64,000 bases of DNA. Source: Candidatus Cloacimonadales bacterium (GTDB lineage: Bacteria > Cloacimonadota > Cloacimonadia > Cloacimonadales > JAIOQZ01). The position numbers were made by a program, and so were the translations under genes. The stretch is taken from positions 1,792,001 through 1,856,000 of the forward strand of contig OY762463.1 in NCBI GenBank assembly GCA_963665815.1, read 5' to 3'. Below the pieces are notes generated by a model. The model saw nothing but the letters and a program-made list of their open reading frames with translations, did no database searches and had not been told where the DNA came from. Shown in pieces: positions 1-64,000 of the stretch; the first letter of the stretch is position 1, and the number at the start of each line of letters is the position of its first letter.

Positions 1-846
1 AGAATTATTGGATTCTTGTACACATAGCGCAGTATTGCAATTCAGAAATGATAAGTTTTCCACAACGAAACCAGCTGCCTGTTTACTGAAAACTTTGAAT
101 CCTAAAGAAGAATTAGATATAATGCCATTAGCTATAGGTCCTGTTACAGTGGCAAGTGAATCAATTACGAATTCACCAAAATCATTTACTTCATCAAACA
201 AAGTAGATGCTGTACTTAACATTCTGAAAGGATTACTCTTCGTTCCAAGACAACTAAACTCACCTTTTATCCTAACATTACTTCCACTTTTAATCTGAAG
301 CATTGCTCCTTCTTCAATAGAAAATTTAGTATTCGAGTCCATTGAAAATCCATAAACTGAAGTATAAAATCTATTTGCTTCAAGAGTAACATCCTCAGTA
401 ATTAAACCATATAAGTCAACAACTTCATGCATCACAATATCATCAAGAGTCTTTTCAGAATAAAGATCATAATCAATAAAATATCTAAAACCATAACCAT
501 CATGCTCAAAAACAATATTATATGTATCTTTAGGAACATCACTAAGACTGAAAGATCCATCTTCTGATGTAACAGTCTGATAGGCTGGGTCTAAAAATCT
601 GTGATCAAAAAAACTTTCTTCAGTCAATCCAGTACCTATGCCAGAGTTATTACTGACAATACTCTCATATTTTGAATCAAGACTTACCCTTGGGAAGAGC
701 ATTACCTTAACTCCGGCTCTGCTAACCACTGTGTCCGTATTGGGTATCAAATAGACACTGCCTGAGAAATTTGTTTTATTAGATTCATCAGGTCCACAAG
801 CTATAAGGATTATACTAATTAATATAAATAGAATATATTTCTTCAT
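1..846 (-). CDS. Secreted lipoprotein, partial (runs off the left edge); N-terminal beta-sandwich (carboxypeptidase-regulatory-like) region followed by a probable beta-helix
   Basis: Not in the ORF track. Manual translation from ATG at 846 (GGAGA RBS upstream) gives MKKYILFILISIILIAC-GPDES (lipobox), and the frame is open to position 1. Contains TVTSEDGSFSLSDVPKDTYNIVF. Confidence 0.75.
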   Translation of the reverse strand, partial: MKKYILFILISIILIACGPDESNKTNFSGSVYLIPNTDTVVSRAGVKVMLFPRVSLDSKYESIVSNNSGIGTGLTEESFFDHRFLDPAYQTVTSEDGSFSLSDVPKDTYNIVFEHDGYGFRYFIDYDLYSEKTLDDIVMHEVVDLYGLITEDVTLEANRFYTSVYGFSMDSNTKFSIEEGAMLQIKSGSNVRIKGEFSCLGTKSNPFRMLSTASTLFDEVNDFGEFVIDSLATVTGPIANGIISNSSLGFKVFSKQAAGFVVENLSFLNCNTALCVQESNNS

Positions 847-926
847 TTTATCTCCAGAATTTAATATGACTAATTATGAAATTAACCTACAAATATCGTC
901 AACAGAAAAATATTGTTATTCCGATA

Positions 927-2081
927 TTATAAACCTTTAATTCTTTTTATCTCATTTTTCATGATTTTGAAAAAGTCACCTACCCATTCAGGTTTATGAG
1001 AATATTCTTTATTGCTGAGGAAACTTGCATCCGAGTCCGGATGATCAGGAGAAAAACCATGCATTCCCGGCAAAGCTTTAAGCCCCATATCTGAGGGCGC
1101 AATCTGTACCCCGGGGTTAGTCAGGAAGTACAGTTCTCCATACATGTTATCCTCAAAATATACACCATAGTCCTTCTTTTCCTGCCTGGTCAGGATTTTA
1201 CCTTCAGTGATTTTAGAAAGCTTTCTGGTAATCATATTCTCAGCAATACTATTGAAAAACCAGAATCTGGCAATCGTTGAATCATATACTGCTACATAAT
1301 CTGTTCCGAATTTGAGAGGAAGGCTATCAATAGTTTTCTTCAAGTCAAGTGTTTCGGTAAGAGTTGTCATTCCATGATCAGAAATTACATGAAAAACAAC
1401 TTTATGGTAATTTTCATTCGCAATTTTCAAGATTTCTTCAATATGGTTCCGATACCAGTCCAGCTTCTCTTTGACTTCAGAACCATCCTTAGTAACCATA
1501 TGCTGAAGTCCATCAAGAGCAGCAGTATAAAGAAATGCAAAATTAATTCCACTATCCCTTAGTGCTTGTTTCATTTGTTCTATATTCTCAGATTCTGAAA
1601 GTCTCCAGTTTGAGATATGATAGTTCATTCCATTTTCTTCAAGTACATCTGCCAGATTAGGAACAGGTGCAAGCCCACCTGGAACAAACAAGTCTTTTTT
1701 TTCTATATAATCAAAGTAATGAATCCTATCGAATGGCATAGAATACATTTCAAAGTATCCGGTAAACTTGTTTATTCTGGCGACAATTTTTGACAAAAGA
1801 TGCCTTATTCTCCATCTATCAAGAAATTGCGGCATAAGCTTCATAGGTAAGTATCTTAAAAAGCTGAAAGGACTATCCTTGGGATTGTAATAATAGAAAC
1901 TCAGGTGTTTGTGGGTAACCGGTCTTTCCCCTGTCAATATTGTTGGAATAGCTGTACAAGAATATCCGAACTGCATTTTAACAGAGTTCTGATGAGGGAG
2001 GATATCCTTCAGGAAGTTGTGCTTTTTAACAGTTTCCCAACCAAGTGCGTCTATGAACATGAAAATTGAGACTTCTTTCAT
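927..2081 (-). CDS. Alkaline-phosphatase superfamily protein (nucleotide pyrophosphatase/phosphodiesterase-like)
   Basis: Motifs FIDALGW, PTILTG, LDGLQH, ISDHGMT and GMHGF. ATG at 2081 follows a GGAGA RBS (ORF track starts at 2105). Confidence 0.8.
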   Translation of the reverse strand: MKEVSIFMFIDALGWETVKKHNFLKDILPHQNSVKMQFGYSCTAIPTILTGERPVTHKHLSFYYYNPKDSPFSFLRYLPMKLMPQFLDRWRIRHLLSKIVARINKFTGYFEMYSMPFDRIHYFDYIEKKDLFVPGGLAPVPNLADVLEENGMNYHISNWRLSESENIEQMKQALRDSGINFAFLYTAALDGLQHMVTKDGSEVKEKLDWYRNHIEEILKIANENYHKVVFHVISDHGMTTLTETLDLKKTIDSLPLKFGTDYVAVYDSTIARFWFFNSIAENMITRKLSKITEGKILTRQEKKDYGVYFEDNMYGELYFLTNPGVQIAPSDMGLKALPGMHGFSPDHPDSDASFLSNKEYSHKPEWVGDFFKIMKNEIKRIKGL

Positions 2082-2152
2082 ATGTGACTTCTCCATGCTT
2101 TTCAACCTTCAAGCTCGGATCACGCATTTAATCCTGCATAAAGGAATATAAA

Positions 2153-2179
2153 TTAAAAGGGTAGCATTTCTGCTACCCT
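2153..2179 (-). terminator. Rho-independent terminator after the LruC-domain gene
   Basis: Minus strand reads AGGGTAGCA-GAAA-TGCTACCCT followed by TTTAATT (9-bp perfect stem). Confidence 0.8.
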
Positions 2180-2201
2180 GTATATTGATTATTGTTAGAT
2201 A

Positions 2202-4202
2202 TTAAGGTAAGATATCCGGAGTATAAAGAAGTGTAGGATCTACATTTCCTTCATGAGGTAAATACCAGTCCGGATGGTTTGCACCATTACTTTCAGCCCA
2301 ATCTTTAAAGTAGATATAAGCACCGGTAATAGATGCTCTTTCTTCAGGATAATTCCACCAGATACCTACGAGATCAAGAGCCCAAGGCAGGTTAGTTGCT
2401 GTCTTGTAGTATCTTCCCTGCGCAAGATCTGAATCATCATGTTTTGTTCTGAATAATGAATCGGCAACCATAGTTGTTGGAGGCATATCTGCAAAGTGAA
2501 CTTCTATTTCTTCCTGAAGTAATTCAGGATAATTCAAACTCTCAACGAAAATGAATGGATTGTAAGGTACACCATATTCGAACAATGATGACTCTACAGG
2601 ATTATCAAACTGGATTGCAAACTTAACTTGCTTTCCTGCAGGATCAAGATATGGTTCGTCGTTTTCTGTATTAAACATACCATTGGTATTGAATACTTCG
2701 TGTGTACTATCGAACACTTTTACAACGTACTTTTGAAGTCCTGAAATTGGAGAAGGACTACCAGTCATAGCAGTAAAGGTCAAACCTGAACCGTCAAATG
2801 GGAATTCAACTGCAAAACCATCTTTATAGCTTGCGCCTGAAGCCTGAAGATGATATTCAGGAATGATTGCAAGAAGTTGAGAGCTGGCATTTGAGATTTG
2901 CTTGATGTCATAATAAATAACAACGTCATTAAAGTCATAGTCACCTTTTGATGGCCATAAATCTTCAAACACATGAGTTCCGAAGTATGATGTAATATAT
3001 GCTCTTGTTCCATCATCCGGGAAGTCATCAAGAACATCAGGAACATTGTCACCATCGGTGTCATCATTTTCATCTTCAGGATTGAAGATTGCATATTCAT
3101 CTGATGATGGAGGTACAGCTTTAACCTGGAACAATACATCGTTGAAATCCTGATCCCCACCAGGTCTCAAAATATCTTCAAAACCAAGTATAAGAGATTG
3201 AGAATCCTCATCCCAGAGAAGTACATTGTGGCGTTGATAGTCCACAACTGATTGTGGATTCCAGAAAGGATTAGTATAAATCAACTGAGCTGTCTCATCA
3301 ACAGGGTTAGTCTGATTGGCTGTCCAGCCGTCCTGAGCTATAAAGAACCCCACTGTTTGACCGGAATCGAATTGACCAATATAGAGACTATCACCAGGTA
3401 TAAGATCTCCACCGCTTCCAGGTCTGGAAACGTTAGGGAAGATGATTGTTTTTGCAAGGTTAGTTGGTACTGTAGGGGCACTGCCTGTCGGATATGTATA
3501 GTATCCGAGTGCATTCTGATATCCAGCACCTTCGTATACGAATTTGACCCAGACAACAGTATTATCTTCATTGATAACAACTTCTGATTCCATAGCTGTA
3601 TCAATATAACGATCTCTGACTCTTCTTCCTTCAGGAAGTTTACTGTTTATTGTTCTGATAAGTTCAGAAGAAACACTTCCACGTTGTATGTCAGAAGGAA
3701 CACCTTGTTCACTCATTGTACTATCGACCCAGGCAAATGCAGTCTGTCCAACAGTAAAATCTGAACGAGATCCCATTGTTAATCTGTTATAGCTACCACC
3801 GAATGTACAATTAATTGCGTTACCGGTAATATCTATAACCTTTGTTTCCATGAAACCACGAACTGAAGCTCGTGATACATAAGATGGAAGATAGACTTTG
3901 CCGGTTATCTGACCGGAGTCATCTGTCATTCCTTTAAATATAATCATTTCACCAGTTGAACCATCACTACTGACAGAATCAGCAATAATTTCAAGATAAA
4001 TGTTTTCTAAAGCATTGTTAGAGAAATCCATTACTTGAAGATTCACAGCAACTTCTCTTTTTGTACTGTAATCAAAGTTTGGATCGACCTGTAAATCTTC
4101 GATATTAACCTCTGGTGTTCCATCACTATTGCTTGTGGAAGAATCACAAGCAGTAAACAACACTGTAAGAGCTATTAATGCGACGATTAAATAATATCTC
4201 AT
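2202..4202 (-). CDS. LruC-domain (DUF4842) / DUF4114 surface lipoprotein
   Basis: Lipobox LFTAC. Motifs LGFEDILRPGGDQDFNDVLF, DTDGDNVPDVLDDFPDD, FEDLWPSKGDYDFNDVV and C-terminal PWAL...F.DWAESNG. ATG at 4202 follows GGAGG (track start 4262 is probably too long). Confidence 0.85.
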   Translation of the reverse strand: MRYYLIVALIALTVLFTACDSSTSNSDGTPEVNIEDLQVDPNFDYSTKREVAVNLQVMDFSNNALENIYLEIIADSVSSDGSTGEMIIFKGMTDDSGQITGKVYLPSYVSRASVRGFMETKVIDITGNAINCTFGGSYNRLTMGSRSDFTVGQTAFAWVDSTMSEQGVPSDIQRGSVSSELIRTINSKLPEGRRVRDRYIDTAMESEVVINEDNTVVWVKFVYEGAGYQNALGYYTYPTGSAPTVPTNLAKTIIFPNVSRPGSGGDLIPGDSLYIGQFDSGQTVGFFIAQDGWTANQTNPVDETAQLIYTNPFWNPQSVVDYQRHNVLLWDEDSQSLILGFEDILRPGGDQDFNDVLFQVKAVPPSSDEYAIFNPEDENDDTDGDNVPDVLDDFPDDGTRAYITSYFGTHVFEDLWPSKGDYDFNDVVIYYDIKQISNASSQLLAIIPEYHLQASGASYKDGFAVEFPFDGSGLTFTAMTGSPSPISGLQKYVVKVFDSTHEVFNTNGMFNTENDEPYLDPAGKQVKFAIQFDNPVESSLFEYGVPYNPFIFVESLNYPELLQEEIEVHFADMPPTTMVADSLFRTKHDDSDLAQGRYYKTATNLPWALDLVGIWWNYPEERASITGAYIYFKDWAESNGANHPDWYLPHEGNVDPTLLYTPDILP

Positions 4203-4277
4203 ATAACCTCCATGAGTTCTTACTATATTTATTAAAATTTCGTTTAATTTCAGTAAACACAACTTTACTTATACCAT

Positions 4278-4305
4278 AATATATGAAGTCATACAATATT
4301 GTCAA
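4278..4305 (-). promoter_or_regulatory. Candidate sigma70-type promoter for the LruC gene
   Basis: TTGACA-16 nt-TATATT on the minus strand about 75 nt upstream of the start codon. Confidence 0.4.
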
Positions 4306-4695
4306 CTTTTCTGTGTGTTTATTCATTGGGCATTATCTTCACATTGCCAATTCAAGTATAAATGCCGGCTTAAGATTATATCCCGATACAATTTATATCA
4401 TTCGAAAAAAGTTCAACTCGCTTAGTTTCAATTCACTACTACTAAGTCAATTGTATTTCATAACAAAATCTTTTCCAATGTTTAATTAAGAGTTTAAGGT
4501 ATGTTCAAACATATAGGCATACTCTTGTATTGACAATGAATAAATTTATTTTTTTTAATACACCGCCTACTCTTTCCGGAATACCCCTTCCAGTATGGTT
4601 TTTCTTGACTTCAATATCTGACCGACAATATTAATGAACTTTTCCAAATCAGTCTCATCTCTCGCAGTTAAATTAAGAAATGGAGAATAAATACA

Positions 4696-5469
4696 TTGAG
4701 CACAACAAAAATCATGAGCTTCAACATTCGCTATGAAAATCATTATGATGTCAATAATTCATGGTCAGACAGAAAAGATTCCGTTATAAACCTGATCCTC
4801 AACCACAAACCCGACATACTTGGAATACAGGAAGCTCTTCCTAATCCATACGATTACATTAAATCTAATTTAACCCAATACAATAGTATCGGTGTAGGAA
4901 GAGAAGATGGCATCAATCAAGGTGAAAGAGCTGCTGTCTTTTTTTGCAAAAACAGATATACACTTCTGGATTCAAATAACATTTGGCTTTCTGAATCCAG
5001 TAAAATACCCTCAGTAGGCTGGGATGCCTGCACACAACGCATAGCAACTTACACCAAACTGCAAGATGAAACTGATAACAGCATTATAAATGTTTTCAAT
5101 ACCCATTTTGATCATGTAGGGAAAAAAGCCAGAATCGAATCAGCTCATTTAATAATCAACTACATTAAAGAAAAACAGATTGAGAACGAAAGAATTATAT
5201 TTATGGGAGATCTGAATTCATTTCCTGATTCTATAACAATAAACATTCTCAACAGCTTTTTCGATGATAGCAGTTCGATCAGCAGAATAAAACCGGAATG
5301 CGCCGGACCAACATATAATGATTTCTCGGAGTTACCGGAAAAACAAACACGTATTGATTATATCTTTACTCGAAATCTGGGTGTTGAGTCTTACAAAGTT
5401 ATAAAAACGAGAAGGGATAATAATAAATTCATCTCCGATCATTATCCGATAACCATTTCAGTTGAGTGA
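4696..5469 (+). CDS. Endonuclease/exonuclease/phosphatase (EEP) family protein
   Basis: Motifs MSFNIRY, DILGIQE, NTHFDH, MGDLN, RIDYIF and SDHYP. GGAGA RBS before a TTG start. Confidence 0.92.
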   Translation: MSTTKIMSFNIRYENHYDVNNSWSDRKDSVINLILNHKPDILGIQEALPNPYDYIKSNLTQYNSIGVGREDGINQGERAAVFFCKNRYTLLDSNNIWLSESSKIPSVGWDACTQRIATYTKLQDETDNSIINVFNTHFDHVGKKARIESAHLIINYIKEKQIENERIIFMGDLNSFPDSITINILNSFFDDSSSISRIKPECAGPTYNDFSELPEKQTRIDYIFTRNLGVESYKVIKTRRDNNKFISDHYPITISVE

Positions 5470-5699
5470 ATTGATTAATAATATAAGAAAATATTTTAAA
5501 CTTTGGAATAAATTATGCATTGATATTTTCAGGAAGACTTCAATTGGTTGAACGAATCTATAGATATTCACGGATTTAATCCGAACAATGCAATTTCTTG
5601 ACTATAACGGATCAATATTCTTAAAAGAGCTTTGCACAATTAAACGAGTTAAAGGGCTTCAATTGCGCAAAGATATTTCAGTTCTGAAGGGAGGAAGAA

Positions 5700-8600
5700 A
5701 TGAAAAAATTATTGACACTACTATTATTTGTAATCGTGTGCACAGGATTTGCTCAGGTGCCGTCTCTCGATATTGTCAGCCGCAGATCGTTTAAACCTGT
5801 TGAATTAAGAGAGTTGAATGTTGAGGTAGAAGTGGTCGGCAACATTGCAACAACAACCTATGACATGACATTCTATAACCCCAACCACAGCGAACTGGCT
5901 GGCATATTCTCCATGCCTCTTACAGAAGGACAGGAAATCTGCCGATATGCAATGGAGACCAGAGGTGAGTTACGCGAAGGTGTTGTTGTAGAAAAGGTCA
6001 AAGCCAGACAAACCTACGAAGCAGAAGTAAAACGCGGCAAAAATCCGGGGATCGTCAGCAAAACCAAAGGAAATTTCTTTAAGACAAAGGTCTACCCCAT
6101 CCCCAAGAAAGAAACTAAAAGAATAGTATTTGCCATTAGCCAGACACTGGATGGAGATGCAGACAACTATTTCTATTCATTACCTCTGGAGAATGGGCAG
6201 AGAATTAAGAAATTTGATCTTTCGATAAGAGTTGCGAACAGTGATGTAGTTCTGAAAGGCTTTCTTAATACACTTAAAAAGCTTGTTTACAGTAATGAAA
6301 AAGGCTATAGAGTTATCAAATACAGTGATAAGAAGTTCAAAGCCGACAAAACTCTGGAATTTGAGATTCCAAAATACAAAGACAATGATTATGCAGTATA
6401 TACAGGTGAATACGAAGGAGAAACCTACTTTTATGTTACAATGAAAGCTCCTGAACTTCAGGATACAAGAAAAAAGGCACCTTCAAGCGTTGCTGTCTTC
6501 TGGGATGTATCAAACTCAGGCTACAGAAGAAACCTGAGTGAAGAGCTTACTTTCCTGAGAGAATACCTGAAAATGCTTCCCGGTTCCACCAGAATAAGTG
6601 TTTCAGGGTTCAGTAATGACATCAACTATTACAAAGAGTTCAATGATTCGAAATCCGGACAGGAAATACTCGATTATATCAAAACATTCAGTTATGATGG
6701 GGGAACCAACCTCAACAATCTTGATCTGCCTGATGACTATGATGAAATCATCCTGTTCTCGGATGGCATCAACACAATCGGAGAAGAAAGTGCTCTTGAA
6801 AGTAGCAGACCTGTTTATACAGTTTCTTCTGCAGCAGGTAGCAACTATACATTCCTGCATAAAACAGCTGAAGCTTCTGACGGGGAATTCCTTAATCTCA
6901 GCAGATTCGGCATAGTATACTGTCTCAAAAAGATTACAACAGTCAGAAGAAAAAGCCTGTCATATAAAATCAAAAGCGGTGATGTATACTCAATATATCC
7001 AAAAATAAAAACAACTATTGATAAACACTTTGAATTCAGCGGAATTATTAGTTCTGACGAAGCAGAGATTGAAGTTGATTTCGGATCATCCAACGGAGAA
7101 AAAGTAACTCGATCAATCAAAATTAAAACGGAAAATAATGTACCTGTTCACAGAATCTGGGCAACAAAAAAAATGCACTTTCTGGAAAGAGATTATGATA
7201 CAAACAAAGATGAAATACTGAATCTCGGGCGAGAACATACAATCGTTACCCGAAATACATCATTGATAGTATTGAAAAGCATCTACGACTACAAGAAGCA
7301 TGGAATCCTTCCTCCTCCCGATATGCTGACATCCTACAATAAATATAGTTACGAAACAAAGGAGAAAACCACTGAGTCTAAAGCTCATTTACAAAAAAGA
7401 AACCTGCAATTATTGGAGAGACTTCTTAACTGGTATATTGATATTAATGATACTTCGAATAACCTTACAGATATTGATAATTTTCAAAATGACAATAATA
7501 AGACATATAAAGAGTACACAAATTCAAGATATCCTGGTGGACATGGATCATTATCAGGGGTGATTAAGGACAAAGATAAAGCAAATCTACAAGGAGTGTT
7601 TGTTCTCGTTAGAGATAATGGTGAACTAATTGGTCATACTCTGACAGATGAAAAGGGAGAGTATTGCGTTGATAACCTTCCAACTGGTCCATGCTCAGTA
7701 GAAATTAAAAAAATAGGTTACCAAAGCCTTATTTTTGACAATATCGCAATAACAGGCTCTAATGATATTTTAGATGCTAACCTTTCTATTCAAACCCTCA
7801 AATCGAATGTAATATGTATTAAAGGCAGTAGTTCCCCAAAAGGCAGTAGTTCCCCAGGATATAATGCTTCCGAAGATATTAAAAGTATAAACGACCTTAT
7901 AAGTCAGTCTCCCGGCACAATCACAGTAAGTGGTAAATCCCATGCACGTGGTGGAAGAGGCACTGAAACAAAGATTATGATAGATGGTATGCAGGCGAGT
8001 GATAATGTTGACGGAGGAGCAGCATTAGGTGTTTTTCCGAGTGGATCATATAAAAATCCATATGGTTATCAAACTTACGACGCATCCGATGACTCAGATA
8101 ATATCGACAAAGCACTAAATGCACAATCATTTGCAATGAATATAATAACAAGTAAAGATAATGAACATGAGGCATTCCTGATTGACATTGAAAATCTGGA
8201 GAAAGTTGATTTCAGTTCTGATAACCTCTATATTACCAAAGATAATGATGAACTGCTGAAGAACATGAAATACGATTATCAGAGAGAACGATATTTGAGT
8301 TCTCGAGCTGCTGGGTTGAAACTTATATCTTGGAATCAGGACAGTGTGTACACCCAACGATTACTTGCGGCAGAGCCTGATTCTCTCGGGAGAATCTATT
8401 TTAACTTCAAGAAAAATAATATGAACAATCCATTCTTTTACTATAACTCTTCCATGGTATTCGAACAGAGAGGATTGCCTGATGCTGCAAGAAGAATTCT
8501 TACCAATATGGTGGAAATTGATCTGGAAAATGCTGAATTGATCAGATTAGTCGCGAGACAGCTTCTAAGCATTAAAGATTACGATGGAGCTCTGGCTCTG

Positions 8601-9209
8601 TTTGATGAAGTAAGAGAGCTTAGACCGGAAGAACCTCAGTCATTACGCGATCTGGCACTTGCCAGTCAGGAAGCAGGTTATTATCAGCAGGCATTGAATC
8701 TGTTCATGCATATTATCAACAATGAGTGGAAAGATGAAAAAGATATTAAAACTATCGTGCTCAACGAAATGAATAATCTCATTTTCCTCCACAATGACAA
8801 AATAAGCGTCAAAGGGATAGACCCGATATTTATCAACTATATGCCTCTCGATGTCAGAATTGTACTTGAATGGAGTAGTAAAGATGCTGATGTTGACCTG
8901 ATTGTGATGGAACCTGGCGATGAGAAATGCTGTTTCTCCAACAGATACACCAAATCAGGTGGAAAAATGACTTCTGACATGTCAAGAGGATATGGTCCAG
9001 AGGAATATACAATACGTTATGCCCCAAAGGGAATGTTCAGGGTAAAAGTGAGGAACCTCACTGAAAAAAAATACTTAGAGAAGTCTGCGATTGTTGGATA
9101 TGCTTCTATCTACACAAAGTATGGCACTAATGATCAGACTGTGCAGAAACTGACATTCGAGCTGAAAGAACAGGGTGAATTACTGATGCTGGGGACAATA
9201 AATCCTTAG
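5700..9209 (+). CDS. Secreted VIT / vWA-like / TPR / DUF2135 protein with internal carboxypeptidase-regulatory-like and TonB-plug-like segments
   Basis: Signal peptide; VIT region (ATTTYDMTFYNP...REGVVVEKVKARQTYE); FWDVSNS...YDGGT...LFSDG; RPEEPQSLRDLAL; DVRIVLEW...DVDL...GYGPEEY. Confidence 0.85.
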   Translation: MKKLLTLLLFVIVCTGFAQVPSLDIVSRRSFKPVELRELNVEVEVVGNIATTTYDMTFYNPNHSELAGIFSMPLTEGQEICRYAMETRGELREGVVVEKVKARQTYEAEVKRGKNPGIVSKTKGNFFKTKVYPIPKKETKRIVFAISQTLDGDADNYFYSLPLENGQRIKKFDLSIRVANSDVVLKGFLNTLKKLVYSNEKGYRVIKYSDKKFKADKTLEFEIPKYKDNDYAVYTGEYEGETYFYVTMKAPELQDTRKKAPSSVAVFWDVSNSGYRRNLSEELTFLREYLKMLPGSTRISVSGFSNDINYYKEFNDSKSGQEILDYIKTFSYDGGTNLNNLDLPDDYDEIILFSDGINTIGEESALESSRPVYTVSSAAGSNYTFLHKTAEASDGEFLNLSRFGIVYCLKKITTVRRKSLSYKIKSGDVYSIYPKIKTTIDKHFEFSGIISSDEAEIEVDFGSSNGEKVTRSIKIKTENNVPVHRIWATKKMHFLERDYDTNKDEILNLGREHTIVTRNTSLIVLKSIYDYKKHGILPPPDMLTSYNKYSYETKEKTTESKAHLQKRNLQLLERLLNWYIDINDTSNNLTDIDNFQNDNNKTYKEYTNSRYPGGHGSLSGVIKDKDKANLQGVFVLVRDNGELIGHTLTDEKGEYCVDNLPTGPCSVEIKKIGYQSLIFDNIAITGSNDILDANLSIQTLKSNVICIKGSSSPKGSSSPGYNASEDIKSINDLISQSPGTITVSGKSHARGGRGTETKIMIDGMQASDNVDGGAALGVFPSGSYKNPYGYQTYDASDDSDNIDKALNAQSFAMNIITSKDNEHEAFLIDIENLEKVDFSSDNLYITKDNDELLKNMKYDYQRERYLSSRAAGLKLISWNQDSVYTQRLLAAEPDSLGRIYFNFKKNNMNNPFFYYNSSMVFEQRGLPDAARRILTNMVEIDLENAELIRLVARQLLSIKDYDGALALFDEVRELRPEEPQSLRDLALASQEAGYYQQALNLFMHIINNEWKDEKDIKTIVLNEMNNLIFLHNDKISVKGIDPIFINYMPLDVRIVLEWSSKDADVDLIVMEPGDEKCCFSNRYTKSGGKMTSDMSRGYGPEEYTIRYAPKGMFRVKVRNLTEKKYLEKSAIVGYASIYTKYGTNDQTVQKLTFELKEQGELLMLGTINP
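7821..7856 (+). repeat. Perfect in-frame 18-bp tandem duplication (KGSSSP x2)
   Basis: aaaggcagtagttcccca occurs twice in direct succession. Confidence 0.95.
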
Positions 9210-9225
9210 AAAACATATTGAACTT

Positions 9226-9256
9226 AAGCCATCTTTTTTCGGGGATGGCTTTTTTC
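9226..9256 (+). terminator. Rho-independent terminator after the VIT gene
   Basis: AAGCCATC...GATGGCTT stem followed by a T tract. Confidence 0.8.
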
Positions 9257-9451
9257 TTTGGCTGTACAGAATCTGCTCTGGCTGTAGGATAAATTATGAG
9301 AAAAGACTACTCTATTATAGCAAAGCTCTCAGATAATTATCTCCTCCTGGAAGACATTGTAGGGACACCAAAAAACAATTAATAAGCTTGACAGGATAGG
9401 CTTAGATTGAGTTGTGTGTTAAAAAACTATGTCAAATGAAATGGAGATTTT

Positions 9452-10339
9452 ATGACAAAAGGAATAGTACTGGCAGGAGGAGTTGGGAGTAGACTGTATC
9501 CAGTTACCAAAGTATACAGTAAACAGCTTGTTATGGTTTATGATAAACCTTTAATTTATTATCCGATCTCAATACTCATGCTTTCCGGTATAAAAGATAT
9601 CCTAATTATTACCGATGAAGATACAATTCCTTTATACAAAAAGCTATTTCATGATGGAAATCATATTGGGTTGAACATATCATATGAGATTCAGGAAGAA
9701 CCAAGAGGTATTGCAGAAGCATTCATCATTGGAGAAGATTTTATTGGCGACGACAGTGTTTTTCTTATTCTTGGAGACAACTTCTTTTACGGCAAGCTGG
9801 ATTTTCTTCGAGAAGCAGTAAAGCAGAATGATGGTGCTACAATTTTCGGATATCACGTTTCAAATCCTCGAAGATTTGGGGTGGTAGAGTTTGATGAAAA
9901 TGAAAATGTTATCAGTCTGGAAGAAAAACCTTCTGACCCTAAGTCTAATTATGCAGTTCCAGGAATATATGTTTATGACTCAAATGTTGTAAAGTATGCA
10001 AAACAGCTTTCACCATCTAAACGTGGAGAACTTGAGATAACTGATCTCAGCAGAATCTACATGAATCACGGAAAACTCAAATGCATCAAAACCGGTAGAG
10101 GGCTTGCCTGGTTAGATACCGGAACCCCAACTGCACTATTGAATGCATCGAGTTTCATTGGAGCAATTGAAGCTCGTCAAGGACTAAAAATAGCCTGTCT
10201 GGAAGAAATTGCCTTGAGAAATAATTTTATTACTATCGAACAGTTTTCAGATTTAATGAAAACTATTCCAGAGTGTAACTATAAAGAATATCTTCAAAAT
10301 CTGTCATCAGATACAGAATCTGGTTTCGATATTATTTAA
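9452..10339 (+). CDS. rfbA: Glucose-1-phosphate thymidylyltransferase
   Basis: KGIVLAGGVGSRLYPVT, SKQL..VYDKP, LGDN, LEEKP, SKRGELEITD, GRGLAWLDTGT. Confidence 0.95.
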   Translation: MTKGIVLAGGVGSRLYPVTKVYSKQLVMVYDKPLIYYPISILMLSGIKDILIITDEDTIPLYKKLFHDGNHIGLNISYEIQEEPRGIAEAFIIGEDFIGDDSVFLILGDNFFYGKLDFLREAVKQNDGATIFGYHVSNPRRFGVVEFDENENVISLEEKPSDPKSNYAVPGIYVYDSNVVKYAKQLSPSKRGELEITDLSRIYMNHGKLKCIKTGRGLAWLDTGTPTALLNASSFIGAIEARQGLKIACLEEIALRNNFITIEQFSDLMKTIPECNYKEYLQNLSSDTESGFDII

Positions 10340-10347
10340 GGACTAAA

Positions 10348-11583
10348 ATGAAAAAAATTCTACATGGACTTGTTTATTTTTTCCTGTTATACCCGATTTT
10401 ATCTTTTCTTTCATATGAATATACTGATACGCTTATAAACTCAATTGCATTTCTGCTTTTGCTTGTAACCATATCTCTTTTCTTTGGAATAAAGCTTGTA
10501 ACAAAATCCAGACTCAAAATTCCAACATATTTAAAATTCTATATTTTATTTTTCACATACCATACATTCGCAGACTATGTTTCCGGCAACATTTTAAGTA
10601 CCGGAGTAGTAAGATATGTTTACACGAACTATTATCTCTCAATGCTTTTCATGATGATAATCATCGAAAACTATTCTTTTGGCAGTAAAATAATAAAGAT
10701 CCTTACTGCTGGTATTAAACTGACTATTATACTTGGTGCAGTAGTCAGTATCATTCAGATAGAAATGCATGATTTTTTTACATTAGAGAGTATTGCTACA
10801 AGATATGATGAAGCTGATCTTATGTATAGATGTACTGCTATATTCAGTTATATAGGCAGTGGTGTAATTGGAATTGTTGTACCAGCATTTCTGGCAATAT
10901 TGTTTAGTCTATCAACTTTAGAAAACCAGAAAAACCTGTTCTATTATGTATTATGTGCGATCATTATCCTGTTATACAAATCCAGATGGGTTATGATTTC
11001 ATTCATGATTGCTATCTCTCAGAATATAAAATTCGACAAAAAATTCATCATAAACTCATTCAGATACTTGATTCTAGCAGTCATAATGATTGTAATCACT
11101 ATCTCCAGTTCAATTATTCTTGATTTAGATACTGAGAGGTATGTCACAGAGCGTCTAATGAGTAGATCAACAGAAGCTCGAGTCAGGAGTTTACAGGTTT
11201 TCTTAATCCACTTTCCCAAACATGCTTTACTGGGATCAGGTAACACTATGTCAAATGATGTTGTACGTGACCTAGGAGGAGCATCTAAAATTATCCACGT
11301 TGGATTCCTAGCACTTTTCTATTCTTATGGAATTATCGGAGGTGGTATATACTGTTTATACATGTATTTTCTTTTGAAAAAACTGAAAAAGGAAAGTGCT
11401 ATCTCAGGATTTAAAGCGCATTATTTTGTATTTATCATGTTTGTCATCTCAAATATAACTCTGGTGATTTTCCATACATTTAACTATAGTATAATCATTT
11501 CATTTATATTCCATAACTACTATAGAGATAAAGCTATTGCCCAACAGAAAAGGAAACAGCAGTTAGAATTACAAACAGCCTGA
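10348..11583 (+). CDS. Polytopic membrane protein, O-antigen polymerase/ligase-like (Wzy/WaaL)
   Basis: About 10-11 hydrophobic segments; SR motif, loop STEAR...LLGSG...IHVGFL; sits among glycosyltransferase genes. Confidence 0.7.
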   Translation: MKKILHGLVYFFLLYPILSFLSYEYTDTLINSIAFLLLLVTISLFFGIKLVTKSRLKIPTYLKFYILFFTYHTFADYVSGNILSTGVVRYVYTNYYLSMLFMMIIIENYSFGSKIIKILTAGIKLTIILGAVVSIIQIEMHDFFTLESIATRYDEADLMYRCTAIFSYIGSGVIGIVVPAFLAILFSLSTLENQKNLFYYVLCAIIILLYKSRWVMISFMIAISQNIKFDKKFIINSFRYLILAVIMIVITISSSIILDLDTERYVTERLMSRSTEARVRSLQVFLIHFPKHALLGSGNTMSNDVVRDLGGASKIIHVGFLALFYSYGIIGGGIYCLYMYFLLKKLKKESAISGFKAHYFVFIMFVISNITLVIFHTFNYSIIISFIFHNYYRDKAIAQQKRKQQLELQTA

Positions 11584-11697
11584 GTATTACGTTGAAACAA
11601 AATACTCGGATTTGATACATACTGAGTCTTAAGTCGTGCTGTAACCTGAGAAACCATTTAAATGAAACAAAATTTTATACTCCCATAAGGACATAAT

Positions 11698-12780
11698 ATG
11701 AAACTAATGATGATAATGAACTCGCTGGAATCAGGAGGTAGAGAAAGAAGATCGCTTGAACTCCTGAAACAACTACAAAATTACTCAAATATTAAAATAC
11801 ATATTGTATTTCTCAGTAAAGCTATTTTTTATCAGGATTTTTTCGATCTGCCTTATACATATTCTCTCTATGAGAGAAAGACTAAGAAAGATCCATCCTT
11901 GCTGTTTAAGATAATCAGGGAAGTTAAACAATTTAAACCTGATTTAATGCATTGTTGGAGTACAATGCCCACAGTATACTCTATCCCGGCTTCATTAATT
12001 ACAAATACACCTATTGTAAATTCAATGATATCAAATTCACCTTTGAGTTTTCCCTTGAAAGCCAGAATATTCAACACATTAGCAGCAAAATTTTCTAAAA
12101 TAGTTTTGTCTAACTCATACGCCGGTATAAAAGCATATGGAACTCCACCATCTAAAACTTTTTGTATACATAATGGATTTGATATGTCCAGGATTAAAAG
12201 TATTGATTCAGTACCTGACATAAGAAAGAAAATGAAAGCTGAAGGTAAAAAAATTCTTGGCATGGTTGCTATTTTTGCAGAAAGAAAAGATCATCCAACA
12301 TTAGTCAAAGCTGCACTGAATCTGCTAAAAACCAGAAATGATTTTGTCATTGTCTTTATTGGTATAGGACCTCTGGAAGCCAGTATTAAGAATATGATAC
12401 CTGAAGACCATAAAGATAGTTTTGTTTTTTTAGGACAGATAGCAAATGTTTTTGCTTACATTAAAGAATTTTACGCTGGTTTACTTGTTTCCAAAGTTGA
12501 AGGAATGCCAAATTCAATAATGGAATATATGGCTTTAAAAAAACCTGTTATTGCCACCGATACAGGAGGAACCAGTGAGTTAGTCGAATCAGGTAAAACA
12601 GGATACATTGTAAAACGATCCAATATCAACGAACTTTGTGAAAAAATAAACATGTTACTGGATAGACCCGAATTGGCTGAAAAGTTTGGTGACGCAGGAT
12701 ATTTAAGAGTTAAAGAAAAATTCCAGTTAACCACCATGACACAAAAATTCGTTGATATATATCACAAAGCACTGGAATAA
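11698..12780 (+). CDS. Glycosyltransferase family 4
   Basis: GGRER, IHNGFD, KDHPTL, EGMPNSIMEYMA, GGTSELV. Confidence 0.92.
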   Translation: MKLMMIMNSLESGGRERRSLELLKQLQNYSNIKIHIVFLSKAIFYQDFFDLPYTYSLYERKTKKDPSLLFKIIREVKQFKPDLMHCWSTMPTVYSIPASLITNTPIVNSMISNSPLSFPLKARIFNTLAAKFSKIVLSNSYAGIKAYGTPPSKTFCIHNGFDMSRIKSIDSVPDIRKKMKAEGKKILGMVAIFAERKDHPTLVKAALNLLKTRNDFVIVFIGIGPLEASIKNMIPEDHKDSFVFLGQIANVFAYIKEFYAGLLVSKVEGMPNSIMEYMALKKPVIATDTGGTSELVESGKTGYIVKRSNINELCEKINMLLDRPELAEKFGDAGYLRVKEKFQLTTMTQKFVDIYHKALE

Positions 12781-12978
12781 TCTCATTAGCATTATATCAT
12801 TTAGTGTTGCTTAACTGTTTGATAGTGTTAAACAGATGATCCTGCAAGTGTATTAACTATTCATATAGTGACATTAACTGCAATATTTACTTTATTCTTG
12901 ACAATGAAGATACAGCTCTGACATTGGGAAAATGAAAATTACATTGTAGCATCTTTTCAAAAAGCATATACATTTAAC

Positions 12979-13006
12979 TGCTGAATGCTGAATGCTGAAT
13001 GCTGAA
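12979..13006 (+). repeat. Heptamer tandem repeat (TGCTGAA)x4
   Basis: tgctgaa repeated four times, followed by a partial tgaat, just upstream of the RBS of the epimerase gene. Confidence 0.95.
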
Positions 13007-13027
13007 TGAATAAGAATTGGAGATTAA

Positions 13028-13972
13028 ATGAAGAATTTATACTTAGTAACTGGTGGAGCTGGATTCATCGGATCAAATATAGTCAAAGAAATCCTTAATA
13101 GAGGGCATAAAGTCAGAGTACTTGACAACTTCTCAACAGGTAAAAGAGAGAACATTCATCAGTTTATGCCTAATCCAGATTTTGAACTGATAGAAGGTGA
13201 CATCAGAAGTTTCCATATAGTCAGAGATGCTGTAAAAGGTGTTGATTTTGTCCTACATCAAGGAGCACTGCCTTCTGTTCCGCGATCCATTAACGACCCA
13301 ATTACATCAAATGATGTAAATATACTTGGAACTCTTAATGTTCTTGAAGCTGCACGTGAATTTAACGTAAAAAGAGTAGTGTATGCATCTTCTTCTTCAG
13401 TTTATGGAAATAATCCGAAACTTCCCAAAGAAGAAAGTATGAAAATCTCACCATTATCTCCATATGCACTAACTAAGTATGCCGGAGAAAGATACTGTCA
13501 AATTTATACTCAGATTTATGGCGTAGAAACTGTTTGTCTTCGTTACTTCAACGTATTTGGCCCAAATCAGGATCCTAATTCTCAATATAGTGCTGTAATT
13601 CCCAAGTTCATAAATATAATGAGAAATGGAAAACAACCTATCATTTATGGAGATGGTGAGCAATCTCGTGATTTCACTTATGTTGCGAACAATGTACAGG
13701 CTAATCTTCTGGCATGTACTGCAGAAAACGCAGCTGGAAATGTTTATAATATTGCCTGTAATGAAAGATACACTCTTAATGATCTTGTTGCTCTTATTAA
13801 CAAGTACCTTAATACAACTATAGAACCGGTTTATCAGAAAGATAGACTTGGAGATGTAAAACACTCACTTGCATCTATTGGCAAAGCGGAGAATGATCTC
13901 GGTTTCAATGTAGTGCGTACTTTTGAAGAAGGGCTTGCGGAATTAATTGAGTATGTCAAGCAACAAGCCTGA
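13028..13972 (+). CDS. NAD-dependent NDP-sugar epimerase (WbpP/TviC-like UDP-GlcNAc 4-epimerase)
   Basis: TGGAGFIGS, HQGALPSVPRSI, ASSSSVYG, SPYALTK, RYFNVFGP.QDP.SQYSAVIP. Confidence 0.88.
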   Translation: MKNLYLVTGGAGFIGSNIVKEILNRGHKVRVLDNFSTGKRENIHQFMPNPDFELIEGDIRSFHIVRDAVKGVDFVLHQGALPSVPRSINDPITSNDVNILGTLNVLEAAREFNVKRVVYASSSSVYGNNPKLPKEESMKISPLSPYALTKYAGERYCQIYTQIYGVETVCLRYFNVFGPNQDPNSQYSAVIPKFINIMRNGKQPIIYGDGEQSRDFTYVANNVQANLLACTAENAAGNVYNIACNERYTLNDLVALINKYLNTTIEPVYQKDRLGDVKHSLASIGKAENDLGFNVVRTFEEGLAELIEYVKQQA

Positions 13973-15035
13973 TATTTGTGTTTTCATAAGAACCCTTAAT
14001 ATTGGAGGAGCTGAAAGGCAAAGCATGTATCTTGTAGATATGCTCTCCAAATACTACAATACTTATCTTCTGGTTTTCCATGGAGAATTTGTTGATGATT
14101 CCTTTTTGGATTTTACAAAGAAAAATAACATCCGGCTTGTCAGACTTTCAGGTAATACAATACAGAAAATTGGGAAATTGTATCTGTTCTTCAGAAAGAA
14201 AAATATTGATATTGTTTTTGGATATCTTACTTTGAATAATGTTCTGGGGGGAATTTTCGGACGTCTCGCCGGAGTTAAATACATTATTGGTGGAGCTCGG
14301 GGAAGTGAAATTGAGAGATATAAAACTTCAATGTGCAAGTTCATTCATAATTATGTATCCAACTATACAATATTCAATAGTAATGCTGGAAGAAAAGTCT
14401 TTGAAGACTTCGGATTCAATCCTGACAAATCCGTTGTAATAAATAATTGCTTTTATCTGGATGAATTACCTCGAGAAAATGTAATCAAGGATAAACCGAT
14501 TATTATATCTGTTGGAAGATTTGAAGATGTCAAGGATTATATAACTGCCATCAATACAGCACATATTCTAAAAAATAAGTACAATCTTGATTTTGAATAT
14601 AGAATATGCGGCTATGGAAAAAATGAAATTGCCATCAGAAACCAGATCGAACTGATGAATCTACAGAACTGCATAACTGTTCACATTAAACCTGACAACT
14701 TAATGGAGCTTTACAGAACTTCCAACATTTACCTTTCAACATCATTGTTTGAAGGATTTTCAAATTCAATAATGGAGGCTCTGAGTTGTTCTCTGCCAGT
14801 TGTTTGCACTGAAGTCGGAGATAACAAATTGCTTGTAAAGAATGACAGTAACGGCTTCAGGCACAATGTTGGTGATGCAGAGTCACTAGCTGAATCAATA
14901 TACAAAATCTCTTCTGATTCAAAAATGCTGGAGAAAATGGGACATAACAGTTACACTCTTTTAAGAGATAATTATACCGAAGAACCTTTTTTGAGAAAAT
15001 ATCTGGAATTGATTTCCAGACTTATTTCTTCCTGA
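13953..15035 (+). CDS. Glycosyltransferase family 4
   Basis: IGGAERQ, VGRF...KD, EGFSNSIMEA, VGDN. Overlaps the end of the upstream gene. Confidence 0.9.
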   Translation: MSSNKPDICVFIRTLNIGGAERQSMYLVDMLSKYYNTYLLVFHGEFVDDSFLDFTKKNNIRLVRLSGNTIQKIGKLYLFFRKKNIDIVFGYLTLNNVLGGIFGRLAGVKYIIGGARGSEIERYKTSMCKFIHNYVSNYTIFNSNAGRKVFEDFGFNPDKSVVINNCFYLDELPRENVIKDKPIIISVGRFEDVKDYITAINTAHILKNKYNLDFEYRICGYGKNEIAIRNQIELMNLQNCITVHIKPDNLMELYRTSNIYLSTSLFEGFSNSIMEALSCSLPVVCTEVGDNKLLVKNDSNGFRHNVGDAESLAESIYKISSDSKMLEKMGHNSYTLLRDNYTEEPFLRKYLELISRLISS

Positions 15036-16566
15036 TTTTACGTCCTATAAATTCCTTAAACTGTTTCCTTTCCCATCCTCTTAATCCTATAAAATAGTAA
15101 GTAATGAGATACAATCCACATGATAATGAAAGATGAAGCAATAGCTGAATGAAACTTTTAGGTTGATGCAGCATTGAAATACTCCAGGTTACAGCAGCAA
15201 TCAAAACACCAACTATAAGTGTTTTTAATACGGCCTGATTAATAAAATCTTTCAGCTTGATTTCTGCAAATCTACATGCTTTTGGAATGTTGTATACAAC
15301 AGCAAAAATTACATTAGGAATGATTGTACCAAGAGCAACACCAATAATTCCAATTTTGTTAATCAACAGAATACTTATTCCCAGATTTGCCAGACACTCC
15401 AGAACTGCAATTAAAGTAAGCTCTCTATGAACATTGCCCATCAATAGGATATATACCGATGAACTTCTCAGGAAAACCAGAATATACATAGATACAAGCA
15501 AAATCAGAGCACAGATATATCCCTGTTCTGCTCCCGGATTTGTATTCATTTCAAGCCATATATCGAGTAGTGGACGTACATAGATTATCAAAGGTATCAA
15601 GAACATTGTAGAAATAAATCCAAGCAGTCTGTTAGATTCAATAAGAATCTTACCCAGCTTAGATGTCTGATTTGAGGCAAACAAAGTGGCTGCTATAGGA
15701 CTTAGATTGTCCAGAAATTGAGAAGAGAATGATCGAAATGTTTCTGCCAGCCGTGATGCAATCTGATACACAGAGACCAATGCAACGGATGCAAAAATTG
15801 AGATAACCATCTGGTCTGTCCTGAAAATTATCAGGTTCGTGAATGTAATGATATAGGCGAATATAGAGAACTCCATCACCTTTTTTATACCTTTAATATC
15901 GTAATACCGAATACCTATCCTTAGCTTCGGCATCTTTCTGAAACAGAAAAAGCCCATTATAATGTTTCTGGCAAAGCTGGTTGACAATGTGATTATTGTA
16001 ATTACTTTCAGCTTATATCCAAAATGAAATGCTGTTAAAATAAGCACAAAATTAAGTATCATGAAAGTAAGCTGTATATAGTTTCTCAGCTTTATCTCGT
16101 GTAATCCCCTCAAGATCTCTGTAACGAAACCCGTAGGAAACACTATTGCTGTACCAATTCCAAACATTAGAAATACTGACTTGTAATATTCAATGTCTGT
16201 ACCTTCCTGAAACTTGAAAAGATCGCCAAGATAGAAAGAGAGTACATAAGTAGCTATTACAATTAATATGGCTAATCCGGAATAGTTAAAGAAAACAGTA
16301 GTAATAAGTCTGTTATATGATTCCCAGTCCTGAGTTGCAATATTTTCACTTGTGGATTTCTGGATTGCAGCCCCAAATCCAAAGTCAAGCAGCAGAGAAT
16401 AACCAAATATTGTCCAGAGTAAAGCCCAGAAGCCATAGCTTTCCGGAGAAAGTCCCATGAAAAGGACTCTGGTAAGAAATATCGTCATTACCATACCAAT
16501 TACGAGCTTTCCATAATTGGAAATCGTATTGGCAATCATTTTAGCTCTGAGGCCAGTACTGCTCAT
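15022..16566 (-). CDS. wzx: Polysaccharide flippase (Wzx / MOP superfamily)
   Basis: About 14 transmembrane segments; YGFWAL, LLDFGF, RTDQMVI, GIIGVALGT. Confidence 0.85.
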   Translation of the reverse strand: MSSTGLRAKMIANTISNYGKLVIGMVMTIFLTRVLFMGLSPESYGFWALLWTIFGYSLLLDFGFGAAIQKSTSENIATQDWESYNRLITTVFFNYSGLAILIVIATYVLSFYLGDLFKFQEGTDIEYYKSVFLMFGIGTAIVFPTGFVTEILRGLHEIKLRNYIQLTFMILNFVLILTAFHFGYKLKVITIITLSTSFARNIIMGFFCFRKMPKLRIGIRYYDIKGIKKVMEFSIFAYIITFTNLIIFRTDQMVISIFASVALVSVYQIASRLAETFRSFSSQFLDNLSPIAATLFASNQTSKLGKILIESNRLLGFISTMFLIPLIIYVRPLLDIWLEMNTNPGAEQGYICALILLVSMYILVFLRSSSVYILLMGNVHRELTLIAVLECLANLGISILLINKIGIIGVALGTIIPNVIFAVVYNIPKACRFAEIKLKDFINQAVLKTLIVGVLIAAVTWSISMLHQPKSFIQLLLHLSLSCGLYLITYYFIGLRGWERKQFKEFIGRKIRKK

Positions 16567-17370
16567 CTATTGTTTCTCAGTCTGTTTTGGTCTTCTCACA
16601 TTCTTTGAACTGAATATCTTGAAGTCAACAACTCTGGCATATTTGTTTTCCAGTTTTCTCTTGTTTTTATCAAGAACAACCTGTTCTCCATGTATATACA
16701 TTTTGAGACGATTTCTCTTAACACCTTTATTGACAAGATATTCTATAACACTGTCAGCTCTTCTTTTGGAAAGATCAATATTGTATTCTTTATCTCCCAT
16801 TTCATCTGCATATCCATGAATCTCCAGAAAATATTCCTTATTCTCATTCATAATGACAGCAACTTCTTCGAGTTTTGGCTGCTCTGATTTTTTAATGTTA
16901 TCTTTATCCAAATCAAAGAAAACTACAGGAAGAATCATTGCTACACTGCGTTCGATGATTTCACGTTCAACGATAATCTGCGGTTCCTGAACAAAATCAA
17001 GTGAATCATTATCCTGACTCTGTCTTTCCCACGGTTGATATTGTCGTTTTGGTTTTACATTCATGTATATAGTCATAGATTTGGCAACCGGTGGAACAGG
17101 AAGATAAATATTCTGCGGATACTGATTGGGGTAAATCGGTTCTGCAACGATATTTATTTCTTTCTTCTCTCCCCAACTGACATTAGTCTGAATTGGTGAT
17201 GTTCCGTAGTATACACCATCAATAAAAATCTTTGCTTTTGTCGGGTGAGTATTAATCTTGATATACCCATTATCCATACCAGGAGGCACCGGATGCTTAG
17301 TATATGTAACACAGGAAATCAAACTTAACAACATTCCTGTTAAAACTAATAATTTTGAAAATCTTTTCAT
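16567..17370 (-). CDS. PEGA + OmpA C-terminal domain lipoprotein
   Basis: Lipobox LISC; PEGA INTHPTKAKIFIDGVYYGTSP; OmpA-C VFFDLDK...IHGYADEMG...YNIDLSKRRADSVIEYL. Confidence 0.88.
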   Translation of the reverse strand: MKRFSKLLVLTGMLLSLISCVTYTKHPVPPGMDNGYIKINTHPTKAKIFIDGVYYGTSPIQTNVSWGEKKEINIVAEPIYPNQYPQNIYLPVPPVAKSMTIYMNVKPKRQYQPWERQSQDNDSLDFVQEPQIIVEREIIERSVAMILPVVFFDLDKDNIKKSEQPKLEEVAVIMNENKEYFLEIHGYADEMGDKEYNIDLSKRRADSVIEYLVNKGVKRNRLKMYIHGEQVVLDKNKRKLENKYARVVDFKIFSSKNVRRPKQTEKQ

Positions 17371-18533
17371 CTTACACTCCGTTTATTCTGTAATCTGAAT
17401 TCCTCTAATACTATTTTTTCGATCTCAGATTGAACTGTATAGTAATTAAATTTATTTTTAACTGTTTCTCTGCCTGACTTCGCCAATAATGATATTAGTT
17501 CATGATCAAAATGAATATTCCTGATGCAGCTCAATAATGATTCTGCGTTACCATATTCAAATACAACACCATCTCTCATATTGGTGATAATCTCTGAAGC
17601 CCCATATCTGTCAGGAACAATTACCGTCATTCCATAAGACATTGCTTCAATTACAACACGACCAAAAGTTTCTGTAGCGAGTGAAGAAAAAACAAGTACA
17701 TCGTTCTGTTCATATACAGTTGCTATATCTGCAGCTTTTCCCTTCAGTTCCACTCTATCATCAAGATTCTTTTCTCTTACCAAATTCTTGAGAAAATCCA
17801 CATATTCTTCATCACCATTTCCGTATATATGGAATGTGAAATTTTTGTCTTCCAGATTTGAAAAAGCATCAATTGCAAGCTCATATCCTTTTCTGGGTTC
17901 AATTCTCCCACAACTGATATATCTGACTGTATTGCTCTCAGCTCTGTTTATGGACTCAGGAATATGCACACTACGCGGTACAACATAGTTCCTTTCAGCT
18001 CTGTACTTTCTAACAACCTCTTTCCCTACCCATTCTGATGGAGTTAAAGTATACTTCAACTTCAGTTTCCCTCCGACAGCACCGGGGAGCAAGTTCTTCA
18101 CTGCTCTTTTAATATAAGCTGCGGCAGATTCCTGTTCATAGACATCCGGCCAGAAATCTCCGATAGAAAAAAGTACAGGCAAATTCCTTTTCTGAACAGC
18201 AATAACCGGAGCAATTGAGATCTTCTGACAATTCCAGAAGAAGACAAAATCAGGTTTAAAACAATTAAGCACTTCTATAGTTTTTTTATAATTATACTTC
18301 TCGACATTATGCTTGTCAAGAGCATTACCATTCAAATAATCAATGTATTTAAGAATTCTCCATGGTTCCTTTTTAATGAATCCCGGCTCTGGTTGATTCT
18401 CTACTCTGTAGTTTCCTGTCAGCACAACCACATCATGATTTTTTTTTAGAAATTCTACAGTATCTGCACAGGAAATTTCATATCCCCCGATATAATGAGG
18501 AGGATACAAATTTGAAACTACCAGTATTCTCAT
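17367..18533 (-). CDS. Glycosyltransferase family 4
   Basis: SNLYPPHYIGGYE, GRIEPRKG, ETFGRVVIEAM. Confidence 0.92.
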   Translation of the reverse strand: MRILVVSNLYPPHYIGGYEISCADTVEFLKKNHDVVVLTGNYRVENQPEPGFIKKEPWRILKYIDYLNGNALDKHNVEKYNYKKTIEVLNCFKPDFVFFWNCQKISIAPVIAVQKRNLPVLFSIGDFWPDVYEQESAAAYIKRAVKNLLPGAVGGKLKLKYTLTPSEWVGKEVVRKYRAERNYVVPRSVHIPESINRAESNTVRYISCGRIEPRKGYELAIDAFSNLEDKNFTFHIYGNGDEEYVDFLKNLVREKNLDDRVELKGKAADIATVYEQNDVLVFSSLATETFGRVVIEAMSYGMTVIVPDRYGASEIITNMRDGVVFEYGNAESLLSCIRNIHFDHELISLLAKSGRETVKNKFNYYTVQSEIEKIVLEEFRLQNKRSVR

Positions 18534-19471
18534 TTCAAAAAAATTCTTCTTATCTTTGTTGATATTTCATGTCTTACAGAAGCAATCAGCTCTCTGATGA
18601 AAGCTTCTTTCATAATCTTCTGTTTGTTAGCAGGCTGGAAAGAGTAAGGCAAATCCGGTAGTTCATATCCTCTGGAACGAGCCCAGTGAATAAACTGCAT
18701 TACCATTTCGTAAAACGGAATATTCTTATATGACCAGGTCTGCCACGGTTTAGGAAACAAACTGAAATGAATAATCTTTGCATCCATATTTTTATCATAA
18801 GGATAGACCCCAACTTCTGGACTGTCATCAGCAAAAGCAAACAATGAGTTCAAAACAGATTCATCTGTCATAAAGTAAGCAGTACTGCTTTTATTGTAGA
18901 CGCCTATAGTATTTTCGTCTATCACTTTCTCCATCTGGTTTTTCCATCTTTTAATGAAAGGCAGATGAGATTTATGAATAATAAAACAATTCGTTTCACA
19001 CACGGTTGATATAGTTGGAAAAGCACGTTCTCGTATATCCCATTTCCATATCTTCAAAACTTTTTCAGGAATAGTCCCGAATTTTTCTCCCCATGAATAT
19101 CTGTCCCGGTACACAAGACCATTTTCATGAAAATCCCTGAACCTGATATGAAAAAACGGTTCCGTTGCAACAAATTCATTCTTTATATTTCCGTTAACAA
19201 TACAATCTGCATCAACCCAGGTAGTAAATTCTGTATTCGAGGAAAATATTGCATCTGGTTTTTGAGTACAGACACTTCTTTTTGTCATCCTACCTTCAGA
19301 ATACACTTTAACATTGTCAAACTGCTGCAGCATATCGCGTTCTTTATCTGAGAGATCATATCCCATAACATGAACAGGATCTTCAACTCCATGATAACGA
19401 AGTGATATTATCAGGAGAAATGCTCCCCACAGGTAATTACTGTCACAGGCCGTTACGAAAGTATTATTCAT
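18530..19471 (-). CDS. GT-A fold glycosyltransferase, GT8-like
   Basis: TACDSNY, WVDAD (DxD), DESVLN and IIHF...KPW, resembling GT8 motifs. Confidence 0.65.
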   Translation of the reverse strand: MNNTFVTACDSNYLWGAFLLIISLRYHGVEDPVHVMGYDLSDKERDMLQQFDNVKVYSEGRMTKRSVCTQKPDAIFSSNTEFTTWVDADCIVNGNIKNEFVATEPFFHIRFRDFHENGLVYRDRYSWGEKFGTIPEKVLKIWKWDIRERAFPTISTVCETNCFIIHKSHLPFIKRWKNQMEKVIDENTIGVYNKSSTAYFMTDESVLNSLFAFADDSPEVGVYPYDKNMDAKIIHFSLFPKPWQTWSYKNIPFYEMVMQFIHWARSRGYELPDLPYSFQPANKQKIMKEAFIRELIASVRHEISTKIRRIFLK

Positions 19472-19878
19472 TTTCTGAGCAACTCTCTCAAATATTCCTG
19501 GATATGCATATCAGGTAGAATATCTATTCCGGCAAAGGATTTCAGAGAATACAGTATCAGGAATGCAACCAGAATTAAACTGATTAGAATACCAAGATAC
19601 ATTAAAAGCTGGAATACGAGAGTAATAGCTCTCTGACCGGCAGTGGCTTTTCCGACTCTGCTTTTCCTTCTCTGATCAACACCGATAATCCACACGAAAT
19701 ACAATCTCTTTATGAACCAGAATGTGAATCTGATATCAAAATATTTCTTTCCCAATGATGATGGAGAGAGTCTTCTCAGAACAGCTTTAATCTCTTTCTT
19801 CTGTTCATAATTTAAGCTTTCCTGTATTGTAGGATTGATCATATTGAACAGATAGTCTTCATCTCTTCTTTTAGCCAT
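19468..19878 (-). CDS. Small membrane protein of unknown function
   Basis: ATG at 19878 after GAGG overlaps the upstream stop. C-terminal hydrophobic helix; overlaps both neighbouring genes. Confidence 0.7.
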   Translation of the reverse strand: MAKRRDEDYLFNMINPTIQESLNYEQKKEIKAVLRRLSPSSLGKKYFDIRFTFWFIKRLYFVWIIGVDQRRKSRVGKATAGQRAITLVFQLLMYLGILISLILVAFLILYSLKSFAGIDILPDMHIQEYLRELLRK

Positions 19879-21217
19879 TTTCAATACCTCTATCAGTTTG
19901 ATCTTTATTAACATAAACTAATCTATGCATAGCTCCAATCACAGCAAAAACTAACATTAACTGATAAAAATTGTTAGTCTGCTTTAAAACCCACTCCAGC
20001 GATGATTCCAGATATATTGCCAGTAATCCACCAACTAAAGCAACGGGAATAAACACATATTTCGTTTTTCTGTACTTAAACAGATTCTTCAGATTTAAAA
20101 AATACATATATAATATGAATGTCAAGAAAACACCTAAGTTATGCCATCCTGTTTCGGCGGCAATCATTAAATATATTGTCTCAACAAGTCCATGACGTTC
20201 CATCGGGTCAGTTTCATCATGCATTTGAATGTGAGTACCATAATTAAATGGTGCATTAATAGCTTGACCAAAGTTATTCAACCCAACACCCAGCTTTTTA
20301 TCATCAGCCATTTTAACTGCTGCTTCCGCAAGAAGCACACGAGTAGTTTTTGATGCCTCCGGTGCTGTCTGATATCTCGTAATAATTGAATCCATTGCCT
20401 TAAGTAATGCAAGGGCTCCCAGAATAAGAAGAACTGCAGTGATGGCAATCTTTTTCCTGTTTACACCTACAAACATGGATAACGTCCACATTACAACCAG
20501 TGAGAGTCCGTATAATGCCATACCTGCTCTTGATAGAGTCGCAATAATTGATACACTGCCAAAACCTAGAATCAGTATCCAGACCATCAATCTTTTAACC
20601 TTTGAATTGAACAAGTATGAAAAAAAGAAGCTATTCAGTATAATAACATACATCACAAGTGAGTTCTGGTGTGGGAATGGTCCGGGAGATTGATAAATTC
20701 TATAGATATATTTCTGTTGCATCTGCATAAAGAATATGAATATTGAAATAATTGCAAAGTTTATCATCAATTCCTGAAATTTTGAATAATCATCAATATA
20801 ATTGTAAAGCACCCACCAGAATATATACATACGTACCATTTTCCAGACTTCAAACATGGAATACAGTGGAACAGGAGCATTAACAATAGACAGTATACTG
20901 AAAAAGAAGTAGATTCCATATAGAATTGTTCCCTTGGGAAGTCTCAGTTCTGACAAACTTTTTCGTGAGATTAGAACAAGAAAAATTACAAGTGTTGCCA
21001 GATCCACAAGTCCAACCTCGAAACCCTTGGATGTTCCCCTGTAAAACTCCATAGATACAAAGTTAATATCTTCCATTTTCGCTGTAAAAAATATCATCAG
21101 GAAAAAAGCAATCTTTTCGAAGATTCTGTATTGAAGGGAAAGGAAATATCCTATAGGTACACCAAATATCAGAACAATGAAAAATACCAGATACTTGTAT
21201 TCAATTCCAAAAAGCAT
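19871..21217 (-). CDS. O-antigen ligase/polymerase family protein (Wzy_C)
   Basis: Polytopic; HQNSL, TLSRAG, LGVGLNNF, YLMIAAETG. Confidence 0.85.
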   Translation of the reverse strand: MLFGIEYKYLVFFIVLIFGVPIGYFLSLQYRIFEKIAFFLMIFFTAKMEDINFVSMEFYRGTSKGFEVGLVDLATLVIFLVLISRKSLSELRLPKGTILYGIYFFFSILSIVNAPVPLYSMFEVWKMVRMYIFWWVLYNYIDDYSKFQELMINFAIISIFIFFMQMQQKYIYRIYQSPGPFPHQNSLVMYVIILNSFFFSYLFNSKVKRLMVWILILGFGSVSIIATLSRAGMALYGLSLVVMWTLSMFVGVNRKKIAITAVLLILGALALLKAMDSIITRYQTAPEASKTTRVLLAEAAVKMADDKKLGVGLNNFGQAINAPFNYGTHIQMHDETDPMERHGLVETIYLMIAAETGWHNLGVFLTFILYMYFLNLKNLFKYRKTKYVFIPVALVGGLLAIYLESSLEWVLKQTNNFYQLMLVFAVIGAMHRLVYVNKDQTDRGIENG

Positions 21218-21272
21218 GTGAAATCCTTATATCAGAAACGTGCTGGTTCCGAATAATCTGCGGAAATCATAC

Positions 21273-22304
21273 TTAATTATCATTTATAAGGTCATTTACA
21301 ATGTAATATCCCTGAATTGCATTAAGACTTGGAATTACAAGGTCAAGTACTTCATTCCAGTTTGCAAAAAGACTGGCAGGAACAAAAACGATATCATTCG
21401 GTTTTAATGGGAAATCCTGCACTTCTGCACGCATTACAGCTTTTGTATCAATTTTAAACAGCCTCGGATGAGACAGATTTCCACGTATAACATAAACTGT
21501 TCTTTTAGCAGTAGGTCGGAATCCATTAGCAAAACTGATAATCTGCATCAGAGTCATATTTTCTTTGAATGCATAGTGTCCTTGAGTATTAACTTCACCC
21601 AGAACGTAAATTTCTCTGTTTATTGCAGATGGTATATATATGTAATCTTTGTCTGCCAAAGGGATGTTATAAAGCATATTACCGTTTTTAATCAGCTCCA
21701 TGAAGTCTATAGGCAGAATTCTGCCATTTCTCAGAAGATAGGTTCTTTCCAGATCAGCCAATTCTGTAGTATTGTTCTGGAAGTAACCAACTGCAAGACC
21801 TCCACCTTCAGCAATAGCATCAAGGATTCTCATATCACCATCAAGAACTACTCTTCCCGGGCGTGTAATTTTTCCAAGTATAGTAACACTGGAACTTGTC
21901 AGCTGGACAGCTTTCATTGTAACTTGCGGATGCCTTATATATTCACTGAGAGCTTTTTCGATTTTTGTGGAAGCTTCAGGAATGGTCAATCCTTCTACAT
22001 GAAGGTCAGGTATTAATTTCAGAGATATTGTTCCATCCGATTTTACCATAACACCCATAGTTGTAAGTTCTTCTTCATCATAAACGAAGATGTCAAAAAC
22101 GTCTTCAGCCCCTATTGTATATTTTTTTATTGGAAGTGTATGCAGAGCTTTTAGCTCTTCCTCTATTTTCTTCTCATCTTTCTTTTCAACTTGAACAGAC
22201 TCAAGAAACTGAGGCATAGCAGTTACAGATTTCAGTTCCGGCTTCACTCTTACACAACTAAGTAAAATTATAGATAACAGCGTTAAAATTATAAGTTTTT
22301 TCAT
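21273..22304 (-). CDS. wza: Polysaccharide export outer-membrane lipoprotein with SLBB domains
   Basis: Lipobox LLSC; YTIG..D, DGTISLKLI...GLT, two SLBB repeats, LKPNDIVFVP. Confidence 0.9.
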   Translation of the reverse strand: MKKLIILTLLSIILLSCVRVKPELKSVTAMPQFLESVQVEKKDEKKIEEELKALHTLPIKKYTIGAEDVFDIFVYDEEELTTMGVMVKSDGTISLKLIPDLHVEGLTIPEASTKIEKALSEYIRHPQVTMKAVQLTSSSVTILGKITRPGRVVLDGDMRILDAIAEGGGLAVGYFQNNTTELADLERTYLLRNGRILPIDFMELIKNGNMLYNIPLADKDYIYIPSAINREIYVLGEVNTQGHYAFKENMTLMQIISFANGFRPTAKRTVYVIRGNLSHPRLFKIDTKAVMRAEVQDFPLKPNDIVFVPASLFANWNEVLDLVIPSLNAIQGYYIVNDLINDN

Positions 22305-22319
22305 AAATACTCCGTACTC

Positions 22320-24317
22320 CTAAGCCATGAAGTAAGGTTTGGGTACTTCATTCAGAATTCCGGCAATCGGTACATCTGTGTTCTTCTTAAGATAATCTAT
22401 TACACTTACCAGATGATCCCTGTTTGTATGACGGAATTTTGTTACAACCGTCAGTAAATCGGAAAATCCGGAAATTGTAGTAAACAACTGAAGATTCTGT
22501 TCCGCTTCAAACAATTCCCAGATGATAATATCATAACTTGTCAATTGCTGGAAAAAAGAAGTAAGCTGATCATTATCAAGAACATCTTTGTAAGCCTGAT
22601 CGTCATGCACAAAGTAGCATTTATGCAGCTTTTCAGCTATAACAAACATATTATCCTGTGATATTTCCTTTTTTTCGTAGACAGCTTTATTGATCATATA
22701 TGGTTCGATGTCATCATCATGCTCATCAATACTTTCTATCCAGAGAACTTTTTCATTTTTCGCCATGAATATCTCAACAAGTTCCCTGACAACAAACGAT
22801 TTACCGGAATCTGCATTTGGATTACCAACTGTAAGAAATGCCGGCATTTTCTCAGGCATCTGCTTTCTCAACTGCGAATACAATATCTGTAGTTGAGCAT
22901 GGAATATTGAGTCAGAATACATGTCTCTGTTAGGGATCTCAGCAAGGAAGTTAACATCTACAAAATTGTCATAATCATATTTAGACTTAACTCTGAAATC
23001 AAACAGTTCTCTGAAAATGTAAAATACCATGAATCCCGTAAATGTAAGGAAACCGAATGCCAGAGCTATCATCTTTCTTCCTGATGCCTGAGGATACTTA
23101 GGCGGTATAGCCGGTTCCAGAATTGCGAAGTCACTGACATTGGACTCCATAGCTATTCTGGATTCTACGATACGATTCTCCAGCATCTCAAGCAATCTGA
23201 TGGTCAGATCATACTTTCTTTTAAGCTCAAAATACTCTTTCTCAAGATATGACAACTCTGCAAGATCTTCCCTTACCTGATGGATTCTCATATCGTAATC
23301 ACCAATCAAATCCTCAGCAGATTTCAATTGATACTCAAACTTAGCCTTTTCACTCATCATATTCTGTTTTACAGGACTTTCACCATATGTAACAATATCC
23401 GGAATAATCTCCTGTTCAAACTCTTTTCCGGCAGCTAACTTTTCTTCGAGTTCTCTAATCTCTTCTTTCGTTTTGACGACTTTGGGATTCTTATCTGTGT
23501 ATGCTTCTTCATATTTTTCAAGATCAGCATACAATTTCTTAAGATTACTGTTATCAACTTCATTTACTGTCTGCCCAAGTTTCACAAACTCAGGGAATTC
23601 GGCAATTTTAAGATCAACTTCATCTATCTGACTTTTCAGTCCTTCAATAGTTATATTGTTTTCAATTTTTTTGAGTTCAAGATCATTCAAATGGTTATAC
23701 TTCATCTGTGTCTCATCTTCAATAGACAACACTCCATGCTGCTTTCTGAATCGTTCCATAGCAAGCTGATACCTGTCTAAATCATCGAGATACTTATCCC
23801 TTAACGGAAGATAGTAGTTGTATACCCTTTTGGTAGAAGCATTGAGAATATCAATGTAATTCTGAATGAATGTTTCTGCCAGAACATTGGCTATTGATAC
23901 AGATTTATCCCGCTCCTGGTGAAAAGCAGTAATATGTATAAGGTTGGATCTTCCACCTCTTTCAACATATATCTTATCAAATAGTTTATCGGGTGTTATC
24001 TCAAGATTAAGACTGTCTATTACTGACTGAAGGTTCTTTCTCATTCTGATAGATGAAAGAACTGTATTCAGGTCAAGCTGTTGATACAGATACGGCATAT
24101 CCTGTCTCATGGAAATATTCTTCATATTTCTGATAAGCGTACTTCTGGCTCGCCAGACTGGCGTCACTGTCAGTTTTGCATAAATTCCACCAATAACCAG
24201 CGCAATAAATGATGAAATCAGAACAAAGATAATTTTCCGCCTGATAGTAACAAACATTACTTTTTTATCAAACTTCATTAAATTAAATTTTTCATCTGCA
24301 TTATGAAATGAACTCAT
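22320..24317 (-). CDS. Polysaccharide co-polymerase (Wzc/GumC-like) with a degenerate kinase domain
   Basis: Two TM helices flanking a long coiled coil (YTDKNPKV); ILEPAIPP; Walker-A-like NADSGKS; GILN near the C-terminus; no Tyr cluster. Confidence 0.85.
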   Translation of the reverse strand: MSSFHNADEKFNLMKFDKKVMFVTIRRKIIFVLISSFIALVIGGIYAKLTVTPVWRARSTLIRNMKNISMRQDMPYLYQQLDLNTVLSSIRMRKNLQSVIDSLNLEITPDKLFDKIYVERGGRSNLIHITAFHQERDKSVSIANVLAETFIQNYIDILNASTKRVYNYYLPLRDKYLDDLDRYQLAMERFRKQHGVLSIEDETQMKYNHLNDLELKKIENNITIEGLKSQIDEVDLKIAEFPEFVKLGQTVNEVDNSNLKKLYADLEKYEEAYTDKNPKVVKTKEEIRELEEKLAAGKEFEQEIIPDIVTYGESPVKQNMMSEKAKFEYQLKSAEDLIGDYDMRIHQVREDLAELSYLEKEYFELKRKYDLTIRLLEMLENRIVESRIAMESNVSDFAILEPAIPPKYPQASGRKMIALAFGFLTFTGFMVFYIFRELFDFRVKSKYDYDNFVDVNFLAEIPNRDMYSDSIFHAQLQILYSQLRKQMPEKMPAFLTVGNPNADSGKSFVVRELVEIFMAKNEKVLWIESIDEHDDDIEPYMINKAVYEKKEISQDNMFVIAEKLHKCYFVHDDQAYKDVLDNDQLTSFFQQLTSYDIIIWELFEAEQNLQLFTTISGFSDLLTVVTKFRHTNRDHLVSVIDYLKKNTDVPIAGILNEVPKPYFMA

Positions 24318-24457
24318 AATTTCCTTAAATCCTTAACTTATTGTATTTAATCCAATTACAATACATATTTTAAAATCAAAAAAATATCATCTTATTAATT
24401 ACTTATCTCACTATATGTCAAGATATTTAACACTACCAACTGATTATTAATTTATAA

Positions 24458-27400
24458 TCAATCAATAATATCGCTTATATAACCTGCAATCTGCTCTACT
24501 TGAGGTTCTTTTAATATCGTGTCGTGAGTAGCATTTATTTTGAACATTTGAACTTTCTCAACAAAGATATCCCATGCCATATATGGATCGTCGACAAAAC
24601 TTGCCGGTTGTTGTAAAGCTTTAAACAACACAACTCCACCTTTGCATGGACGATAATTATACCTGCACACAGCTGCGATATTCTTTTTCCTTACAGCAGA
24701 ACGATTTGCAAACATACCCTGATCAAAAAAAGTATCTTCATCACCAAAATTCTGGTGATTTCCGAATCGATTTCTGATTTTTGTTTTCAGTATCCGCAAC
24801 GTCTCTTTTAAGCCTAACTCTACCAACAGCTTTATCTTACTCTTGAAATACTTCTTCCTTAGAGATTCAACTGGTCTGAATGCCCAGGTATCAAAAAGGA
24901 ACAAATGTTTCACATCGACTTTCTTCCATCTGAGCTGCTGCATCATTTCGTATGCTACTGTTCCACCAAAACACCAACCTCCGATATATACAGCTCCGCC
25001 CGGATGCCTTTCCTTAATAATCCTGACGTAATGTGCCGCCGTTTCCTCTACAGACTCAAGTGCCTTATCCGGATTCATTAATCCCGGTGCTTGAAAACCA
25101 TATATTGGCAGATCAGCTGGGAGATGTCTTATCAAATTCACATAACCCAGTAAATCTCCTGGCAGTGGATGCACCAGATACAAAGGTGTTTTCTTACTGT
25201 TTCCCTTTTGAAGTTCAACAAGTGAATAATCCCCGAACACTCCATCTTGAATGATTGTCTGCTCAAGTTTTCCTGCCAGTTCCTCCAGATCTTTATGTCT
25301 GAAAAGATCCTGTACTTTGAGACTTAAGCCTGCCTGACCCAGCCTGTTTATTACAAGCATACTAAGAACTGAATTTCCACCGAGTTCAAAGAAATTGTTA
25401 TTGATTCCAACATTATCAATACCAAGTACATCTCCGATTATGTTACACAATACTTCCTGATCAGGTGTTCCCGCTTTAACAATTTCATCCTGATTTTTCT
25501 TTATAGTTGCATCAGGAACAGGTAACTTCTTTCTGTCAATTTTACCATTTGCCGTAAGTGGAAACTCATCCATATAAAGGAAAACTCCCGGAATCATATA
25601 GTCAGGAAGCCTGTTTGCAATGGAATCAGCAATTTTTTTTACCGAAATTTCCTTATCCGCAATATAGTAACCGCATAACTGCAGCATTTCGTTTCTGTCT
25701 TTGAACGTATGAACAACAGCATCATTGAATAAACCGGTCTTCATCAGTTCATTTTCAATTTCACCAAGTTCAATTCTATGTCCCCTGATCTTAACCTGAA
25801 AGTCATTTCTACCAAAGCATTCAAGCCTGCCATCTACATCAAATCTAACAATATCTCCTGTTCTGTAAACAATTTCACTCACTCCTGAAGGATTTGTGAA
25901 ATCTACAAATTTCTGAGCAGTTAAATCTTCTCTGTTATGATAACCTGCAGTAATACCTTTTCCTCCAATCAGCAGCTCTCCTTTTACACCGTCAGGAACT
26001 GGGTTCAACTCAGAATCAACAACGTAAAGAGTTGTATTGACAACAGCATGACCAATGTATATCCTGCTGTCTGTCTCCAGTATTCTGTGAATAACAGACC
26101 ATACTGTAGTCTCAGTCGGTCCGTACATATTCCATAACTCACCGCACATCTTCAAAAGTCCTGATGCAAGATCATAAGATACCGGTTCTCCCCCGCACAG
26201 CACTTTCAGAGTCTCCGAGCCTTTCCAGCCAATATCTCTCAGCATTTTCCAGGTTGAAGGTGTTGCCTGCATAATAGTAATTTTTTCTGATTCTATCATT
26301 TCAGCAAGTTTCCCTGCATCGTAAACATCATCCCGAGAAGCCAGAATAAGTTCAGCTCCGGTAACAAGAGGAAGAAATACTTCCAGTACAGAGATATCGA
26401 AACTCAATGGAGTTACAGCGAGAAGTTTATCACCAATAGTCATTCCCGGTTCTTTCTGCATAGAAAGTATGAAATTTGTGACAGCACTGTGAGGCACTTT
26501 CACAGCTTTAGGTTTTCCGGTTGTTCCTGATGTATAAATATAGTATGCTATAGAATCAGGTTTAGAAGCATCTGCAGCATTTTCTGCTTCTTTGATGTCT
26601 TCAGATTTTATATCTTCCCAGATTCTGGCATTTTCAAAATCTATTCTTTGAGTATACTTCTTCTCAATAATAATCTGTTCTGGAGCAGAATCTTCTGCCA
26701 TAAAAAGAAGTCTGTCATTCGGAAACTCTGGATCAAGATACAGATATGCCGCTCCAACTCTCTGTATTGCACATATCAGAGCAATAAGATCAACAGATCG
26801 GTCCATCATTACAGCTATGATTCTGCTGTCAGCGTCGTGTTTTACCTTATTGCAATACGACTGCACCAGTTCACCAAATTCTCCATAAGTAATCGAAGTA
26901 TCTCCGAATTTTACTGCCGTTCTGTCCTGACAATCCTGTATTCTGTCAATTATCAGATTCTGGATAGTAGTATTCGGGAACTTTATCTCAGCTTTTCTAT
27001 TTCTTTCATCAATTAATTCTTTTTCAGCATCTGACAGTAGACCAAGATTCTTAATCTGAGTTCTGCTGTTACTTACCATCTGAGAAATAATTGCGTTATA
27101 ATGCTCTCCGGTTTTTTCTGAAAACCATGCCTCGAATAAATCAGGATTATACTCGAATCGGCAGTGCATACTGCCTTCAATCTCAACTATTTCCATCGTA
27201 ATATCAAGTTTTGATGTATCATTAGCCAGTATCTTCGCCTTTAACTCCAATCCCGGAATATCCAGATCAATAGAAGGCAGATTCTGGAACACAAACATCA
27301 CCTGAAAGAGTGGATGTCGGCTCAGATCACGTTCAGGATTCATCTTATCTACTATCGATTTAAAAGGATATCCGCTATGCGTGAGATTATCAAGGGTTTC

Positions 27401-30400
27401 TTTTCGAACAATATCTATTACATCACTTACATTATCATCTTTATGCACAGGAATTCTGTATAGCTGATTATCCATGAATGAGCCGATAACACCGTCATAA
27501 TCCGGATCCAGCCTGTTTGCCGCCGGTGAACCTATCAGAATATCTTCCTGAGCCGTGTATTTATAAAGCAGTAACCTGAATGCTGATAACAGCAGCATAA
27601 ATTTACTGGCACTTTTTTCTCTTGCCAACCTACTCAACTTACTGCAAAGATCTTTATTTACAGTGAAATAAATATTAGATCCATTTGTTGTCTGAACAGC
27701 AGGTCTTTCCTTCTGGGTCGGTAAATCAATTGGTTCAGGCAAAGGATTTAGTTTACCGGTCCAGTATTTCTCAAGCATTGCCTGCCTTTGCCTGTCAACA
27801 GGCTTATTAACAAAGTCTGCAAAAGTCCTGTCGGATTCAATCAGTTTCACAGATTTATTACTGATAAAAGATGTATAAATTGCAGTCAGTTCATTTATAA
27901 GAATACTTACTGACCAGCCATCCAGTACAATGTGATGGAAACAAATAATCATTCTATGATCATACTGAGATTTTCTCCAAACTTTAATCTTGAATAAAGG
28001 TCCTTCAGACAGATTAAATGAATGCCTTGTTACTTCTCTGTAAGCATCATCAAATTCTTTATCACTCCAGTTTTCTTTAGATACATCTATTACTTCAACA
28101 TCAACTTTATTGTAATCCATCGGCTTCTGAACAGGCAGACCGTTCCTTTCAAAGAATACACTTCTAAGAGCTTCATGTCTCTGCATCAGTTTGATAAGGC
28201 TTTTATTCATGACATAATCATCAAACAAGCCTTTTATTTCAAACAGAACAGGTATGTTATAAGCAACGTTATTTTTGTCCATTTTCCACAGGAACCACAA
28301 ACCTTCCTGCTGTATTGTAAGGAGATATTCTTTCCCGGAAGTTGACGTTGCAGATGTTTTCCCGAGTGTTTCAGCTTTGAATTCAGAATGGCTTATCTCA
28401 AGCAAAATATCGTCTATGGTTGAGTTATTCAGAAAATCATGCAGTGATAGCTTTGCATTGAATTTTTTCTCCACTCGGGCAATAAACTGCATTGCAGTAA
28501 GTGAATTCCCACCATTCTCAAAGAAATCATGCCTATCATCAATGTCTGTTTTTAAAACATCTTCCATTACATGAATAATATCAGCTCTGACATCAGTCTG
28601 CTCTAATGTTCCATCATCTCGTACAATGTTTCCCGTAACAAGTTCTATCAGATCCTTGAGGCTACTCTTATTCATAAAATCATGAATGGAAAGGTTTACA
28701 TTGAACTCTTTCTCAATGCGTGATATCAACTGCATTGCTGTAAGGGAATGTCCACCGTTCTCAAAGAAATCTGAATCAGGACTGTCATCATCTGATTTCA
28801 GTATTTCCTTCCATATTTTCACTACTCCCGCAATAGAACCATTGTCTGTTTTCTTCTCGGTTATTTCATCAGGTAGAATTCCTTTAAGACATTCGAGCGT
28901 ATCTCTGATTGATGTATGCTCCATAAAATCTGAGATTGATATGGCTACATTGAACTCTTTGTCAATTCGACTTATCATCTGCATTGCTGTTAGAGAATGA
29001 CCACCTGACTCAAAGAAACTTGAGTCTAAATCTATATTATCATTTTTTAAAACATCTCTAACAATCTGAAGAAGTCTCTGCCCAATCATTCCCGTTTTAT
29101 GAGAAATCTTCTTCTTCTCTGTTTTCCATACAGGTTCAGGCAAAACCTTTCTGTTTATCTTTCCCGAAGTATTGTACTCAAACTTATCCACGATCATTAT
29201 CAATGCAGGAACCATATATGAAGGAAGAGTATCTTTCATGAATGCCTTAAGACTGTCCGTGTTCAAAAAAACATTATCTTCCGGAAGTACATAAGCTATA
29301 AGCTGCTTCATCCCGGTTCTGTCTTCAACTGCAACTACAATGCATTCTGAGACTCCGTCATAATCTCTGCATAATCTTTCTATTTCACCCGGTTCAATTC
29401 TATGACCGCGTATTTTAACCTGAAAATCTATTCTTCCGGCTATCTCTAACAAATTGTTCTCGTTAATCCTGACCAGATCACCGGTTCTGTATATCAGCCC
29501 TTTTCCTGTAACCGGATTCTTAACAAAGCTTTTTGCAGTTTTCTCCGGATCGTTCAAATAACCTTTTGCTAATCCTGCACCACCAATGCACAATTCTCCC
29601 GATACACCTTTTGGAACAGGCCTCATGTTTCTGTCGAGAACGTAAATTTGAGTATTAGCAATAGGTCTGCCGATAGGAAAATCATTATCCTCATCTCCGG
29701 GTTCATACCAGGTAGAAATAATCGTTGTCTCAGTAGGACCATAAGTGTTCAGCAATCTGATTCTACCCTGAGTTTTTTCTTTCCAGATATTATATATTGT
29801 TAGATCAGCCTTTTCTCCACCTATAATCACTAATCTGACACAATCAGGAATTACATATTCATCAAGATGCTTTACCAGCTCATGCCAGTATGCCGTAGCC
29901 AGATTCAAAACTGTAATCTGTTCGGATTCCACATATCTCAGAAATCCGGGAATTGATGAAAAAGCTTCTTCAGTTCGTGGTATCAGTGTTGCTCCAGTTA
30001 GAAATGTAGGAAATATTTCTTCGACTGACAGATCAAAACTTATTGATCCAAACTGTAGATTTCTGTCTTTTTCTGTAAGCTCATAATCGTCGATCACTGC
30101 CAGATTATGGTTCAGCATTCCCCTGTTAAGCACTTGCACACCTTTGGGTTTACCGGTAGAACCGCTTGTATAGATCAAATACGCGACATCTTCCCCACCG
30201 GCAATAGTTTTAACTTCTGGTAGTTTTGCTTTCAGAACTTCAGCGAGCTGCACATTATAAACAACCTGTTTTATATCAAATCCTCTGATTCTGGTATAGT
30301 TTTCACTATCTGTGACGATAAGTTTTGCCCCGGAATCATTCAACATATATTCAATTCTATCATCAGGATAAGCTGCATCAAGCGGCATATATGCTGCCCC

Positions 30401-33400
30401 AGCTCGCAAAATACTAAGCAATGCCACATATAATTCGGGGCTTCTATCCATTACTACGGCGACAATATCACCTTTTCCTGTTCCATTGGCAGCAAAATAT
30501 CGGCTCCACTTGTCTGTAAGAGTCTTCAGTTCTGCATATGTAATTGTAATATCATTCATTTTTATAGCGATGTTATCAGAGAACATCCTGCAACGTTCTG
30601 TGAAAATCTCGCCATAAGATTTATTCAGAGGAAAATCTTTTTCTGTATTATTAAAGTCATCGATGGTTTCTTTATATTCAGATTCATTCAGTACTGATAC
30701 TTCATGAATTGGTGTTTTATCTGCATTTAAAACCTGATCAAAAACATCGGCAAAGCTGTCTGCCATGGATTCTATCAGAGAATCTGACAGGATATCGGTA
30801 TTGTATTCAATCCAGCACTCATAATTACCATCAATATCATCTACAGTCAAAGTGAAATCAAGCTTTGATGTATTGTTTCCAATCTCCTTCATTGTAATCT
30901 CAAGATTATGGAATTTCATTTCCGGTAGTGGAAAATTCTGAAATACGAACATTGCCTGAAATAATGGATGACGAGAACGATCCGGCTTATAGCCCAGATC
31001 TTTTATAAGCTCATCAAAGGGATATTCTGAGTTGGAGAAAGCTGAAATGACATTTGCATATACTTTTTTTGCAAAGTCCCCGAATGAAATATTCTCCGCA
31101 AGATTACTGCGTATTGGCAGCAGGTTTGTAAATATACCAAATATATTCTGTTTATCCGGGTGGTTCCTACCTGCGTATGGAGACCCTACAACAACATCAT
31201 CTGATGCGCCATATACTGAAAGTATAATATTCAGAGCAGACAGAAATACGGAGTATTCACTGATATGGTTAGATTCGGCATATTCTCTTATTTTGTTGGA
31301 TATGCGAGTATTAAGATGCCACCAGTATCTTTTACCGGAATCAGTCTGAACAGGCGGCCTTCTCTTTTTTAAAGGAAGCTCCAGGCTTTCTGGGAAAGGC
31401 AGAAGTTTTTCCTGCCAATAGTTGAGCTGCTTCTCGTACTTTTCTGCAGGAGTAGTCTTTTTCGACCATTCGGAGTAATCACCATAACTGACAGTTAATT
31501 CCGGTAATTCAACATCTCTCTGTTCTACAAGAGATGAATATATTTCCTTCCATTCTCTGAGGAACAGCCCCATAGACCAGCCATCTGTGATAATGTGATG
31601 TATTGTCAAAAAAAGTACAAACTTTTCAGCATCATATTTTACAAGCTTAGAATAAAACAGATTCCCTTTTTCCAGATCGAACACATACCTACCTGTCTCA
31701 ATCTCTATATCTTTCAGTTTGTTCATTCTGTTCTTATGGGAGGATATATCTGTGAAATCAATCTGTACTTCTTCGGGAGGATTTACTACTTGAAAGGGTA
31801 AATCTTTCATAGTTACAAAAGCTGTTCTCAATGATGCATGTCTTTCTGCAAGTTTAGTGAAAGTCTGTTGTAAAAAAGATCTGTCAATTTCTCCGCGAAT
31901 ATCTATTCTTAGAGGTATATTGTAGTCTATTCTGTCTTTGTCCAACATCCAGAAATACCATAGACCATGCTGAGAATAAGATAATGGGGATATATTCTGT
32001 GATGAAGCAGGTATTCTATCAATTAATTTCCCTTCCGAATTCAGCTTTTTACTGAAATCAGATATCGTGGGATTACTCAACAGAAGGTCTATTGTTGCAG
32101 CCGAATCTATGCCTGTATTTACAGCAGTAATGATCTGTGCAGCAATAATAGAGTTTCCGCCAAGGCTGTAGAAATTGTCTGTTATCCCAATTTTATCTTG
32201 TTTCAGGTATTTCCCCCAGATTTCTGCAAGAGAAACCTGTGTATCATTTTCAGGTGGAACAAAATCTGTTCTTGCAATGTTCCAGTCTGGTTCAGGCAGT
32301 GTTTTTTTATCAATTTTACCATTATCTGTCAGTTTGAATTCATCAAGAATAACATAGCTTGCAGGAAGCATATAAGATGGCAGTTCTTCAGCTATTGATT
32401 TCTTCAAATCATCTAAGGAGAAATCGTCTGATGTCCTAATATAAGCAACTATAGCTTTTTCTCCAACAAGATCATTTTTTACAAGAACAACGCAATCCTT
32501 TACTTTATTCTGCTTAAGAATTACCGACTGTATCTCACCAAGTTCTATACGATAACCTCGAATTTTTACTTGCGAATCGAGTCGTCCAATACAGTCAAAC
32601 TCACCATTAGGAAGTACTTTACCTAAGTCTCCGGTTTTATAGAGTTTTTCTCCATAAGTACCCGGTAATGGATTAGAAATGTAAGCTTTTTCAGTCATTT
32701 CAGGCTGATTGTAATAACCTCGCCCGACACAGTCTCCACCAATGTAAATCTCCCCTGTCTCTCCCTCGGAAAGAACATTATAGTCCTCGTCAAGGATATA
32801 TATCTGAGTATTATCTACAGGAACACCAATTGTAGGACTGTAATCAACTTCACCTTCATGTTCGATTACTTTTTCTGAAGCAATTACGGTACATTCACTC
32901 GGTCCGTAAAGATTCACTACATCAGGAGAAAAGTCCTTCGCAGGTCTTCTCGTTAATCTGTCTCCACCTACATAAAGGTATTTCAACTTTGATTCTGGAG
33001 CAACCGGACTCAGCATAAACATCTCTGCAACAGGTGTTGGCAGAAATGAAGCTTTTATATTATTCTTTTCGTAGTATTCATGCAGTTTCTCAGGATTAAG
33101 AATCAGGCTGGAATCAAGGATATGTAATGTTAAACCTGAACACAGAGCAGTCCAGAATTCCCAGACAGATGCATCGAAACCCACTCTTGCCGACTGTGTA
33201 ACATTTGTACCAGCCTCAAAAGGGAAACGCCTGATATGCCAGTTCACCAGATTAAGCAGATTTCGGTGTTCTATACATATTCCTTTAGGTAAACCTGTAG
33301 AGCCTGATGTAAATATCAAATAAGCCAGATTTTCTTTATTGGCTCTGTCTTCCGGTTTAGAATCTCTGCTATTGATTTTATTGAGATTTATCAATCTTCG

Positions 33401-33838
33401 ATCAGGATCCGGAATAGATTCCAGCATCTTATCATTTGTGATTATCACAGGTGTGTCAGTAATGTTAATTGTATGATTCAGCCTTTCAATGGGATACTCC
33501 GGATCAAGAGAAACATAAGCACAACCGGCTTTCACCACCCCAAGAACTGAAATAACGTAGTCTATTGAACGATCAATATATATACCTATTGGAGTATCAG
33601 GTTTTACAGAGGATTCCTGTATTTCTACAGCAAGATCATCTGCTTTTTTTTTCAGTGTACCATATGTAATACTTTGATTATTGTGAACTACAGCTGTGAG
33701 ATCAGAATTAGCTTCTGCAATTTTATCAAAGAGTCTGTAAATATTATCTGCGTCAGGATGATCAACTTTTGTCCTGTTCAGATCAAAGACTAATTTATTC
33801 CATTCTTTTGTGTCCAGCTCTGCATTTTTAAGTTTCAT
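24458..33838 (-). CDS. Non-ribosomal peptide synthetase, three modules: A-T-C-A-T-T-T-C-A-T-TE
   Basis: Three A domains (TSGSTG.PKG / TSGTTGKPK, YGP.E, Y.TGD, QVKIRG.RIE, GKI.RK-type A10); five GG(H/N)S carrier motifs; two HHxxxDG condensation motifs; terminal TE with GWCFGG. Confidence 0.96.
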   Translation of the reverse strand: MKLKNAELDTKEWNKLVFDLNRTKVDHPDADNIYRLFDKIAEANSDLTAVVHNNQSITYGTLKKKADDLAVEIQESSVKPDTPIGIYIDRSIDYVISVLGVVKAGCAYVSLDPEYPIERLNHTINITDTPVIITNDKMLESIPDPDRRLINLNKINSRDSKPEDRANKENLAYLIFTSGSTGLPKGICIEHRNLLNLVNWHIRRFPFEAGTNVTQSARVGFDASVWEFWTALCSGLTLHILDSSLILNPEKLHEYYEKNNIKASFLPTPVAEMFMLSPVAPESKLKYLYVGGDRLTRRPAKDFSPDVVNLYGPSECTVIASEKVIEHEGEVDYSPTIGVPVDNTQIYILDEDYNVLSEGETGEIYIGGDCVGRGYYNQPEMTEKAYISNPLPGTYGEKLYKTGDLGKVLPNGEFDCIGRLDSQVKIRGYRIELGEIQSVILKQNKVKDCVVLVKNDLVGEKAIVAYIRTSDDFSLDDLKKSIAEELPSYMLPASYVILDEFKLTDNGKIDKKTLPEPDWNIARTDFVPPENDTQVSLAEIWGKYLKQDKIGITDNFYSLGGNSIIAAQIITAVNTGIDSAATIDLLLSNPTISDFSKKLNSEGKLIDRIPASSQNISPLSYSQHGLWYFWMLDKDRIDYNIPLRIDIRGEIDRSFLQQTFTKLAERHASLRTAFVTMKDLPFQVVNPPEEVQIDFTDISSHKNRMNKLKDIEIETGRYVFDLEKGNLFYSKLVKYDAEKFVLFLTIHHIITDGWSMGLFLREWKEIYSSLVEQRDVELPELTVSYGDYSEWSKKTTPAEKYEKQLNYWQEKLLPFPESLELPLKKRRPPVQTDSGKRYWWHLNTRISNKIREYAESNHISEYSVFLSALNIILSVYGASDDVVVGSPYAGRNHPDKQNIFGIFTNLLPIRSNLAENISFGDFAKKVYANVISAFSNSEYPFDELIKDLGYKPDRSRHPLFQAMFVFQNFPLPEMKFHNLEITMKEIGNNTSKLDFTLTVDDIDGNYECWIEYNTDILSDSLIESMADSFADVFDQVLNADKTPIHEVSVLNESEYKETIDDFNNTEKDFPLNKSYGEIFTERCRMFSDNIAIKMNDITITYAELKTLTDKWSRYFAANGTGKGDIVAVVMDRSPELYVALLSILRAGAAYMPLDAAYPDDRIEYMLNDSGAKLIVTDSENYTRIRGFDIKQVVYNVQLAEVLKAKLPEVKTIAGGEDVAYLIYTSGSTGKPKGVQVLNRGMLNHNLAVIDDYELTEKDRNLQFGSISFDLSVEEIFPTFLTGATLIPRTEEAFSSIPGFLRYVESEQITVLNLATAYWHELVKHLDEYVIPDCVRLVIIGGEKADLTIYNIWKEKTQGRIRLLNTYGPTETTIISTWYEPGDEDNDFPIGRPIANTQIYVLDRNMRPVPKGVSGELCIGGAGLAKGYLNDPEKTAKSFVKNPVTGKGLIYRTGDLVRINENNLLEIAGRIDFQVKIRGHRIEPGEIERLCRDYDGVSECIVVAVEDRTGMKQLIAYVLPEDNVFLNTDSLKAFMKDTLPSYMVPALIMIVDKFEYNTSGKINRKVLPEPVWKTEKKKISHKTGMIGQRLLQIVRDVLKNDNIDLDSSFFESGGHSLTAMQMISRIDKEFNVAISISDFMEHTSIRDTLECLKGILPDEITEKKTDNGSIAGVVKIWKEILKSDDDSPDSDFFENGGHSLTAMQLISRIEKEFNVNLSIHDFMNKSSLKDLIELVTGNIVRDDGTLEQTDVRADIIHVMEDVLKTDIDDRHDFFENGGNSLTAMQFIARVEKKFNAKLSLHDFLNNSTIDDILLEISHSEFKAETLGKTSATSTSGKEYLLTIQQEGLWFLWKMDKNNVAYNIPVLFEIKGLFDDYVMNKSLIKLMQRHEALRSVFFERNGLPVQKPMDYNKVDVEVIDVSKENWSDKEFDDAYREVTRHSFNLSEGPLFKIKVWRKSQYDHRMIICFHHIVLDGWSVSILINELTAIYTSFISNKSVKLIESDRTFADFVNKPVDRQRQAMLEKYWTGKLNPLPEPIDLPTQKERPAVQTTNGSNIYFTVNKDLCSKLSRLAREKSASKFMLLLSAFRLLLYKYTAQEDILIGSPAANRLDPDYDGVIGSFMDNQLYRIPVHKDDNVSDVIDIVRKETLDNLTHSGYPFKSIVDKMNPERDLSRHPLFQVMFVFQNLPSIDLDIPGLELKAKILANDTSKLDITMEIVEIEGSMHCRFEYNPDLFEAWFSEKTGEHYNAIISQMVSNSRTQIKNLGLLSDAEKELIDERNRKAEIKFPNTTIQNLIIDRIQDCQDRTAVKFGDTSITYGEFGELVQSYCNKVKHDADSRIIAVMMDRSVDLIALICAIQRVGAAYLYLDPEFPNDRLLFMAEDSAPEQIIIEKKYTQRIDFENARIWEDIKSEDIKEAENAADASKPDSIAYYIYTSGTTGKPKAVKVPHSAVTNFILSMQKEPGMTIGDKLLAVTPLSFDISVLEVFLPLVTGAELILASRDDVYDAGKLAEMIESEKITIMQATPSTWKMLRDIGWKGSETLKVLCGGEPVSYDLASGLLKMCGELWNMYGPTETTVWSVIHRILETDSRIYIGHAVVNTTLYVVDSELNPVPDGVKGELLIGGKGITAGYHNREDLTAQKFVDFTNPSGVSEIVYRTGDIVRFDVDGRLECFGRNDFQVKIRGHRIELGEIENELMKTGLFNDAVVHTFKDRNEMLQLCGYYIADKEISVKKIADSIANRLPDYMIPGVFLYMDEFPLTANGKIDRKKLPVPDATIKKNQDEIVKAGTPDQEVLCNIIGDVLGIDNVGINNNFFELGGNSVLSMLVINRLGQAGLSLKVQDLFRHKDLEELAGKLEQTIIQDGVFGDYSLVELQKGNSKKTPLYLVHPLPGDLLGYVNLIRHLPADLPIYGFQAPGLMNPDKALESVEETAAHYVRIIKERHPGGAVYIGGWCFGGTVAYEMMQQLRWKKVDVKHLFLFDTWAFRPVESLRKKYFKSKIKLLVELGLKETLRILKTKIRNRFGNHQNFGDEDTFFDQGMFANRSAVRKKNIAAVCRYNYRPCKGGVVLFKALQQPASFVDDPYMAWDIFVEKVQMFKINATHDTILKEPQVEQIAGYISDIID

Positions 33839-33840
33839 GA

Positions 33841-34419
33841 TTACTCCGAATCCTGATGTTCAAACTCATTTTTAAGTATTGAAAACAGATAAACATCGAA
33901 AAACTCTCTTCTGGATTCATGATACCCAAAGTCTCTTAGTCTGCCTTCCTTAGTAAAGTTTAGCTTCTCAAGCAGTTTGAATGATGGCAGATTACCCGGG
34001 CGAACAAGAGCCTGTATACGATGAAGTCCCATATCCTCAAAACCAAAACGAATTACTTCTGAAAGAACTTCAGTCATGATGCCTTTATTCCAGAATTCAC
34101 GCTTCAGATCATAGCCAATTTCGGCAATGGAGTTTTTAACAAATTTCCCGAAAAGGCATGTTCCTATCATCCTGCCGGTTAACTTATCAGCAACAGCCCA
34201 TCTCAGATATTCCTGTTTAGAATACTGTTCATCGAAAAAGCGGATTATAATCTTTGCAATATCCGGAGTTCCCGGACCATCCCAGTCCAGAAACTGAATA
34301 ACTTCCGGAGAATTATATAACTCACTGAAATCTTCAGAATCTGTCTCATTTATCTTTCTTAAAACACATCTTTCAGTTTTAAGAATAGGAAAATTCATAA
34401 AAGCTTTTTGTACGCTCAA
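33841..34419 (-). CDS. GNAT N-acetyltransferase (RimJ/RimL-like)
   Basis: LKTERCVLR, AEIGYDL...WNKGIMTE, LHRIQA...N..S.KLLEKLNF..EG.LR. Confidence 0.9.
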   Translation of the reverse strand: MSVQKAFMNFPILKTERCVLRKINETDSEDFSELYNSPEVIQFLDWDGPGTPDIAKIIIRFFDEQYSKQEYLRWAVADKLTGRMIGTCLFGKFVKNSIAEIGYDLKREFWNKGIMTEVLSEVIRFGFEDMGLHRIQALVRPGNLPSFKLLEKLNFTKEGRLRDFGYHESRREFFDVYLFSILKNEFEHQDSE

Positions 34420-34442
34420 GCCAAACTCCTGTTACATTGTTA

Positions 34443-35450
34443 CTAATACCCTGCAGGATTCTTTACCTGCCAGTTCCACATATCTACACACATTTTATCT
34501 ATACTGTATTTTGCTTTCCAATTCATTTTGTTTAACGCTTTTTCCGGATCTGCATAAGAAGTAGCAATATCTCCGGATCTTCTTTCGGTAACTTTGTAAG
34601 GAACTGCTTTTCCAGTAGCCTTTTCAAATTCCTTTATAATCTGTAAAACGGAGTAACCTGCACCTGTTCCAAGGTTGATAATTTCCAGTCCGCATTCTTT
34701 CTTAAGAAGATCTAATGCCGAAATATGTCCATCCACAAGATCAAGAATATGAATGTAGTCTCTGACTCCTGTTCCATCCGGTGTATCATAATCATCACCA
34801 AACACTGACAGCATTTCTCTTTTACCTATCAGCACCTGAACAATAAACGGGAACAGATTATTAGGTTTACCATTAGGATCTTCTCCAATTAATCCTGATT
34901 CATGTGCTCCAACCGGGTTAAAATATCTGAGCAATACGATATTCCAGTTATTCTCAGCTTTGTACAAATCCTGCATAATATGTTCTACCATAAGCTTAGA
35001 CTGTCCATAAGGATTTGTTGGTCCAAGGTCAGCTTTTTCTGTAAGCGGAATCTCACTTGGCTCACCGTAAACAGTTGCAGAAGAACTGAATATAATATTT
35101 CGTACGTCATTCTCATTCATTACTTCAAGTAGATTCAATGTACCGGTAACATTGTTTTCGTAGTACATCAATGGTTTTTCCACAGATTCCCCTACAGCCT
35201 TCAAGCCAGCAAAGTGAATTGTTCCGAAGATATCGTTTTCCTTGAATATCTTTCTGAGAATCTCCTTATCTCTAATATCGCCTTCGTAGAATTTAACATT
35301 CTTTCCGGTGATTTTCTTTATTCTATCAAACACAACAGGATTACTGTTACTATAGTTATCTATTACAACAGGTTCATAACCCTGATTTAACAATTCAACA
35401 CATGTATGACTTCCAATAAAACCGGCTCCCCCGGTCACTAATATTTTCAT
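34443..35450 (-). CDS. galE: UDP-glucose 4-epimerase
   Basis: HFAGLKAVGES, FSSSATVYG, NPYGQSK, LRYFNPVGAHESGLIGEDP, DGTGVRDYIH. Confidence 0.96.
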   Translation of the reverse strand: MKILVTGGAGFIGSHTCVELLNQGYEPVVIDNYSNSNPVVFDRIKKITGKNVKFYEGDIRDKEILRKIFKENDIFGTIHFAGLKAVGESVEKPLMYYENNVTGTLNLLEVMNENDVRNIIFSSSATVYGEPSEIPLTEKADLGPTNPYGQSKLMVEHIMQDLYKAENNWNIVLLRYFNPVGAHESGLIGEDPNGKPNNLFPFIVQVLIGKREMLSVFGDDYDTPDGTGVRDYIHILDLVDGHISALDLLKKECGLEIINLGTGAGYSVLQIIKEFEKATGKAVPYKVTERRSGDIATSYADPEKALNKMNWKAKYSIDKMCVDMWNWQVKNPAGY

Positions 35451-35464
35451 TTATCCTCCATTTA

Positions 35465-36595
35465 TCAGCAGTATTTTCTCCAGATGTTAAGTGCTTTCTT
35501 TTTCATTGTTTTTAAGTTTCCTGAATTCAGAACCCTTAATACATGGCGATCCGGAGGCAGTAGCCCCAGTAAATAAGGCACAGCCAGAAACAATCGTTGT
35601 CTTGGGTGGTGCATTGCCCAGTGTGCACTTTTAATTCTTAGCTTATCAATAAGTCTGTTTTTAACAGTATTCTTGAGTAGTTTTACAATATTGAAACCAT
35701 ATTTTCGATCTCTTGCAATGCATTTTGTATATTCATCAAAATTCAACTCATTCTTACCGTAATATTCGGAAAAAACCTGTAAGTAAACACTTGAGAAAAT
35801 TTTAACAGTATTTTTATGGTATTCCTTCAGTTCCTCTCTTGTATCAAACAACAGAGAAGGTTTAAGTTTATATTCAATAGAAAGCAGATACTCCTTAATA
35901 AGCTCATACAAATCTATGTTAGGCACATACTCCAGCTTGCAGAATCTCTCTTTTCTTTCAGTGTATGAAAAGTGATAAATCTTTCTCATCATCATAAGAG
36001 CATCGCCGGCTGCCATAATTGCTTTTTTGCAGTTCCTTTCAACAAATTCTCTGTTATGTCTGTTCCATTCTCCATCAATATACTCTTCACAAAGCAGTAA
36101 TCCCATAGCTCTGTTAAGAAGCAGTTTTAATGCTTCGATCTGAGGCATCTGGAATCCGTAGTACTTTGGAATCTCCTGAAGAATATCATAACTATTGTAC
36201 ACATATATGTAACCATGCTGTAATTCATACCACATCAGATGGAATGGGATATCCGGTATTCTGCTTACAGGCAGGGGAGAACTGAAATCAACCTCAATTC
36301 CAATTTGCTCAGTTAACTTTTCTGATAGTGCACTCAATTTTTTTCTGAACTTCCTGAGCTTGCTACCGGACAGGTTTGATGTGAATATAAAGAAATCGTA
36401 ATCATTGAACAGCATTTCAGTCTTATCTTCAAACCAGACTCCCCCTTCTCCTCTACCGTATCCTCCGCCAAGTACTATGGCTTTTATATCTTTTTCTGAG
36501 AATGTCTCAAGTACAGCGTCTTTTACAATCTGTAAATCAGCTTCAACTTTAGCATCTATCTCAGAAGAACCATAAATTGTATATTTTGATTTCAT
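35465..36595 (-). CDS. Pol-beta superfamily nucleotidyltransferase-like protein with a helical C-terminal domain
   Basis: hGG-G motif LGGGYGRGEGG, DxD motif NDYDFF and third acidic residue in IEVDF. Confidence 0.7.
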   Translation of the reverse strand: MKSKYTIYGSSEIDAKVEADLQIVKDAVLETFSEKDIKAIVLGGGYGRGEGGVWFEDKTEMLFNDYDFFIFTSNLSGSKLRKFRKKLSALSEKLTEQIGIEVDFSSPLPVSRIPDIPFHLMWYELQHGYIYVYNSYDILQEIPKYYGFQMPQIEALKLLLNRAMGLLLCEEYIDGEWNRHNREFVERNCKKAIMAAGDALMMMRKIYHFSYTERKERFCKLEYVPNIDLYELIKEYLLSIEYKLKPSLLFDTREELKEYHKNTVKIFSSVYLQVFSEYYGKNELNFDEYTKCIARDRKYGFNIVKLLKNTVKNRLIDKLRIKSAHWAMHHPRQRLFLAVPYLLGLLPPDRHVLRVLNSGNLKTMKKKALNIWRKYC

Positions 36596-36604
36596 AAGAC
36601 CGCC

Positions 36605-38008
36605 TTAATGCAATTTTATCTTTCCTGAAAGTCTGTTTTTCATAGCTTTCAATACAATAGAAATATCTGTTTTTAAGCTTTTATGGGTCAGGTAATACAT
36701 ATCATCCAGCATAACCTGATTTTCATCTCTTTCACTCGGGAAGATTTCCGAATACTGAAATACTCCCGGTCGGTAATCAGTCAACAAATCTGATGTATCT
36801 ACATCATTCTGTGCTTCCACCAGTCTACAGCCAACAAGATTGATCTTGCCTGTCAGTACATCAAAAAGCAAAGGATATTTATCAAGAAGAAATCTATAGA
36901 AAAGTTTTGATCCCGAAGTATGCTCCACAAAAACGGTTTTCAGGAATCTCTCTATAGAACCATCCGCTTTTGCATAGAATTTTGTACTTTTCTGCCTGAT
37001 AATTTTGGTATTTATCAGCATCCTAATTATTGCTTCCGGCATATACAATACTCCGATAAGTATTCCGGCTAAAACCTTATCAAAAAATCTCTGCATAAAG
37101 GTGTTAACCATATTCTCCTGTATACCTGAAATCAGAAAGGCATCAGATATTTTCATAGACTCACCTGAATCAGGATCAATTAGAACATCCTTATAAACAA
37201 TCTTGTTATCTATATCAAGTTCCGAGCCAATATATGAAAGATCATAAACAATACTGTTTTTAACATGAGCCCCATTATCAATAATAACATTATTCCCGAT
37301 AATTGCTTCCGGACCAACTTCCGTATCTGCTTTTAACTGAACATTATCACCAAGTATTATAGGCTTTTTCAAATCTGCAGATTTTGGATAAATTATATTC
37401 TTACCGAGAAATACAAATTCTTCGTTGTTATATCCGGGAAGAACATAGTTGCTGCTTTCTTCATGGAGAACATAAAAGTTCAAGTCGTAATACAGTTTAA
37501 TATTGCTGATCTCTGTTATTCTGATACTGTCGGATGATTCAGATCTAAAATTATCAAAACTACTTCTTAAATCTTCTTTTCTAATAAAGTATATTCCTGT
37601 ATCTCCATCAATCAATTTAGATGAATCTTTCATGTCAGCAATCAGATTTTTCGGGAAATTGTTCTTGTCATAATGCAGAAAACCATACCCGTTAAAAACC
37701 AGAATGTCAGCATCTTTACAAAATGAGTTATTTTTAAGAATTACTTTCTTGAGAGAATCACCCGGCTTAGCAATACTATAGCTTATGTTGACTCCCCATT
37801 TATCACCGGAACCAAAATAATACTCCATTTCTGTATTCTGATGGGATGAGACAAAACGAATTTCCTCAATTCCATTCAGAGAACAAAAATCGAGAAAGTA
37901 CTCAAAAACCGGTTTATTCGCAATTTTCAGAAGATACGGGTGTAAATTCTGAAAATATTTGTGCAGCCAGTCAGTCTGTTTAACGGCACTGTAAACAAGA
38001 GCTTTCAT
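36605..38008 (-). CDS. Degenerate NDP-sugar pyrophosphorylase-like + left-handed beta-helix + degenerate phosphoglycosyl-transferase fusion
   Basis: LLKIANKP..EY...GIEEI...YFGSGDKWGVNISY without the GxGTRL motif; hexapeptide repeats (PIILGDNV, IIGNNVIID); C-terminal DKYPLL..VLTG.INLVG...RPG. Confidence 0.7.
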   Translation of the reverse strand: MKALVYSAVKQTDWLHKYFQNLHPYLLKIANKPVFEYFLDFCSLNGIEEIRFVSSHQNTEMEYYFGSGDKWGVNISYSIAKPGDSLKKVILKNNSFCKDADILVFNGYGFLHYDKNNFPKNLIADMKDSSKLIDGDTGIYFIRKEDLRSSFDNFRSESSDSIRITEISNIKLYYDLNFYVLHEESSNYVLPGYNNEEFVFLGKNIIYPKSADLKKPIILGDNVQLKADTEVGPEAIIGNNVIIDNGAHVKNSIVYDLSYIGSELDIDNKIVYKDVLIDPDSGESMKISDAFLISGIQENMVNTFMQRFFDKVLAGILIGVLYMPEAIIRMLINTKIIRQKSTKFYAKADGSIERFLKTVFVEHTSGSKLFYRFLLDKYPLLFDVLTGKINLVGCRLVEAQNDVDTSDLLTDYRPGVFQYSEIFPSERDENQVMLDDMYYLTHKSLKTDISIVLKAMKNRLSGKIKLH

Positions 38009-38019
38009 AATAGATTCCG

Positions 38020-38349
38020 TTAAAACGCTTCAAGAGCAGATTCTACATCATCAAATACATCAAATATTTTGTAAGCTCTGGTAATTTCGAATACCATACG
38101 AGGTTTAGCCTGTAATTTAGCTATGTATATATCCCCATTCAATTCAGAAACATATTTCAGGCAGGCTACAATCGCTCCAAGCCCTGTACTGTCAATAAAT
38201 TCAAGTTTACCAAGATCAAAAACAAAATTCCTGCTTTTACTCAGATAATCCTGAAAATGATCTTTCAGAACTTTCGAGTTAGATGCATCCAGTCTTCCCT
38301 CAAGACTTACGATGCCGGCACCCTTTCTTATTTCAAACGAGATATTCAT
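38020..38349 (-). CDS. STAS-domain anti-sigma-factor antagonist (SpoIIAA/RsbV/SypA-like)
   Basis: LEGRLDA, DLGKLEFIDSTGLGAIV, VFEITR. Confidence 0.92.
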   Translation of the reverse strand: MNISFEIRKGAGIVSLEGRLDASNSKVLKDHFQDYLSKSRNFVFDLGKLEFIDSTGLGAIVACLKYVSELNGDIYIAKLQAKPRMVFEITRAYKIFDVFDDVESALEAF

Positions 38350-39314
38350 TTTTCCTCCAGATTACTCTTTTGTTTGTACCAGAGAGTAAATCTTCTAATT
38401 CCTTCTTCAAAACTTGTTGTGGGTTTATAATTTAGTTTATTCTCTGCCTTTGTAATATCGGCATAAGTAATATCAACATCACCAGGCTGCATTTCCATAT
38501 ATTTCTTTTTGGCTTTAATTCCAAGACTATCTTCAATTGTTTGAATCATTTCTGTTAGTTTAACCGGGCTGTTATTACCCAGATTGATAACATCATAAGA
38601 GCATTTCGATCTGTTATACTCAACAGCACTTGTTATTCCTGAAACAATATCTTCAATAAACGTATAATCACGGCTGGTAGAGCCATCACCAAATACTGTA
38701 ATTTCTTTCCCTGAAGAAATAAGATCAGTGAATTTATGAATAGCCAAATCAGGTCTCTGACGAGGTCCATAGACTGTAAAGAATCTTAATATTGTAGAAG
38801 AAACACCATAGAGATGATAATAATTATGAATTATCAATTCGCAAGCTTTCTTTGTCGATGCATAAGGTGATATTGGAAAGTCCACATTATCTGACTCGGA
38901 GAAAGGTATTTTTTTATTATTTCCATAGATAGATGATGTAGAAGCAAAAATAAGATTCTTCACATCATACTTTTTCATTACTTCAAGAATTTTGATCGTA
39001 CCATTAATGTTTACGTCAGCATAGTATTCCGGATTCTCAATAGAAGGTCTCACCCCAGCCATTCCAGCGAGATGAATCACAATATCAATCCTGTTATCAC
39101 TAAAAATTCTGTTTAGAAAATCACTGTCTCTTATATCTCCTTCACACAGTGTAAAATTACCATCATTCAGTATATTCTTTATATTATTCCTTTTGATCTC
39201 AGGATTATAATAATTACAAAAATTATCAAGGCAGAAGATCTGATTCTCTTTTATTAGCGATTCGCAAAGATTTGATCCTATGAATCCGGCTCCACCTGTT
39301 ACTAAAATTTTCAT
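38346..39314 (-). CDS. NAD-dependent epimerase, UDP-glucuronate 4-epimerase-like
   Basis: HLAGMAGVRPS, PISPYASTKK, LRFFTVYGPRQRPDLAIHKF, QPGDV..TYADI. Confidence 0.85.
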   Translation of the reverse strand: MKILVTGGAGFIGSNLCESLIKENQIFCLDNFCNYYNPEIKRNNIKNILNDGNFTLCEGDIRDSDFLNRIFSDNRIDIVIHLAGMAGVRPSIENPEYYADVNINGTIKILEVMKKYDVKNLIFASTSSIYGNNKKIPFSESDNVDFPISPYASTKKACELIIHNYYHLYGVSSTILRFFTVYGPRQRPDLAIHKFTDLISSGKEITVFGDGSTSRDYTFIEDIVSGITSAVEYNRSKCSYDVINLGNNSPVKLTEMIQTIEDSLGIKAKKKYMEMQPGDVDITYADITKAENKLNYKPTTSFEEGIRRFTLWYKQKSNLEEK

Positions 39315-39324
39315 TTATGCTCCT

Positions 39325-40044
39325 TTAATATGCGCCCTTTCCTGTTATGACCGCAGGAATAGTATTGAGAAGAATTTTGAGATCTTCCCAGAGGCTCTGA
39401 CTCTTTATGTATTTTTTATCCAGTTCGACCTGTTGATCAAATGGAATTTCGCTTCTTCCGCTTACCTGCCAGATGCAGGTGATTCCAGGTTTAACATGAA
39501 GTCTTTTTCTGTCTTCAAGAGAATATTCGGCAACTTCTCTCGGGATTGGAGGTCTTGGACCAACAAGACTCATGTCACCAATAAACACATTGTACAATTG
39601 AGGTAACTCATCAATACTGAATCGTCTGATAACTCGACCGACTTTTGTAATTCTGGGATCCTTCTTCATCTTGAAGATGACACCTGCTTGAGATTCATTC
39701 TGATTAAGTAATTTGTCTTTAAACTTATCCGCATTCATTATCATAGACCTGAACTTATAAAAATCAAAGTGTTTACCATTGAGTCCAACTCTCTTCTGTG
39801 TGTAAAATACAGGACCCGGATCCTCTAGTTTTATCAAAATTGCAGTAATGAAGAATACCGGAGACAAAACAACCATTCCCAAAACTGACAGAACAACATC
39901 AATCAATCTCTTCAATCCATAAGAAAACTTGATTGTCAGTTCCCAGAGTATCAGTTTTCTGAGATGTCTTGTTTTTCTTTCTTCAATATTGCTGTCATCA
40001 AGCTGATTAATTATTTTCCGACGAAAATCTTTATCTACTGCCAT
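39325..40044 (-). CDS. Priming sugar transferase (undecaprenyl-phosphate phosphoglycosyl transferase)
   Basis: KRLID, YKFRSM, DPRITKVG, IDELPQL, MSLVGPRP, KPGITCIWQVSGRS. Confidence 0.95.
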   Translation of the reverse strand: MAVDKDFRRKIINQLDDSNIEERKTRHLRKLILWELTIKFSYGLKRLIDVVLSVLGMVVLSPVFFITAILIKLEDPGPVFYTQKRVGLNGKHFDFYKFRSMIMNADKFKDKLLNQNESQAGVIFKMKKDPRITKVGRVIRRFSIDELPQLYNVFIGDMSLVGPRPPIPREVAEYSLEDRKRLHVKPGITCIWQVSGRSEIPFDQQVELDKKYIKSQSLWEDLKILLNTIPAVITGKGAY

Positions 40045-41371
40045 CTCTGCCTCTCATTCTGTGCTTCCAGTCAAGGACTCTGAGCAAAAATAACGGATTT
40101 CCGATAATGTATCTACGCCACATTCTTCCCGGTTCTTTATACAATCTGTAACTCCATTCCATACCTATTTCTCTGAGCCACCTTGGTGCTCTTTCTATTC
40201 TTTCCGAATAAAAATCGAACAAACCGCCAACTCCAAGAACTACATTTGCATTTATCTTGTCTCTGTAATCATTAATCCACTTTTCCTGTAATGGTGCCCC
40301 AAATGCAACAAACAGGATTTCAGCTTTACTTTCGTTTATCGCTGTAACAATTTCTCTACTGTGAGATCTGTCAAAATAGCCGTCTGCTGTTCCGCAGATG
40401 TTAAGTCCAGGAAAATCTGATTCGAGCTTCCGCTTCATCTGGTCTGCAACTCCGGGTTTTCCTCCGAGAAGATAAATTCTGTAGCTGTTTTCAATTGCCA
40501 GATCTCTGATATACGGAAACATATCTGTACCATTGATGTTCTCCTTTAAAGGAGTGCCCAGCATCTTGCAGGCAATATGAACACCAATACCATCGGGATA
40601 CACAATATCGTTATTCTTGATAATACTGTAGTAATCTTTATCAGAATACATTTTGTTAAAACAATCAGGATTAACATAATAGATTGTAATTTTTTTATCT
40701 GTCTTCACAGCTTTATCAATATCTTCAACAGCCTGATTCATAGTTTTATTATCAAAATCAATTCCAATCAGATTCACTTTCTGTTCAAATTCAGAATTTC
40801 CTCCAGAGTACAACAATGCAGGTAGTCCTTTAAGAAGAAGCATCAGGTCATACACAGGATTCCTTTTGTAAGTGAATTCCCATTCCGTGTTAAATCTGCC
40901 TTCATAAGCTGTTCTACTCGCCTGCCGTATAAACCACAAACTGATTAATCCGGGATTACTATCAAGAAGGTAAGATTCTCCCAATTGTCTTTCTTCACTG
41001 GAATATTCTCTAATACTAACTCCAACAAGATCAATTTCACCTGTCAAAACATAGTATATAAGACTTAATTTATTCAGTTTATCATTAACAATGTTATAGT
41101 ACTTCACTTTAAGTGGTTTTCCATGTATGCCAAACACTGTTTTTTCAGTAAACACGGATTTTCCTGTTAACGATTCTCTTAAATATAATAATACTAAAAT
41201 TACTGCGTTCACAGGAAGAAAAATGAAAAACAGACCTATTGAAATGAGATAACTGATCAGACCATAAACAAATTTAATCAGCATTGATTCAATAACATAA
41301 GCAGATTTTCTGGATTTCCCCTTCAATCTGTTTTCAAGCTTATTTATCTGTCTCAGTTTTCTTTTATCCAT
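40031..41371 (-). CDS. WecB/TagA/CpsF (GT26) glycosyltransferase with an N-terminal degenerate sugar-transferase domain
   Basis: C-terminal PDGIG, NGTD, LLGG, G.PLQEKW, GVGGLFDF, RAP.W....MEW.YRL..EP.R..RRY; N-terminal VLTGEIDLVG...PGLISLW. Confidence 0.9.
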   Translation of the reverse strand: MDKRKLRQINKLENRLKGKSRKSAYVIESMLIKFVYGLISYLISIGLFFIFLPVNAVILVLLYLRESLTGKSVFTEKTVFGIHGKPLKVKYYNIVNDKLNKLSLIYYVLTGEIDLVGVSIREYSSEERQLGESYLLDSNPGLISLWFIRQASRTAYEGRFNTEWEFTYKRNPVYDLMLLLKGLPALLYSGGNSEFEQKVNLIGIDFDNKTMNQAVEDIDKAVKTDKKITIYYVNPDCFNKMYSDKDYYSIIKNNDIVYPDGIGVHIACKMLGTPLKENINGTDMFPYIRDLAIENSYRIYLLGGKPGVADQMKRKLESDFPGLNICGTADGYFDRSHSREIVTAINESKAEILFVAFGAPLQEKWINDYRDKINANVVLGVGGLFDFYSERIERAPRWLREIGMEWSYRLYKEPGRMWRRYIIGNPLFLLRVLDWKHRMRGRDGSR

Positions 41372-41383
41372 TCGTCAAACCTG

Positions 41384-42496
41384 TTAAATCATAAAACAAT
41401 TCATTATTCTTTGTGCATGAGCTTTCCAACTGAAATTCTGCACACGTTCTAAACCTTTTTCTATCAAAATCTTCCTCTGATCTTCGTCCGACAATAACTT
41501 CATGATACTGTCTCGTATTGATTCAGGATCTGCTGGATCAAAAATTTCTACAGCATCACCACCGACTTCTACAAGAGATGGCGTATCTGAGCATGCTACA
41601 GGAGTTCCACAAGCCATGGCTTCCAGCATTGGGATCCCAAAACCTTCGAAATATGACGGAAAAGCATACAATGATGCTGATTTGTATATCTCCGGTAGTA
41701 GTTCTCCGTCTACAAAACCAGGAAATATCATCGAATCCCTGTCATCCGAATTGCTGTGATAATCTGTTACTGCATCGCTGCCAGACCAGAGTTTACCGGG
41801 CATTATCAGCTTGTATTCCTTCTTTATATTATCAGGAAGCATCTCAAATGCTTTCATAAGATTAAGATGGTTTTTTCCAGGATGCTCAATTCTGGCAATA
41901 TACAGAATATATTTTCCTTTATAAATTTCAGGCAACTCTCTCCCTGAAGTATATTCACTGTTAAATCGCCTGTCATCATATCCGTTATAATTCAGAACAA
42001 TCTCAGTTTTCGGAGTTCGAAAAAACTGCATGATGTCGTTCTTAGTACTTTCACTGATTGCACACTTATAATCCGCTTTCCTGAGAAAGTGAGGTATTAT
42101 ATGTCTGATATAGAACATTCTGAAAACATCATATTTACCATCAATATGGAACTGAGAAAGATCATGCACTGTGGCAACGGTCCTGACAGGATACCTGCAC
42201 AAAAGTCTTCTGTTCCCCGCCGGTAGAAATATACCGTCATACTTTCCTAATCTGAAACAAAATGGGACAGCAAAAAGATGCCATGCCATATTTAACACAG
42301 GTTTTTCCAGACAATTCGGCACAAGAATAAACCTGAGATTCTTATGTCTTACAGGGAATGCTTTCAGATCTTTCTTCAGCAGCATTAAATCAATAGATGC
42401 ATGTTCCAGTAATTCTCTGACCGAGTTTATGATATAGTCAGAAATCCCTGATTGACCACTATCAAACGCCATTCCACTAACAAATAGTTTTATCAT
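41384..42496 (-). CDS. Glycosyltransferase family 4
   Basis: TVHDL, ARIEHPGKN, FPSYFEGFGIPMLEAMACG. Confidence 0.93.
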   Translation of the reverse strand: MIKLFVSGMAFDSGQSGISDYIINSVRELLEHASIDLMLLKKDLKAFPVRHKNLRFILVPNCLEKPVLNMAWHLFAVPFCFRLGKYDGIFLPAGNRRLLCRYPVRTVATVHDLSQFHIDGKYDVFRMFYIRHIIPHFLRKADYKCAISESTKNDIMQFFRTPKTEIVLNYNGYDDRRFNSEYTSGRELPEIYKGKYILYIARIEHPGKNHLNLMKAFEMLPDNIKKEYKLIMPGKLWSGSDAVTDYHSNSDDRDSMIFPGFVDGELLPEIYKSASLYAFPSYFEGFGIPMLEAMACGTPVACSDTPSLVEVGGDAVEIFDPADPESIRDSIMKLLSDEDQRKILIEKGLERVQNFSWKAHAQRIMNCFMI

Positions 42497-43644
42497 GAAT
42501 CATCTCCCTGCAGAAGACTTTCAATTCTCTGCACATTTTCTGTGTTATCAAATTTTTTCTTGAAGAACTTCAGAGCTTTTTTACCCATAATCTTTGATTT
42601 ATCCGGAGCAAGTACAAGTTGATGTAAAAAACCGGCAAATGCCAGAAGATTACCTTCCTGAACAAGGAATCCATTCTCTTCATGATACAGCCACTCATCA
42701 ATGCCACCGATGTCAAATGCGATAACAGGTTTCCCATGTGAAAATGCTTCAGGTCCTATCATTCCGAATGGTTCCTGCCATCGTACCGGAACAACAACAG
42801 CGTCACATTTATTATAATAATCATTAACATTATCTACCCACCCGGTAAATGTAACATGCTCTTCAATACCGAATTTTCTTACAAGAAAATCCAGATATTC
42901 TCTGTCATTACCGTCTCCTGTAATAGTTAGATGGAATGGATATATCAGCATTGCTGCAATTTCCATAAGCTGATCTACCCCCTTACCTCTTATCAACTGC
43001 CCTACATAGAGAAGCTCTAGCTTATCATTCTTTTTATACTCAGGTTCAGGAGCTTTATCAATTATGGGATAGACTTTATGGATTTTCTGATCAGCAAATC
43101 CGTTTTCAATCAGATTCTTTCGCATATAATCCGAAAGCACAACGATTTTATCGCTTTTTTTCAGTGTCTGCATAAATGTCTCAAACTTATGAGGATTCAA
43201 GAACTTGACTGGAAAGCTTTGGCCTGTCTTCTGTATCAGACATGAACATAGCGAACAATATTGCTTATTGAATTTCCTGTTACAATTGATTCTTTTGTAG
43301 GGATAGTATTTGTGCTTTCTCATACAGTAGAAATCATGATCGTGTACAGTTAAAACCGTTCTGTAATTCTCCTGCATCATTTCTAGTAGATTCTGACTTG
43401 TTATCTTGTGAATATATGCAACATCAATATCACCAAACAATTCCTTTACTTGTTCAATTGTATGATTGTTATAGATATAACACTTCTCAAATATCTGCTC
43501 AAATTCCTTTTCATTGTCCGGCATTTTTTCAAAAAACCCGAACAATTTATGTCCCTGCTCCTTCAAAAGAAGCCCGACTTTGTATATATACTTTTCAACT
43601 CCGCCTTTAAAGCCAAAATGCGTATTCACAATTAAAATATTCAT
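42493..43644 (-). CDS. Glycosyltransferase family 4
   Basis: GGVEKY, GQLIRGKG, EPFGMIGPEA; Cys-rich insert (HD..C...C.....C..C). Confidence 0.92.
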   Translation of the reverse strand: MNILIVNTHFGFKGGVEKYIYKVGLLLKEQGHKLFGFFEKMPDNEKEFEQIFEKCYIYNNHTIEQVKELFGDIDVAYIHKITSQNLLEMMQENYRTVLTVHDHDFYCMRKHKYYPYKRINCNRKFNKQYCSLCSCLIQKTGQSFPVKFLNPHKFETFMQTLKKSDKIVVLSDYMRKNLIENGFADQKIHKVYPIIDKAPEPEYKKNDKLELLYVGQLIRGKGVDQLMEIAAMLIYPFHLTITGDGNDREYLDFLVRKFGIEEHVTFTGWVDNVNDYYNKCDAVVVPVRWQEPFGMIGPEAFSHGKPVIAFDIGGIDEWLYHEENGFLVQEGNLLAFAGFLHQLVLAPDKSKIMGKKALKFFKKKFDNTENVQRIESLLQGDDS

Positions 43645-43934
43645 AATCTTTTTTCTCTACAGTTTACACTGTCATCAATGCTGATAATCAGTGCGTTGTT
43701 AATATTCTGCTGTTTCATTGTAATCAACAGTTCCGTATCATGGATAGGACATGCCCTGATCTTATTATATATTAAAACAATCAGTTCATCATCAACTGAA
43801 AAACACAATGAGTTATTTATTGGTCTCAGTTCCCTGATTCCATTTTCACAAATCCCTGAAAAGCAATCAATCCTGAGCTCTTCAGTATTTGTGCTCGAAA
43901 TTACATTGAGAATCTTTTTCTTATACTTTTCCAT
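43641..43934 (-). CDS. Hypothetical protein (97 aa)
   Basis: Fills the gap between two glycosyltransferase genes (6-nt gap upstream, 4-nt overlap downstream); no motif recognised. Confidence 0.55.
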   Translation of the reverse strand: MEKYKKKILNVISSTNTEELRIDCFSGICENGIRELRPINNSLCFSVDDELIVLIYNKIRACPIHDTELLITMKQQNINNALIISIDDSVNCREKRL

Positions 43935-43940
43935 GAAATT

Positions 43941-46280
43941 TTACTTCATCATTACTTTTTCATAAACATCTTCATATAAACCAATTAAATATTTATATGT
44001 ATATTTCTGTCTCACAAGCTTTTCACCTTCTGCTGCAAGGGCAGAGAGTTTATCTCTGTCAGTATATGCTTTGAGCATTTTCTCCGAACACATTTCAACA
44101 TTCTCAGAATCAAAAAGATATCCGTTTTTACCTTCAACAACAAGGTTGGGATCAACGACATTGCTTTGAATAACCGGAGTTCCACTAATCCAGCTTTCAA
44201 CAACAACAGCACCCGAATTCATGAACCTGACAGGAATAACATGAACATCTGAATACCTGAGCCAGCTCAACACTTCCCAGCGATCAACCATTCCGGTGAA
44301 AATCACGCGTTCATCCAGATTATGCTCACCGACAAGCCTTTTCATCTCTTCAAAAAGTTGAGGTTCATAGTCTGCTCTTCCTACGAAAACATACATTGAA
44401 TCCGGAATCTCGTTCGCAATTTTTATAAAGGCTTTAAGTCCTATCATCTGTCCCTTGATCTCTGATACCCGTCCCAGAGAAAGGAAGACAAATTTATCAT
44501 CATTAATTTTTTTAATCTTTCTTATGTTATCTACTTCAACCTCATATTCATTCAAAAGAATAGGTACAGGCGAATAAGACACATTTGGATTAAACTGTTT
44601 GAAAAATCTGATTTCTTTATCTGCAATTGCGAATATGTGATCATACCCGTGCAGAAACATTTTTTCTCTGTGTTTTATATTATAAGAGCTCAAAACATCC
44701 GGATTAATTTTACCTGTTTCTTTTATTATACCTGCATAATCAAGAAAATCGAAAGAACAGAGAATTACTGGCATATTGAACAGCTTTCCTATGATAAATG
44801 CCAGCATATTGTTATAGCTTATTGCCGGGAAGCACTGGATTACATCATAACGTTCATTAATCAGATGCCAGATGATTGTCGGGCAAAGAGTTTTTGTTTT
44901 GATATTTGGCAATTTCACAAACGGATTGAACAGATCATATAACCTTTTTACAATAAATCCGTTTTCAATCTCAGTCTTTTCTCTGTCTATTCTATGAGGA
45001 CAGATTACTGTTACTTCGTTATTCTTTGCCAGTTCTATTGCCTGATAGTGGATATTTGTTTCAGCTCCGCCGACTTCCGGATAAAATCTGTTTGTCAGTA
45101 TTGCTATTTTTTTTCTTGTTTTTACGGTTTTCAAAAACTCAATAAAAGATTTTCCTACATTATCTGAAAAATAGAGCTTCATCGTTTTTGCATAAAGTCT
45201 TTGTCCAATCTCAGAAAGCTTCTCCGGTTCTGCATGAAGCCTTTTAATTTCTTCACACATTTTCTCTGCAGAATCCCGAATTACTACTTCAGACTCATCA
45301 AGTTCCAGCCCTTCAATACCAATTGTAGTCGTTAAAACTGCTTTTTTCAGCATACCGGCTTCAAGAATTCGTGTTCTTGTTCCGGAAGCAACCCGTAATG
45401 GCAAAAGCACTGATAATGCATTATGAATCTCTGACTCAATATCATCAACTTCACCAATAATATCAATATTATCATAGTCCTTATAATCGGAATAAAGTTT
45501 TGATTCCTCTTTACCAACAATCCTGATCCGTATATCATTTTCAATCAGCCATTCCTTCAGGGCAGGATACATGTTATTCACAAAATTCATAAAAGCATCT
45601 TCATTAGCGGCAGAACTCAATGTACCAAAGAACAAGATGTATTTTTCATTATTCAAAGAAAATGTATCTCTGTCAACACGGCCAATTGCATTTGGCAGAA
45701 TTTGATAATGCAGTTCAGGACGTTTCGCATAGTCCAAAACCATATCTCTTTCAACCGAATTAGAAAAAAAGAAATAATATGGTCTTGAGAAGAATTTCTT
45801 CTCGAAAGCTTTTAACTTAAGATACTCTATGAAGAAATATCTGTTTTTAAGAGTTTTACATTTATTCCATGAAAGCTCAGCAATTCTTGAAAAAAGCATG
45901 TCCACATCAATGATGATTTTTGAGTTTGGAGATATATATTCAGCTATCCTTGCCAGCTTTGCCATTGAGCTGAATCGAAATACAATCAGATCGTATTTAC
46001 TGGATTGCAGTATGCGCTTCCATTTTCGAATCTGCTCATTAGTAAATTTATATACCGCTGTAGTTTCCCATAAGTTCGTATCCATTTGTGTACCCATGGA
46101 ATAACAGTTTTCATAGCCGCTATGTTTATGTACTTTAGAGAAAATGTATCTCCATGATCTGACGAGAAACAAATCACAGTCATATTCCTTATTGAGAGTA
46201 TTCCATAAGAATCTGCTACGGTTTTTATCTCCACCTTTTTCATTGGCAAACGGAGTATCTACATAAAGCACTTTCTTCAT
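43941..46280 (-). CDS. Tandem double GT4 glycosyltransferase fusion
   Basis: First GT-B unit (GGDKNR...SGTRTRILEA...TTIGIEGL) and second GT-B unit (RFYPEVGGAE...LGRVSEIKG...GAVVVES). Confidence 0.88.
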   Translation of the reverse strand: MKKVLYVDTPFANEKGGDKNRSRFLWNTLNKEYDCDLFLVRSWRYIFSKVHKHSGYENCYSMGTQMDTNLWETTAVYKFTNEQIRKWKRILQSSKYDLIVFRFSSMAKLARIAEYISPNSKIIIDVDMLFSRIAELSWNKCKTLKNRYFFIEYLKLKAFEKKFFSRPYYFFFSNSVERDMVLDYAKRPELHYQILPNAIGRVDRDTFSLNNEKYILFFGTLSSAANEDAFMNFVNNMYPALKEWLIENDIRIRIVGKEESKLYSDYKDYDNIDIIGEVDDIESEIHNALSVLLPLRVASGTRTRILEAGMLKKAVLTTTIGIEGLELDESEVVIRDSAEKMCEEIKRLHAEPEKLSEIGQRLYAKTMKLYFSDNVGKSFIEFLKTVKTRKKIAILTNRFYPEVGGAETNIHYQAIELAKNNEVTVICPHRIDREKTEIENGFIVKRLYDLFNPFVKLPNIKTKTLCPTIIWHLINERYDVIQCFPAISYNNMLAFIIGKLFNMPVILCSFDFLDYAGIIKETGKINPDVLSSYNIKHREKMFLHGYDHIFAIADKEIRFFKQFNPNVSYSPVPILLNEYEVEVDNIRKIKKINDDKFVFLSLGRVSEIKGQMIGLKAFIKIANEIPDSMYVFVGRADYEPQLFEEMKRLVGEHNLDERVIFTGMVDRWEVLSWLRYSDVHVIPVRFMNSGAVVVESWISGTPVIQSNVVDPNLVVEGKNGYLFDSENVEMCSEKMLKAYTDRDKLSALAAEGEKLVRQKYTYKYLIGLYEDVYEKVMMK

Positions 46281-47122
46281 CGCTTAATTCCTTTGGAATA
46301 ATCACTTATACCTCTATTCACAGCATATTTCTGAACGAGTCTGTAAATAAAAGACTGACATATTAAATGATATTCATTTCGTTTTGCAATCCAGATAACA
46401 TCTCTCAAAAACTCCATAATGAATGGTTTCAGGAAAAATCTGATCAAAGACGGTTTGAATCCATATATTTTACCTTCTGCCACACCTTCCCCATGGAATC
46501 TTTTATATACCTGTGGAATAGTGTAATTATGAGAATGTTCTACAATTGCTTCCGGGACATACACAAGAGTATATCCTTTGTTTTTCATTCTGTAAGACCA
46601 CTCTATATCTTCGGAGTACTGTATGTCAGGATCAAAGGGATGTTCCTGAATCATAGATTTTTTGACTGCACTGGTTGCAAGTGAAAAGAAATGATGCCAG
46701 TTCTTAGATTCTCTTCCGTCTCCAAATGCTCTCACCATGTCTTTTATCACAAGAGAATGAGCGTCAGGTCTATAAATCTGATTTCCGAATACAGCCGCAA
46801 CTTTTGCATTTAAAAGAGGCTTTATAAGGTTTTTCAACCAGTTTCTGTCCTGCGGAATGCAATCAGAATTGTTAAACACAATAATATCACCATTCGCTCT
46901 GGCAACAGCTTCATTTAATACTCTGCCCGGAATATAGTCTGACGATTTTATCTGATATGCATTATCTGCATTATACTTCCGAATTACTTCCCAGGTACCA
47001 TCTCTGGATCCTGAATCAACATTGAGAATCTCAAACTCATCATAATCCTGTTCCAGCAGCATTTTCATTGTTGTTTCAATATATTCAATATCGTTAAACG
47101 ATCTTACAATAATTGTTACCAT
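46277..47122 (-). CDS. Glycosyltransferase family 2 (rhamnosyltransferase-like)
   Basis: VDSGSRDGT, FNNSDC, SEDIEW, VEHSH. Confidence 0.9.
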   Translation of the reverse strand: MVTIIVRSFNDIEYIETTMKMLLEQDYDEFEILNVDSGSRDGTWEVIRKYNADNAYQIKSSDYIPGRVLNEAVARANGDIIVFNNSDCIPQDRNWLKNLIKPLLNAKVAAVFGNQIYRPDAHSLVIKDMVRAFGDGRESKNWHHFFSLATSAVKKSMIQEHPFDPDIQYSEDIEWSYRMKNKGYTLVYVPEAIVEHSHNYTIPQVYKRFHGEGVAEGKIYGFKPSLIRFFLKPFIMEFLRDVIWIAKRNEYHLICQSFIYRLVQKYAVNRGISDYSKGIKR

Positions 47123-47124
47123 GT

Positions 47125-49050
47125 TTATTCCTTATTGAGCGAAAGCCTGAACCGAGTACAATTCAGGTTATCTATCCTGTTTCGAACCGCATCCTGAGCA
47201 AGTTCTTTTATCATAGAAATACCCCGTCCCCTCTCGTTAAGGACAAGTAGTTCATCAAGGTTTTTAATTAAATCTTCCTTATTTTCCTCTTTAGTTTCAC
47301 TAAAGTTAAGTACCCATTCCTTACCTTCATCAATAAATGTAAGCTCCAGAAACTCTCCGAATGATAGTATTACGAATATATATGCATCTTTTCTGGAATC
47401 AAGTCCATGGACAATGATGTTATTCAGAAATTCATTAACAATCAGCTCAACTTTATAGCCAAGCCATGTATTACCTGTCCATTTCTTGACGAGGAATTCA
47501 CAGTTTCTACCGATCTTTCCAACCTCGGAAAGCATTGATTGAATACAATACAGATGGTTATTCTGTAACTTTTTAATACTTAGCTTTTTATCATCCTGTA
47601 TGTGAGTACACATATTCACAAATATAAAATTCTTACCTGTGTTCCTATATCCCTCGAGATTCATTATTCTCTCGAAATTATCAGGGAACAGATTTATATA
47701 AGAAAAATTATGATAGTACTTCTGAAGAATTAATGAGAACTTTTCCATATTGAGTTCTTCATCATTTCTTTCCAGTGAAAAAACACCTTCAGTAAACAAA
47801 AAAATCATTGTATTTATTTTCAGTTCTACAGTATGTTCCGTAATTTCCTCTATATTTGTAACAGACTTAATGTAATCTATTCTGTTTTCATGATTATCAT
47901 AAATAATCATATCAGGTGAATTTAATGATGCTGTTTTAACTGTTTTGGCTTTCATGTCAAAAACAGCTAACATCACTTTCAAATTAGCATGAGTTCTAAG
48001 GTTTATTTTAAGATTATGCTCAAGTTTACTGAAGACAAGCCTGAGAATCTCATCCACAGGCATATGCTCCAACTCTCTGGAAAGCTTGAATATCACTGAT
48101 TTAACCGCAGAAGCATACAATACAGACTTTGCTCCGGTATGCGAAATATCTACAATAAAATACATATACTTATCATCACTAATCTGAATCATATCTGAAA
48201 TTGAACCGAGACTATCCATGAAGTATGGAAAATACGTTGACACAACTAAATCTTCATATTGCTCAACGCCTTTGGTGATAATTGCAGACTGAATCTGACT
48301 TGTCGCCTGGGACTGCTCAAGCATAATATCGAGATAGCTCTGAAGTTTTGATTCAGATTTCTTACGTTCAGTAACATCCCTAAGTTTCCACAAAAATGCT
48401 GTTGTTTTCCCGGCATCTTCAATTGGAATAAATTCGCGTTCTACTATCAAAGCATCACTCAATGTGATTTCACTGACAGAGGTTCCATTCCCCTGATCAT
48501 TGATGTTTGAAAACATTTCGTAAAATGAATCTATATTATGAAATGCTCTGGACAGCTCATAAATCAAATTAAGAGTTGACAGACCAAAATAGGAGGTTGC
48601 TTCCTGTTTTAAATCAAGCATTCTCACGAATTTCTCATTGATGAACAGTATCTTACGCTCAGAGTCCTCTAACAATACACCCTCTTCAAGATGAGAAAGA
48701 ACAAGCGATAAATCTGCAGTTATACCTGAAGTTCTGCTGTTTTCTTCATGTCTTGTTCCGGTTATCTGCACAATCAGTTCATCATTATAAAGGGGAATAA
48801 CATTTAAGTTAAAATTTCTTGAGTGGGAAGTCCAATCTATCTGCTGTACCTGCTTTTGTGCTTCTGCCCGAAACAGCAGTTCCCGTATTTCACTTTGAAA
48901 CTGATTACTTAATGCAGTTCTATTTGAGTTAAGAACATCATCTATCATGAATTGATATTCAGATGTTCCATGCATTGACAGCACTTCTCTCTTCAATCCG
49001 ACATGAATAAAAAGAGACTCTTTAACTACGCTTTTTCCTTTATTATTCAA
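47125..49050 (-). CDS. PAS + degenerate PP2C/SpoIIE-like + RsbW-type serine kinase (HATPase_c) fusion
   Basis: PAS (LEEGVLLED...INEKF...RDVTERK); SpoIIE-like remnants (VDISHTG, LFTEG); C-terminal NE...NIIVHG, DEG, ERGRG. TTG start after GGAGA. Confidence 0.78.
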   Translation of the reverse strand: MNNKGKSVVKESLFIHVGLKREVLSMHGTSEYQFMIDDVLNSNRTALSNQFQSEIRELLFRAEAQKQVQQIDWTSHSRNFNLNVIPLYNDELIVQITGTRHEENSRTSGITADLSLVLSHLEEGVLLEDSERKILFINEKFVRMLDLKQEATSYFGLSTLNLIYELSRAFHNIDSFYEMFSNINDQGNGTSVSEITLSDALIVEREFIPIEDAGKTTAFLWKLRDVTERKKSESKLQSYLDIMLEQSQATSQIQSAIITKGVEQYEDLVVSTYFPYFMDSLGSISDMIQISDDKYMYFIVDISHTGAKSVLYASAVKSVIFKLSRELEHMPVDEILRLVFSKLEHNLKINLRTHANLKVMLAVFDMKAKTVKTASLNSPDMIIYDNHENRIDYIKSVTNIEEITEHTVELKINTMIFLFTEGVFSLERNDEELNMEKFSLILQKYYHNFSYINLFPDNFERIMNLEGYRNTGKNFIFVNMCTHIQDDKKLSIKKLQNNHLYCIQSMLSEVGKIGRNCEFLVKKWTGNTWLGYKVELIVNEFLNNIIVHGLDSRKDAYIFVILSFGEFLELTFIDEGKEWVLNFSETKEENKEDLIKNLDELLVLNERGRGISMIKELAQDAVRNRIDNLNCTRFRLSLNKE

Positions 49051-49058
49051 CGTATCTC

Positions 49059-50267
49059 CTAGAAAAATTCTTTTACCCAGAACGGTTCTCTCACACCTAT
49101 TCCTTGTTTAAACGATTTCAGTAGTTCTATCATTGTGAATGTAACATCCTGATCTTTAGGAATTATTGTAATTCCATTCTTAGCTTTTACATCTTCGTCA
49201 ATCATCATATATATATGCAAATCCTGGACATTAATCTGTTTTCTTCTGAACTTTGATCTCTGAACAGGAATATCTTTCAGTATTTCCAACAGCATCGGAT
49301 TATATTCTTTATACAAACTTTTCATATATTGAATTGCATCTGAAGGAAACTTGCCGCTCTTCAGCTGAATCTCGAAATCCAGAGAAACCTTCAGCATTTG
49401 AGCCCCCAGAGATATTGGAGTCTGCTTGTAATTATCCATTTCAGTGTATTCCCTGAATGATTTTAGCTGTCCTCCTATCATATATGCTATTGACTGCATA
49501 CCCGGTATTTTTGCAAGAAGTCTTCTCGCAATTTTAGGGTGCCTGTCAAATACATCACTTTCATCTTCAGAAAGAGATTCCCCTGATGAAACCTTTATCA
49601 GTAAATCCTGAGGAATAGCAATTGTACCTATCTGGCTGAGAGTTGCAGCAAGAATAAATTCCCATTTATTATCCGGACTGATCCTGTCAGCAATAAACTC
49701 GACATAACGACGTATACTTGATGATCGTGAAAAAGCAATTGAATTGGAATAGCTCAGAACTTCAGATAAGATCGAAACTGACGCATTAGTTGTTTTTTCC
49801 TTAAGTTCCATCTGTTGTCTTGCTTCAAGTGTTCTTTTATTTACTTCTTTTTCCAGATCAGAGTTAATTCTACGCAACTCATCACGAGCAAGTTTCAATT
49901 CAAGGTGATTCTTTACTCTTGCTTTAAGTTCCTCTTTATTGAACGGTTTTGAAACATAATCTTTAGCCCCCAGAGATAATCCGTGTACAATACTCTCTTT
50001 ATCCGACTTTGCTGTCAGGAAAATCACAGGAATATCTTTGGTTTGAGGACTGTTCTGAAGTCTGTTGCAAACATCAAAGCCATTCATTTCGGGCATCATT
50101 ACATCCAGAAGAATCAGGTCATAATCATTTTCTTTGCCCCATTTAACAGCTTCTTTGCCTTTTGTGGTATACGAAATATCATAATTCTCTGTTCTCAGAA
50201 TACTCCCCAGTAATTGTATGTTCTTAGGGGCATCATCAACAATAAGAACCTTCGGCTTATAACTCAT
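49059..50267 (-). CDS. Response regulator with a degenerate HD-GYP-like output domain
   Basis: REC (IVDD, LLDVMMP, FLTA, SKPF); output LSQIGTIAIP...HP.IA..LL..IP...ISLGAQML lacks the HD and GYP motifs. Confidence 0.85.
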   Translation of the reverse strand: MSYKPKVLIVDDAPKNIQLLGSILRTENYDISYTTKGKEAVKWGKENDYDLILLDVMMPEMNGFDVCNRLQNSPQTKDIPVIFLTAKSDKESIVHGLSLGAKDYVSKPFNKEELKARVKNHLELKLARDELRRINSDLEKEVNKRTLEARQQMELKEKTTNASVSILSEVLSYSNSIAFSRSSSIRRYVEFIADRISPDNKWEFILAATLSQIGTIAIPQDLLIKVSSGESLSEDESDVFDRHPKIARRLLAKIPGMQSIAYMIGGQLKSFREYTEMDNYKQTPISLGAQMLKVSLDFEIQLKSGKFPSDAIQYMKSLYKEYNPMLLEILKDIPVQRSKFRRKQINVQDLHIYMMIDEDVKAKNGITIIPKDQDVTFTMIELLKSFKQGIGVREPFWVKEFF

Positions 50268-50373
50268 TTTTGCTCCGTATACTTAGCATGATAAATTCAA
50301 AAGTAAGCTTTGATTATTTCGCACGTAAAATTCAGTAAATTCCGAGTAATGCAAAATTCTTACCATGTTAATA

Positions 50374-51690
50374 TTATTTTCTTTCAATGTTAATGTCAAG
50401 GTTTTCAAAAACCTGATCTTTATAGAGATTGTCATTATACCAGGCAATACCAAATACAATTTCTCCCTCAATTTTCAATATCTTTGTTTTTTCTGAAATA
50501 AGCGTTTCCAGTTTCTCTTTTAATTTCAGTGCTCCTGAATATGAAGTTTCAGGTAAAAGAAGTAGAAAATTCATATCTGAGACTCGGGCTACGGCATCCT
50601 GTTTCCTTACTGTTTCCCGGATAAAGTGACTTATTTCTGTTATTTTGTTCTGCTTTTCTCTGGAAAAATCCATTACTTCAATATATGGTTTTATACTTAA
50701 ATACATAATTGAGAACTCTTTCCTGCTTCTCTCAAATCTTGTTTTAAAGTCTTCAAACTTGTACTGCATTTCCAGCAGATTGGCAAGACCTGTAAGTTCA
50801 TCAATTCTGATAGTATCTTTCAGCTTAACAAGTGTATCTTTAAGTACAAATTGAGATTCTTCCCATTTTTTTGATAGAGTTATGTCCTGAATTAACAGGA
50901 AATAATCTCCATCCGACTGTAAATCTATTGGTTCTCCGGAGAACCTGAGATAAGTTTTATGATCTTTGACAGTTGTCAAACATGTATCTGCTATAAACAG
51001 CTCTCTATTCAATACTTTCGATTTAATATCAACAGCTTTGCATTCAATGTTACTTAAAACATCCCAGAAATTCAGCTGTATCTCCTCAATTGTACTTCCG
51101 ACCAATTCTGCTACTCTTTTATTTACTTCAAGAATAGCTTTATTCTTACAGTCAATAACAATCATTCCAACTGGTGCCAGATGGAATATTGCCTCATATT
51201 TTGTTCTCAGTTTCTTATTCATATCTCTCTCAAAACTGAGTTTTTCTGTTCTTTCTTTTACTTGTCTCTCAAGCTCCTGATTCATTATCTTCAGAAATTC
51301 CCTTTGCCTTTTAATCTCAAGATGAGTGTGGACACGAGCAAGAAGTTCATTTGAATTAAACGGTTTTGTAATATAATCTTCTGCTCCGGCCTCAAAGCCT
51401 TCCACAATCTCTTGTTTCAGAGCTTTTGCTGAAATCATTAAAACAGGAAGTTCAACACCTTTCTGCTCACTTTTTATCTGACGACAAAGAACAAAACCAC
51501 TTCCGTCTTTCAGCTTGCTGTCAAGGAGAAGAATATCAAAATTATTTCCCTCAATAGCTTTTAGAGTATCTTCTCCACTCATGAAGTAGGACACATTGAA
51601 TTTCTCTTTAATAAGAATTGATCCCAATAACTGAATCTGTCTGGGATCACCACCGGCAATCAATATCTTAGTTTCACTGTTATTCTTCAC
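50374..51690 (-). CDS. Atypical REC + PAS + degenerate GGDEF protein
   Basis: REC (IAGGD, LLLD, TKPF); PAS (APVGMIVID...QDIT); DELTGLAN...RKQDAVARVSDMNFLLLLPET. Confidence 0.85.
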   Translation of the reverse strand: MKNNSETKILIAGGDPRQIQLLGSILIKEKFNVSYFMSGEDTLKAIEGNNFDILLLDSKLKDGSGFVLCRQIKSEQKGVELPVLMISAKALKQEIVEGFEAGAEDYITKPFNSNELLARVHTHLEIKRQREFLKIMNQELERQVKERTEKLSFERDMNKKLRTKYEAIFHLAPVGMIVIDCKNKAILEVNKRVAELVGSTIEEIQLNFWDVLSNIECKAVDIKSKVLNRELFIADTCLTTVKDHKTYLRFSGEPIDLQSDGDYFLLIQDITLSKKWEESQFVLKDTLVKLKDTIRIDELTGLANLLEMQYKFEDFKTRFERSRKEFSIMYLSIKPYIEVMDFSREKQNKITEISHFIRETVRKQDAVARVSDMNFLLLLPETSYSGALKLKEKLETLISEKTKILKIEGEIVFGIAWYNDNLYKDQVFENLDINIERK

Positions 51691-53266
51691 TGTTCAGTAC
51701 TTTCCTTTTTATTCTCTTCAGCAGTTCAGGATAAAAATCCAGATACTCATCAATTTTCTCTATCTCAAAATTATTTGAACATTCAATAATTCGACTTCCA
51801 TATTCCTTCAGATAACCTACTGAATGGATATCCCCAAGCTCCTGTATTGATTCACCGAACTCGAGTATAGTTGATATCGGATGAGATTTCTTTATCTCTT
51901 CCCACACTGGAAACAACTCTATATCAAGCGAAGCCAGAACAATATCTGAAACCGGATAACTGGCAATTTCTTCAAAACTTACAAGTTCTTTAGCTTTGAC
52001 TTCAACCGTTTCATTAACAAAATTCCTGCAATACTCTTCATCGGAGTCCATTTTGATTGGAATATCAAAAAGCTGCACCTCAAAACATGATCCATTATCT
52101 AATTCGCTTGTGAGGAATATTTCCCCATTCAGCATTTCCAGCAGTCTCTTCGTGATTGCCAGACCAAGCCCGGTGCCACCGTATTTCCTGTTGCTCTGCC
52201 CTTCATTCTGAAGAAATGACTCAAAAATTCTTTCCTGCTGATCCAACCTGATACCAATTCCACTGTCTTCAATTGCAATTTTCAGATCCGCATGGCAATC
52301 TACATCATCTATAATCTCTGCTTTAGCTTCAATTCGAATAAAACCGGTTTCTGTAAATTTAATAGCATTTCCAATAATGTTAAACAAAACCTGACGCAAT
52401 CTTACTTCATCGGTATACAACTGACCCGGGAAATTTTCATCCACAGAAATACTAAACTCTAATCCTTTTTCAGCGATTTTAACAGAAAAAATGCTTTTAA
52501 TTTCCTCAAACATCTTGTAGGAATCAAAATAATCATTCTCAATAACCATTTTCCCTGCTTCAATTTTTGACAAATCCAGTATATCATTAATCAGCTTAAG
52601 CAGATTCTTCCCACCAAGAAGAATAGAATCGACATAGCTTTTCTGTTGTGGATCAGATATCATGGCAGCAAGAAGTTCTGTAAAACCAATTACAGAGTTC
52701 AATGGTGTTCTTATTTCATGACTCATATTTGCCAGAAATTCGCTTTTAGCCTTATTGGCAAAAACAGCCGATTCTCTTGCTGTCTCAAGTTCCTTTACGG
52801 CATCCATCAATTCTTCTTCTATTGATAGTCTTTCATTGACGTCCTTTCTGATATTCTGTAGTTCTGTTTCCTTCTGAAGTAAATTCTTCTTCATCTTTTT
52901 TAACTCAGTGTTCTTCTTACATATCAGGAATGCCGTTTCTAATCCTGATTTCAGATCAGATTTCGTAAAATCCTTCTTCAAAAATATTGCATTTTCTTTA
53001 AGATCCATTGGTGCATGACCAATATTCTCTGAGAATATAACAAGAGGAACATTCGAAGGAAATATGTATTTTGATGTTATATCCAGAAGTACACTAAGGT
53101 TATCATCATTTTCCATAAAAACAGCATATAATTCTGACAATTCACTCTCAGGGATATTACGTACTTCCCAGAGGTTCTCGGTATTGAAATAAATATAGTT
53201 ACTGTAATCTTCTGCAAGTCTTCTGAATATCTCTTCATCTGTTACAATCAGAATTTTGTTTTTCAT
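51680..53266 (-). CDS. Cytoplasmic sensor histidine kinase with an N-terminal pseudo-receiver
   Basis: H-box FLANMSHEIRTPLN, N-box RLRQVLFNIIGNAIKFT, DSGIG, YGGTGLGL; no TM helix. Start may be 53266 or 53281. Confidence 0.92.
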   Translation of the reverse strand: MKNKILIVTDEEIFRRLAEDYSNYIYFNTENLWEVRNIPESELSELYAVFMENDDNLSVLLDITSKYIFPSNVPLVIFSENIGHAPMDLKENAIFLKKDFTKSDLKSGLETAFLICKKNTELKKMKKNLLQKETELQNIRKDVNERLSIEEELMDAVKELETARESAVFANKAKSEFLANMSHEIRTPLNSVIGFTELLAAMISDPQQKSYVDSILLGGKNLLKLINDILDLSKIEAGKMVIENDYFDSYKMFEEIKSIFSVKIAEKGLEFSISVDENFPGQLYTDEVRLRQVLFNIIGNAIKFTETGFIRIEAKAEIIDDVDCHADLKIAIEDSGIGIRLDQQERIFESFLQNEGQSNRKYGGTGLGLAITKRLLEMLNGEIFLTSELDNGSCFEVQLFDIPIKMDSDEEYCRNFVNETVEVKAKELVSFEEIASYPVSDIVLASLDIELFPVWEEIKKSHPISTILEFGESIQELGDIHSVGYLKEYGSRIIECSNNFEIEKIDEYLDFYPELLKRIKRKVLNSEE

Positions 53267-53314
53267 ACTTTCTCTCGCCAATTGATAATTTCATCGTAAA
53301 TATACACTATTACC

Positions 53315-53344
53315 AGTATACATTGTTTTTACATGCACTGTCAA
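53315..53344 (-). promoter_or_regulatory. Candidate sigma70-type promoter heading the long minus-strand operon
   Basis: TTGACA-18 nt-TATACT on the minus strand, 35-50 nt upstream of the kinase start. Confidence 0.6.
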
Positions 53345-53541
53345 TATAAATATCGAAGTCATTTGCATTGCTTCCCGATATTGTAATGTTAAGGTTTTAC
53401 CTTTAAAAGCTTAATGAAAGCTTTGCATAATAGCAGAATCAAACAGCTTTTATATAATGAAGTAAACTTTAAAAAGCTATAGATGTTGTTATGGAGCAAT
53501 TTAACAGGACCGTCTCAATATGAATAAATAGTATCGATGAA

Positions 53542-53610
53542 ATTTTAGAATTCATCAATATAATTCTTAGAGAAGCTAATTATGATTCAGAATTTGATGA
53601 ATTCTAAAAT
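53542..53610. repeat. Perfect 17-bp inverted repeat with a 35-nt spacer
   Basis: attttagaattcatcaa (53542-53558) and ttgatgaattctaaaat (53594-53610). Confidence 0.9.
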
Positions 53611-53762
53611 CGAGCCAACTACTAAAATTATGCAAAGGATTCATAATGCTCATTTATTATGTACCTGGAGTATAAAGATAAATTAAAAAAAAGACAGCAT
53701 AACTCTTCTTTTTTCTGTAACAAAGACTCAGAATCACTGTTTCTTTTGTAAACAGATGTGAG

Positions 53763-54524
53763 GTGTTTAAAGTGAAAAAAATATCTTTACTTATACCTGT
53801 AATTTTTATCATTTCCTGTATGTTTCACACGGAAGTGTACAGATTTACTTCCGATTATCCTGACAGCTACTGGCACAAAGGAAGACAAATGCTGAAAAAG
53901 GAAATTGAAGATCTCAGTCTCATTCTTAATTTCAGTAGGGTTGACAATAGAAAAATCTATTTTGATGTGTGTTTTCTTAACAAAACCGGTGACAGCATCC
54001 TGATATCACCTGACAATGTTAAATGTTTGTTTATCAGTGCTTCAGGAGACACTACTTTTGCTTCAGCAATAAATCCGGAAGATGTAATTGATAATCTGGA
54101 TAAAAAAGCTCAACGAGAAACTGCTGAGAATAATTGCGGTGAATGTATGGACGCAGGTATGTGCTTCTTTGAAGTAATCGATACATTTCAAGATCACAAA
54201 AAGACTCCTCAGGAACTTGAAGAAGCTGAGGTATCAAGAAGGGAAAGAGAAGAGAATACTGCCTTCAGACGAGAAGAGTATAAAAAAACTATGGAAGAAA
54301 TTGAACATCGCAGAAAGTTCTTCTCAGAAACTGCCCTCAGAAAAACAACTCTAAAACCTGATGAATCTATTTCTGGAAAGGTGCTGTTTAACTTTCCTTA
54401 TGATACAGTAAAAATACTGCTCACCCTTAACACAGAAAACAGAGAGTTTAAGTTCACTTTCAACAAAGTTATCCGGGAACCGGAAGAAAGAAAAAAGAAA
54501 TACAGTAAATATCCCAGAGATTAG
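53763..54524 (+). CDS. Hypothetical lipoprotein
   Basis: Lipobox IISC; charged coiled segment; LRKTTLKPDESISGKVLF. Confidence 0.75.
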   Translation: MFKVKKISLLIPVIFIISCMFHTEVYRFTSDYPDSYWHKGRQMLKKEIEDLSLILNFSRVDNRKIYFDVCFLNKTGDSILISPDNVKCLFISASGDTTFASAINPEDVIDNLDKKAQRETAENNCGECMDAGMCFFEVIDTFQDHKKTPQELEEAEVSRREREENTAFRREEYKKTMEEIEHRRKFFSETALRKTTLKPDESISGKVLFNFPYDTVKILLTLNTENREFKFTFNKVIREPEERKKKYSKYPRD

Positions 54525-54533
54525 TGCAAAGCC

Positions 54534-54851
54534 CTATTTCTCAGATATTATCTTTATAGACTGCACAAAATCAATATTCACGAGATCGGTTCTGTTTTTA
54601 GTCTTTACTTCCATCCAGTTATCGGATACTCTTATAACTTCTGCTTTGTTGTAAACAGTTCCGAATGATCCGGTAGAAATTGTGCAGATCTTACCTATGC
54701 AGTTTTTAACTAATTCGTTACTCATCTTGCTAACTCCTTTCTTTTTTCTCAGGTAAAATAGATATTTCAACCTGTTTCTCTGTGCTGGTATCATAACAAA
54801 GAAAATAATAAATATCGGCATATATATGGCAATAAATGTAGCTGAATTCAT
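54534..54851 (-). CDS. Small membrane-anchored protein (DUF6897-like)
   Basis: ATG at 54851 after GGAG; N-terminal TM FIAIYMPIFIIFF; IGKICTIST...NWMEV...LVNIDFVQSI. Family name is from recall only. Confidence 0.65.
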   Translation of the reverse strand: MNSATFIAIYMPIFIIFFVMIPAQRNRLKYLFYLRKKKGVSKMSNELVKNCIGKICTISTGSFGTVYNKAEVIRVSDNWMEVKTKNRTDLVNIDFVQSIKIISEK

Positions 54852-54991
54852 AATATACTCCTGACAATATCTTCTGAAACAGCAGTTTATAGTCAAGTTT
54901 GTTTTTATCAGCATTTCTCAACATTCATTTCTTGGCAGGTAGTCTTTTTTAGCTAAATTATTTTTAAAATGCTTTTGCAAGGATACTCACT

Positions 54992-55762
54992 ATGCTGAAA
55001 AAAACTATTCTTATCCTTATTATACTGCAATCAGTTCTATGTTTCTCAGAAAAGATTACTCTCGCTGCAGTTAACTGGGAACCATTCACTGCCGAACACC
55101 TGCCCTATGGTGGTATCATGGGAGAAATTGCTCATACTGCATTCGCAAATACTCAGTATGATTTGGAAATAGTTTTTGTTCCATGGAACAGAGGTATGGA
55201 ACTGGCTAAGAGTGGTCAATTTGATGGACTGATTGGTATTTACTATACTGAAGAACGAGAAAATTTCTTCGATTTCAGCAATCAGATCTGCAGTGCTGAC
55301 ATCTGTTTTTTCGCTCTATCTGATAATGAAAAAATCACATTTGATAAATACTCAAATCTGAATGACCTGGATCAATTCACAATTGGTATCATAAATGGAT
55401 TTTCATATGGTGATAAATTTGATAACAAACCGTTCAGTAATCTTGAAATTTCAAACAATATGAAAATTAATGTATTGAAATTTATTGATCAGAGGATAGA
55501 TTTATTGGTTGAATCAAGAGAAAACTTCTATTATTTCATGCAACTCAATCACCCGGATGAAGCAGAGAAGATAATAGAGCTTAAACCGATTCTGATAAGT
55601 AACCCGGCATTTCTTGCAATATCCAGAAAGAATCCAAATCATCAGAAAATTATTGCTGAATTCAACAGAGAACTTCAAAAAATGATTGAGAACGGTAAAT
55701 ATCAAGCAATACTGAACAAAACCAATGAGTATATAACAAATCCCGGCAAATACGTTGAATAG
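54992..55762 (+). CDS. Stand-alone periplasmic substrate-binding protein (SBP family 3-like)
   Basis: Signal peptide; WEPF, FVPWNR, TEERE..FDFS, GFSYG..F, FNRELQKMIENGKY. Confidence 0.88.
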   Translation: MLKKTILILIILQSVLCFSEKITLAAVNWEPFTAEHLPYGGIMGEIAHTAFANTQYDLEIVFVPWNRGMELAKSGQFDGLIGIYYTEERENFFDFSNQICSADICFFALSDNEKITFDKYSNLNDLDQFTIGIINGFSYGDKFDNKPFSNLEISNNMKINVLKFIDQRIDLLVESRENFYYFMQLNHPDEAEKIIELKPILISNPAFLAISRKNPNHQKIIAEFNRELQKMIENGKYQAILNKTNEYITNPGKYVE

Positions 55763-55772
55763 AATCATAAAA

Positions 55773-55802
55773 TGAAAGCCTGCTGAATCAACAACAGGCT
55801 TA
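55773..55802. terminator. Candidate terminator hairpin between convergent genes
   Basis: Minus strand AAGCCTGTTG-TTGATT-CAGCAGGCTT followed by TCATTTT. Confidence 0.55.
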
Positions 55803-55887
55803 ACATCATGAAGGTAAATACATTTATAACCAATTTTCAGTTACTCCTTGCAATCAACCTGTATTCTTTTCCGAGTCGGAGTAATTT

Positions 55888-56931
55888 TTAAGATTCTTTA
55901 TTTATAACATTTACTCTGGTGTCATTTGAAAGCTTGGTCATACCATCCACAATAAGCATGTCATTTTCATTGAGTCCCGATAATATCTCAACTTCCTGTC
56001 CAACTTCAACTCCAGTTTCAACTTCGCGCATCTTAACAGTTTCTCCATTAAGAATGAATACGTATTTTTTACCTTTCTTCTCAACAATATTAAACTTGTT
56101 GATTACAAAAATATCATCATGAGATAATGTCTTTACTTTAACTTTTACAAAAGCCCCCGGCTTCAGTACATTGAGAGAGTTATCAACTACAACTTCAACC
56201 TGAAAACCTCTTGTAGCAGGGTCTGCAGAAATTGATACATCACTTACTACCGCTTCTACCTGAGTACCAGGAACAGCATCCCACTCTATGGTTGCTTTCT
56301 GCCCTTTCTTAAACTTGAAATAATCTGTTTCATCAACATTAATTGTTGTTTTAAGATGCTTAGTTGCAACTATTTCGCATATTGTATCACCGGGAGTTAC
56401 TTTGTCACCTTTATCTACCGGAACGCTTGTAACTGTACCGGGAATAGGAGCTTCAACTTTCACCATTTGGGATACGGAGTTAAGGTTCTCCTTAGCAACT
56501 TTATACTGTGTTTCGATATTATCAAGTTCCTGCTGAGATATCCCACCTGCTTCAAAAACTTTTTTCATTCTGTTATATGATTTCTCTGCCATATCAAATG
56601 CCAGTTTTGTCTGTCTGTATTGAGCTGAAGGGCTATCAGTCTCAAATTCTGCGATGATATCACCCTTTTTAACCTTGTCACCAACTTTGACATTGATTTT
56701 TGCTATATTGTCACTTAAGAGTCCACTTACTTTTGTATGCTCTTCACCTTCAAGAGTACCATCATATTCTGTGTACTGATTCAAACTGCTTTTACTTACC
56801 GATTCAACTCTGACAGGAATTCCCTTGGCTTTCTGATAATCTGCAACAGATTTTGATTTAATCTTTTCCTTTGAACACCCAGCCAGCAGGATAAATGCAG
56901 ATATTAGTATTACAATGTATTTCTTTTTCAT
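55888..56931 (-). CDS. RND efflux periplasmic adaptor (membrane fusion lipoprotein)
   Basis: Lipobox LAGC; VKVGDKVKKG, VEAPIPGTV, LKPGAFV, GLNEND.LIVDG. Confidence 0.93.
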   Translation of the reverse strand: MKKKYIVILISAFILLAGCSKEKIKSKSVADYQKAKGIPVRVESVSKSSLNQYTEYDGTLEGEEHTKVSGLLSDNIAKINVKVGDKVKKGDIIAEFETDSPSAQYRQTKLAFDMAEKSYNRMKKVFEAGGISQQELDNIETQYKVAKENLNSVSQMVKVEAPIPGTVTSVPVDKGDKVTPGDTICEIVATKHLKTTINVDETDYFKFKKGQKATIEWDAVPGTQVEAVVSDVSISADPATRGFQVEVVVDNSLNVLKPGAFVKVKVKTLSHDDIFVINKFNIVEKKGKKYVFILNGETVKMREVETGVEVGQEVEILSGLNENDMLIVDGMTKLSNDTRVNVINKES

Positions 56932-56941
56932 TTCAGCTCCT

Positions 56942-58246
56942 TTATTTATAATCTCCGATTGAGAGTTTAAACATTAATGATGAATTTATAAAATTATGAA
57001 TTGCAGATAATTCCTGAAGTTTAGCCTGTTCTAAGTTAGACTGAGCATCAACAACTTCTATTTGTGTTCCAACTCCATTAGCATACCTTACATTAGCAAT
57101 ATCAAGCGCCTTATTAGCTTCCTTTACACTTTGCTTATGCAGTTCAATTTCTCTGGCATACTGAATCATACTTTTATGATTAGATTCAGCTTCAAGCTCA
57201 ATAAGCCTCTTAGTCTGAATCAATTGAAGTCTGGCTTTTTTTATGCTGACATCAGCCTGCTTAACTTTGGCATATGTTCCACCACCATTAAACAGCGGTA
57301 CCTGTAGATTCAAACCTACATTGATATTCTTATAGCTGCAATTATCATCTATCACATCTCTGTAGCTGTCATTAGTACCTTGAATTGAGTATACTCCGAC
57401 AGCTGATAATGTTGGCAGAAAATCACCCTGAACAATCCTCTTGTTCTTTTTGTACATCTCATTCTGAAGCTCAAGGATTTTCAGTTCAAGTCTCTGCTCC
57501 AGAGCTTTGTTTTTATAGTCTTGAATATCAAGCAGTGATTTATATGCTTCATCGTCAATTGATCCGGCAAACTCTACATCCGCATCAAAATCTATCACCA
57601 GGTCAGATTTAAGTTTGTCTTCTGCCAGTTTAAGCTGATTCTCATATTGTACAAGCTGAGGTTCAACTTCTTTTACTCTGACTCTCGCTTTAACAATATC
57701 GTACTCTGAGATTAATCCCTGACTGAACATGTTTTCCAGATTTGCCAGATTCTCATCTGCATCCTGTTTAACGAGTTGAATAACTTCCAGAGCTTTTCTC
57801 GCAAGCAGAACATTATAGAAACTCTGTTTGATCTCAAGCTTCTTTTTTTCCTGTTCCAGCTGGAAGGTTTTCTTTGTTAACTCTTTATATATTGATGCAA
57901 TCTTAATTCCTGTTCCAACTTTTCCACCAACCCATATAGGCTGAGCAAGAGTAATTTCTCCCTGTAAGCTATAGTCCTGAGACTGATCTATAAATTCATT
58001 GCTACTATCCAGTTTTCTTACACCTGTAAATGAGGCATCAATCTTTGGAAGAGCATTAGAGAATGCTTCCCAGTACTGATGATCTGCATTTTTCAAATCC
58101 TGATCAGCCATCAGAATATCTTCATTATTTTTTAAGGCCATTCTCACTGCCTTATCTATACTGATAATCTCGGAAGCACTGATTACCACAGGAGTAACTA
58201 CCAATGCAACTATCATCAGTATGAAAGTAATACCTTTGTTGGACAT
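56942..58246 (-). CDS. TolC-family outer-membrane efflux protein
   Basis: Signal peptide; AL.NN, LP.I, QPIW.GG, LQVPLFNGG, RYANGVGTQIEVVDAQ. Confidence 0.92.
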   Translation of the reverse strand: MSNKGITFILMIVALVVTPVVISASEIISIDKAVRMALKNNEDILMADQDLKNADHQYWEAFSNALPKIDASFTGVRKLDSSNEFIDQSQDYSLQGEITLAQPIWVGGKVGTGIKIASIYKELTKKTFQLEQEKKKLEIKQSFYNVLLARKALEVIQLVKQDADENLANLENMFSQGLISEYDIVKARVRVKEVEPQLVQYENQLKLAEDKLKSDLVIDFDADVEFAGSIDDEAYKSLLDIQDYKNKALEQRLELKILELQNEMYKKNKRIVQGDFLPTLSAVGVYSIQGTNDSYRDVIDDNCSYKNINVGLNLQVPLFNGGGTYAKVKQADVSIKKARLQLIQTKRLIELEAESNHKSMIQYAREIELHKQSVKEANKALDIANVRYANGVGTQIEVVDAQSNLEQAKLQELSAIHNFINSSLMFKLSIGDYK

Positions 58247-58623
58247 TATTTTTCCTCCTCGTAATAACAGATGACTCTGCTGTCAGTTACTCGAAGTTCT
58301 ATTCTTCTGAGAGTATTATTTTCGTTGTTTATATGTGATTTTAAATATTCATAAATTACTTTTGCAGTAGTTTCAGCAGTAGGATCAAGATCTGCAAACT
58401 CAGGTAATTCATTAAGGTACTTCTTATCAAAATGCTTGATTAGTGATTTCAGCTTGTCATGCATCTCGTTGAAAGGAACTGAAACTCCAAATTCATCAAC
58501 ATTCCTGAATGTAATGTAAACCCTTACAAACCATAAATGTGTATGAAGTTTGCTTTCATATTCAGCACTCAGAGTCACTTTATGTGATGCATTAAATTCC
58601 AGTGTTTCTATAAGTTCATACAT
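58246..58623 (-). CDS. QueD / 6-pyruvoyl-tetrahydropterin synthase-like (T-fold) protein, divergent
   Basis: FNASH, LHTH, YLNE..EF..LDPTAE. ATG at 58623 lies 4 nt after the RND stop. Confidence 0.75.
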   Translation of the reverse strand: MYELIETLEFNASHKVTLSAEYESKLHTHLWFVRVYITFRNVDEFGVSVPFNEMHDKLKSLIKHFDKKYLNELPEFADLDPTAETTAKVIYEYLKSHINNENNTLRRIELRVTDSRVICYYEEEK

Positions 58624-58627
58624 ATTT

Positions 58628-61600
58628 CTATCCTTCAGTGTTATCTTTGTTCTTTTTAGAGAACTGCACATAGAATGCAGGGATTACGTACAAGGTTAAT
58701 ATTGCAGACATTAACAGACCTGACATGGAAACCACACCAACCCCCTGACGCATTTCCGCACCGGAGCCAAGTCCCAGAGCAAGGGGCATCATACCAAGAA
58801 CTGCTGCCAGTGTCGCCATTATAATAGGTTTAAGTTTAAGATGACTTGCTTCCAGAATAGCCTTACTTACTGAAGTACCTGTTCTATTAAGCTGATTAGC
58901 ATAATCAAGCATCAGAATCGCATTGTTCACAACAATCCCGATCAGCATAATGATTGCCATCATTGAGAGGACGTTAAGTCCTACTCCAAAAACAACCAGA
59001 CCAAGTACAACCCCAATCATTGCCAATGGCACAGTGAACATAATAAATACACCCTGAGACCAGGATTCCAGAATTGCTACAATAAGCAAAAATGTTAGGA
59101 CAATTGCAAGCATAAATGCTGATTTCATTGACTCCTGAGAATCATTCTGGTGTTCAGAATCACCACCCTGTTGTATTTCATAACCATCAGGTATTTCAAT
59201 TTTTTCATCTATTCCAGCCTGAATATCGGACACAATTTTACCAAGTGAACGATTACCGACATCTGCAGTTACTGAATGCTTGAGTAGTTTACTTTTCTTG
59301 TACAACATTGTAGGTGCTGTTGTGTATTCCAGTTTTGCCAGTTCAGAAAGTTTCTTAGGTCCTTTACTTGTAAGAATGACAAGATCTTTCAATCTGTTGA
59401 TATCTTCTATATCTTCTTCTGCCAAACTTACGGTAATATCATATTCTTCACCGTTAACTCTATACTTTGATGCTGAGATACCTTCTACATTTGCCCTAAT
59501 TGTCATACCGATTGTATAGGCATTCAGGTTAAGATCTGAGATTTTTCTTCTGTCAGGTATGACTTTTATCTCCGGTTTTCCCGGTCGAATATCAGTATCA
59601 ACATTTACCGCACCTTCAACTTGCACAGCAATATCATAAACCTGATATGTAAGATCTTTAACTACTTCAATGTCTGCTCCAAGAACATCAAATGAGATAG
59701 CTGATTTCCCGGTATTGAATTGAGATGCCTTACTTACCTTAATGATAGCATCCGGGATATCAGAAAGATCATTACTCAGCTTATCAACAAGTTGTTCTGT
59801 TGGAGTAATTCTATCATCTTTCATCAAGACATTCATTGATCCAAGATAAACACCCTGACTTGAGCCAAGTTTACCGATATTAACGATAATCTTTTCCACA
59901 TCTTTGTTTACTTTGATTCTATTTTCAATCATTTCAAACAATTCAGAAGTTTTTTCAATATCATAATAAGGAGGAAACTCGATTGATACTTTTGCTTCTC
60001 CATTATCTGTAACAGGGAAGAATTCACTGTCAATTTTTCTACCTAACGATGCAATGACGCCAACAAGAAGTAAAATTGATAGAGCAATAATCGACAATCT
60101 TCTCTGCCATGATTTGATTATCCATCCAACTGTATTCATGTACCTGATACTAATCTTCTCGAACTTATTCTCGAACCAGATACCAAAGGCATTCATCTGT
60201 TTTATTTTTCTTTTTCGTTTTTTGTTTATTCTTTCAATATCATGTTTGTCTCTGATTATCTGCGAAGCCAGCATTGGAGTAACAGTAAAACTTACCAGAA
60301 TAGAAATACCCATAATAAATACAACAGTAAGCCCGAACTCCTTGAACATCATACCGGCAATACCGTCCATTGTACCAATTGGTACAAACACAACAATATT
60401 CGTGAGAGTAGATGCCAGTACTGCTACTGCAATCTCTTTTGTTCCTTTGTAAGATGCCTCAAGTTTACTCATTCCCATATTAACATAACGGTCAATGTTT
60501 TCCAGAATCACAACTGAGTTAGTAACAAGAGTACCAACCGATACCGACATAGCCATAAGAGTCATCACATTGAGTGTGAATCCGGCTGCCTTTACTGCAA
60601 GAAAAGTCGCAATCAGTACAATCGGCATGGAGAAAGCAACTACAATTGTTGATCTTACATTATGTAAAAATATATACAATACAAGTGCTGTAAAAAGGAT
60701 TCCGAGGTAAATTGCTGACATCGTATCATTTACAGAATCTTTGACAAATGTTGATGAGTCTCTGGCAATTTCCAGACTTGAACCTTCAGGAAGTGTTTCA
60801 TTTATCTTTTTTACTTCAGCAATCACTTCCTCTGCAACTGAAACCGAATTAGCCTCTTTAAGTTTCTGGATATCAAGATTGATTACACTGGCATTTCCTT
60901 TATCCTTACCATTCAGAAGATTATGAAAACGTCCTATATCTGTTTTATCTTCTGCTCCATCAATAATTGTGGCAATTTCTTCTAATCGCCTCTCTCCCTT
61001 AGGAGTTACTATTTTCATTGTTCTCAGTTCTTCCAGGGATTCTATCTCTCCATCAAATTTTACAGTATATTCCTTACCGGATTTCTTAATTGATCCACCC
61101 GGAACACTGAGATTATTCTGCTGGAGAAAAGAAACTATCTGCAGTGGTGAAATGCTGTATTTCTTAAGTTTTTGTGTGTTGAGAACTACTTTAATCTCAC
61201 GATTCTGCCCTCCATTGATTTCAACCTGTGCTACTCCGGTAATAATTGAAAGCTTATTCTTCAGATTATCTTCTACATATTGATTTGCATCAGTAGGCTT
61301 CATATCCGATACAAATGACAATTGTACAACAGCATCACCCATAACATCATATTTACCGATTACAGGATCTTCTGCATCATCCGGGAAATCATTGATAATC
61401 TTATCAATTTTGTCCTTAACTTCCTGATTTGCCACATCAGGGTCTTTATCCAGATCAAACCGAATAATTACCTGTGTGAACCCCTCCATAATATAGGATT
61501 CAACATCATCAATCCCACTGATTGTTGATACTTCATCCTCAATCTTCTGCGTAATATTTGTTTCAATTTCCTCTGCTCCGGCTCCGGGATAAATTACTTG

Positions 61601-61741
61601 CACCGTAACAATCGGTACACTGATATCCGGAGTGAAGTTAATTGGTATTGAAGTAAAAGCCATTGCTCCAAGAATGACTAATACTACAATCATCACCCAC
61701 GTAGTGACTGGGCGATCGATTGCAAACTTGATAAAATCCAT
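58628..61741 (-). CDS. RND efflux transporter permease (AcrB/HAE1-like)
   Basis: IDRPV, YPGA..EEIE, two large periplasmic loops, 12 TM, GIVVNNAIL, LKPIIMAT, LGMMPLALG. ATG at 61741 after GGAGA. Confidence 0.95.
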   Translation of the reverse strand: MDFIKFAIDRPVTTWVMIVVLVILGAMAFTSIPINFTPDISVPIVTVQVIYPGAGAEEIETNITQKIEDEVSTISGIDDVESYIMEGFTQVIIRFDLDKDPDVANQEVKDKIDKIINDFPDDAEDPVIGKYDVMGDAVVQLSFVSDMKPTDANQYVEDNLKNKLSIITGVAQVEINGGQNREIKVVLNTQKLKKYSISPLQIVSFLQQNNLSVPGGSIKKSGKEYTVKFDGEIESLEELRTMKIVTPKGERRLEEIATIIDGAEDKTDIGRFHNLLNGKDKGNASVINLDIQKLKEANSVSVAEEVIAEVKKINETLPEGSSLEIARDSSTFVKDSVNDTMSAIYLGILFTALVLYIFLHNVRSTIVVAFSMPIVLIATFLAVKAAGFTLNVMTLMAMSVSVGTLVTNSVVILENIDRYVNMGMSKLEASYKGTKEIAVAVLASTLTNIVVFVPIGTMDGIAGMMFKEFGLTVVFIMGISILVSFTVTPMLASQIIRDKHDIERINKKRKRKIKQMNAFGIWFENKFEKISIRYMNTVGWIIKSWQRRLSIIALSILLLVGVIASLGRKIDSEFFPVTDNGEAKVSIEFPPYYDIEKTSELFEMIENRIKVNKDVEKIIVNIGKLGSSQGVYLGSMNVLMKDDRITPTEQLVDKLSNDLSDIPDAIIKVSKASQFNTGKSAISFDVLGADIEVVKDLTYQVYDIAVQVEGAVNVDTDIRPGKPEIKVIPDRRKISDLNLNAYTIGMTIRANVEGISASKYRVNGEEYDITVSLAEEDIEDINRLKDLVILTSKGPKKLSELAKLEYTTAPTMLYKKSKLLKHSVTADVGNRSLGKIVSDIQAGIDEKIEIPDGYEIQQGGDSEHQNDSQESMKSAFMLAIVLTFLLIVAILESWSQGVFIMFTVPLAMIGVVLGLVVFGVGLNVLSMMAIIMLIGIVVNNAILMLDYANQLNRTGTSVSKAILEASHLKLKPIIMATLAAVLGMMPLALGLGSGAEMRQGVGVVSMSGLLMSAILTLYVIPAFYVQFSKKNKDNTEG

Positions 61742-61751
61742 ATCTTCTCCC

Positions 61752-61769
61752 ATACATACTTGCATGTAT
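61752..61769. promoter_or_regulatory. Candidate TetR/AcrR operator upstream of the RND gene
   Basis: ATACAT-acttgc-ATGTAT inverted repeat; 14/18 identity to the site at 62481-62498 (opposite orientation). Confidence 0.55.
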
Positions 61770-61828
61770 TTAAATTGATTATACAATAAATATATATGCA
61801 GTTATGTTTGTTATTCTCTAAAAATTTA

Positions 61829-62461
61829 TTATACTTTTATGCTGTTAAAACCATTAAAAATCAATTCAATAAAAAAATCTACATCATACTTCAGCTCGCG
61901 TCCTGTAACACATTCACTGTGCCTGTGATCTCCGACCTTTTCCCCTATCATCGCAATGAAATTCAAAACTGAAATAGCCAGTTGTTCTGTATCCACATCA
62001 TTTCTAATTTCCCCGTTTTCCTTTGCTTTGGATATTTCACTACTGATTACTTCAACAATTTCAAATCCTGTATTGTAGATCTCAACTAATAAAGGTTTAA
62101 GCTCTTCTACAACTTTTACAGAAAGAAAGAAACCTTTTACCAATTGATAATACATAGCATCTTCATCAGTTAAATCACAAAACTCTCTGAATATTTCCCT
62201 TATTTTCTCAATAAAGGATCCATCTTTTTGTAATACATTCACAATATGCTGATGAAAACCTTTCAATCCATCCTTTACAAGAGTTCCATACAAATCCATT
62301 TTGTTTTCAAAATGCCAATATATAGCTCCTCTTGTTGTTCCTGCTTCCATCGCAATTTCTGACAACTTCGTTGCTGAAAAACCCTGACGGATAAAAACTC
62401 GCATAGCGGCTTCTAAAACCTGCTTTCTTGTTTGTTCGGCATCTTCTTTTGTTCTTCTCAT
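61829..62461 (-). CDS. TetR/AcrR-family transcriptional regulator
   Basis: MRRTKEDAEQTR...F...G...T.L.EIA..AG.TRGAIYWHF.NK. Confidence 0.95.
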   Translation of the reverse strand: MRRTKEDAEQTRKQVLEAAMRVFIRQGFSATKLSEIAMEAGTTRGAIYWHFENKMDLYGTLVKDGLKGFHQHIVNVLQKDGSFIEKIREIFREFCDLTDEDAMYYQLVKGFFLSVKVVEELKPLLVEIYNTGFEIVEVISSEISKAKENGEIRNDVDTEQLAISVLNFIAMIGEKVGDHRHSECVTGRELKYDVDFFIELIFNGFNSIKV

Positions 62462-62477
62462 ATTATATATCCTTATT

Positions 62478-62513
62478 TACAAACAAACATGTATGTATAA
62501 AAAATATTGTCAA
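62478..62513 (-). promoter_or_regulatory. Candidate TetR operator and -35 box upstream of the tetR gene
   Basis: Imperfect palindrome TACAAACA-aaca-TGTATGTA (62478-62497), with TTGACA on the minus strand at 62513-62508. Confidence 0.55.
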
Positions 62514-62561
62514 GAGATTTTCTGAAATTTCGAATTGAGTTAACTGAGCCCTAAATAAAAC

Positions 62562-62590
62562 TTGACTTCAATAATTGTACAAGTTATAAT
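62562..62590 (+). promoter_or_regulatory. Sigma70-type promoter for the rhodanese gene
   Basis: TTGACT-17 nt-TATAAT. Confidence 0.75.
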
Positions 62591-62627
62591 GATCAAACAA
62601 GTTAAAATGGAGTATCAATAAATAATT

Positions 62628-63044
62628 ATGATTAAGAAAATATCAAAAAAAATAGTATCAGTAATATGTTTGTTCCTCGGATTATCTTCCTGTCAGGCAA
62701 ATAGTGATCCCGGGCTTTTGAGTGTTGGAGTTGATGATTTCGAATCTAAAATTACTCAGTTCAAGAATACAAAGAAAGAGTATGTGATTATAGATATTAG
62801 AACCAAACCTGAATATGATTCCGGGCACATTGAGAATGCTGTTATGATTGATTTTTACAGTAAGAATTTCTATGAGGAAATCTCGAAATTGGATAAATCT
62901 AAAACTTATTTTGTTTATTGTAGAAGTGGAAACAGATCCGGAAAATCCTTGAAACAGTTTAAAAATGCAGGATTTACTCAAGTCTATGATTTGAAAGGCG
63001 GTATTAACGCCTGGAAAGCTAAAGGCAATAAAACTGTAAAATGA
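62628..63044 (+). CDS. Rhodanese-like domain lipoprotein
   Basis: Lipobox LSSC; IDIRT..EY..GHI..A, YCRSGNRS, LKGGI.AW. Confidence 0.92.
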   Translation: MIKKISKKIVSVICLFLGLSSCQANSDPGLLSVGVDDFESKITQFKNTKKEYVIIDIRTKPEYDSGHIENAVMIDFYSKNFYEEISKLDKSKTYFVYCRSGNRSGKSLKQFKNAGFTQVYDLKGGINAWKAKGNKTVK

Positions 63045-63054
63045 TATTGAAGAG

Positions 63055-63999
63055 TTAGATTAATCCCCATCTCTTTCTCAAATATAGTTCAAGACAGAAA
63101 GCAGATAAAAATGTAAGAAGAAAATACAAGTTATTATATAGACTTATTTCCTTTATTTCTTTGTTTGAAATTGAGAAAGAATCTGTCAGTTTCATATCAG
63201 CAGGATTACTGAATACACTTCCTCCAGTGATGTTTGCCAGATATTTAAGCAGATTAGAATTTACTCCACTATCCATCGCTTCAGAAGACACATCTGCAAC
63301 AACTATCTTACCGGATTTCTCTCTCTTTGATTTCTGATCAACAACCCTGTAACTATATTCTCCTGCCATATCCAGGTCTGCAATGTACTCAAATTCTCCA
63401 TTAGCTGATGTCCTGAAAAAATCTCTTGCTGTTAATTTACCATCCTTACTGAGAAAAATCTCTGCACTGACATCATTTACTTTCTCCATACTTTCATTAT
63501 ATGCAGTAAGAGTTATCCTTGCATTATCTCCCTTAAAGTAAACATCCTTGTCCATATCAATGTTAATCAAATCATTTTCATTTAATCCGGTCCATTTGAT
63601 ACAGCCAATGATAAACTCCTTGTATCCATCCGGATCGTCACTATGCATACTCCATTTCCAGATATCCTGTACAGCAAACTGAATAATGCGACTTCCTGAA
63701 TATGATCCTGAGATAATAGCCGGAGAGTTTTCACCATCATCAAAAACCGCAAGAGCCTTTTTAGCTGCATCAGGCTTCAAATGGATTTTTTTAAATGGAG
63801 GTAACTGGTTCTGAATAGTCTCGAGAGCATCAAATATCCTAATTTTCCTACCTGATCTGCTGACTTTAATCTGATCCGAAAGGTTATCAGGGAATCCATC
63901 ATATTCTTGAGTAAGAATTTCGTTTAAACCGCAATCAGGATCTCCAATGAAGATTAATCCCTTATTCCTTTTCAGGAAAGTAATTATTTTCCTGCTGTT
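63055..63999 (-). CDS. C-terminal part of a membrane-anchored protein (vWA / glutamine-amidotransferase-like associated type), partial
   Basis: Frame is open from the right edge of the window. WKW motif, LKYLANITGG, C-terminal TM then LELYLRKRWGLI. Confidence 0.7.
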   Translation of the reverse strand, partial: NSRKIITFLKRNKGLIFIGDPDCGLNEILTQEYDGFPDNLSDQIKVSRSGRKIRIFDALETIQNQLPPFKKIHLKPDAAKKALAVFDDGENSPAIISGSYSGSRIIQFAVQDIWKWSMHSDDPDGYKEFIIGCIKWTGLNENDLINIDMDKDVYFKGDNARITLTAYNESMEKVNDVSAEIFLSKDGKLTARDFFRTSANGEFEYIADLDMAGEYSYRVVDQKSKREKSGKIVVADVSSEAMDSGVNSNLLKYLANITGGSVFSNPADMKLTDSFSISNKEIKEISLYNNLYFLLTFLSAFCLELYLRKRWGLI

Positions 64000-64000
64000 C

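Follow-up and report, generated by a model that had tools for sequence, protein, structure and literature searches.

Amino acids and N-acylated aminoacyl groups are known from chemical work as substituents of bacterial surface polysaccharides, and we know of few enzymes that add aminoacyl groups to these polymers. DltABCD carries out the D-alanylation of teichoic acids and AlmEFG places glycine on Vibrio lipid A; both systems use adenylation and a carrier protein to decorate an envelope glycopolymer. In mycobacteria, the glycopeptidolipid pathway employs the Mps NRPS: synthesis of its peptide is primed with a lipid, release is reductive, and single sugars are added afterwards. The thioesterase of Pks13, also mycobacterial, transfers an acyl chain to trehalose. 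A further system of relevance is AB3403 of Acinetobacter baumannii (ABBFA_003403; PDB 4ZXH/4ZXI), a free-standing single C-A-T-TE module that is supplied by a distinct A domain and carrier and belongs to an uncharacterised pathway. It was crystallised with glycine bound, according to PMC10510592, and PMC11298585 presents it as the only structurally characterised NRPS thioesterase with a Cys nucleophile besides the β-lactone- and lactam-forming thioesterases.

Here, we describe a Cloacimonadales locus in which a three-module NRPS lies inside an exopolysaccharide (EPS) operon. The window, that is, the whole stretch of 64,000 nucleotides that was analysed, contains a run of 25 ORFs, all on the minus strand between 53281 and 15022, that combines signalling genes, a Wzx/Wzy-type EPS pathway and one NRPS (Table 1). 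A literature search covering the main text of papers identified none that describes a multimodular NRPS within a Wzx/Wzy locus. The preliminary description had counted about 27 co-oriented genes; the single run stands, and the count becomes 25 when only frames of at least 100 aa are taken. Among its 24 junctions there are 9 overlaps, 1 zero-gap, 10 gaps of 2-23 nt and 1 of 55 nt, the three wider ones being those between RR-GGDEF and RR-HD-GYP (106 nt), between the double GT4 and GT4a (296 nt) and between the NRPS and the wzz-like gene (140 nt). The NRPS is tightly embedded, with upstream gaps of 14, 23 and 2 nt, the last separating it from the GNAT gene as had been reported.

Table 1. Features of the NRPS-bearing EPS locus (positions in the window).
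Feature	Position	Strand	Basis or remark
Promoter-like site TTGACA-18-TATACT	53315..53344	-	11/12 matches; 5' of first gene
Signalling block, four genes	47125..53281	-	Pfam
Histidine kinase	51680..53281	-	Pfam
RR-PAS-GGDEF	50374..51690	-	Pfam
RR-HD-GYP	49059..50267	-	Pfam
Fused SpoIIE phosphatase/RsbW-like kinase	47125..49050	-	Pfam
Glycosyltransferase block	39325..47122	-	Profile matches; order kept in relatives
Small Bac_transf priming phosphoglycosyltransferase	39325..40044	-	PF02397, 233 bits
NAD-dependent sugar epimerase/dehydratase	38346..39314	-	Pfam
STAS anti-sigma antagonist	38020..38349	-	Pfam
Nucleotidyltransferase-LbH protein	36605..38008	-	Profile search
Conserved 376-aa protein, no assigned family	35465..36595	-	Conserved in relatives
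GalE, UDP-glucose 4-epimerase	34443..35450	-	TIGR01179 equivalog, 451.7 bits
GNAT (Acetyltransf_3, RimJ/RimL-like)	33841..34419	-	Pfam
NRPS, 3126 aa	24458..33838	-	A-T-C-A-T-T-T-C-A-T-TE (Pfam, whole protein and 8 pieces)
NRPS A1	32315..33730	-	Pfam
NRPS T1	32048..32230	-	Pfam
NRPS C1	30668..31999	-	Pfam
NRPS A2	29159..30604	-	Pfam
NRPS three tandem T	28349..29080	-	Pfam
NRPS C2	27011..28333	-	Pfam
NRPS A3	25541..26929	-	Pfam
NRPS terminal T	25271..25453	-	Pfam
NRPS TE	24461..25186	-	Nucleophile Cys2956 in GWCFGG
NRPS/wzz-like spacer, 140 nt	24318..24457	-	One promoter-like site, 9/12, at 24439..24410
Export/assembly block	15022..24317	-	Order kept in 9 related genomes
Wzz/PCP-like, 665 aa	22320..24317	-	PF02706, 25.3 bits, just under cut-off 25.5
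Wza	21273..22304	-	PF02563, 68.9 bits, and SLBB
Wzy-like protein, 448 aa	19871..21217	-	8 hydrophobic segments; no family at E 0.01
Two proteins, no assigned family	19468..19914, 18530..19471	-	
GT4c	17367..18533	-	Pfam
OmpA-family lipoprotein	16567..17370	-	Pfam
Wzx-like flippase	15022..16566	-	12 hydrophobic/TM segments
PF01663 phosphodiesterase-type gene	927..2105	-	Outside operon; homologues 37-58% identity

The promoter-like site previously noted upstream of the first gene is present, and by itself it proves nothing, since such sites are not enriched in that region over shuffled sequences (56 vs 47.6 +/- 8.1). The spacer that follows the NRPS, described earlier as free of a terminator, indeed holds no terminator-like site, its sole hairpin being weak and of the AU type (fold z -0.85). 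Pfam and NCBIfam profile searches also bore out that no exporter, siderophore receptor, MbtH or oxidative tailoring gene lies in the run; MbtH has no match anywhere in the window's genome. A siderophore NRPS was rejected on the grounds that the run holds no receptor, hydroxylase or chelating-unit gene. An assembly artefact that fused an NRPS contig to the EPS locus, an earlier caveat for which we found no evidence, has a next to negligible probability: the window's genome is a single 3.96-Mb contig (98.7% complete), and a congener assembled independently, on a 488-kb contig, has the identical gene order throughout, with proteins 69-97% identical.

The run is best read as a Wzx/Wzy-type exopolysaccharide operon conserved across Cloacimonadales. 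Its proteins were assigned to families with Pfam (E 1e-5) and NCBIfam, those left over being searched at E 0.01. With the Wzx/Wzy systems used for comparison (the E. coli group 1 capsule/colanic acid and Myxococcus EPS) it shares a priming phosphoglycosyltransferase, glycosyltransferases, PCP and Wza, together with a candidate flippase resembling Wzx and a polytopic candidate for Wzy; of these, Wza with PCP and the priming glycosylphosphotransferase mark a Wzx/Wzy-dependent pathway. The priming transferase exceeds the TIGR03025 cut-off of 295.55 (299.8 bits) and shares its block with GT2, a double GT4 (779 aa), GT4a, GT4b and a WecG/TagA-type enzyme with an N-terminal extension, the whole run holding four GT4 genes. 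The Wzy-like protein is the best-conserved of the locus (49-57% identity in the 11 related loci holding it). The gene previously called wzc-like retains a borderline Wzz match and two TM segments, with TIGR03007 under its cut-off (E 2e-24), but its P-loop is degenerate and no kinase is recognisable. The Wzx-like protein has weak matches to NF041503 (E 1.2e-9; 37.8 bits, cut-off 300) and MatE (E 3.7e-4), and its homologues on metagenome contigs L077 and L095 match Polysacc_synt. The locus differs from the known systems in that its PCP lacks a recognisable tyrosine kinase, most NCBIfam matches are under cut-offs, STAS and SpoIIE/RsbW genes are built in (with PRK-like and PF01663 genes in relatives) and an NRPS has been added. 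A PEP-CTERM/exosortase A EPS system was rejected: a search of the genome, which is 98.7% complete, gave no match to exosortase (EpsH/XrtA; PF09721), and XrtA-associated NCBIfam matches are all under cut-offs.

The NRPS is of the modular type I, with A, T, C and TE domains in colinear order, and comprises three modules yet five carrier domains. In accordance with the patterns that we take as characteristic (HHxxxDG for C domains, GG(H/N)S for carriers and the core A motifs), HHIITDG and HHIVLDG occur at residues 747 and 1968, carrier motifs start at 560, 1612, 1695, 1776 and 2820, each with the serine at +3, and core A motifs are present. The domain order supports the earlier proposal that a three-module NRPS would make a tripeptide. 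The A2 code, DLEDIGTIIK throughout the family, agrees at 7/10 positions, Glu239 and Asp278 among them, with the Arg consensus quoted in PMC12283262. In the thioesterase the GxSxG serine nucleophile is absent, Cys replacing Ser in GWCFGG; Cys is the nucleophile in 9/9 family members checked, and such thioesterases are a known minority variant (PMC11298585). The genome also encodes an Sfp-type PPTase candidate (PF01648; a 225-aa frame at ~1.053 Mb) that is 35% identical to the PPTase adjoining the NRPS of genome G137; in the latter, fur and feoAB lie at least ~4.6 kb from the NRPS, with unrelated genes between.

Among solved structures, AB3403 matches module 3 best at full length (E 2e-184 over query residues 4-1153); it is also the best match to the thioesterase (E 9e-21), sharing the GGWCFGG stretch around the nucleophile. 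Unlike AB3403, module 3 is the last of three in one protein, encoded within an EPS operon, and the likeness explains no function for the NRPS described here. The thioesterase also resembles Pks13 thioesterase structures (E 6e-14), a precedent for an assembly-line thioesterase passing an acyl chain to a sugar, although the likeness holds at the fold-family level only and Pks13, a polyketide synthase, uses a Ser nucleophile and acylates a free disaccharide. A Dlt/Alm-type system was rejected, as neither a free-standing A enzyme with a small carrier protein nor a DltB MBOAT, DltD or AlmG-type acyltransferase was found among the run's 25 proteins at E 1e-5, or among those without a family at E 0.01; DltA models match the NRPS merely as generic A domains, and the locus differs further in its condensation domains, three modules, in-line thioesterase and Wzx/Wzy acceptor pathway.

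A survey of 232 Cloacimonadota genomes, with membership of the NRPS family set at a thioesterase identity of at least 41%, found the EPS locus in 56 genomes and the NRPS family in 10, all ten of which also hold the EPS locus. In genus g6 the sole EPS-positive genome of 21 is among the NRPS carriers. This co-occurrence rests on about three independent contrasts, namely the window's family f1, G137 and G068, the last a bin 80% complete with 4% contamination. The NRPS is missing from 46 of the 56 EPS-positive genomes, and none of 12 homologous EPS loci outside f1 has it in cis; the polymer is therefore made without the NRPS. NRPS homologues also occur in unrelated contexts; by this pattern, which the preliminary description had itself named as a refutation, the NRPS is not integral to the pathway. 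It is very improbable that the peptide is the acceptor of the glycan, giving a glycopeptide or a product resembling glycopeptidolipids, as had been suggested; the one observation in its favour is the co-location of NRPS and glycosyltransferases. A full lipid-carrier pathway (Bac_transf, Wzx, Wzy-like, PCP, Wza) works NRPS-free in these 46 genomes, and the NRPS has no lipid-loading or reductase release domain. A glycopeptidolipid-type system, which likewise unites an NRPS with glycosyltransferases in one locus, was rejected: the protein begins with A, Pfam finds no starter C, acyl ligase or reductase, and the window, unlike that pathway, has full polymer export.

Cassettes of NRPS and GNAT, with or without a PPTase, stand by themselves far from the EPS locus in G020/L064, G137 and L066, as does the NRPS alone in G018 and G036; from their gene content, these copies look like a self-contained secondary-metabolite cassette. 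GNAT homologues (38-50% identity) adjoin the NRPS in G002, G020, G137, G068 and L064-L066. These observations favour a self-contained small-peptide cluster in which the Cys thioesterase frees the product and the GNAT tailors the peptide or protects the producer, the cluster having been captured in f1 by the EPS operon, so that peptide and polymer share signals and are not joined. The GNAT gene is convergent in six loci, an orientation suited to an immunity or tailoring gene expressed on its own, and its PDB relatives include RimJ/RimL-type and antibiotic acetyltransferases; the A2 code and the thioesterase motif are identical in embedded and stand-alone copies, suggesting the same release chemistry; and the 12 NRPS-free EPS loci outside f1 fit this explanation as well. 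This reading, a free peptide under shared regulation, comes close in likelihood to decoration of the polymer, to which we return below. It leaves unexplained, however, the EPS locus in every NRPS-bearing genome and the retention of the cassette inside the operon in two different slots in f1, and no exporter adjoins the NRPS within the window.

In the window's genus, a GalE-GNAT-NRPS block, of which GalE is the first gene and has no counterpart in related EPS loci, fills a variable slot immediately 5' of the wzz-like gene. The epimerase/dehydratase gene is also genus-specific in this locus, with no match in 10 related EPS loci. The corresponding slot holds a PF01663 gene in five related loci, homologous to the one found outside the operon in the window, and a GT4 gene in two. 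In G002, of a second genus of f1, GNAT-NRPS is followed after 6 nt by SpoIIE/RsbW-GT2 (56% identity) and GT4x2-GT4a-GT4b-WecG; by this order, pieced together from three contigs, the NRPS heads the same EPS operon. It is improbable that the slot, being prone to rearrangement, took up an accessory NRPS of old origin that is now carried along or decaying without function. The variability of the slot, two in-frame stops in the G002 copy, the rearrangement of the G002 EPS locus itself (wzz-wza adjoin unrelated genes) and the rarity of the family, with only 8 proteins of at least 44% thioesterase identity among 5.8 billion, would fit such a history. Yet two species of the genus each have an intact NRPS, 82% identical over 3126 aa, and both retain the triplicated carrier domain; the co-occurrence with EPS and the recurrence across lineages also count against such a history. 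Judged by its sequences, this NRPS family is an old one, restricted to Cloacimonadota.

EPS loci of this type likewise occur on metagenome contigs L077, L074, L078, L086 and L095 (48-59% GC). They have in common a PRK-like kinase, Bac_transf (56% identity), a SpoIIE/RsbW-type gene, GT2, PF01663 (37-58%) and Wzx (29-36%), and each contains one A-T-TE(Cys) gene adjoining or near wzx, the PF01663 homologue lying beside it. The nucleophile is again Cys in L074, L077, L078 and L086. In L077 and L074 the gene is fused to an N-terminal GNAT, which belongs to a different Pfam subfamily from the window's GNAT and has no BLASTP match to it at E 1e-4; their code, DAEDIGAITK with position 278 realigned by hand, agrees 10/10 with the Arg consensus quoted in PMC12283262. 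The thioesterases of the single-module genes do not stand nearest to the Cloacimonadota clade, both sets falling in a wider 37-row group that holds NRPSs from non-EPS contexts. As a single module cannot build a peptide, transfer of one aminoacyl group is the simplest use of these genes, for which Dlt/Alm chemistry may serve as a working model; a free peptide leaves such genes beside wzx unexplained. Together with the age of the family, the operon slot in a second genus and the co-occurrence in all ten genomes, they also speak against the recent chance insertion that had been considered as an alternative.

Our tentative preference is for the GNAT and NRPS as an optional aminoacyl or peptidyl decoration module of this EPS family. 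The operon, under c-di-GMP and partner-switching (STAS, SpoIIE/RsbW) control, would be co-transcribed with the NRPS, which is predicted to assemble on its carriers a short peptide of a hydrophobic residue, a basic (arginine-like) residue and glycine, as the specificity codes suggest; the GNAT may cap the N-terminal amine. In the most conjectural step, the Cys thioesterase would hand the acyl chain to a nucleophile, probably a sugar amino or hydroxyl group, of the lipid-linked repeat unit while this still faces the cytoplasm, ahead of flipping by Wzx; no dedicated transferase was found in the run. The proposal that the peptide is transferred to a repeat-unit sugar keeps indirect backing from co-occurrence and recurrence. 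A broader version, which we consider rather doubtful, is that a widespread Wzx/Wzy-dependent EPS family, with STAS and SpoIIE/RsbW control built in and PRK-like and PF01663 genes, has an optional thiotemplate module that aminoacylates the lipid-linked repeat unit; its basic form would be GNAT plus A(Arg-like)-T-TE(Cys). If this module has grown to a two- or three-module NRPS in Cloacimonadales, di- or tripeptides, N-capped and of the order hydrophobic-basic-Gly, would be attached to the polymer.

A thiotemplate module with a Cys thioesterase beside wzx across distant lineages would be a concrete and testable candidate for the chemistry that adds aminoacyl groups to surface polysaccharides. If the broader version is true, this would be the first peptide-decorated exopolysaccharide from a multimodular NRPS, and decoration would supply a function for AB3403-type Cys thioesterases. 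If the peptide is free, the locus would still clearly exemplify the recruitment of a secondary-metabolite cassette to EPS control (c-di-GMP, partner-switching). The organisms concerned are abundant, uncultured members of anaerobic communities.

The window spans bases 1792001-1856000 of a host genome that consists of a single 3.96-Mb contig of about 35% GC. The exopolysaccharide (EPS) operon, a minus-strand run between 53281 and 15022, comprises 25 ORFs (minimum length 100 aa) and includes the only peptide synthetase (NRPS) of the genome. At 20 of the 24 junctions in this run the ORFs overlap or lie no more than 23 nt apart; one gap measures 55 nt and three are larger (106, 296 and 140 nt). The promoter-like site named in the preliminary description is present, but comparable sites are no commoner than in shuffled sequence. 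The GalE-GNAT-NRPS block is not flanked by direct or inverted repeats, and the sole strong repeat found is a triplicated carrier domain of the NRPS. Several neighboring features were also recorded. A second, small glycan locus is convergent on the end of the operon, an RND efflux operon with a TetR gene lies 2.6 kb upstream of the operon and contains a PTPS/QueD-like gene that separates acrB from the gene for the outer-membrane factor, and genes for two large secreted-type proteins flank the region. Partial Bac_transf-like segments are fused to other proteins of the operon, C-terminally in the nucleotidyltransferase-LbH protein and N-terminally in WecG, and Bac_transf and LbH form one 553-aa fusion protein in the metagenome locus L077.

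Features of the window and of compared loci (window positions unless a locus is named)
Feature	Position	Strand	Source
Operon start, in order: histidine kinase, RR-PAS-GGDEF, RR-HD-GYP, fused SpoIIE/RsbW-like	47125-49050 (SpoIIE/RsbW-like)	-	Pfam, NCBIfam
Then GT2, double GT4, two GT4, WecG-type GT, small Bac_transf priming transferase	40031-41371 (WecG)	-	Pfam, NCBIfam
Then epimerase, STAS, nucleotidyltransferase-LbH, unknown 376-aa protein	38020-38349 (STAS), 36605-38008 (nucleotidyltransferase-LbH)	-	Pfam, NCBIfam
Then GalE, GNAT (Acetyltransf_3), NRPS	24458-33838 (NRPS)	-	Pfam, NCBIfam
Then Wzz/PCP-like, Wza, 8-TM Wzy-like, two unknowns, GT4, OmpA-family lipoprotein, 12-TM Wzx-like		-	Pfam, NCBIfam
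Three tandem carriers of NRPS module 2 (residues about 1587-1830)	28349-29080	-	
Promoter-like site	53344..53315	-	
Second glycan locus: RmlA-like nucleotidyltransferase, weak Wzy_C/O-antigen-ligase-like membrane protein, two GT4, epimerase	9452-15035	+	
RND efflux operon: TetR, AcrB, OEP, HlyD	55888-62461	-	
PTPS/QueD-like gene	58246-58671		
Large secreted-type proteins: DUF4114 + DUF4842; VIT/VWA-like + CarboxypepD_reg + TPR	2202-4262, 5700-9209		
Peptidase regions near NRPS copies	L018:5290-10869, L021:12033-17166, L022:9661-10818		
In-frame TAG and TAA of the G002 NRPS	L022 (G002:C53), 5234-5236 and 1910-1912		
NRPS beside a Wzz/BY-kinase gene	L110:394-13312		

In the congener (G001, a second species) the whole run is syntenic at 69-97% identity, the NRPS being 82% identical, and misassembly of the region is extremely improbable. 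A similarity search of genome contigs with the whole NRPS returned only this congener and three unrelated NRPSs. The EPS locus is present with the same gene order in the Cloacimonadota genomes G036, G018, G008, G052, G048, G025, G026 and G050, partly in G035, and also in G020, G137 and G068; the conserved order is double GT4, GT4, WecG, Bac_transf, STAS, NTP-LbH, the unknown 376-aa protein, Wzz, Wza, Wzy-like, unknowns, GT4, OmpA and Wzx. The stretch upstream of wzz, visible in all 12 of these loci, holds no NRPS, and NRPS, GNAT, GalE and the epimerase Epim1 had no match at E 1e-3 in any of the first ten locus sets; one of these is the short wzz contig of G002 (another genus of the window's family, f1). 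What lies immediately upstream of wzz differs between loci: a PF01663 phosphodiesterase-type gene in G137, G008, G068, G050 and G020, and a GT4 gene in G025 and G035. The EPS operon with built-in STAS and fused SpoIIE/RsbW-like genes is collinear in no fewer than five Cloacimonadales families (loci L017-L063), where it often also contains a PRK/uridine-kinase-like gene and a PF01663 gene, and this type of locus seems to be undescribed.

Homologues of the NRPS, about 40% identical, are encoded elsewhere in the genomes. In G018 and G036 they are two-module A-T-C-A-T-TE proteins (A, adenylation; T, carrier; C, condensation; TE, thioesterase) adjoining a C25 peptidase gene or an RND pump and a GH3 gene, with NRPS and EPS locus on separate contigs or about 570 kb apart. 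A GNAT and a PPTase gene accompany the NRPS in G137 (where the GNAT is convergent), in G020 and its metagenome twin L064 (both with DUF1015 upstream) and in L066. The preliminary description had proposed the NRPS as part of a candidate peptide-decorated polysaccharide system; its absence from 12 of 12 EPS loci outside f1 and the location of its homologues in other contexts, a pattern which that description had itself counted against the proposal, speak against an integral role, and we regard it as an optional module that can be separated from the pathway. The existence of stand-alone NRPS-GNAT-PPTase cassettes favors the main rival reading, in which a captured cassette, under the c-di-GMP and partner-switching control of the operon, would yield a small free peptide; we regard this as a serious possibility, though a minority one. 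An ancestral link to an efflux pump was considered and rejected, as the TetR-HlyD-AcrB-OEP genes directly upstream of the G036 NRPS are only 22-28% identical to the RND operon of the window and are not orthologous. As a separate observation, peptidase genes are found near stand-alone NRPS copies, whose conserved A domain looks specific for a basic residue, namely C25 gingipain-like (G018), C11 clostripain-like and M14 (G020) and trypsin-PDZ (G002); these families presumably cleave after Arg or Lys, and their vicinity may be a coincidence or a hint of a protease-related peptide.

The distribution of the NRPS was surveyed in 232 Cloacimonadota genomes, with presence scored by a TE at least 41% identical. 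The family occurs in 10 of them, G000 (the window's genome), G001, G002, G018, G036, G150, G060, G020, G068 and G137, and the wzz-type locus in 56, among them all 10 with the NRPS. In genus g6, NRPS and EPS locus are each present in one of 21 genomes, the same one (G068, a bin 80% complete with 4% contamination); in genus g32, the NRPS is present in one of 24 genomes and the EPS locus in 12, G137 having both; and within family f1, both are found in genera g1 and g2 and neither in g3 or g4 (5 genomes). These are roughly three independent contrasts, all concordant, and the co-occurrence is suggestive, the contrasts being too few for significance in a sign test. The flanking proteins, by which an insertion or deletion of the whole operon within f1 might be traced, are strongly diverged in g3 and g4 (43% identity for AcrB, and the VIT/TPR protein unmatched). 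TEs of a more distant group, 32-35% identical, occur in seven EPS-positive f12 genomes and in G222, in whose family no match to the EPS locus was found (0/21). The tree of the NRPS family has long branches with copies grouped by family, and TE identity of at least 44% is reached in only 8 of 5.8 billion proteins, the named ones called Cloacimonetes; judged by its sequences, the NRPS family is old and lineage-specific.

In the sister genus G002 the NRPS and its neighboring EPS genes lie on three contigs. C53 ends within the NRPS, preceded by a GNAT gene (46% identity); on C312 the NRPS thioesterase is followed after 6 nt by SpoIIE/RsbW and GT2 genes (56% identity); and C381 carries the end of the double GT4 followed by GT4a, GT4b and WecG. 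Therefore, the NRPS heads the same EPS operon in G002, at a slot different from that in the window. This copy is interrupted by two in-frame stops, a TAG in C1, five codons ahead of HHxxxDG, and a TAA in C2; the flanks are otherwise conserved and in frame, and the copy may be a decaying pseudogene or reflect a bin error. Chance insertion, the alternative foreseen in the preliminary description, is disfavored by the operon position in G002, by the 10/10 co-occurrence and by the age and lineage-specificity of the family. Pure hitch-hiking of the NRPS in the operon is likewise unlikely, and a peptide that serves as primer for the glycan is very unlikely. The comparisons lean slightly towards a functional tie of the NRPS to this EPS family.

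The NRPS, scanned in eight pieces, has the domain order A-T-C-A-T-T-T-C-A-T-TE. The three tandem carriers of module 2 represent a local DNA triplication (spacing 243 and 249 nt; copies 80% and 66% identical to the first) common to both species of the genus, with a single carrier at this place in seven of seven other family members checked. Both C domains retain HHxxxDG and all five carriers the serine motif, and the thioesterase nucleophile is a cysteine (GWCFGG). An Sfp-type PPTase is encoded about 740 kb away, and no MbtH match was found in the host genome. Specificity codes were obtained by anchoring on conserved motifs, with code positions following GrsA numbering: DAWFYGLVIK for A1, whose pocket we take to be hydrophobic, DLENIGTIIK for A2 and DILQLGMVWK for A3. 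These 10-letter codes had no match in a literature search, and solved structures did not discriminate between substrates, LgrA being the top match for all three A domains. The A3 code is one substitution away from DILQLGMIWK, which PMC12283262 gives for Gly domains, and among solved structures module 3 is best matched over its full length by AB3403, for which PMC10510592 reports bound glycine. The family form of A2, DLEDIGTIIK, and the Arg consensus given in PMC12283262 agree at 7 of 10 positions; the substrate of A2 is likely a basic residue, because the agreeing positions include Glu239 and Asp278, which recur in the Lys and Orn codes quoted in PMC12283262 and PMC3207962.

Scanning of metagenome contigs with an alignment of nine TE domains yielded 80 loci, of which 45 had a TE usable for the tree and about 33 were examined for flanks. 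L064-L066 belong to the Cloacimonadota TE clade and have a convergent GNAT. Five loci of 48-59% GC (L077, L074, L078, L086 and L095) carry a short NRPS-like gene within an EPS locus of the same type. The order in L077 is PRK-like kinase, Bac_transf-LbH, small STAS-like ORF, RsbW/SpoIIE, PF01663, unknown, GNAT-(C remnant)-A-T-TE, Wzx, GT2 and GT4; L074 and L078 share this plan, and L086 and L095 are partial. Homology to the Cloacimonadales loci extends over Bac_transf (56%), PF01663 (37-58%), Wzx (29-36%), GT2 (35%) and PRK (32-34%). The TEs, with the Cys motif in L074, L077, L078 and L086 (all where it is visible), are not closest to the Cloacimonadota clade, and both fall within a wider 37-row group together with NRPSs from other contexts; the GNAT fused to the A-T-TE of L077 and L074 falls into a different Pfam subfamily, and BLASTP gave no match between it and the GNAT of the window. 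The A code of L077 and L074, DAEDIGAITK, equals the Arg consensus quoted in PMC12283262 at 10 of 10 positions, position 278 having been realigned by hand on the conserved Tyr. Because a single A-T-TE cannot build a peptide, its simplest role would be to hand one aminoacyl group to an acceptor. Two further arrangements were noted: in L110 (50% GC), epimerase and flavin reductase genes and an 8-kb NRPS with a related TE are followed by a Wzz/BY-kinase gene and a PPTase, an NRPS-to-PCP adjacency in an unrelated organism, and in L067, GT2 and GT4 genes adjoin a PPTase.

In a full-text literature search (main texts, without supplements), no paper came up that describes a multimodular NRPS within a Wzx/Wzy locus. 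The Dlt and Alm systems share the underlying principle, but the transferases that define them are missing from the run in the window. The locus does not belong to the exosortase system and is unlike siderophore NRPS loci, and its NRPS is unlike those of GPL-type pathways; the closest protein of solved structure is AB3403. Our leading reading, to which we give just under an even chance, is acylation of the lipid-linked repeat unit by a thiotemplate module. In the single-module loci this module would attach arginine or a related residue, and in the window a hydrophobic-basic-Gly peptide; the GNAT may cap the amine, and transfer would be the task of the Cys thioesterase.

Follow-up and report, generated by a model that had tools for sequence, protein, structure and literature searches.

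A predicted cysteine thioesterase at the end of a three-module NRPS encoded in a polysaccharide operon of Candidatus Cloacimonadota

We analyzed a 64,000-nucleotide stretch of contig OY762463.1 from a Candidatus Cloacimonadales bacterium (hereafter the window), which carries an NRPS gene at 24458..33838 on the minus strand. Per the open reading frame list, its translation and Pfam, this gene runs for 9.4 kb without interruption and encodes 3126 aa. Pfam assigned three AMP-binding domains, two Condensation domains, five PP-binding domains and one Thioesterase domain, giving three modules in the order A-T-C-A-T-T-T-C-A-T-TE. A gene for a RimJ-like GNAT acetyltransferase (33841..34419, minus strand; Acetyltransf_3, Pfam 3.4e-28) ends 2 bases before the NRPS start. 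The NRPS gene is co-directional with, and enclosed by, glycosyltransferase, Wzz, Wza and Wzx genes. Upstream of the GNAT gene, the minus-strand genes at 34443..53281 comprise, per Pfam and NCBIfam, two GalE genes, a phosphoglycosyl transferase, a WecG/TagA-type glycosyltransferase, several GT4 enzymes and a GT2 enzyme, together with regulators in the same interval and orientation (STAS, SpoIIE-HATPase, HD-type and GGDEF response regulators, and a histidine kinase). Downstream of the NRPS gene, the minus-strand export and assembly genes at 15022..24317 encode a Wzz-like protein, Wza (Poly_export), a GT4 enzyme, an OmpA/PEGA protein and a Wzx-like flippase (Pfam, NCBIfam); this interval also holds, on the same strand, two unknowns and a multi-TM protein that, judged by hydropathy, is probably Wzy-like. 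The 140 bases that separate the 3′ end of the NRPS gene from the Wzz-like gene were searched for a terminator-like site, and none was found. GC content was 0.38 in the NRPS gene versus 0.36 in its flanks. Five operon proteins matched no family, even with E values up to 1 allowed, and Pfam and NCBIfam identified no sugar aminotransferase or deacetylase in the window; no peptide-sugar ligase was found there either.

To describe the peptide that this NRPS may build, we read the specificity code of each A domain through our own column mapping. The module 1 A domain (32285..33727, minus strand, also delimited by Pfam) has the hydrophobic-type code DAWLYGLVIK and no starter C domain ahead of it. The module 2 A domain (29132..30595, minus strand) reads DLENIGTIIK, and its residues at code positions 239 and 278 are acidic. 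It scored 369.5 bits against the NCBIfam MxcG model, versus 241.6 and 242.2 bits for the first and third A domains. A literature search for this ten-letter code and related codes gave no paper, and our prediction of a Lys-like or basic substrate is therefore based on the acidic pocket residues and the MxcG score. Module 2 ends in three tandem T domains (28289..29101, minus strand; GGHS, GGHS and GGNS at residues 1612, 1695 and 1776) with 34–49% pairwise identity; among the relatives compared, the triple T domain was confined to the window protein and P0002. The module 3 A domain (25511..26953, minus strand) has the code DILQLGMVWK, which we take to specify Gly and which also occurs in P0002, P0004 and P0005. 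The earlier note had described this module as apparently Gly-specific, with no β-nucleophile for a four-membered ring, and our reading agrees on both points. The final PP-binding domain, with GGNS at residue 2820, lies just upstream of the thioesterase. Overall, we infer the substrates of the three modules from their specificity codes and the one model score.

The thioesterase (TE) domain occupies residues 2866–3126 (24461..25243, minus strand), as supported by Pfam, AF2 and Foldseek, and this segment served as the query for all TE searches. The Pfam match (PF00975) covers residues 2885–2986 near the NRPS C-terminus with 68 bits against a cut-off of 26.4. The translation reproduced the Cys nucleophile described in the earlier note: the elbow reads YIGGWCFGG, and its Cys2956, encoded by TGT (24971..24973, minus strand), is invariant in alignment A1. 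The His motif ATHDTIL, also described there, is present within INATHDTIL and supplies the triad His, His3105 (24524..24526, minus strand), which is invariant in alignments A1 and A2. The triad acid is Asp2983 in LFLFDTW (24890..24892, minus strand), 27 residues after the Cys, at the position I seen in EntF and AB3403 (position as defined in PMC11298585 and PMC6668435). In the AF2 model (mean pLDDT 90.9), strands and helices follow the order of an alpha/beta-hydrolase. GWCFG (TE residues 89–93) lies between strand 85–90 and helix 92–106, Asp2983 (TE Asp118) sits right behind strand 111–117, and His3105 (TE His240) follows the last core strand, 230–236. Judged by sequence and model, this is a genuine, active-looking Cys-His-Asp thioesterase.

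Next, we compared the TE with its relatives. In the nine closest loci (L001–L009), all from Candidatus Cloacimonadota, the residue aligned with the nucleophile was Cys in 9/9 (codon TGC in five, TGT in four), and the triad acid at position I was D or E in all nine. The earlier note had named Ser in close syntenic homologues as evidence against its proposal, and we found none. The TE had about 10,000 relatives at E <= 1e-10. Among the best 150 cluster representatives at 50% identity, each represented by its best-scoring TE domain, 100 had Cys, 47 had Ser and 3 had other residues, and the Cys elbows were mostly GWC(F/Y)GG. A tree built from 123 full-length TE domains required 8 changes of the Cys/Ser label, versus 30.5 when labels were shuffled, and the query fell inside a starred set of 24 Cys domains and one Ala domain. 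A second signature co-varied with the nucleophile, namely the loop H-P-L-P-G-D of the window TE (TE residues 25–30; 25154..25171, minus strand). Pro at TE position 28 of this HxxPGD loop was present in 73 of 87 Cys-TEs versus 0 of 32 Ser-TEs, and Asp30 in 90% versus 19%; the triad His was common to both groups (Cys-TEs 99%, Ser-TEs 100%). A homologue search (74 proteins of 759 candidates) gave identity above 50% for P0002 only, and the protein names were all generic. Patterns for a genome scan were taken from the close clade, and the other 71 loci mostly had Ser-TEs; as an unfair sample of Cys-TEs, these loci were used for context only. From these comparisons, the GWC(F/Y)GG thioesterase belongs to a subfamily of NRPS release domains that is both large and old, and its Cys is shared by that family and does not reflect adaptation to a glycan acceptor.

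We also examined which module precedes each type of TE. Last-module codes were Lys-like beside 34 of 72 Cys-TEs and Gly beside 14 of 72, as compared to 2 of 18 and 1 of 18, respectively, beside Ser-TEs; these counts ignore shared ancestry and come from a sample ranked by likeness to a Cys-TE. The two-module relatives (P0006–P0009 and L004–L009) have a Lys-like module directly ahead of the TE. Cyanobacterial relatives with the elbow GFCVGG have it after a module with the code DVGELGSIDK, presumably Orn-type. A preference of Cys-TEs for Lys-like or Gly modules would fit release to an amine.

The genomic neighborhood of the Cys-TE varied among the window and the nine closest loci. Polysaccharide context was limited to the window, to L001, which shows full synteny with the window operon at 75–97% identity, and to L002, where a GT2 gene and a SpoIIE-type gene follow the NRPS gene. 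L003, L004, L005 and L008 have the same Cys-TE and the same upstream modules, and polysaccharide genes are absent within 10 kb of their TEs. Outside polysaccharide loci, the neighbors of Cys-TE relatives were peptidases, an RND pump (directly upstream in L005) or a PPTase. GNAT homologues adjoin the NRPS gene in L001, L003, L006 and L008; the NRPS and GNAT genes form a unit found both inside and outside polysaccharide loci.

The explanation we favor, with somewhat better than even confidence, is that the domain is an AB3403-like off-loading Cys-TE, releasing a small hydrophobic-Lys-Gly peptide made alongside the polysaccharide; this draws on the sequence comparisons and the structural model. 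The chain would consist of a hydrophobic residue, a Lys-like residue and Gly, and the adjacent GNAT may acetylate its N-terminus. Transthioesterification would move this tripeptidyl chain from the last carrier domain onto Cys2956, and the chain would then leave as a small soluble peptide through attack by water or by an amine nucleophile. A thioester acyl-enzyme is more reactive toward amine nucleophiles than an oxoester, and the Cys may suggest an amine, for which the candidates are a free amine and the side chain of Lys, either within the chain being released or in a second one. As the NRPS gene belongs to the exopolysaccharide operon, peptide and polymer would be produced together. As to how the chain is released, hydrolysis is the mode we would name first, though at less than an even chance, and an amine is a tentative second; some other release is unlikely, and release to a glycan is the one we rank last. 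Residue conservation, fold, family and gene context were observed directly, whereas what the GNAT does and which nucleophile releases the chain are our inferences.

The earlier note had offered cyclisation through a basic side chain as an alternative. This specific version of amine release, in which the Lys epsilon-amine or the N-terminus of a second chain attacks the thioester to give a lactam or a cyclic dimer, would resemble the reaction of the polymyxin TE; we regard side-chain cyclisation or oligomerisation as a minority possibility. The frequent Lys-like modules beside Cys-TEs (34/72, versus 2/18 beside Ser-TEs), the Lys-like module that ends the two-module relatives and the DVGELGSIDK module ahead of the cyanobacterial GFCVGG elbow all speak for it, although the first of these associations takes no account of kinship. 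Precedent comes from other Cys-TEs: the polymyxin TE is described as using its Cys for side-chain macrolactamisation, with a 60-fold loss upon Cys-to-Ser exchange, and the BulbE TE as accepting primary amines (PMC11792885). With amine nucleophiles, however, BulbE could do without its Cys (PMC11792885), and hence an amine alone would not require Cys. In addition, with Gly following the Lys-like residue, a direct lactam would be 10-membered, which we reason to be unfavorable, and N-terminal acetylation by the GNAT, if it occurs, would close head-to-tail routes.

The earlier note had proposed that the reactive thioester may serve transfer to a sugar, and our comparison did not support this. Under this proposal, the NRPS would have been recruited into a Wzx/Wzy pathway, and the Cys-TE would attach the hydrophobic-Lys-Gly tripeptide, through a hydroxyl or amine of a sugar, to a lipid- or nucleotide-linked repeat unit or to the nascent polymer, yielding a peptide-decorated exopolysaccharide. 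The setting is consistent with such a role, as the NRPS gene is enclosed by co-directional glycosyltransferase, Wzz, Wza and Wzx genes, lies 2 bases from the GNAT gene with no terminator-like site found downstream, has a GC content like that of its flanks, and recurs in this arrangement in L001, with the GT2 and SpoIIE-type genes present in L002. The lineage-restricted triple T domain would suit high flux and, if the proposal is true, the triplicated carrier would supply the flux for stoichiometric decoration of the exopolysaccharide. The TE of Pks13, whose acceptor is trehalose, ranks fifth among the Foldseek matches. However, L003, L004, L005 and L008 keep the Cys-TE without polysaccharide genes within 10 kb, and the Cys characterizes a whole clade (100 of the best 150 representatives). 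Further, no sugar aminotransferase or deacetylase to make a free amino sugar was found in the window, and the resemblance to Pks13 is that of the general TE fold, with EntF, FAS and NocB scoring alike. We consider this reading as a whole improbable.

The unusual elbow might also be a sequencing artefact or the mark of a decayed domain, since TGT is one base from the Ser codons TCT and AGT; we give this very little credence, as all nine relatives carry Cys with both Cys codons in use, which led us to reject a misread codon, and the triad, elbow and fold are intact within an uninterrupted 9.4-kb reading frame. Release through a β-lactone or β-lactam, as in ObiF and SulM, shares only the Cys nucleophile with the window TE, and we ruled it out as next to impossible, given the acid at position I, Trp-Cys-Phe in place of Gln-Cys-Asn and a Gly-type last module without a β-nucleophile, with ObiF1 and SulM also absent among the Foldseek matches listed to rank 50.

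The papers cited here treat Cys-TEs as rarities that mark unusual release chemistry (β-lactone, β-lactam, N-acylindole). A literature search on the GXCXG family and on Cloacimonadota NRPSs gave only the ObiF, SulM and BulbE work and general surveys. In the large and mostly uncharacterized family described here, the elbow GWC(F/Y)GG is the rule, accompanied by the HxxPGD loop and a marked preference for a preceding Lys-like or Gly module, which cautions against taking a Cys elbow alone as a sign of exotic chemistry. The question of why Cys is used can now be put to the test with enzymes of two or three modules, which are small and tractable. It is also unusual to find an NRPS gene in an operon for polysaccharide export from a phylum of uncultured anaerobes, and the product merits a look. 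Here, the 2-base gap, the terminator-less junction, the synteny of L001 and the lineage-specific triple carrier would fit a stoichiometric polymer role and run against the off-loading of a small peptide.

Finally, we compared the window TE with known systems. The Pks13 thioesterase of mycobacteria transfers its acyl chain to trehalose and is a precedent for sugar acylation by a TE. It shares the TE fold, but it has a Ser nucleophile and a PKS context. The Foldseek match to it (E about 1e-15) shows a likeness no greater than that of the EntF, FAS and NocB TEs, and the NCBIfam Pks13 model gave 67.7 bits over TE residues 11–120, far under its cut-off.

ObiF and SulM, which the earlier note had cited as precedents, are indeed Cys-TEs (PMC6668435, PMC11298585), though its list was incomplete, lacking AB3403, BulbE and the polymyxin TE. 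Like the window TE, they are terminal NRPS TEs with a Cys nucleophile in a GxCxG elbow. The triad Asp of ObiF and SulM is relocated to a later strand (position II), with Gly at position I in ObiF1 (PMC6668435, PMC11298585), whereas the triad Asp of the window TE is canonical. SulM has Gln-Cys-Asn where the window TE has Trp-Cys-Phe, and the last residue of ObiF and SulM substrates bears a β-nucleophile, while that of the window NRPS is predicted to be Gly. The BulbE and polymyxin TEs are further Cys-TEs (PMC11792885), and we set them beside the window TE by their published description. A basic side-chain amine closes the polymyxin ring, and a Lys-like residue is predicted in the window peptide; however, the polymyxin and BulbE chains have the length to close rings comfortably, and the window chain would be a tripeptide ending in Gly.

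The closest known system is AB3403 of Acinetobacter baumannii (ABBFA_003403, the A1S_0115 orthologue; PDB 4ZXH and 4ZXI), a C-A-T-TE termination module. It was the best PDB sequence match of the window TE (4zxh/4zxi, E 1.6e-20, rank 1 of 37), in an alignment spanning TE residues 8–123 only, and 4zxh was also the top Foldseek match of the TE model (E 7.3e-18, TMq 0.70). AB3403 was likewise among the PDB matches of the module 3 A domain (E 5.8e-102). Its elbow, GGWCFGG, is identical to that of the window TE, and its triad Asp aligns with Asp2983 at position I. Its loop reads HPIGGS, not the HPLPGD of the window TE or the HxxPGD of most Cys-TEs, and we therefore consider it the nearest solved relative, not clearly a member of the same subgroup. 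AB3403 consists of one module, supplied by a stand-alone acyl ligase and ACP (lipopeptide Ac-505), unlike the window NRPS with its three modules, its GNAT partner and no starter C domain. The likeness of the two TEs is one of sequence and structure. Gly was the best of 20 amino acids tested with the AB3403 A domain (PMC5376624), matching the Gly-type last module of the window NRPS. The AB3403 operon has been linked to biofilm, pellicle and motility (PMC5376624), and the window NRPS gene shares its polysaccharide operon with regulators of the c-di-GMP type.

The thioesterase (TE) under study closes a 3126-residue nonribosomal peptide synthetase (NRPS; 24458..33838, minus strand) located in the middle of a single long operon on the same strand (about 53281 down to 15022). 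Its nucleophile elbow reads YIGGWCFGG, with the TGT codon at 24973-24971 encoding Cys2956 exactly as the earlier note had read it, and the proposed His motif is likewise present (His3105, within INATHDTIL); Asp2983 sits 27 residues after Cys2956, in LFLFDTW. We built an AlphaFold2 model of the 261-residue TE from a 24-sequence alignment (mean pLDDT 90.9, pTM 0.90). In TE numbering, the model places Cys2956 between strand 85-90 and helix 92-106, Asp2983 directly after strand 111-117 and His3105 after the last core strand (230-236), a predicted layout that is the standard alpha/beta-hydrolase triad with Ser replaced by Cys.

To assess conservation of this Cys, we used the TE domain as query in an exhaustive HMMER search, which gave 26,671 proteins with E <= 1e-3, of which 81 reached E <= 1e-30. 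We took the 150 best cluster representatives and read the nucleophile of the best-scoring TE domain in each: 100 have Cys, 47 have Ser and 3 have some other residue, and nine of the ten best have Cys. GWCYGG (39) and GWCFGG (33) are the commonest elbows. A FastTree phylogeny was built from 123 full-length TE domains; its support is weaker than that of a full search, and long branches were flagged. On it, the Cys/Ser label required 8 changes, compared with a mean of 30.5 after shuffling (0/500 label shuffles reached 8), and the starred set that includes our TE has 25 rows (24 Cys, 1 Ala). A genome scan found that the nine closest loci with a homologous TE (L001-L009) all belong to Candidatus Cloacimonadota, with TE identity from 83% down to 38%, and all nine carry GWC(F/Y)GG. 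Ser in close homologues, which the earlier note had named as the finding that would count against its reading, was therefore not encountered. The codon is TGC in five of these loci and TGT in four, so the residue is held while the codon drifts. The elbow Cys is real and conserved, and the TE is an intact Cys-His-Asp member of a conserved Cys subfamily, closing a three-module line.

A second feature separates this subfamily. We compared 87 Cys-TEs with 32 Ser-TEs, both drawn from the TE HMMER search, and found in the Cys-TEs an H-x-x-P-G-D loop following the first core strand (TE residues 25-30; HPLPGD at 25154-25171, minus strand, in our TE). Pro occupies TE position 28 in 73/87 Cys-TEs and 0/32 Ser-TEs, where Gly predominates, and Asp occupies position 30 in 90% versus 19%. 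Glu serves as the triad acid in 56% of Cys-TEs and in no Ser-TE. We infer that the loop contributes to the oxyanion hole and was reshaped jointly with the nucleophile. Membership of this large HxxPGD/GWCxGG subfamily is one reason the TE merits follow-up.

Pfam identified 3 AMP-binding, 2 Condensation, 5 PP-binding and 1 Thioesterase domains in the NRPS, and motif positions gave the order A-T-C-A-T-T-T-C-A-T-TE, with no starter C domain. Specificity positions of A domains are taken from GrsA numbering; we placed the ten positions on the three A domains by our own column mapping. This yielded DAWLYGLVIK for module 1, which we take to be of hydrophobic type, DLENIGTIIK for module 2, in which positions 239 and 278 are acidic, and DILQLGMVWK for module 3, presumably a classical Gly code. 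The NCBIfam model of MxcG, whose A domain activates lysine, independently supports a Lys-like reading of module 2: it scored 369.5 bits on A2 versus 241.6 on A1 and 242.2 on A3. The three tandem carrier domains of module 2 (28289-29101, minus strand; residues about 1580-1850) share 34-49% mutual identity and, among the relatives examined, are confined to our protein and P0002, that is, to the polysaccharide-embedded lineage; the relative proteins P0004, P0005 and P0007-P0010 have a single carrier domain in each module.

Next, we determined which A-domain codes precede the TE across the family, using TE domains of the 150 best representatives with a complete code within 250 residues upstream and defining a Lys-like code as E at 239 plus D/N/Q at 278. 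Cys-TEs followed a Lys-like code in 34 cases, a Gly code in 14 and another code in 24 (total 72); the corresponding Ser-TE counts were 2, 1 and 15 (total 18; uncorrected Fisher p = 1.6e-4). A further 31 Cys and 43 Ser domains lacked an adjacent A domain and another 9 Cys and 10 Ser domains had partial codes; neither set entered these counts. Because the sample is ordered by likeness to a Cys-TE and the statistics ignore ancestry, this association with Lys and Gly codes is a lead rather than proof. In cyanobacterial loci recovered by the genome scan, a GFCVGG elbow follows a DVGELGSIDK module, presumably of Orn type.

We then characterized the genomic neighborhoods. Synteny between L001 and the window is complete, at 75-97% identity (GalE, GNAT, NRPS, Wzz-like, Wza, another five genes, Wzx-like). 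L002 is a short contig in which the 3' end of the NRPS precedes a SpoIIE/HATPase gene and a GT2 55% identical to that of the window. The other relatives with enough flank lie outside a polysaccharide setting: L003 (GNAT, PPTase, a divergent deacetylase-family protein, M14 and C11 peptidases), L004 (C25 peptidase upstream), L005 (AcrB and OEP genes directly upstream) and L008 (GNAT, PPTase, M16 peptidase). The gene of a RimJ-like GNAT (Acetyltransf_3 in Pfam; 33841-34419, minus strand) lies upstream of the NRPS, only 2 bases separating its end from the NRPS start, and homologues with 49-92% identity adjoin the NRPS in L001 (828-1403), L003 (9271-9834), L006 (3247-3786) and L008 (10863-11399); none was found in the available flanks of L002, L004, L005, L007 and L009, three of which are short or incomplete. 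The NRPS with its Cys-TE, usually with the GNAT, is shared inside and outside polysaccharide loci and is therefore the unit, and the polysaccharide setting is particular to one lineage. P0004 and P0005 share the three-module logic; P0006-P0009 and L004-L009 are without the Gly module, their Cys-TE directly following a DLEDIGTIIK-type module. That an NRPS with a triplicated carrier domain sits inside a polysaccharide operon also merits follow-up.

Several further observations concern these surroundings. A 4'-phosphopantetheinyl transferase lies beside the GNAT in L003 and L008; none was recognised in the window. Large, secreted peptidases adjoin two- and three-module relatives (L003:12033-17166, M14 and C11; L004:2-4768, C25; L008:12820-15705, M16), which may reflect chance in a protein-fermenting phylum or hint at a link between the small basic peptide and proteases. 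The operon itself (all minus strand) encodes a 467-residue fusion protein with partial NTP_transferase, hexapeptide-repeat and C-terminal Bac_transf matches (36605-38008), and a 446-residue fusion with a partial Bac_transf ahead of a WecG/TagA glycosyltransferase domain (40031-41371). Its regulators (38020-38349 and 47125-53281: STAS, a SpoIIE-phosphatase/HATPase_c_2 fusion, HD-type and PAS-GGDEF response regulators, and a histidine kinase) suggest partner-switching and c-di-GMP control. Five operon proteins (18530-21217, 35465-36595, 43641-43934) had no family match at E up to 1; one, of 448 residues with about 8 hydrophobic segments, may be a Wzy polymerase. A 313-residue operon protein has a very weak glycosyltransferase-like match. 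An RND efflux locus (55888-62461, minus strand: TetR regulator, AcrB, 6-pyruvoyl-tetrahydropterin-synthase-like gene, OEP, HlyD-type adaptor) lies about 22 kb from the NRPS. In L005 an RND pump is immediately upstream of the NRPS relative.

In the proposed mechanism, Cys2956 would accept the tripeptide from the last carrier, forming a thioester, and the peptide would then be released. For ObiF and BulbE it has been argued that weaker or bulkier nucleophiles are favoured when the acyl group is carried as a thioester instead of an oxoester (PMC6668435 and PMC11792885). The latter paper describes two known Cys-TEs: that of BulbE, which performs indole N-acylation and also takes amines and alcohols, and that of polymyxin, a macrolactamising enzyme whose activity falls 60-fold when the Cys is exchanged for Ser. 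A direct Lys-to-Gly lactam from our enzyme would be a 10-membered ring, so hydrolysis is at least as likely here as amine release. By analogy, an amine acceptor is nonetheless attractive because of the Lys-like association and the polymyxin precedent, and release through a basic side chain, as the earlier note had proposed, is plausible. Its other suggestion, transfer to a sugar, is possible for this TE and is weakened by the Cys-TE relatives outside polysaccharide loci and by the lack of any amino-sugar-forming enzyme visible to Pfam or NCBIfam in the window; glycan transfer is not the purpose of the Cys across the family.

The observation in the earlier note is thus confirmed and its interpretation supported in part. 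It rightly named ObiF and SulM as Cys-TEs, though its list of precedents lacked the BulbE and polymyxin TEs and AB3403, an Acinetobacter baumannii NRPS termination module. AB3403 was the best match of the TE among all PDB sequences (4ZXH/4ZXI; E 1.6e-20, TE residues 8-123), with an identical ggwcfgg elbow and the Asp aligned, and Foldseek ranked 4zxh first for the TE model (E 7.3e-18, TMq 0.70), followed by the epimerising-cyclising TE 7crn/7dxo and then the Pks13, EntF, FAS and NocB TEs; ObiF1 and SulM were absent among the matches listed to rank 50. The SulM TE paper (PMC11298585) describes AB3403 as the only further TE of known structure whose nucleophile is a Cys and states that it retains Asp at "position I," where ObiF1 has Gly, its Asp being relocated (PMC6668435). 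According to PMC5376624, Gly was the best of 20 amino acids tested with the AB3403 orthologue, and its operon yields a 505-Da lipopeptide-like compound and is tied to biofilm and virulence phenotypes. A GWCFGG Cys-TE that follows a Gly module is therefore precedented in structure, though not in function. The AB3403 loop reads hpiggs, the Ser type, rather than HPLPGD, and we therefore term it the nearest solved relative and not a member of the same subgroup. The new TE is a further case of an AB3403-like Cys-TE, a kind already known.
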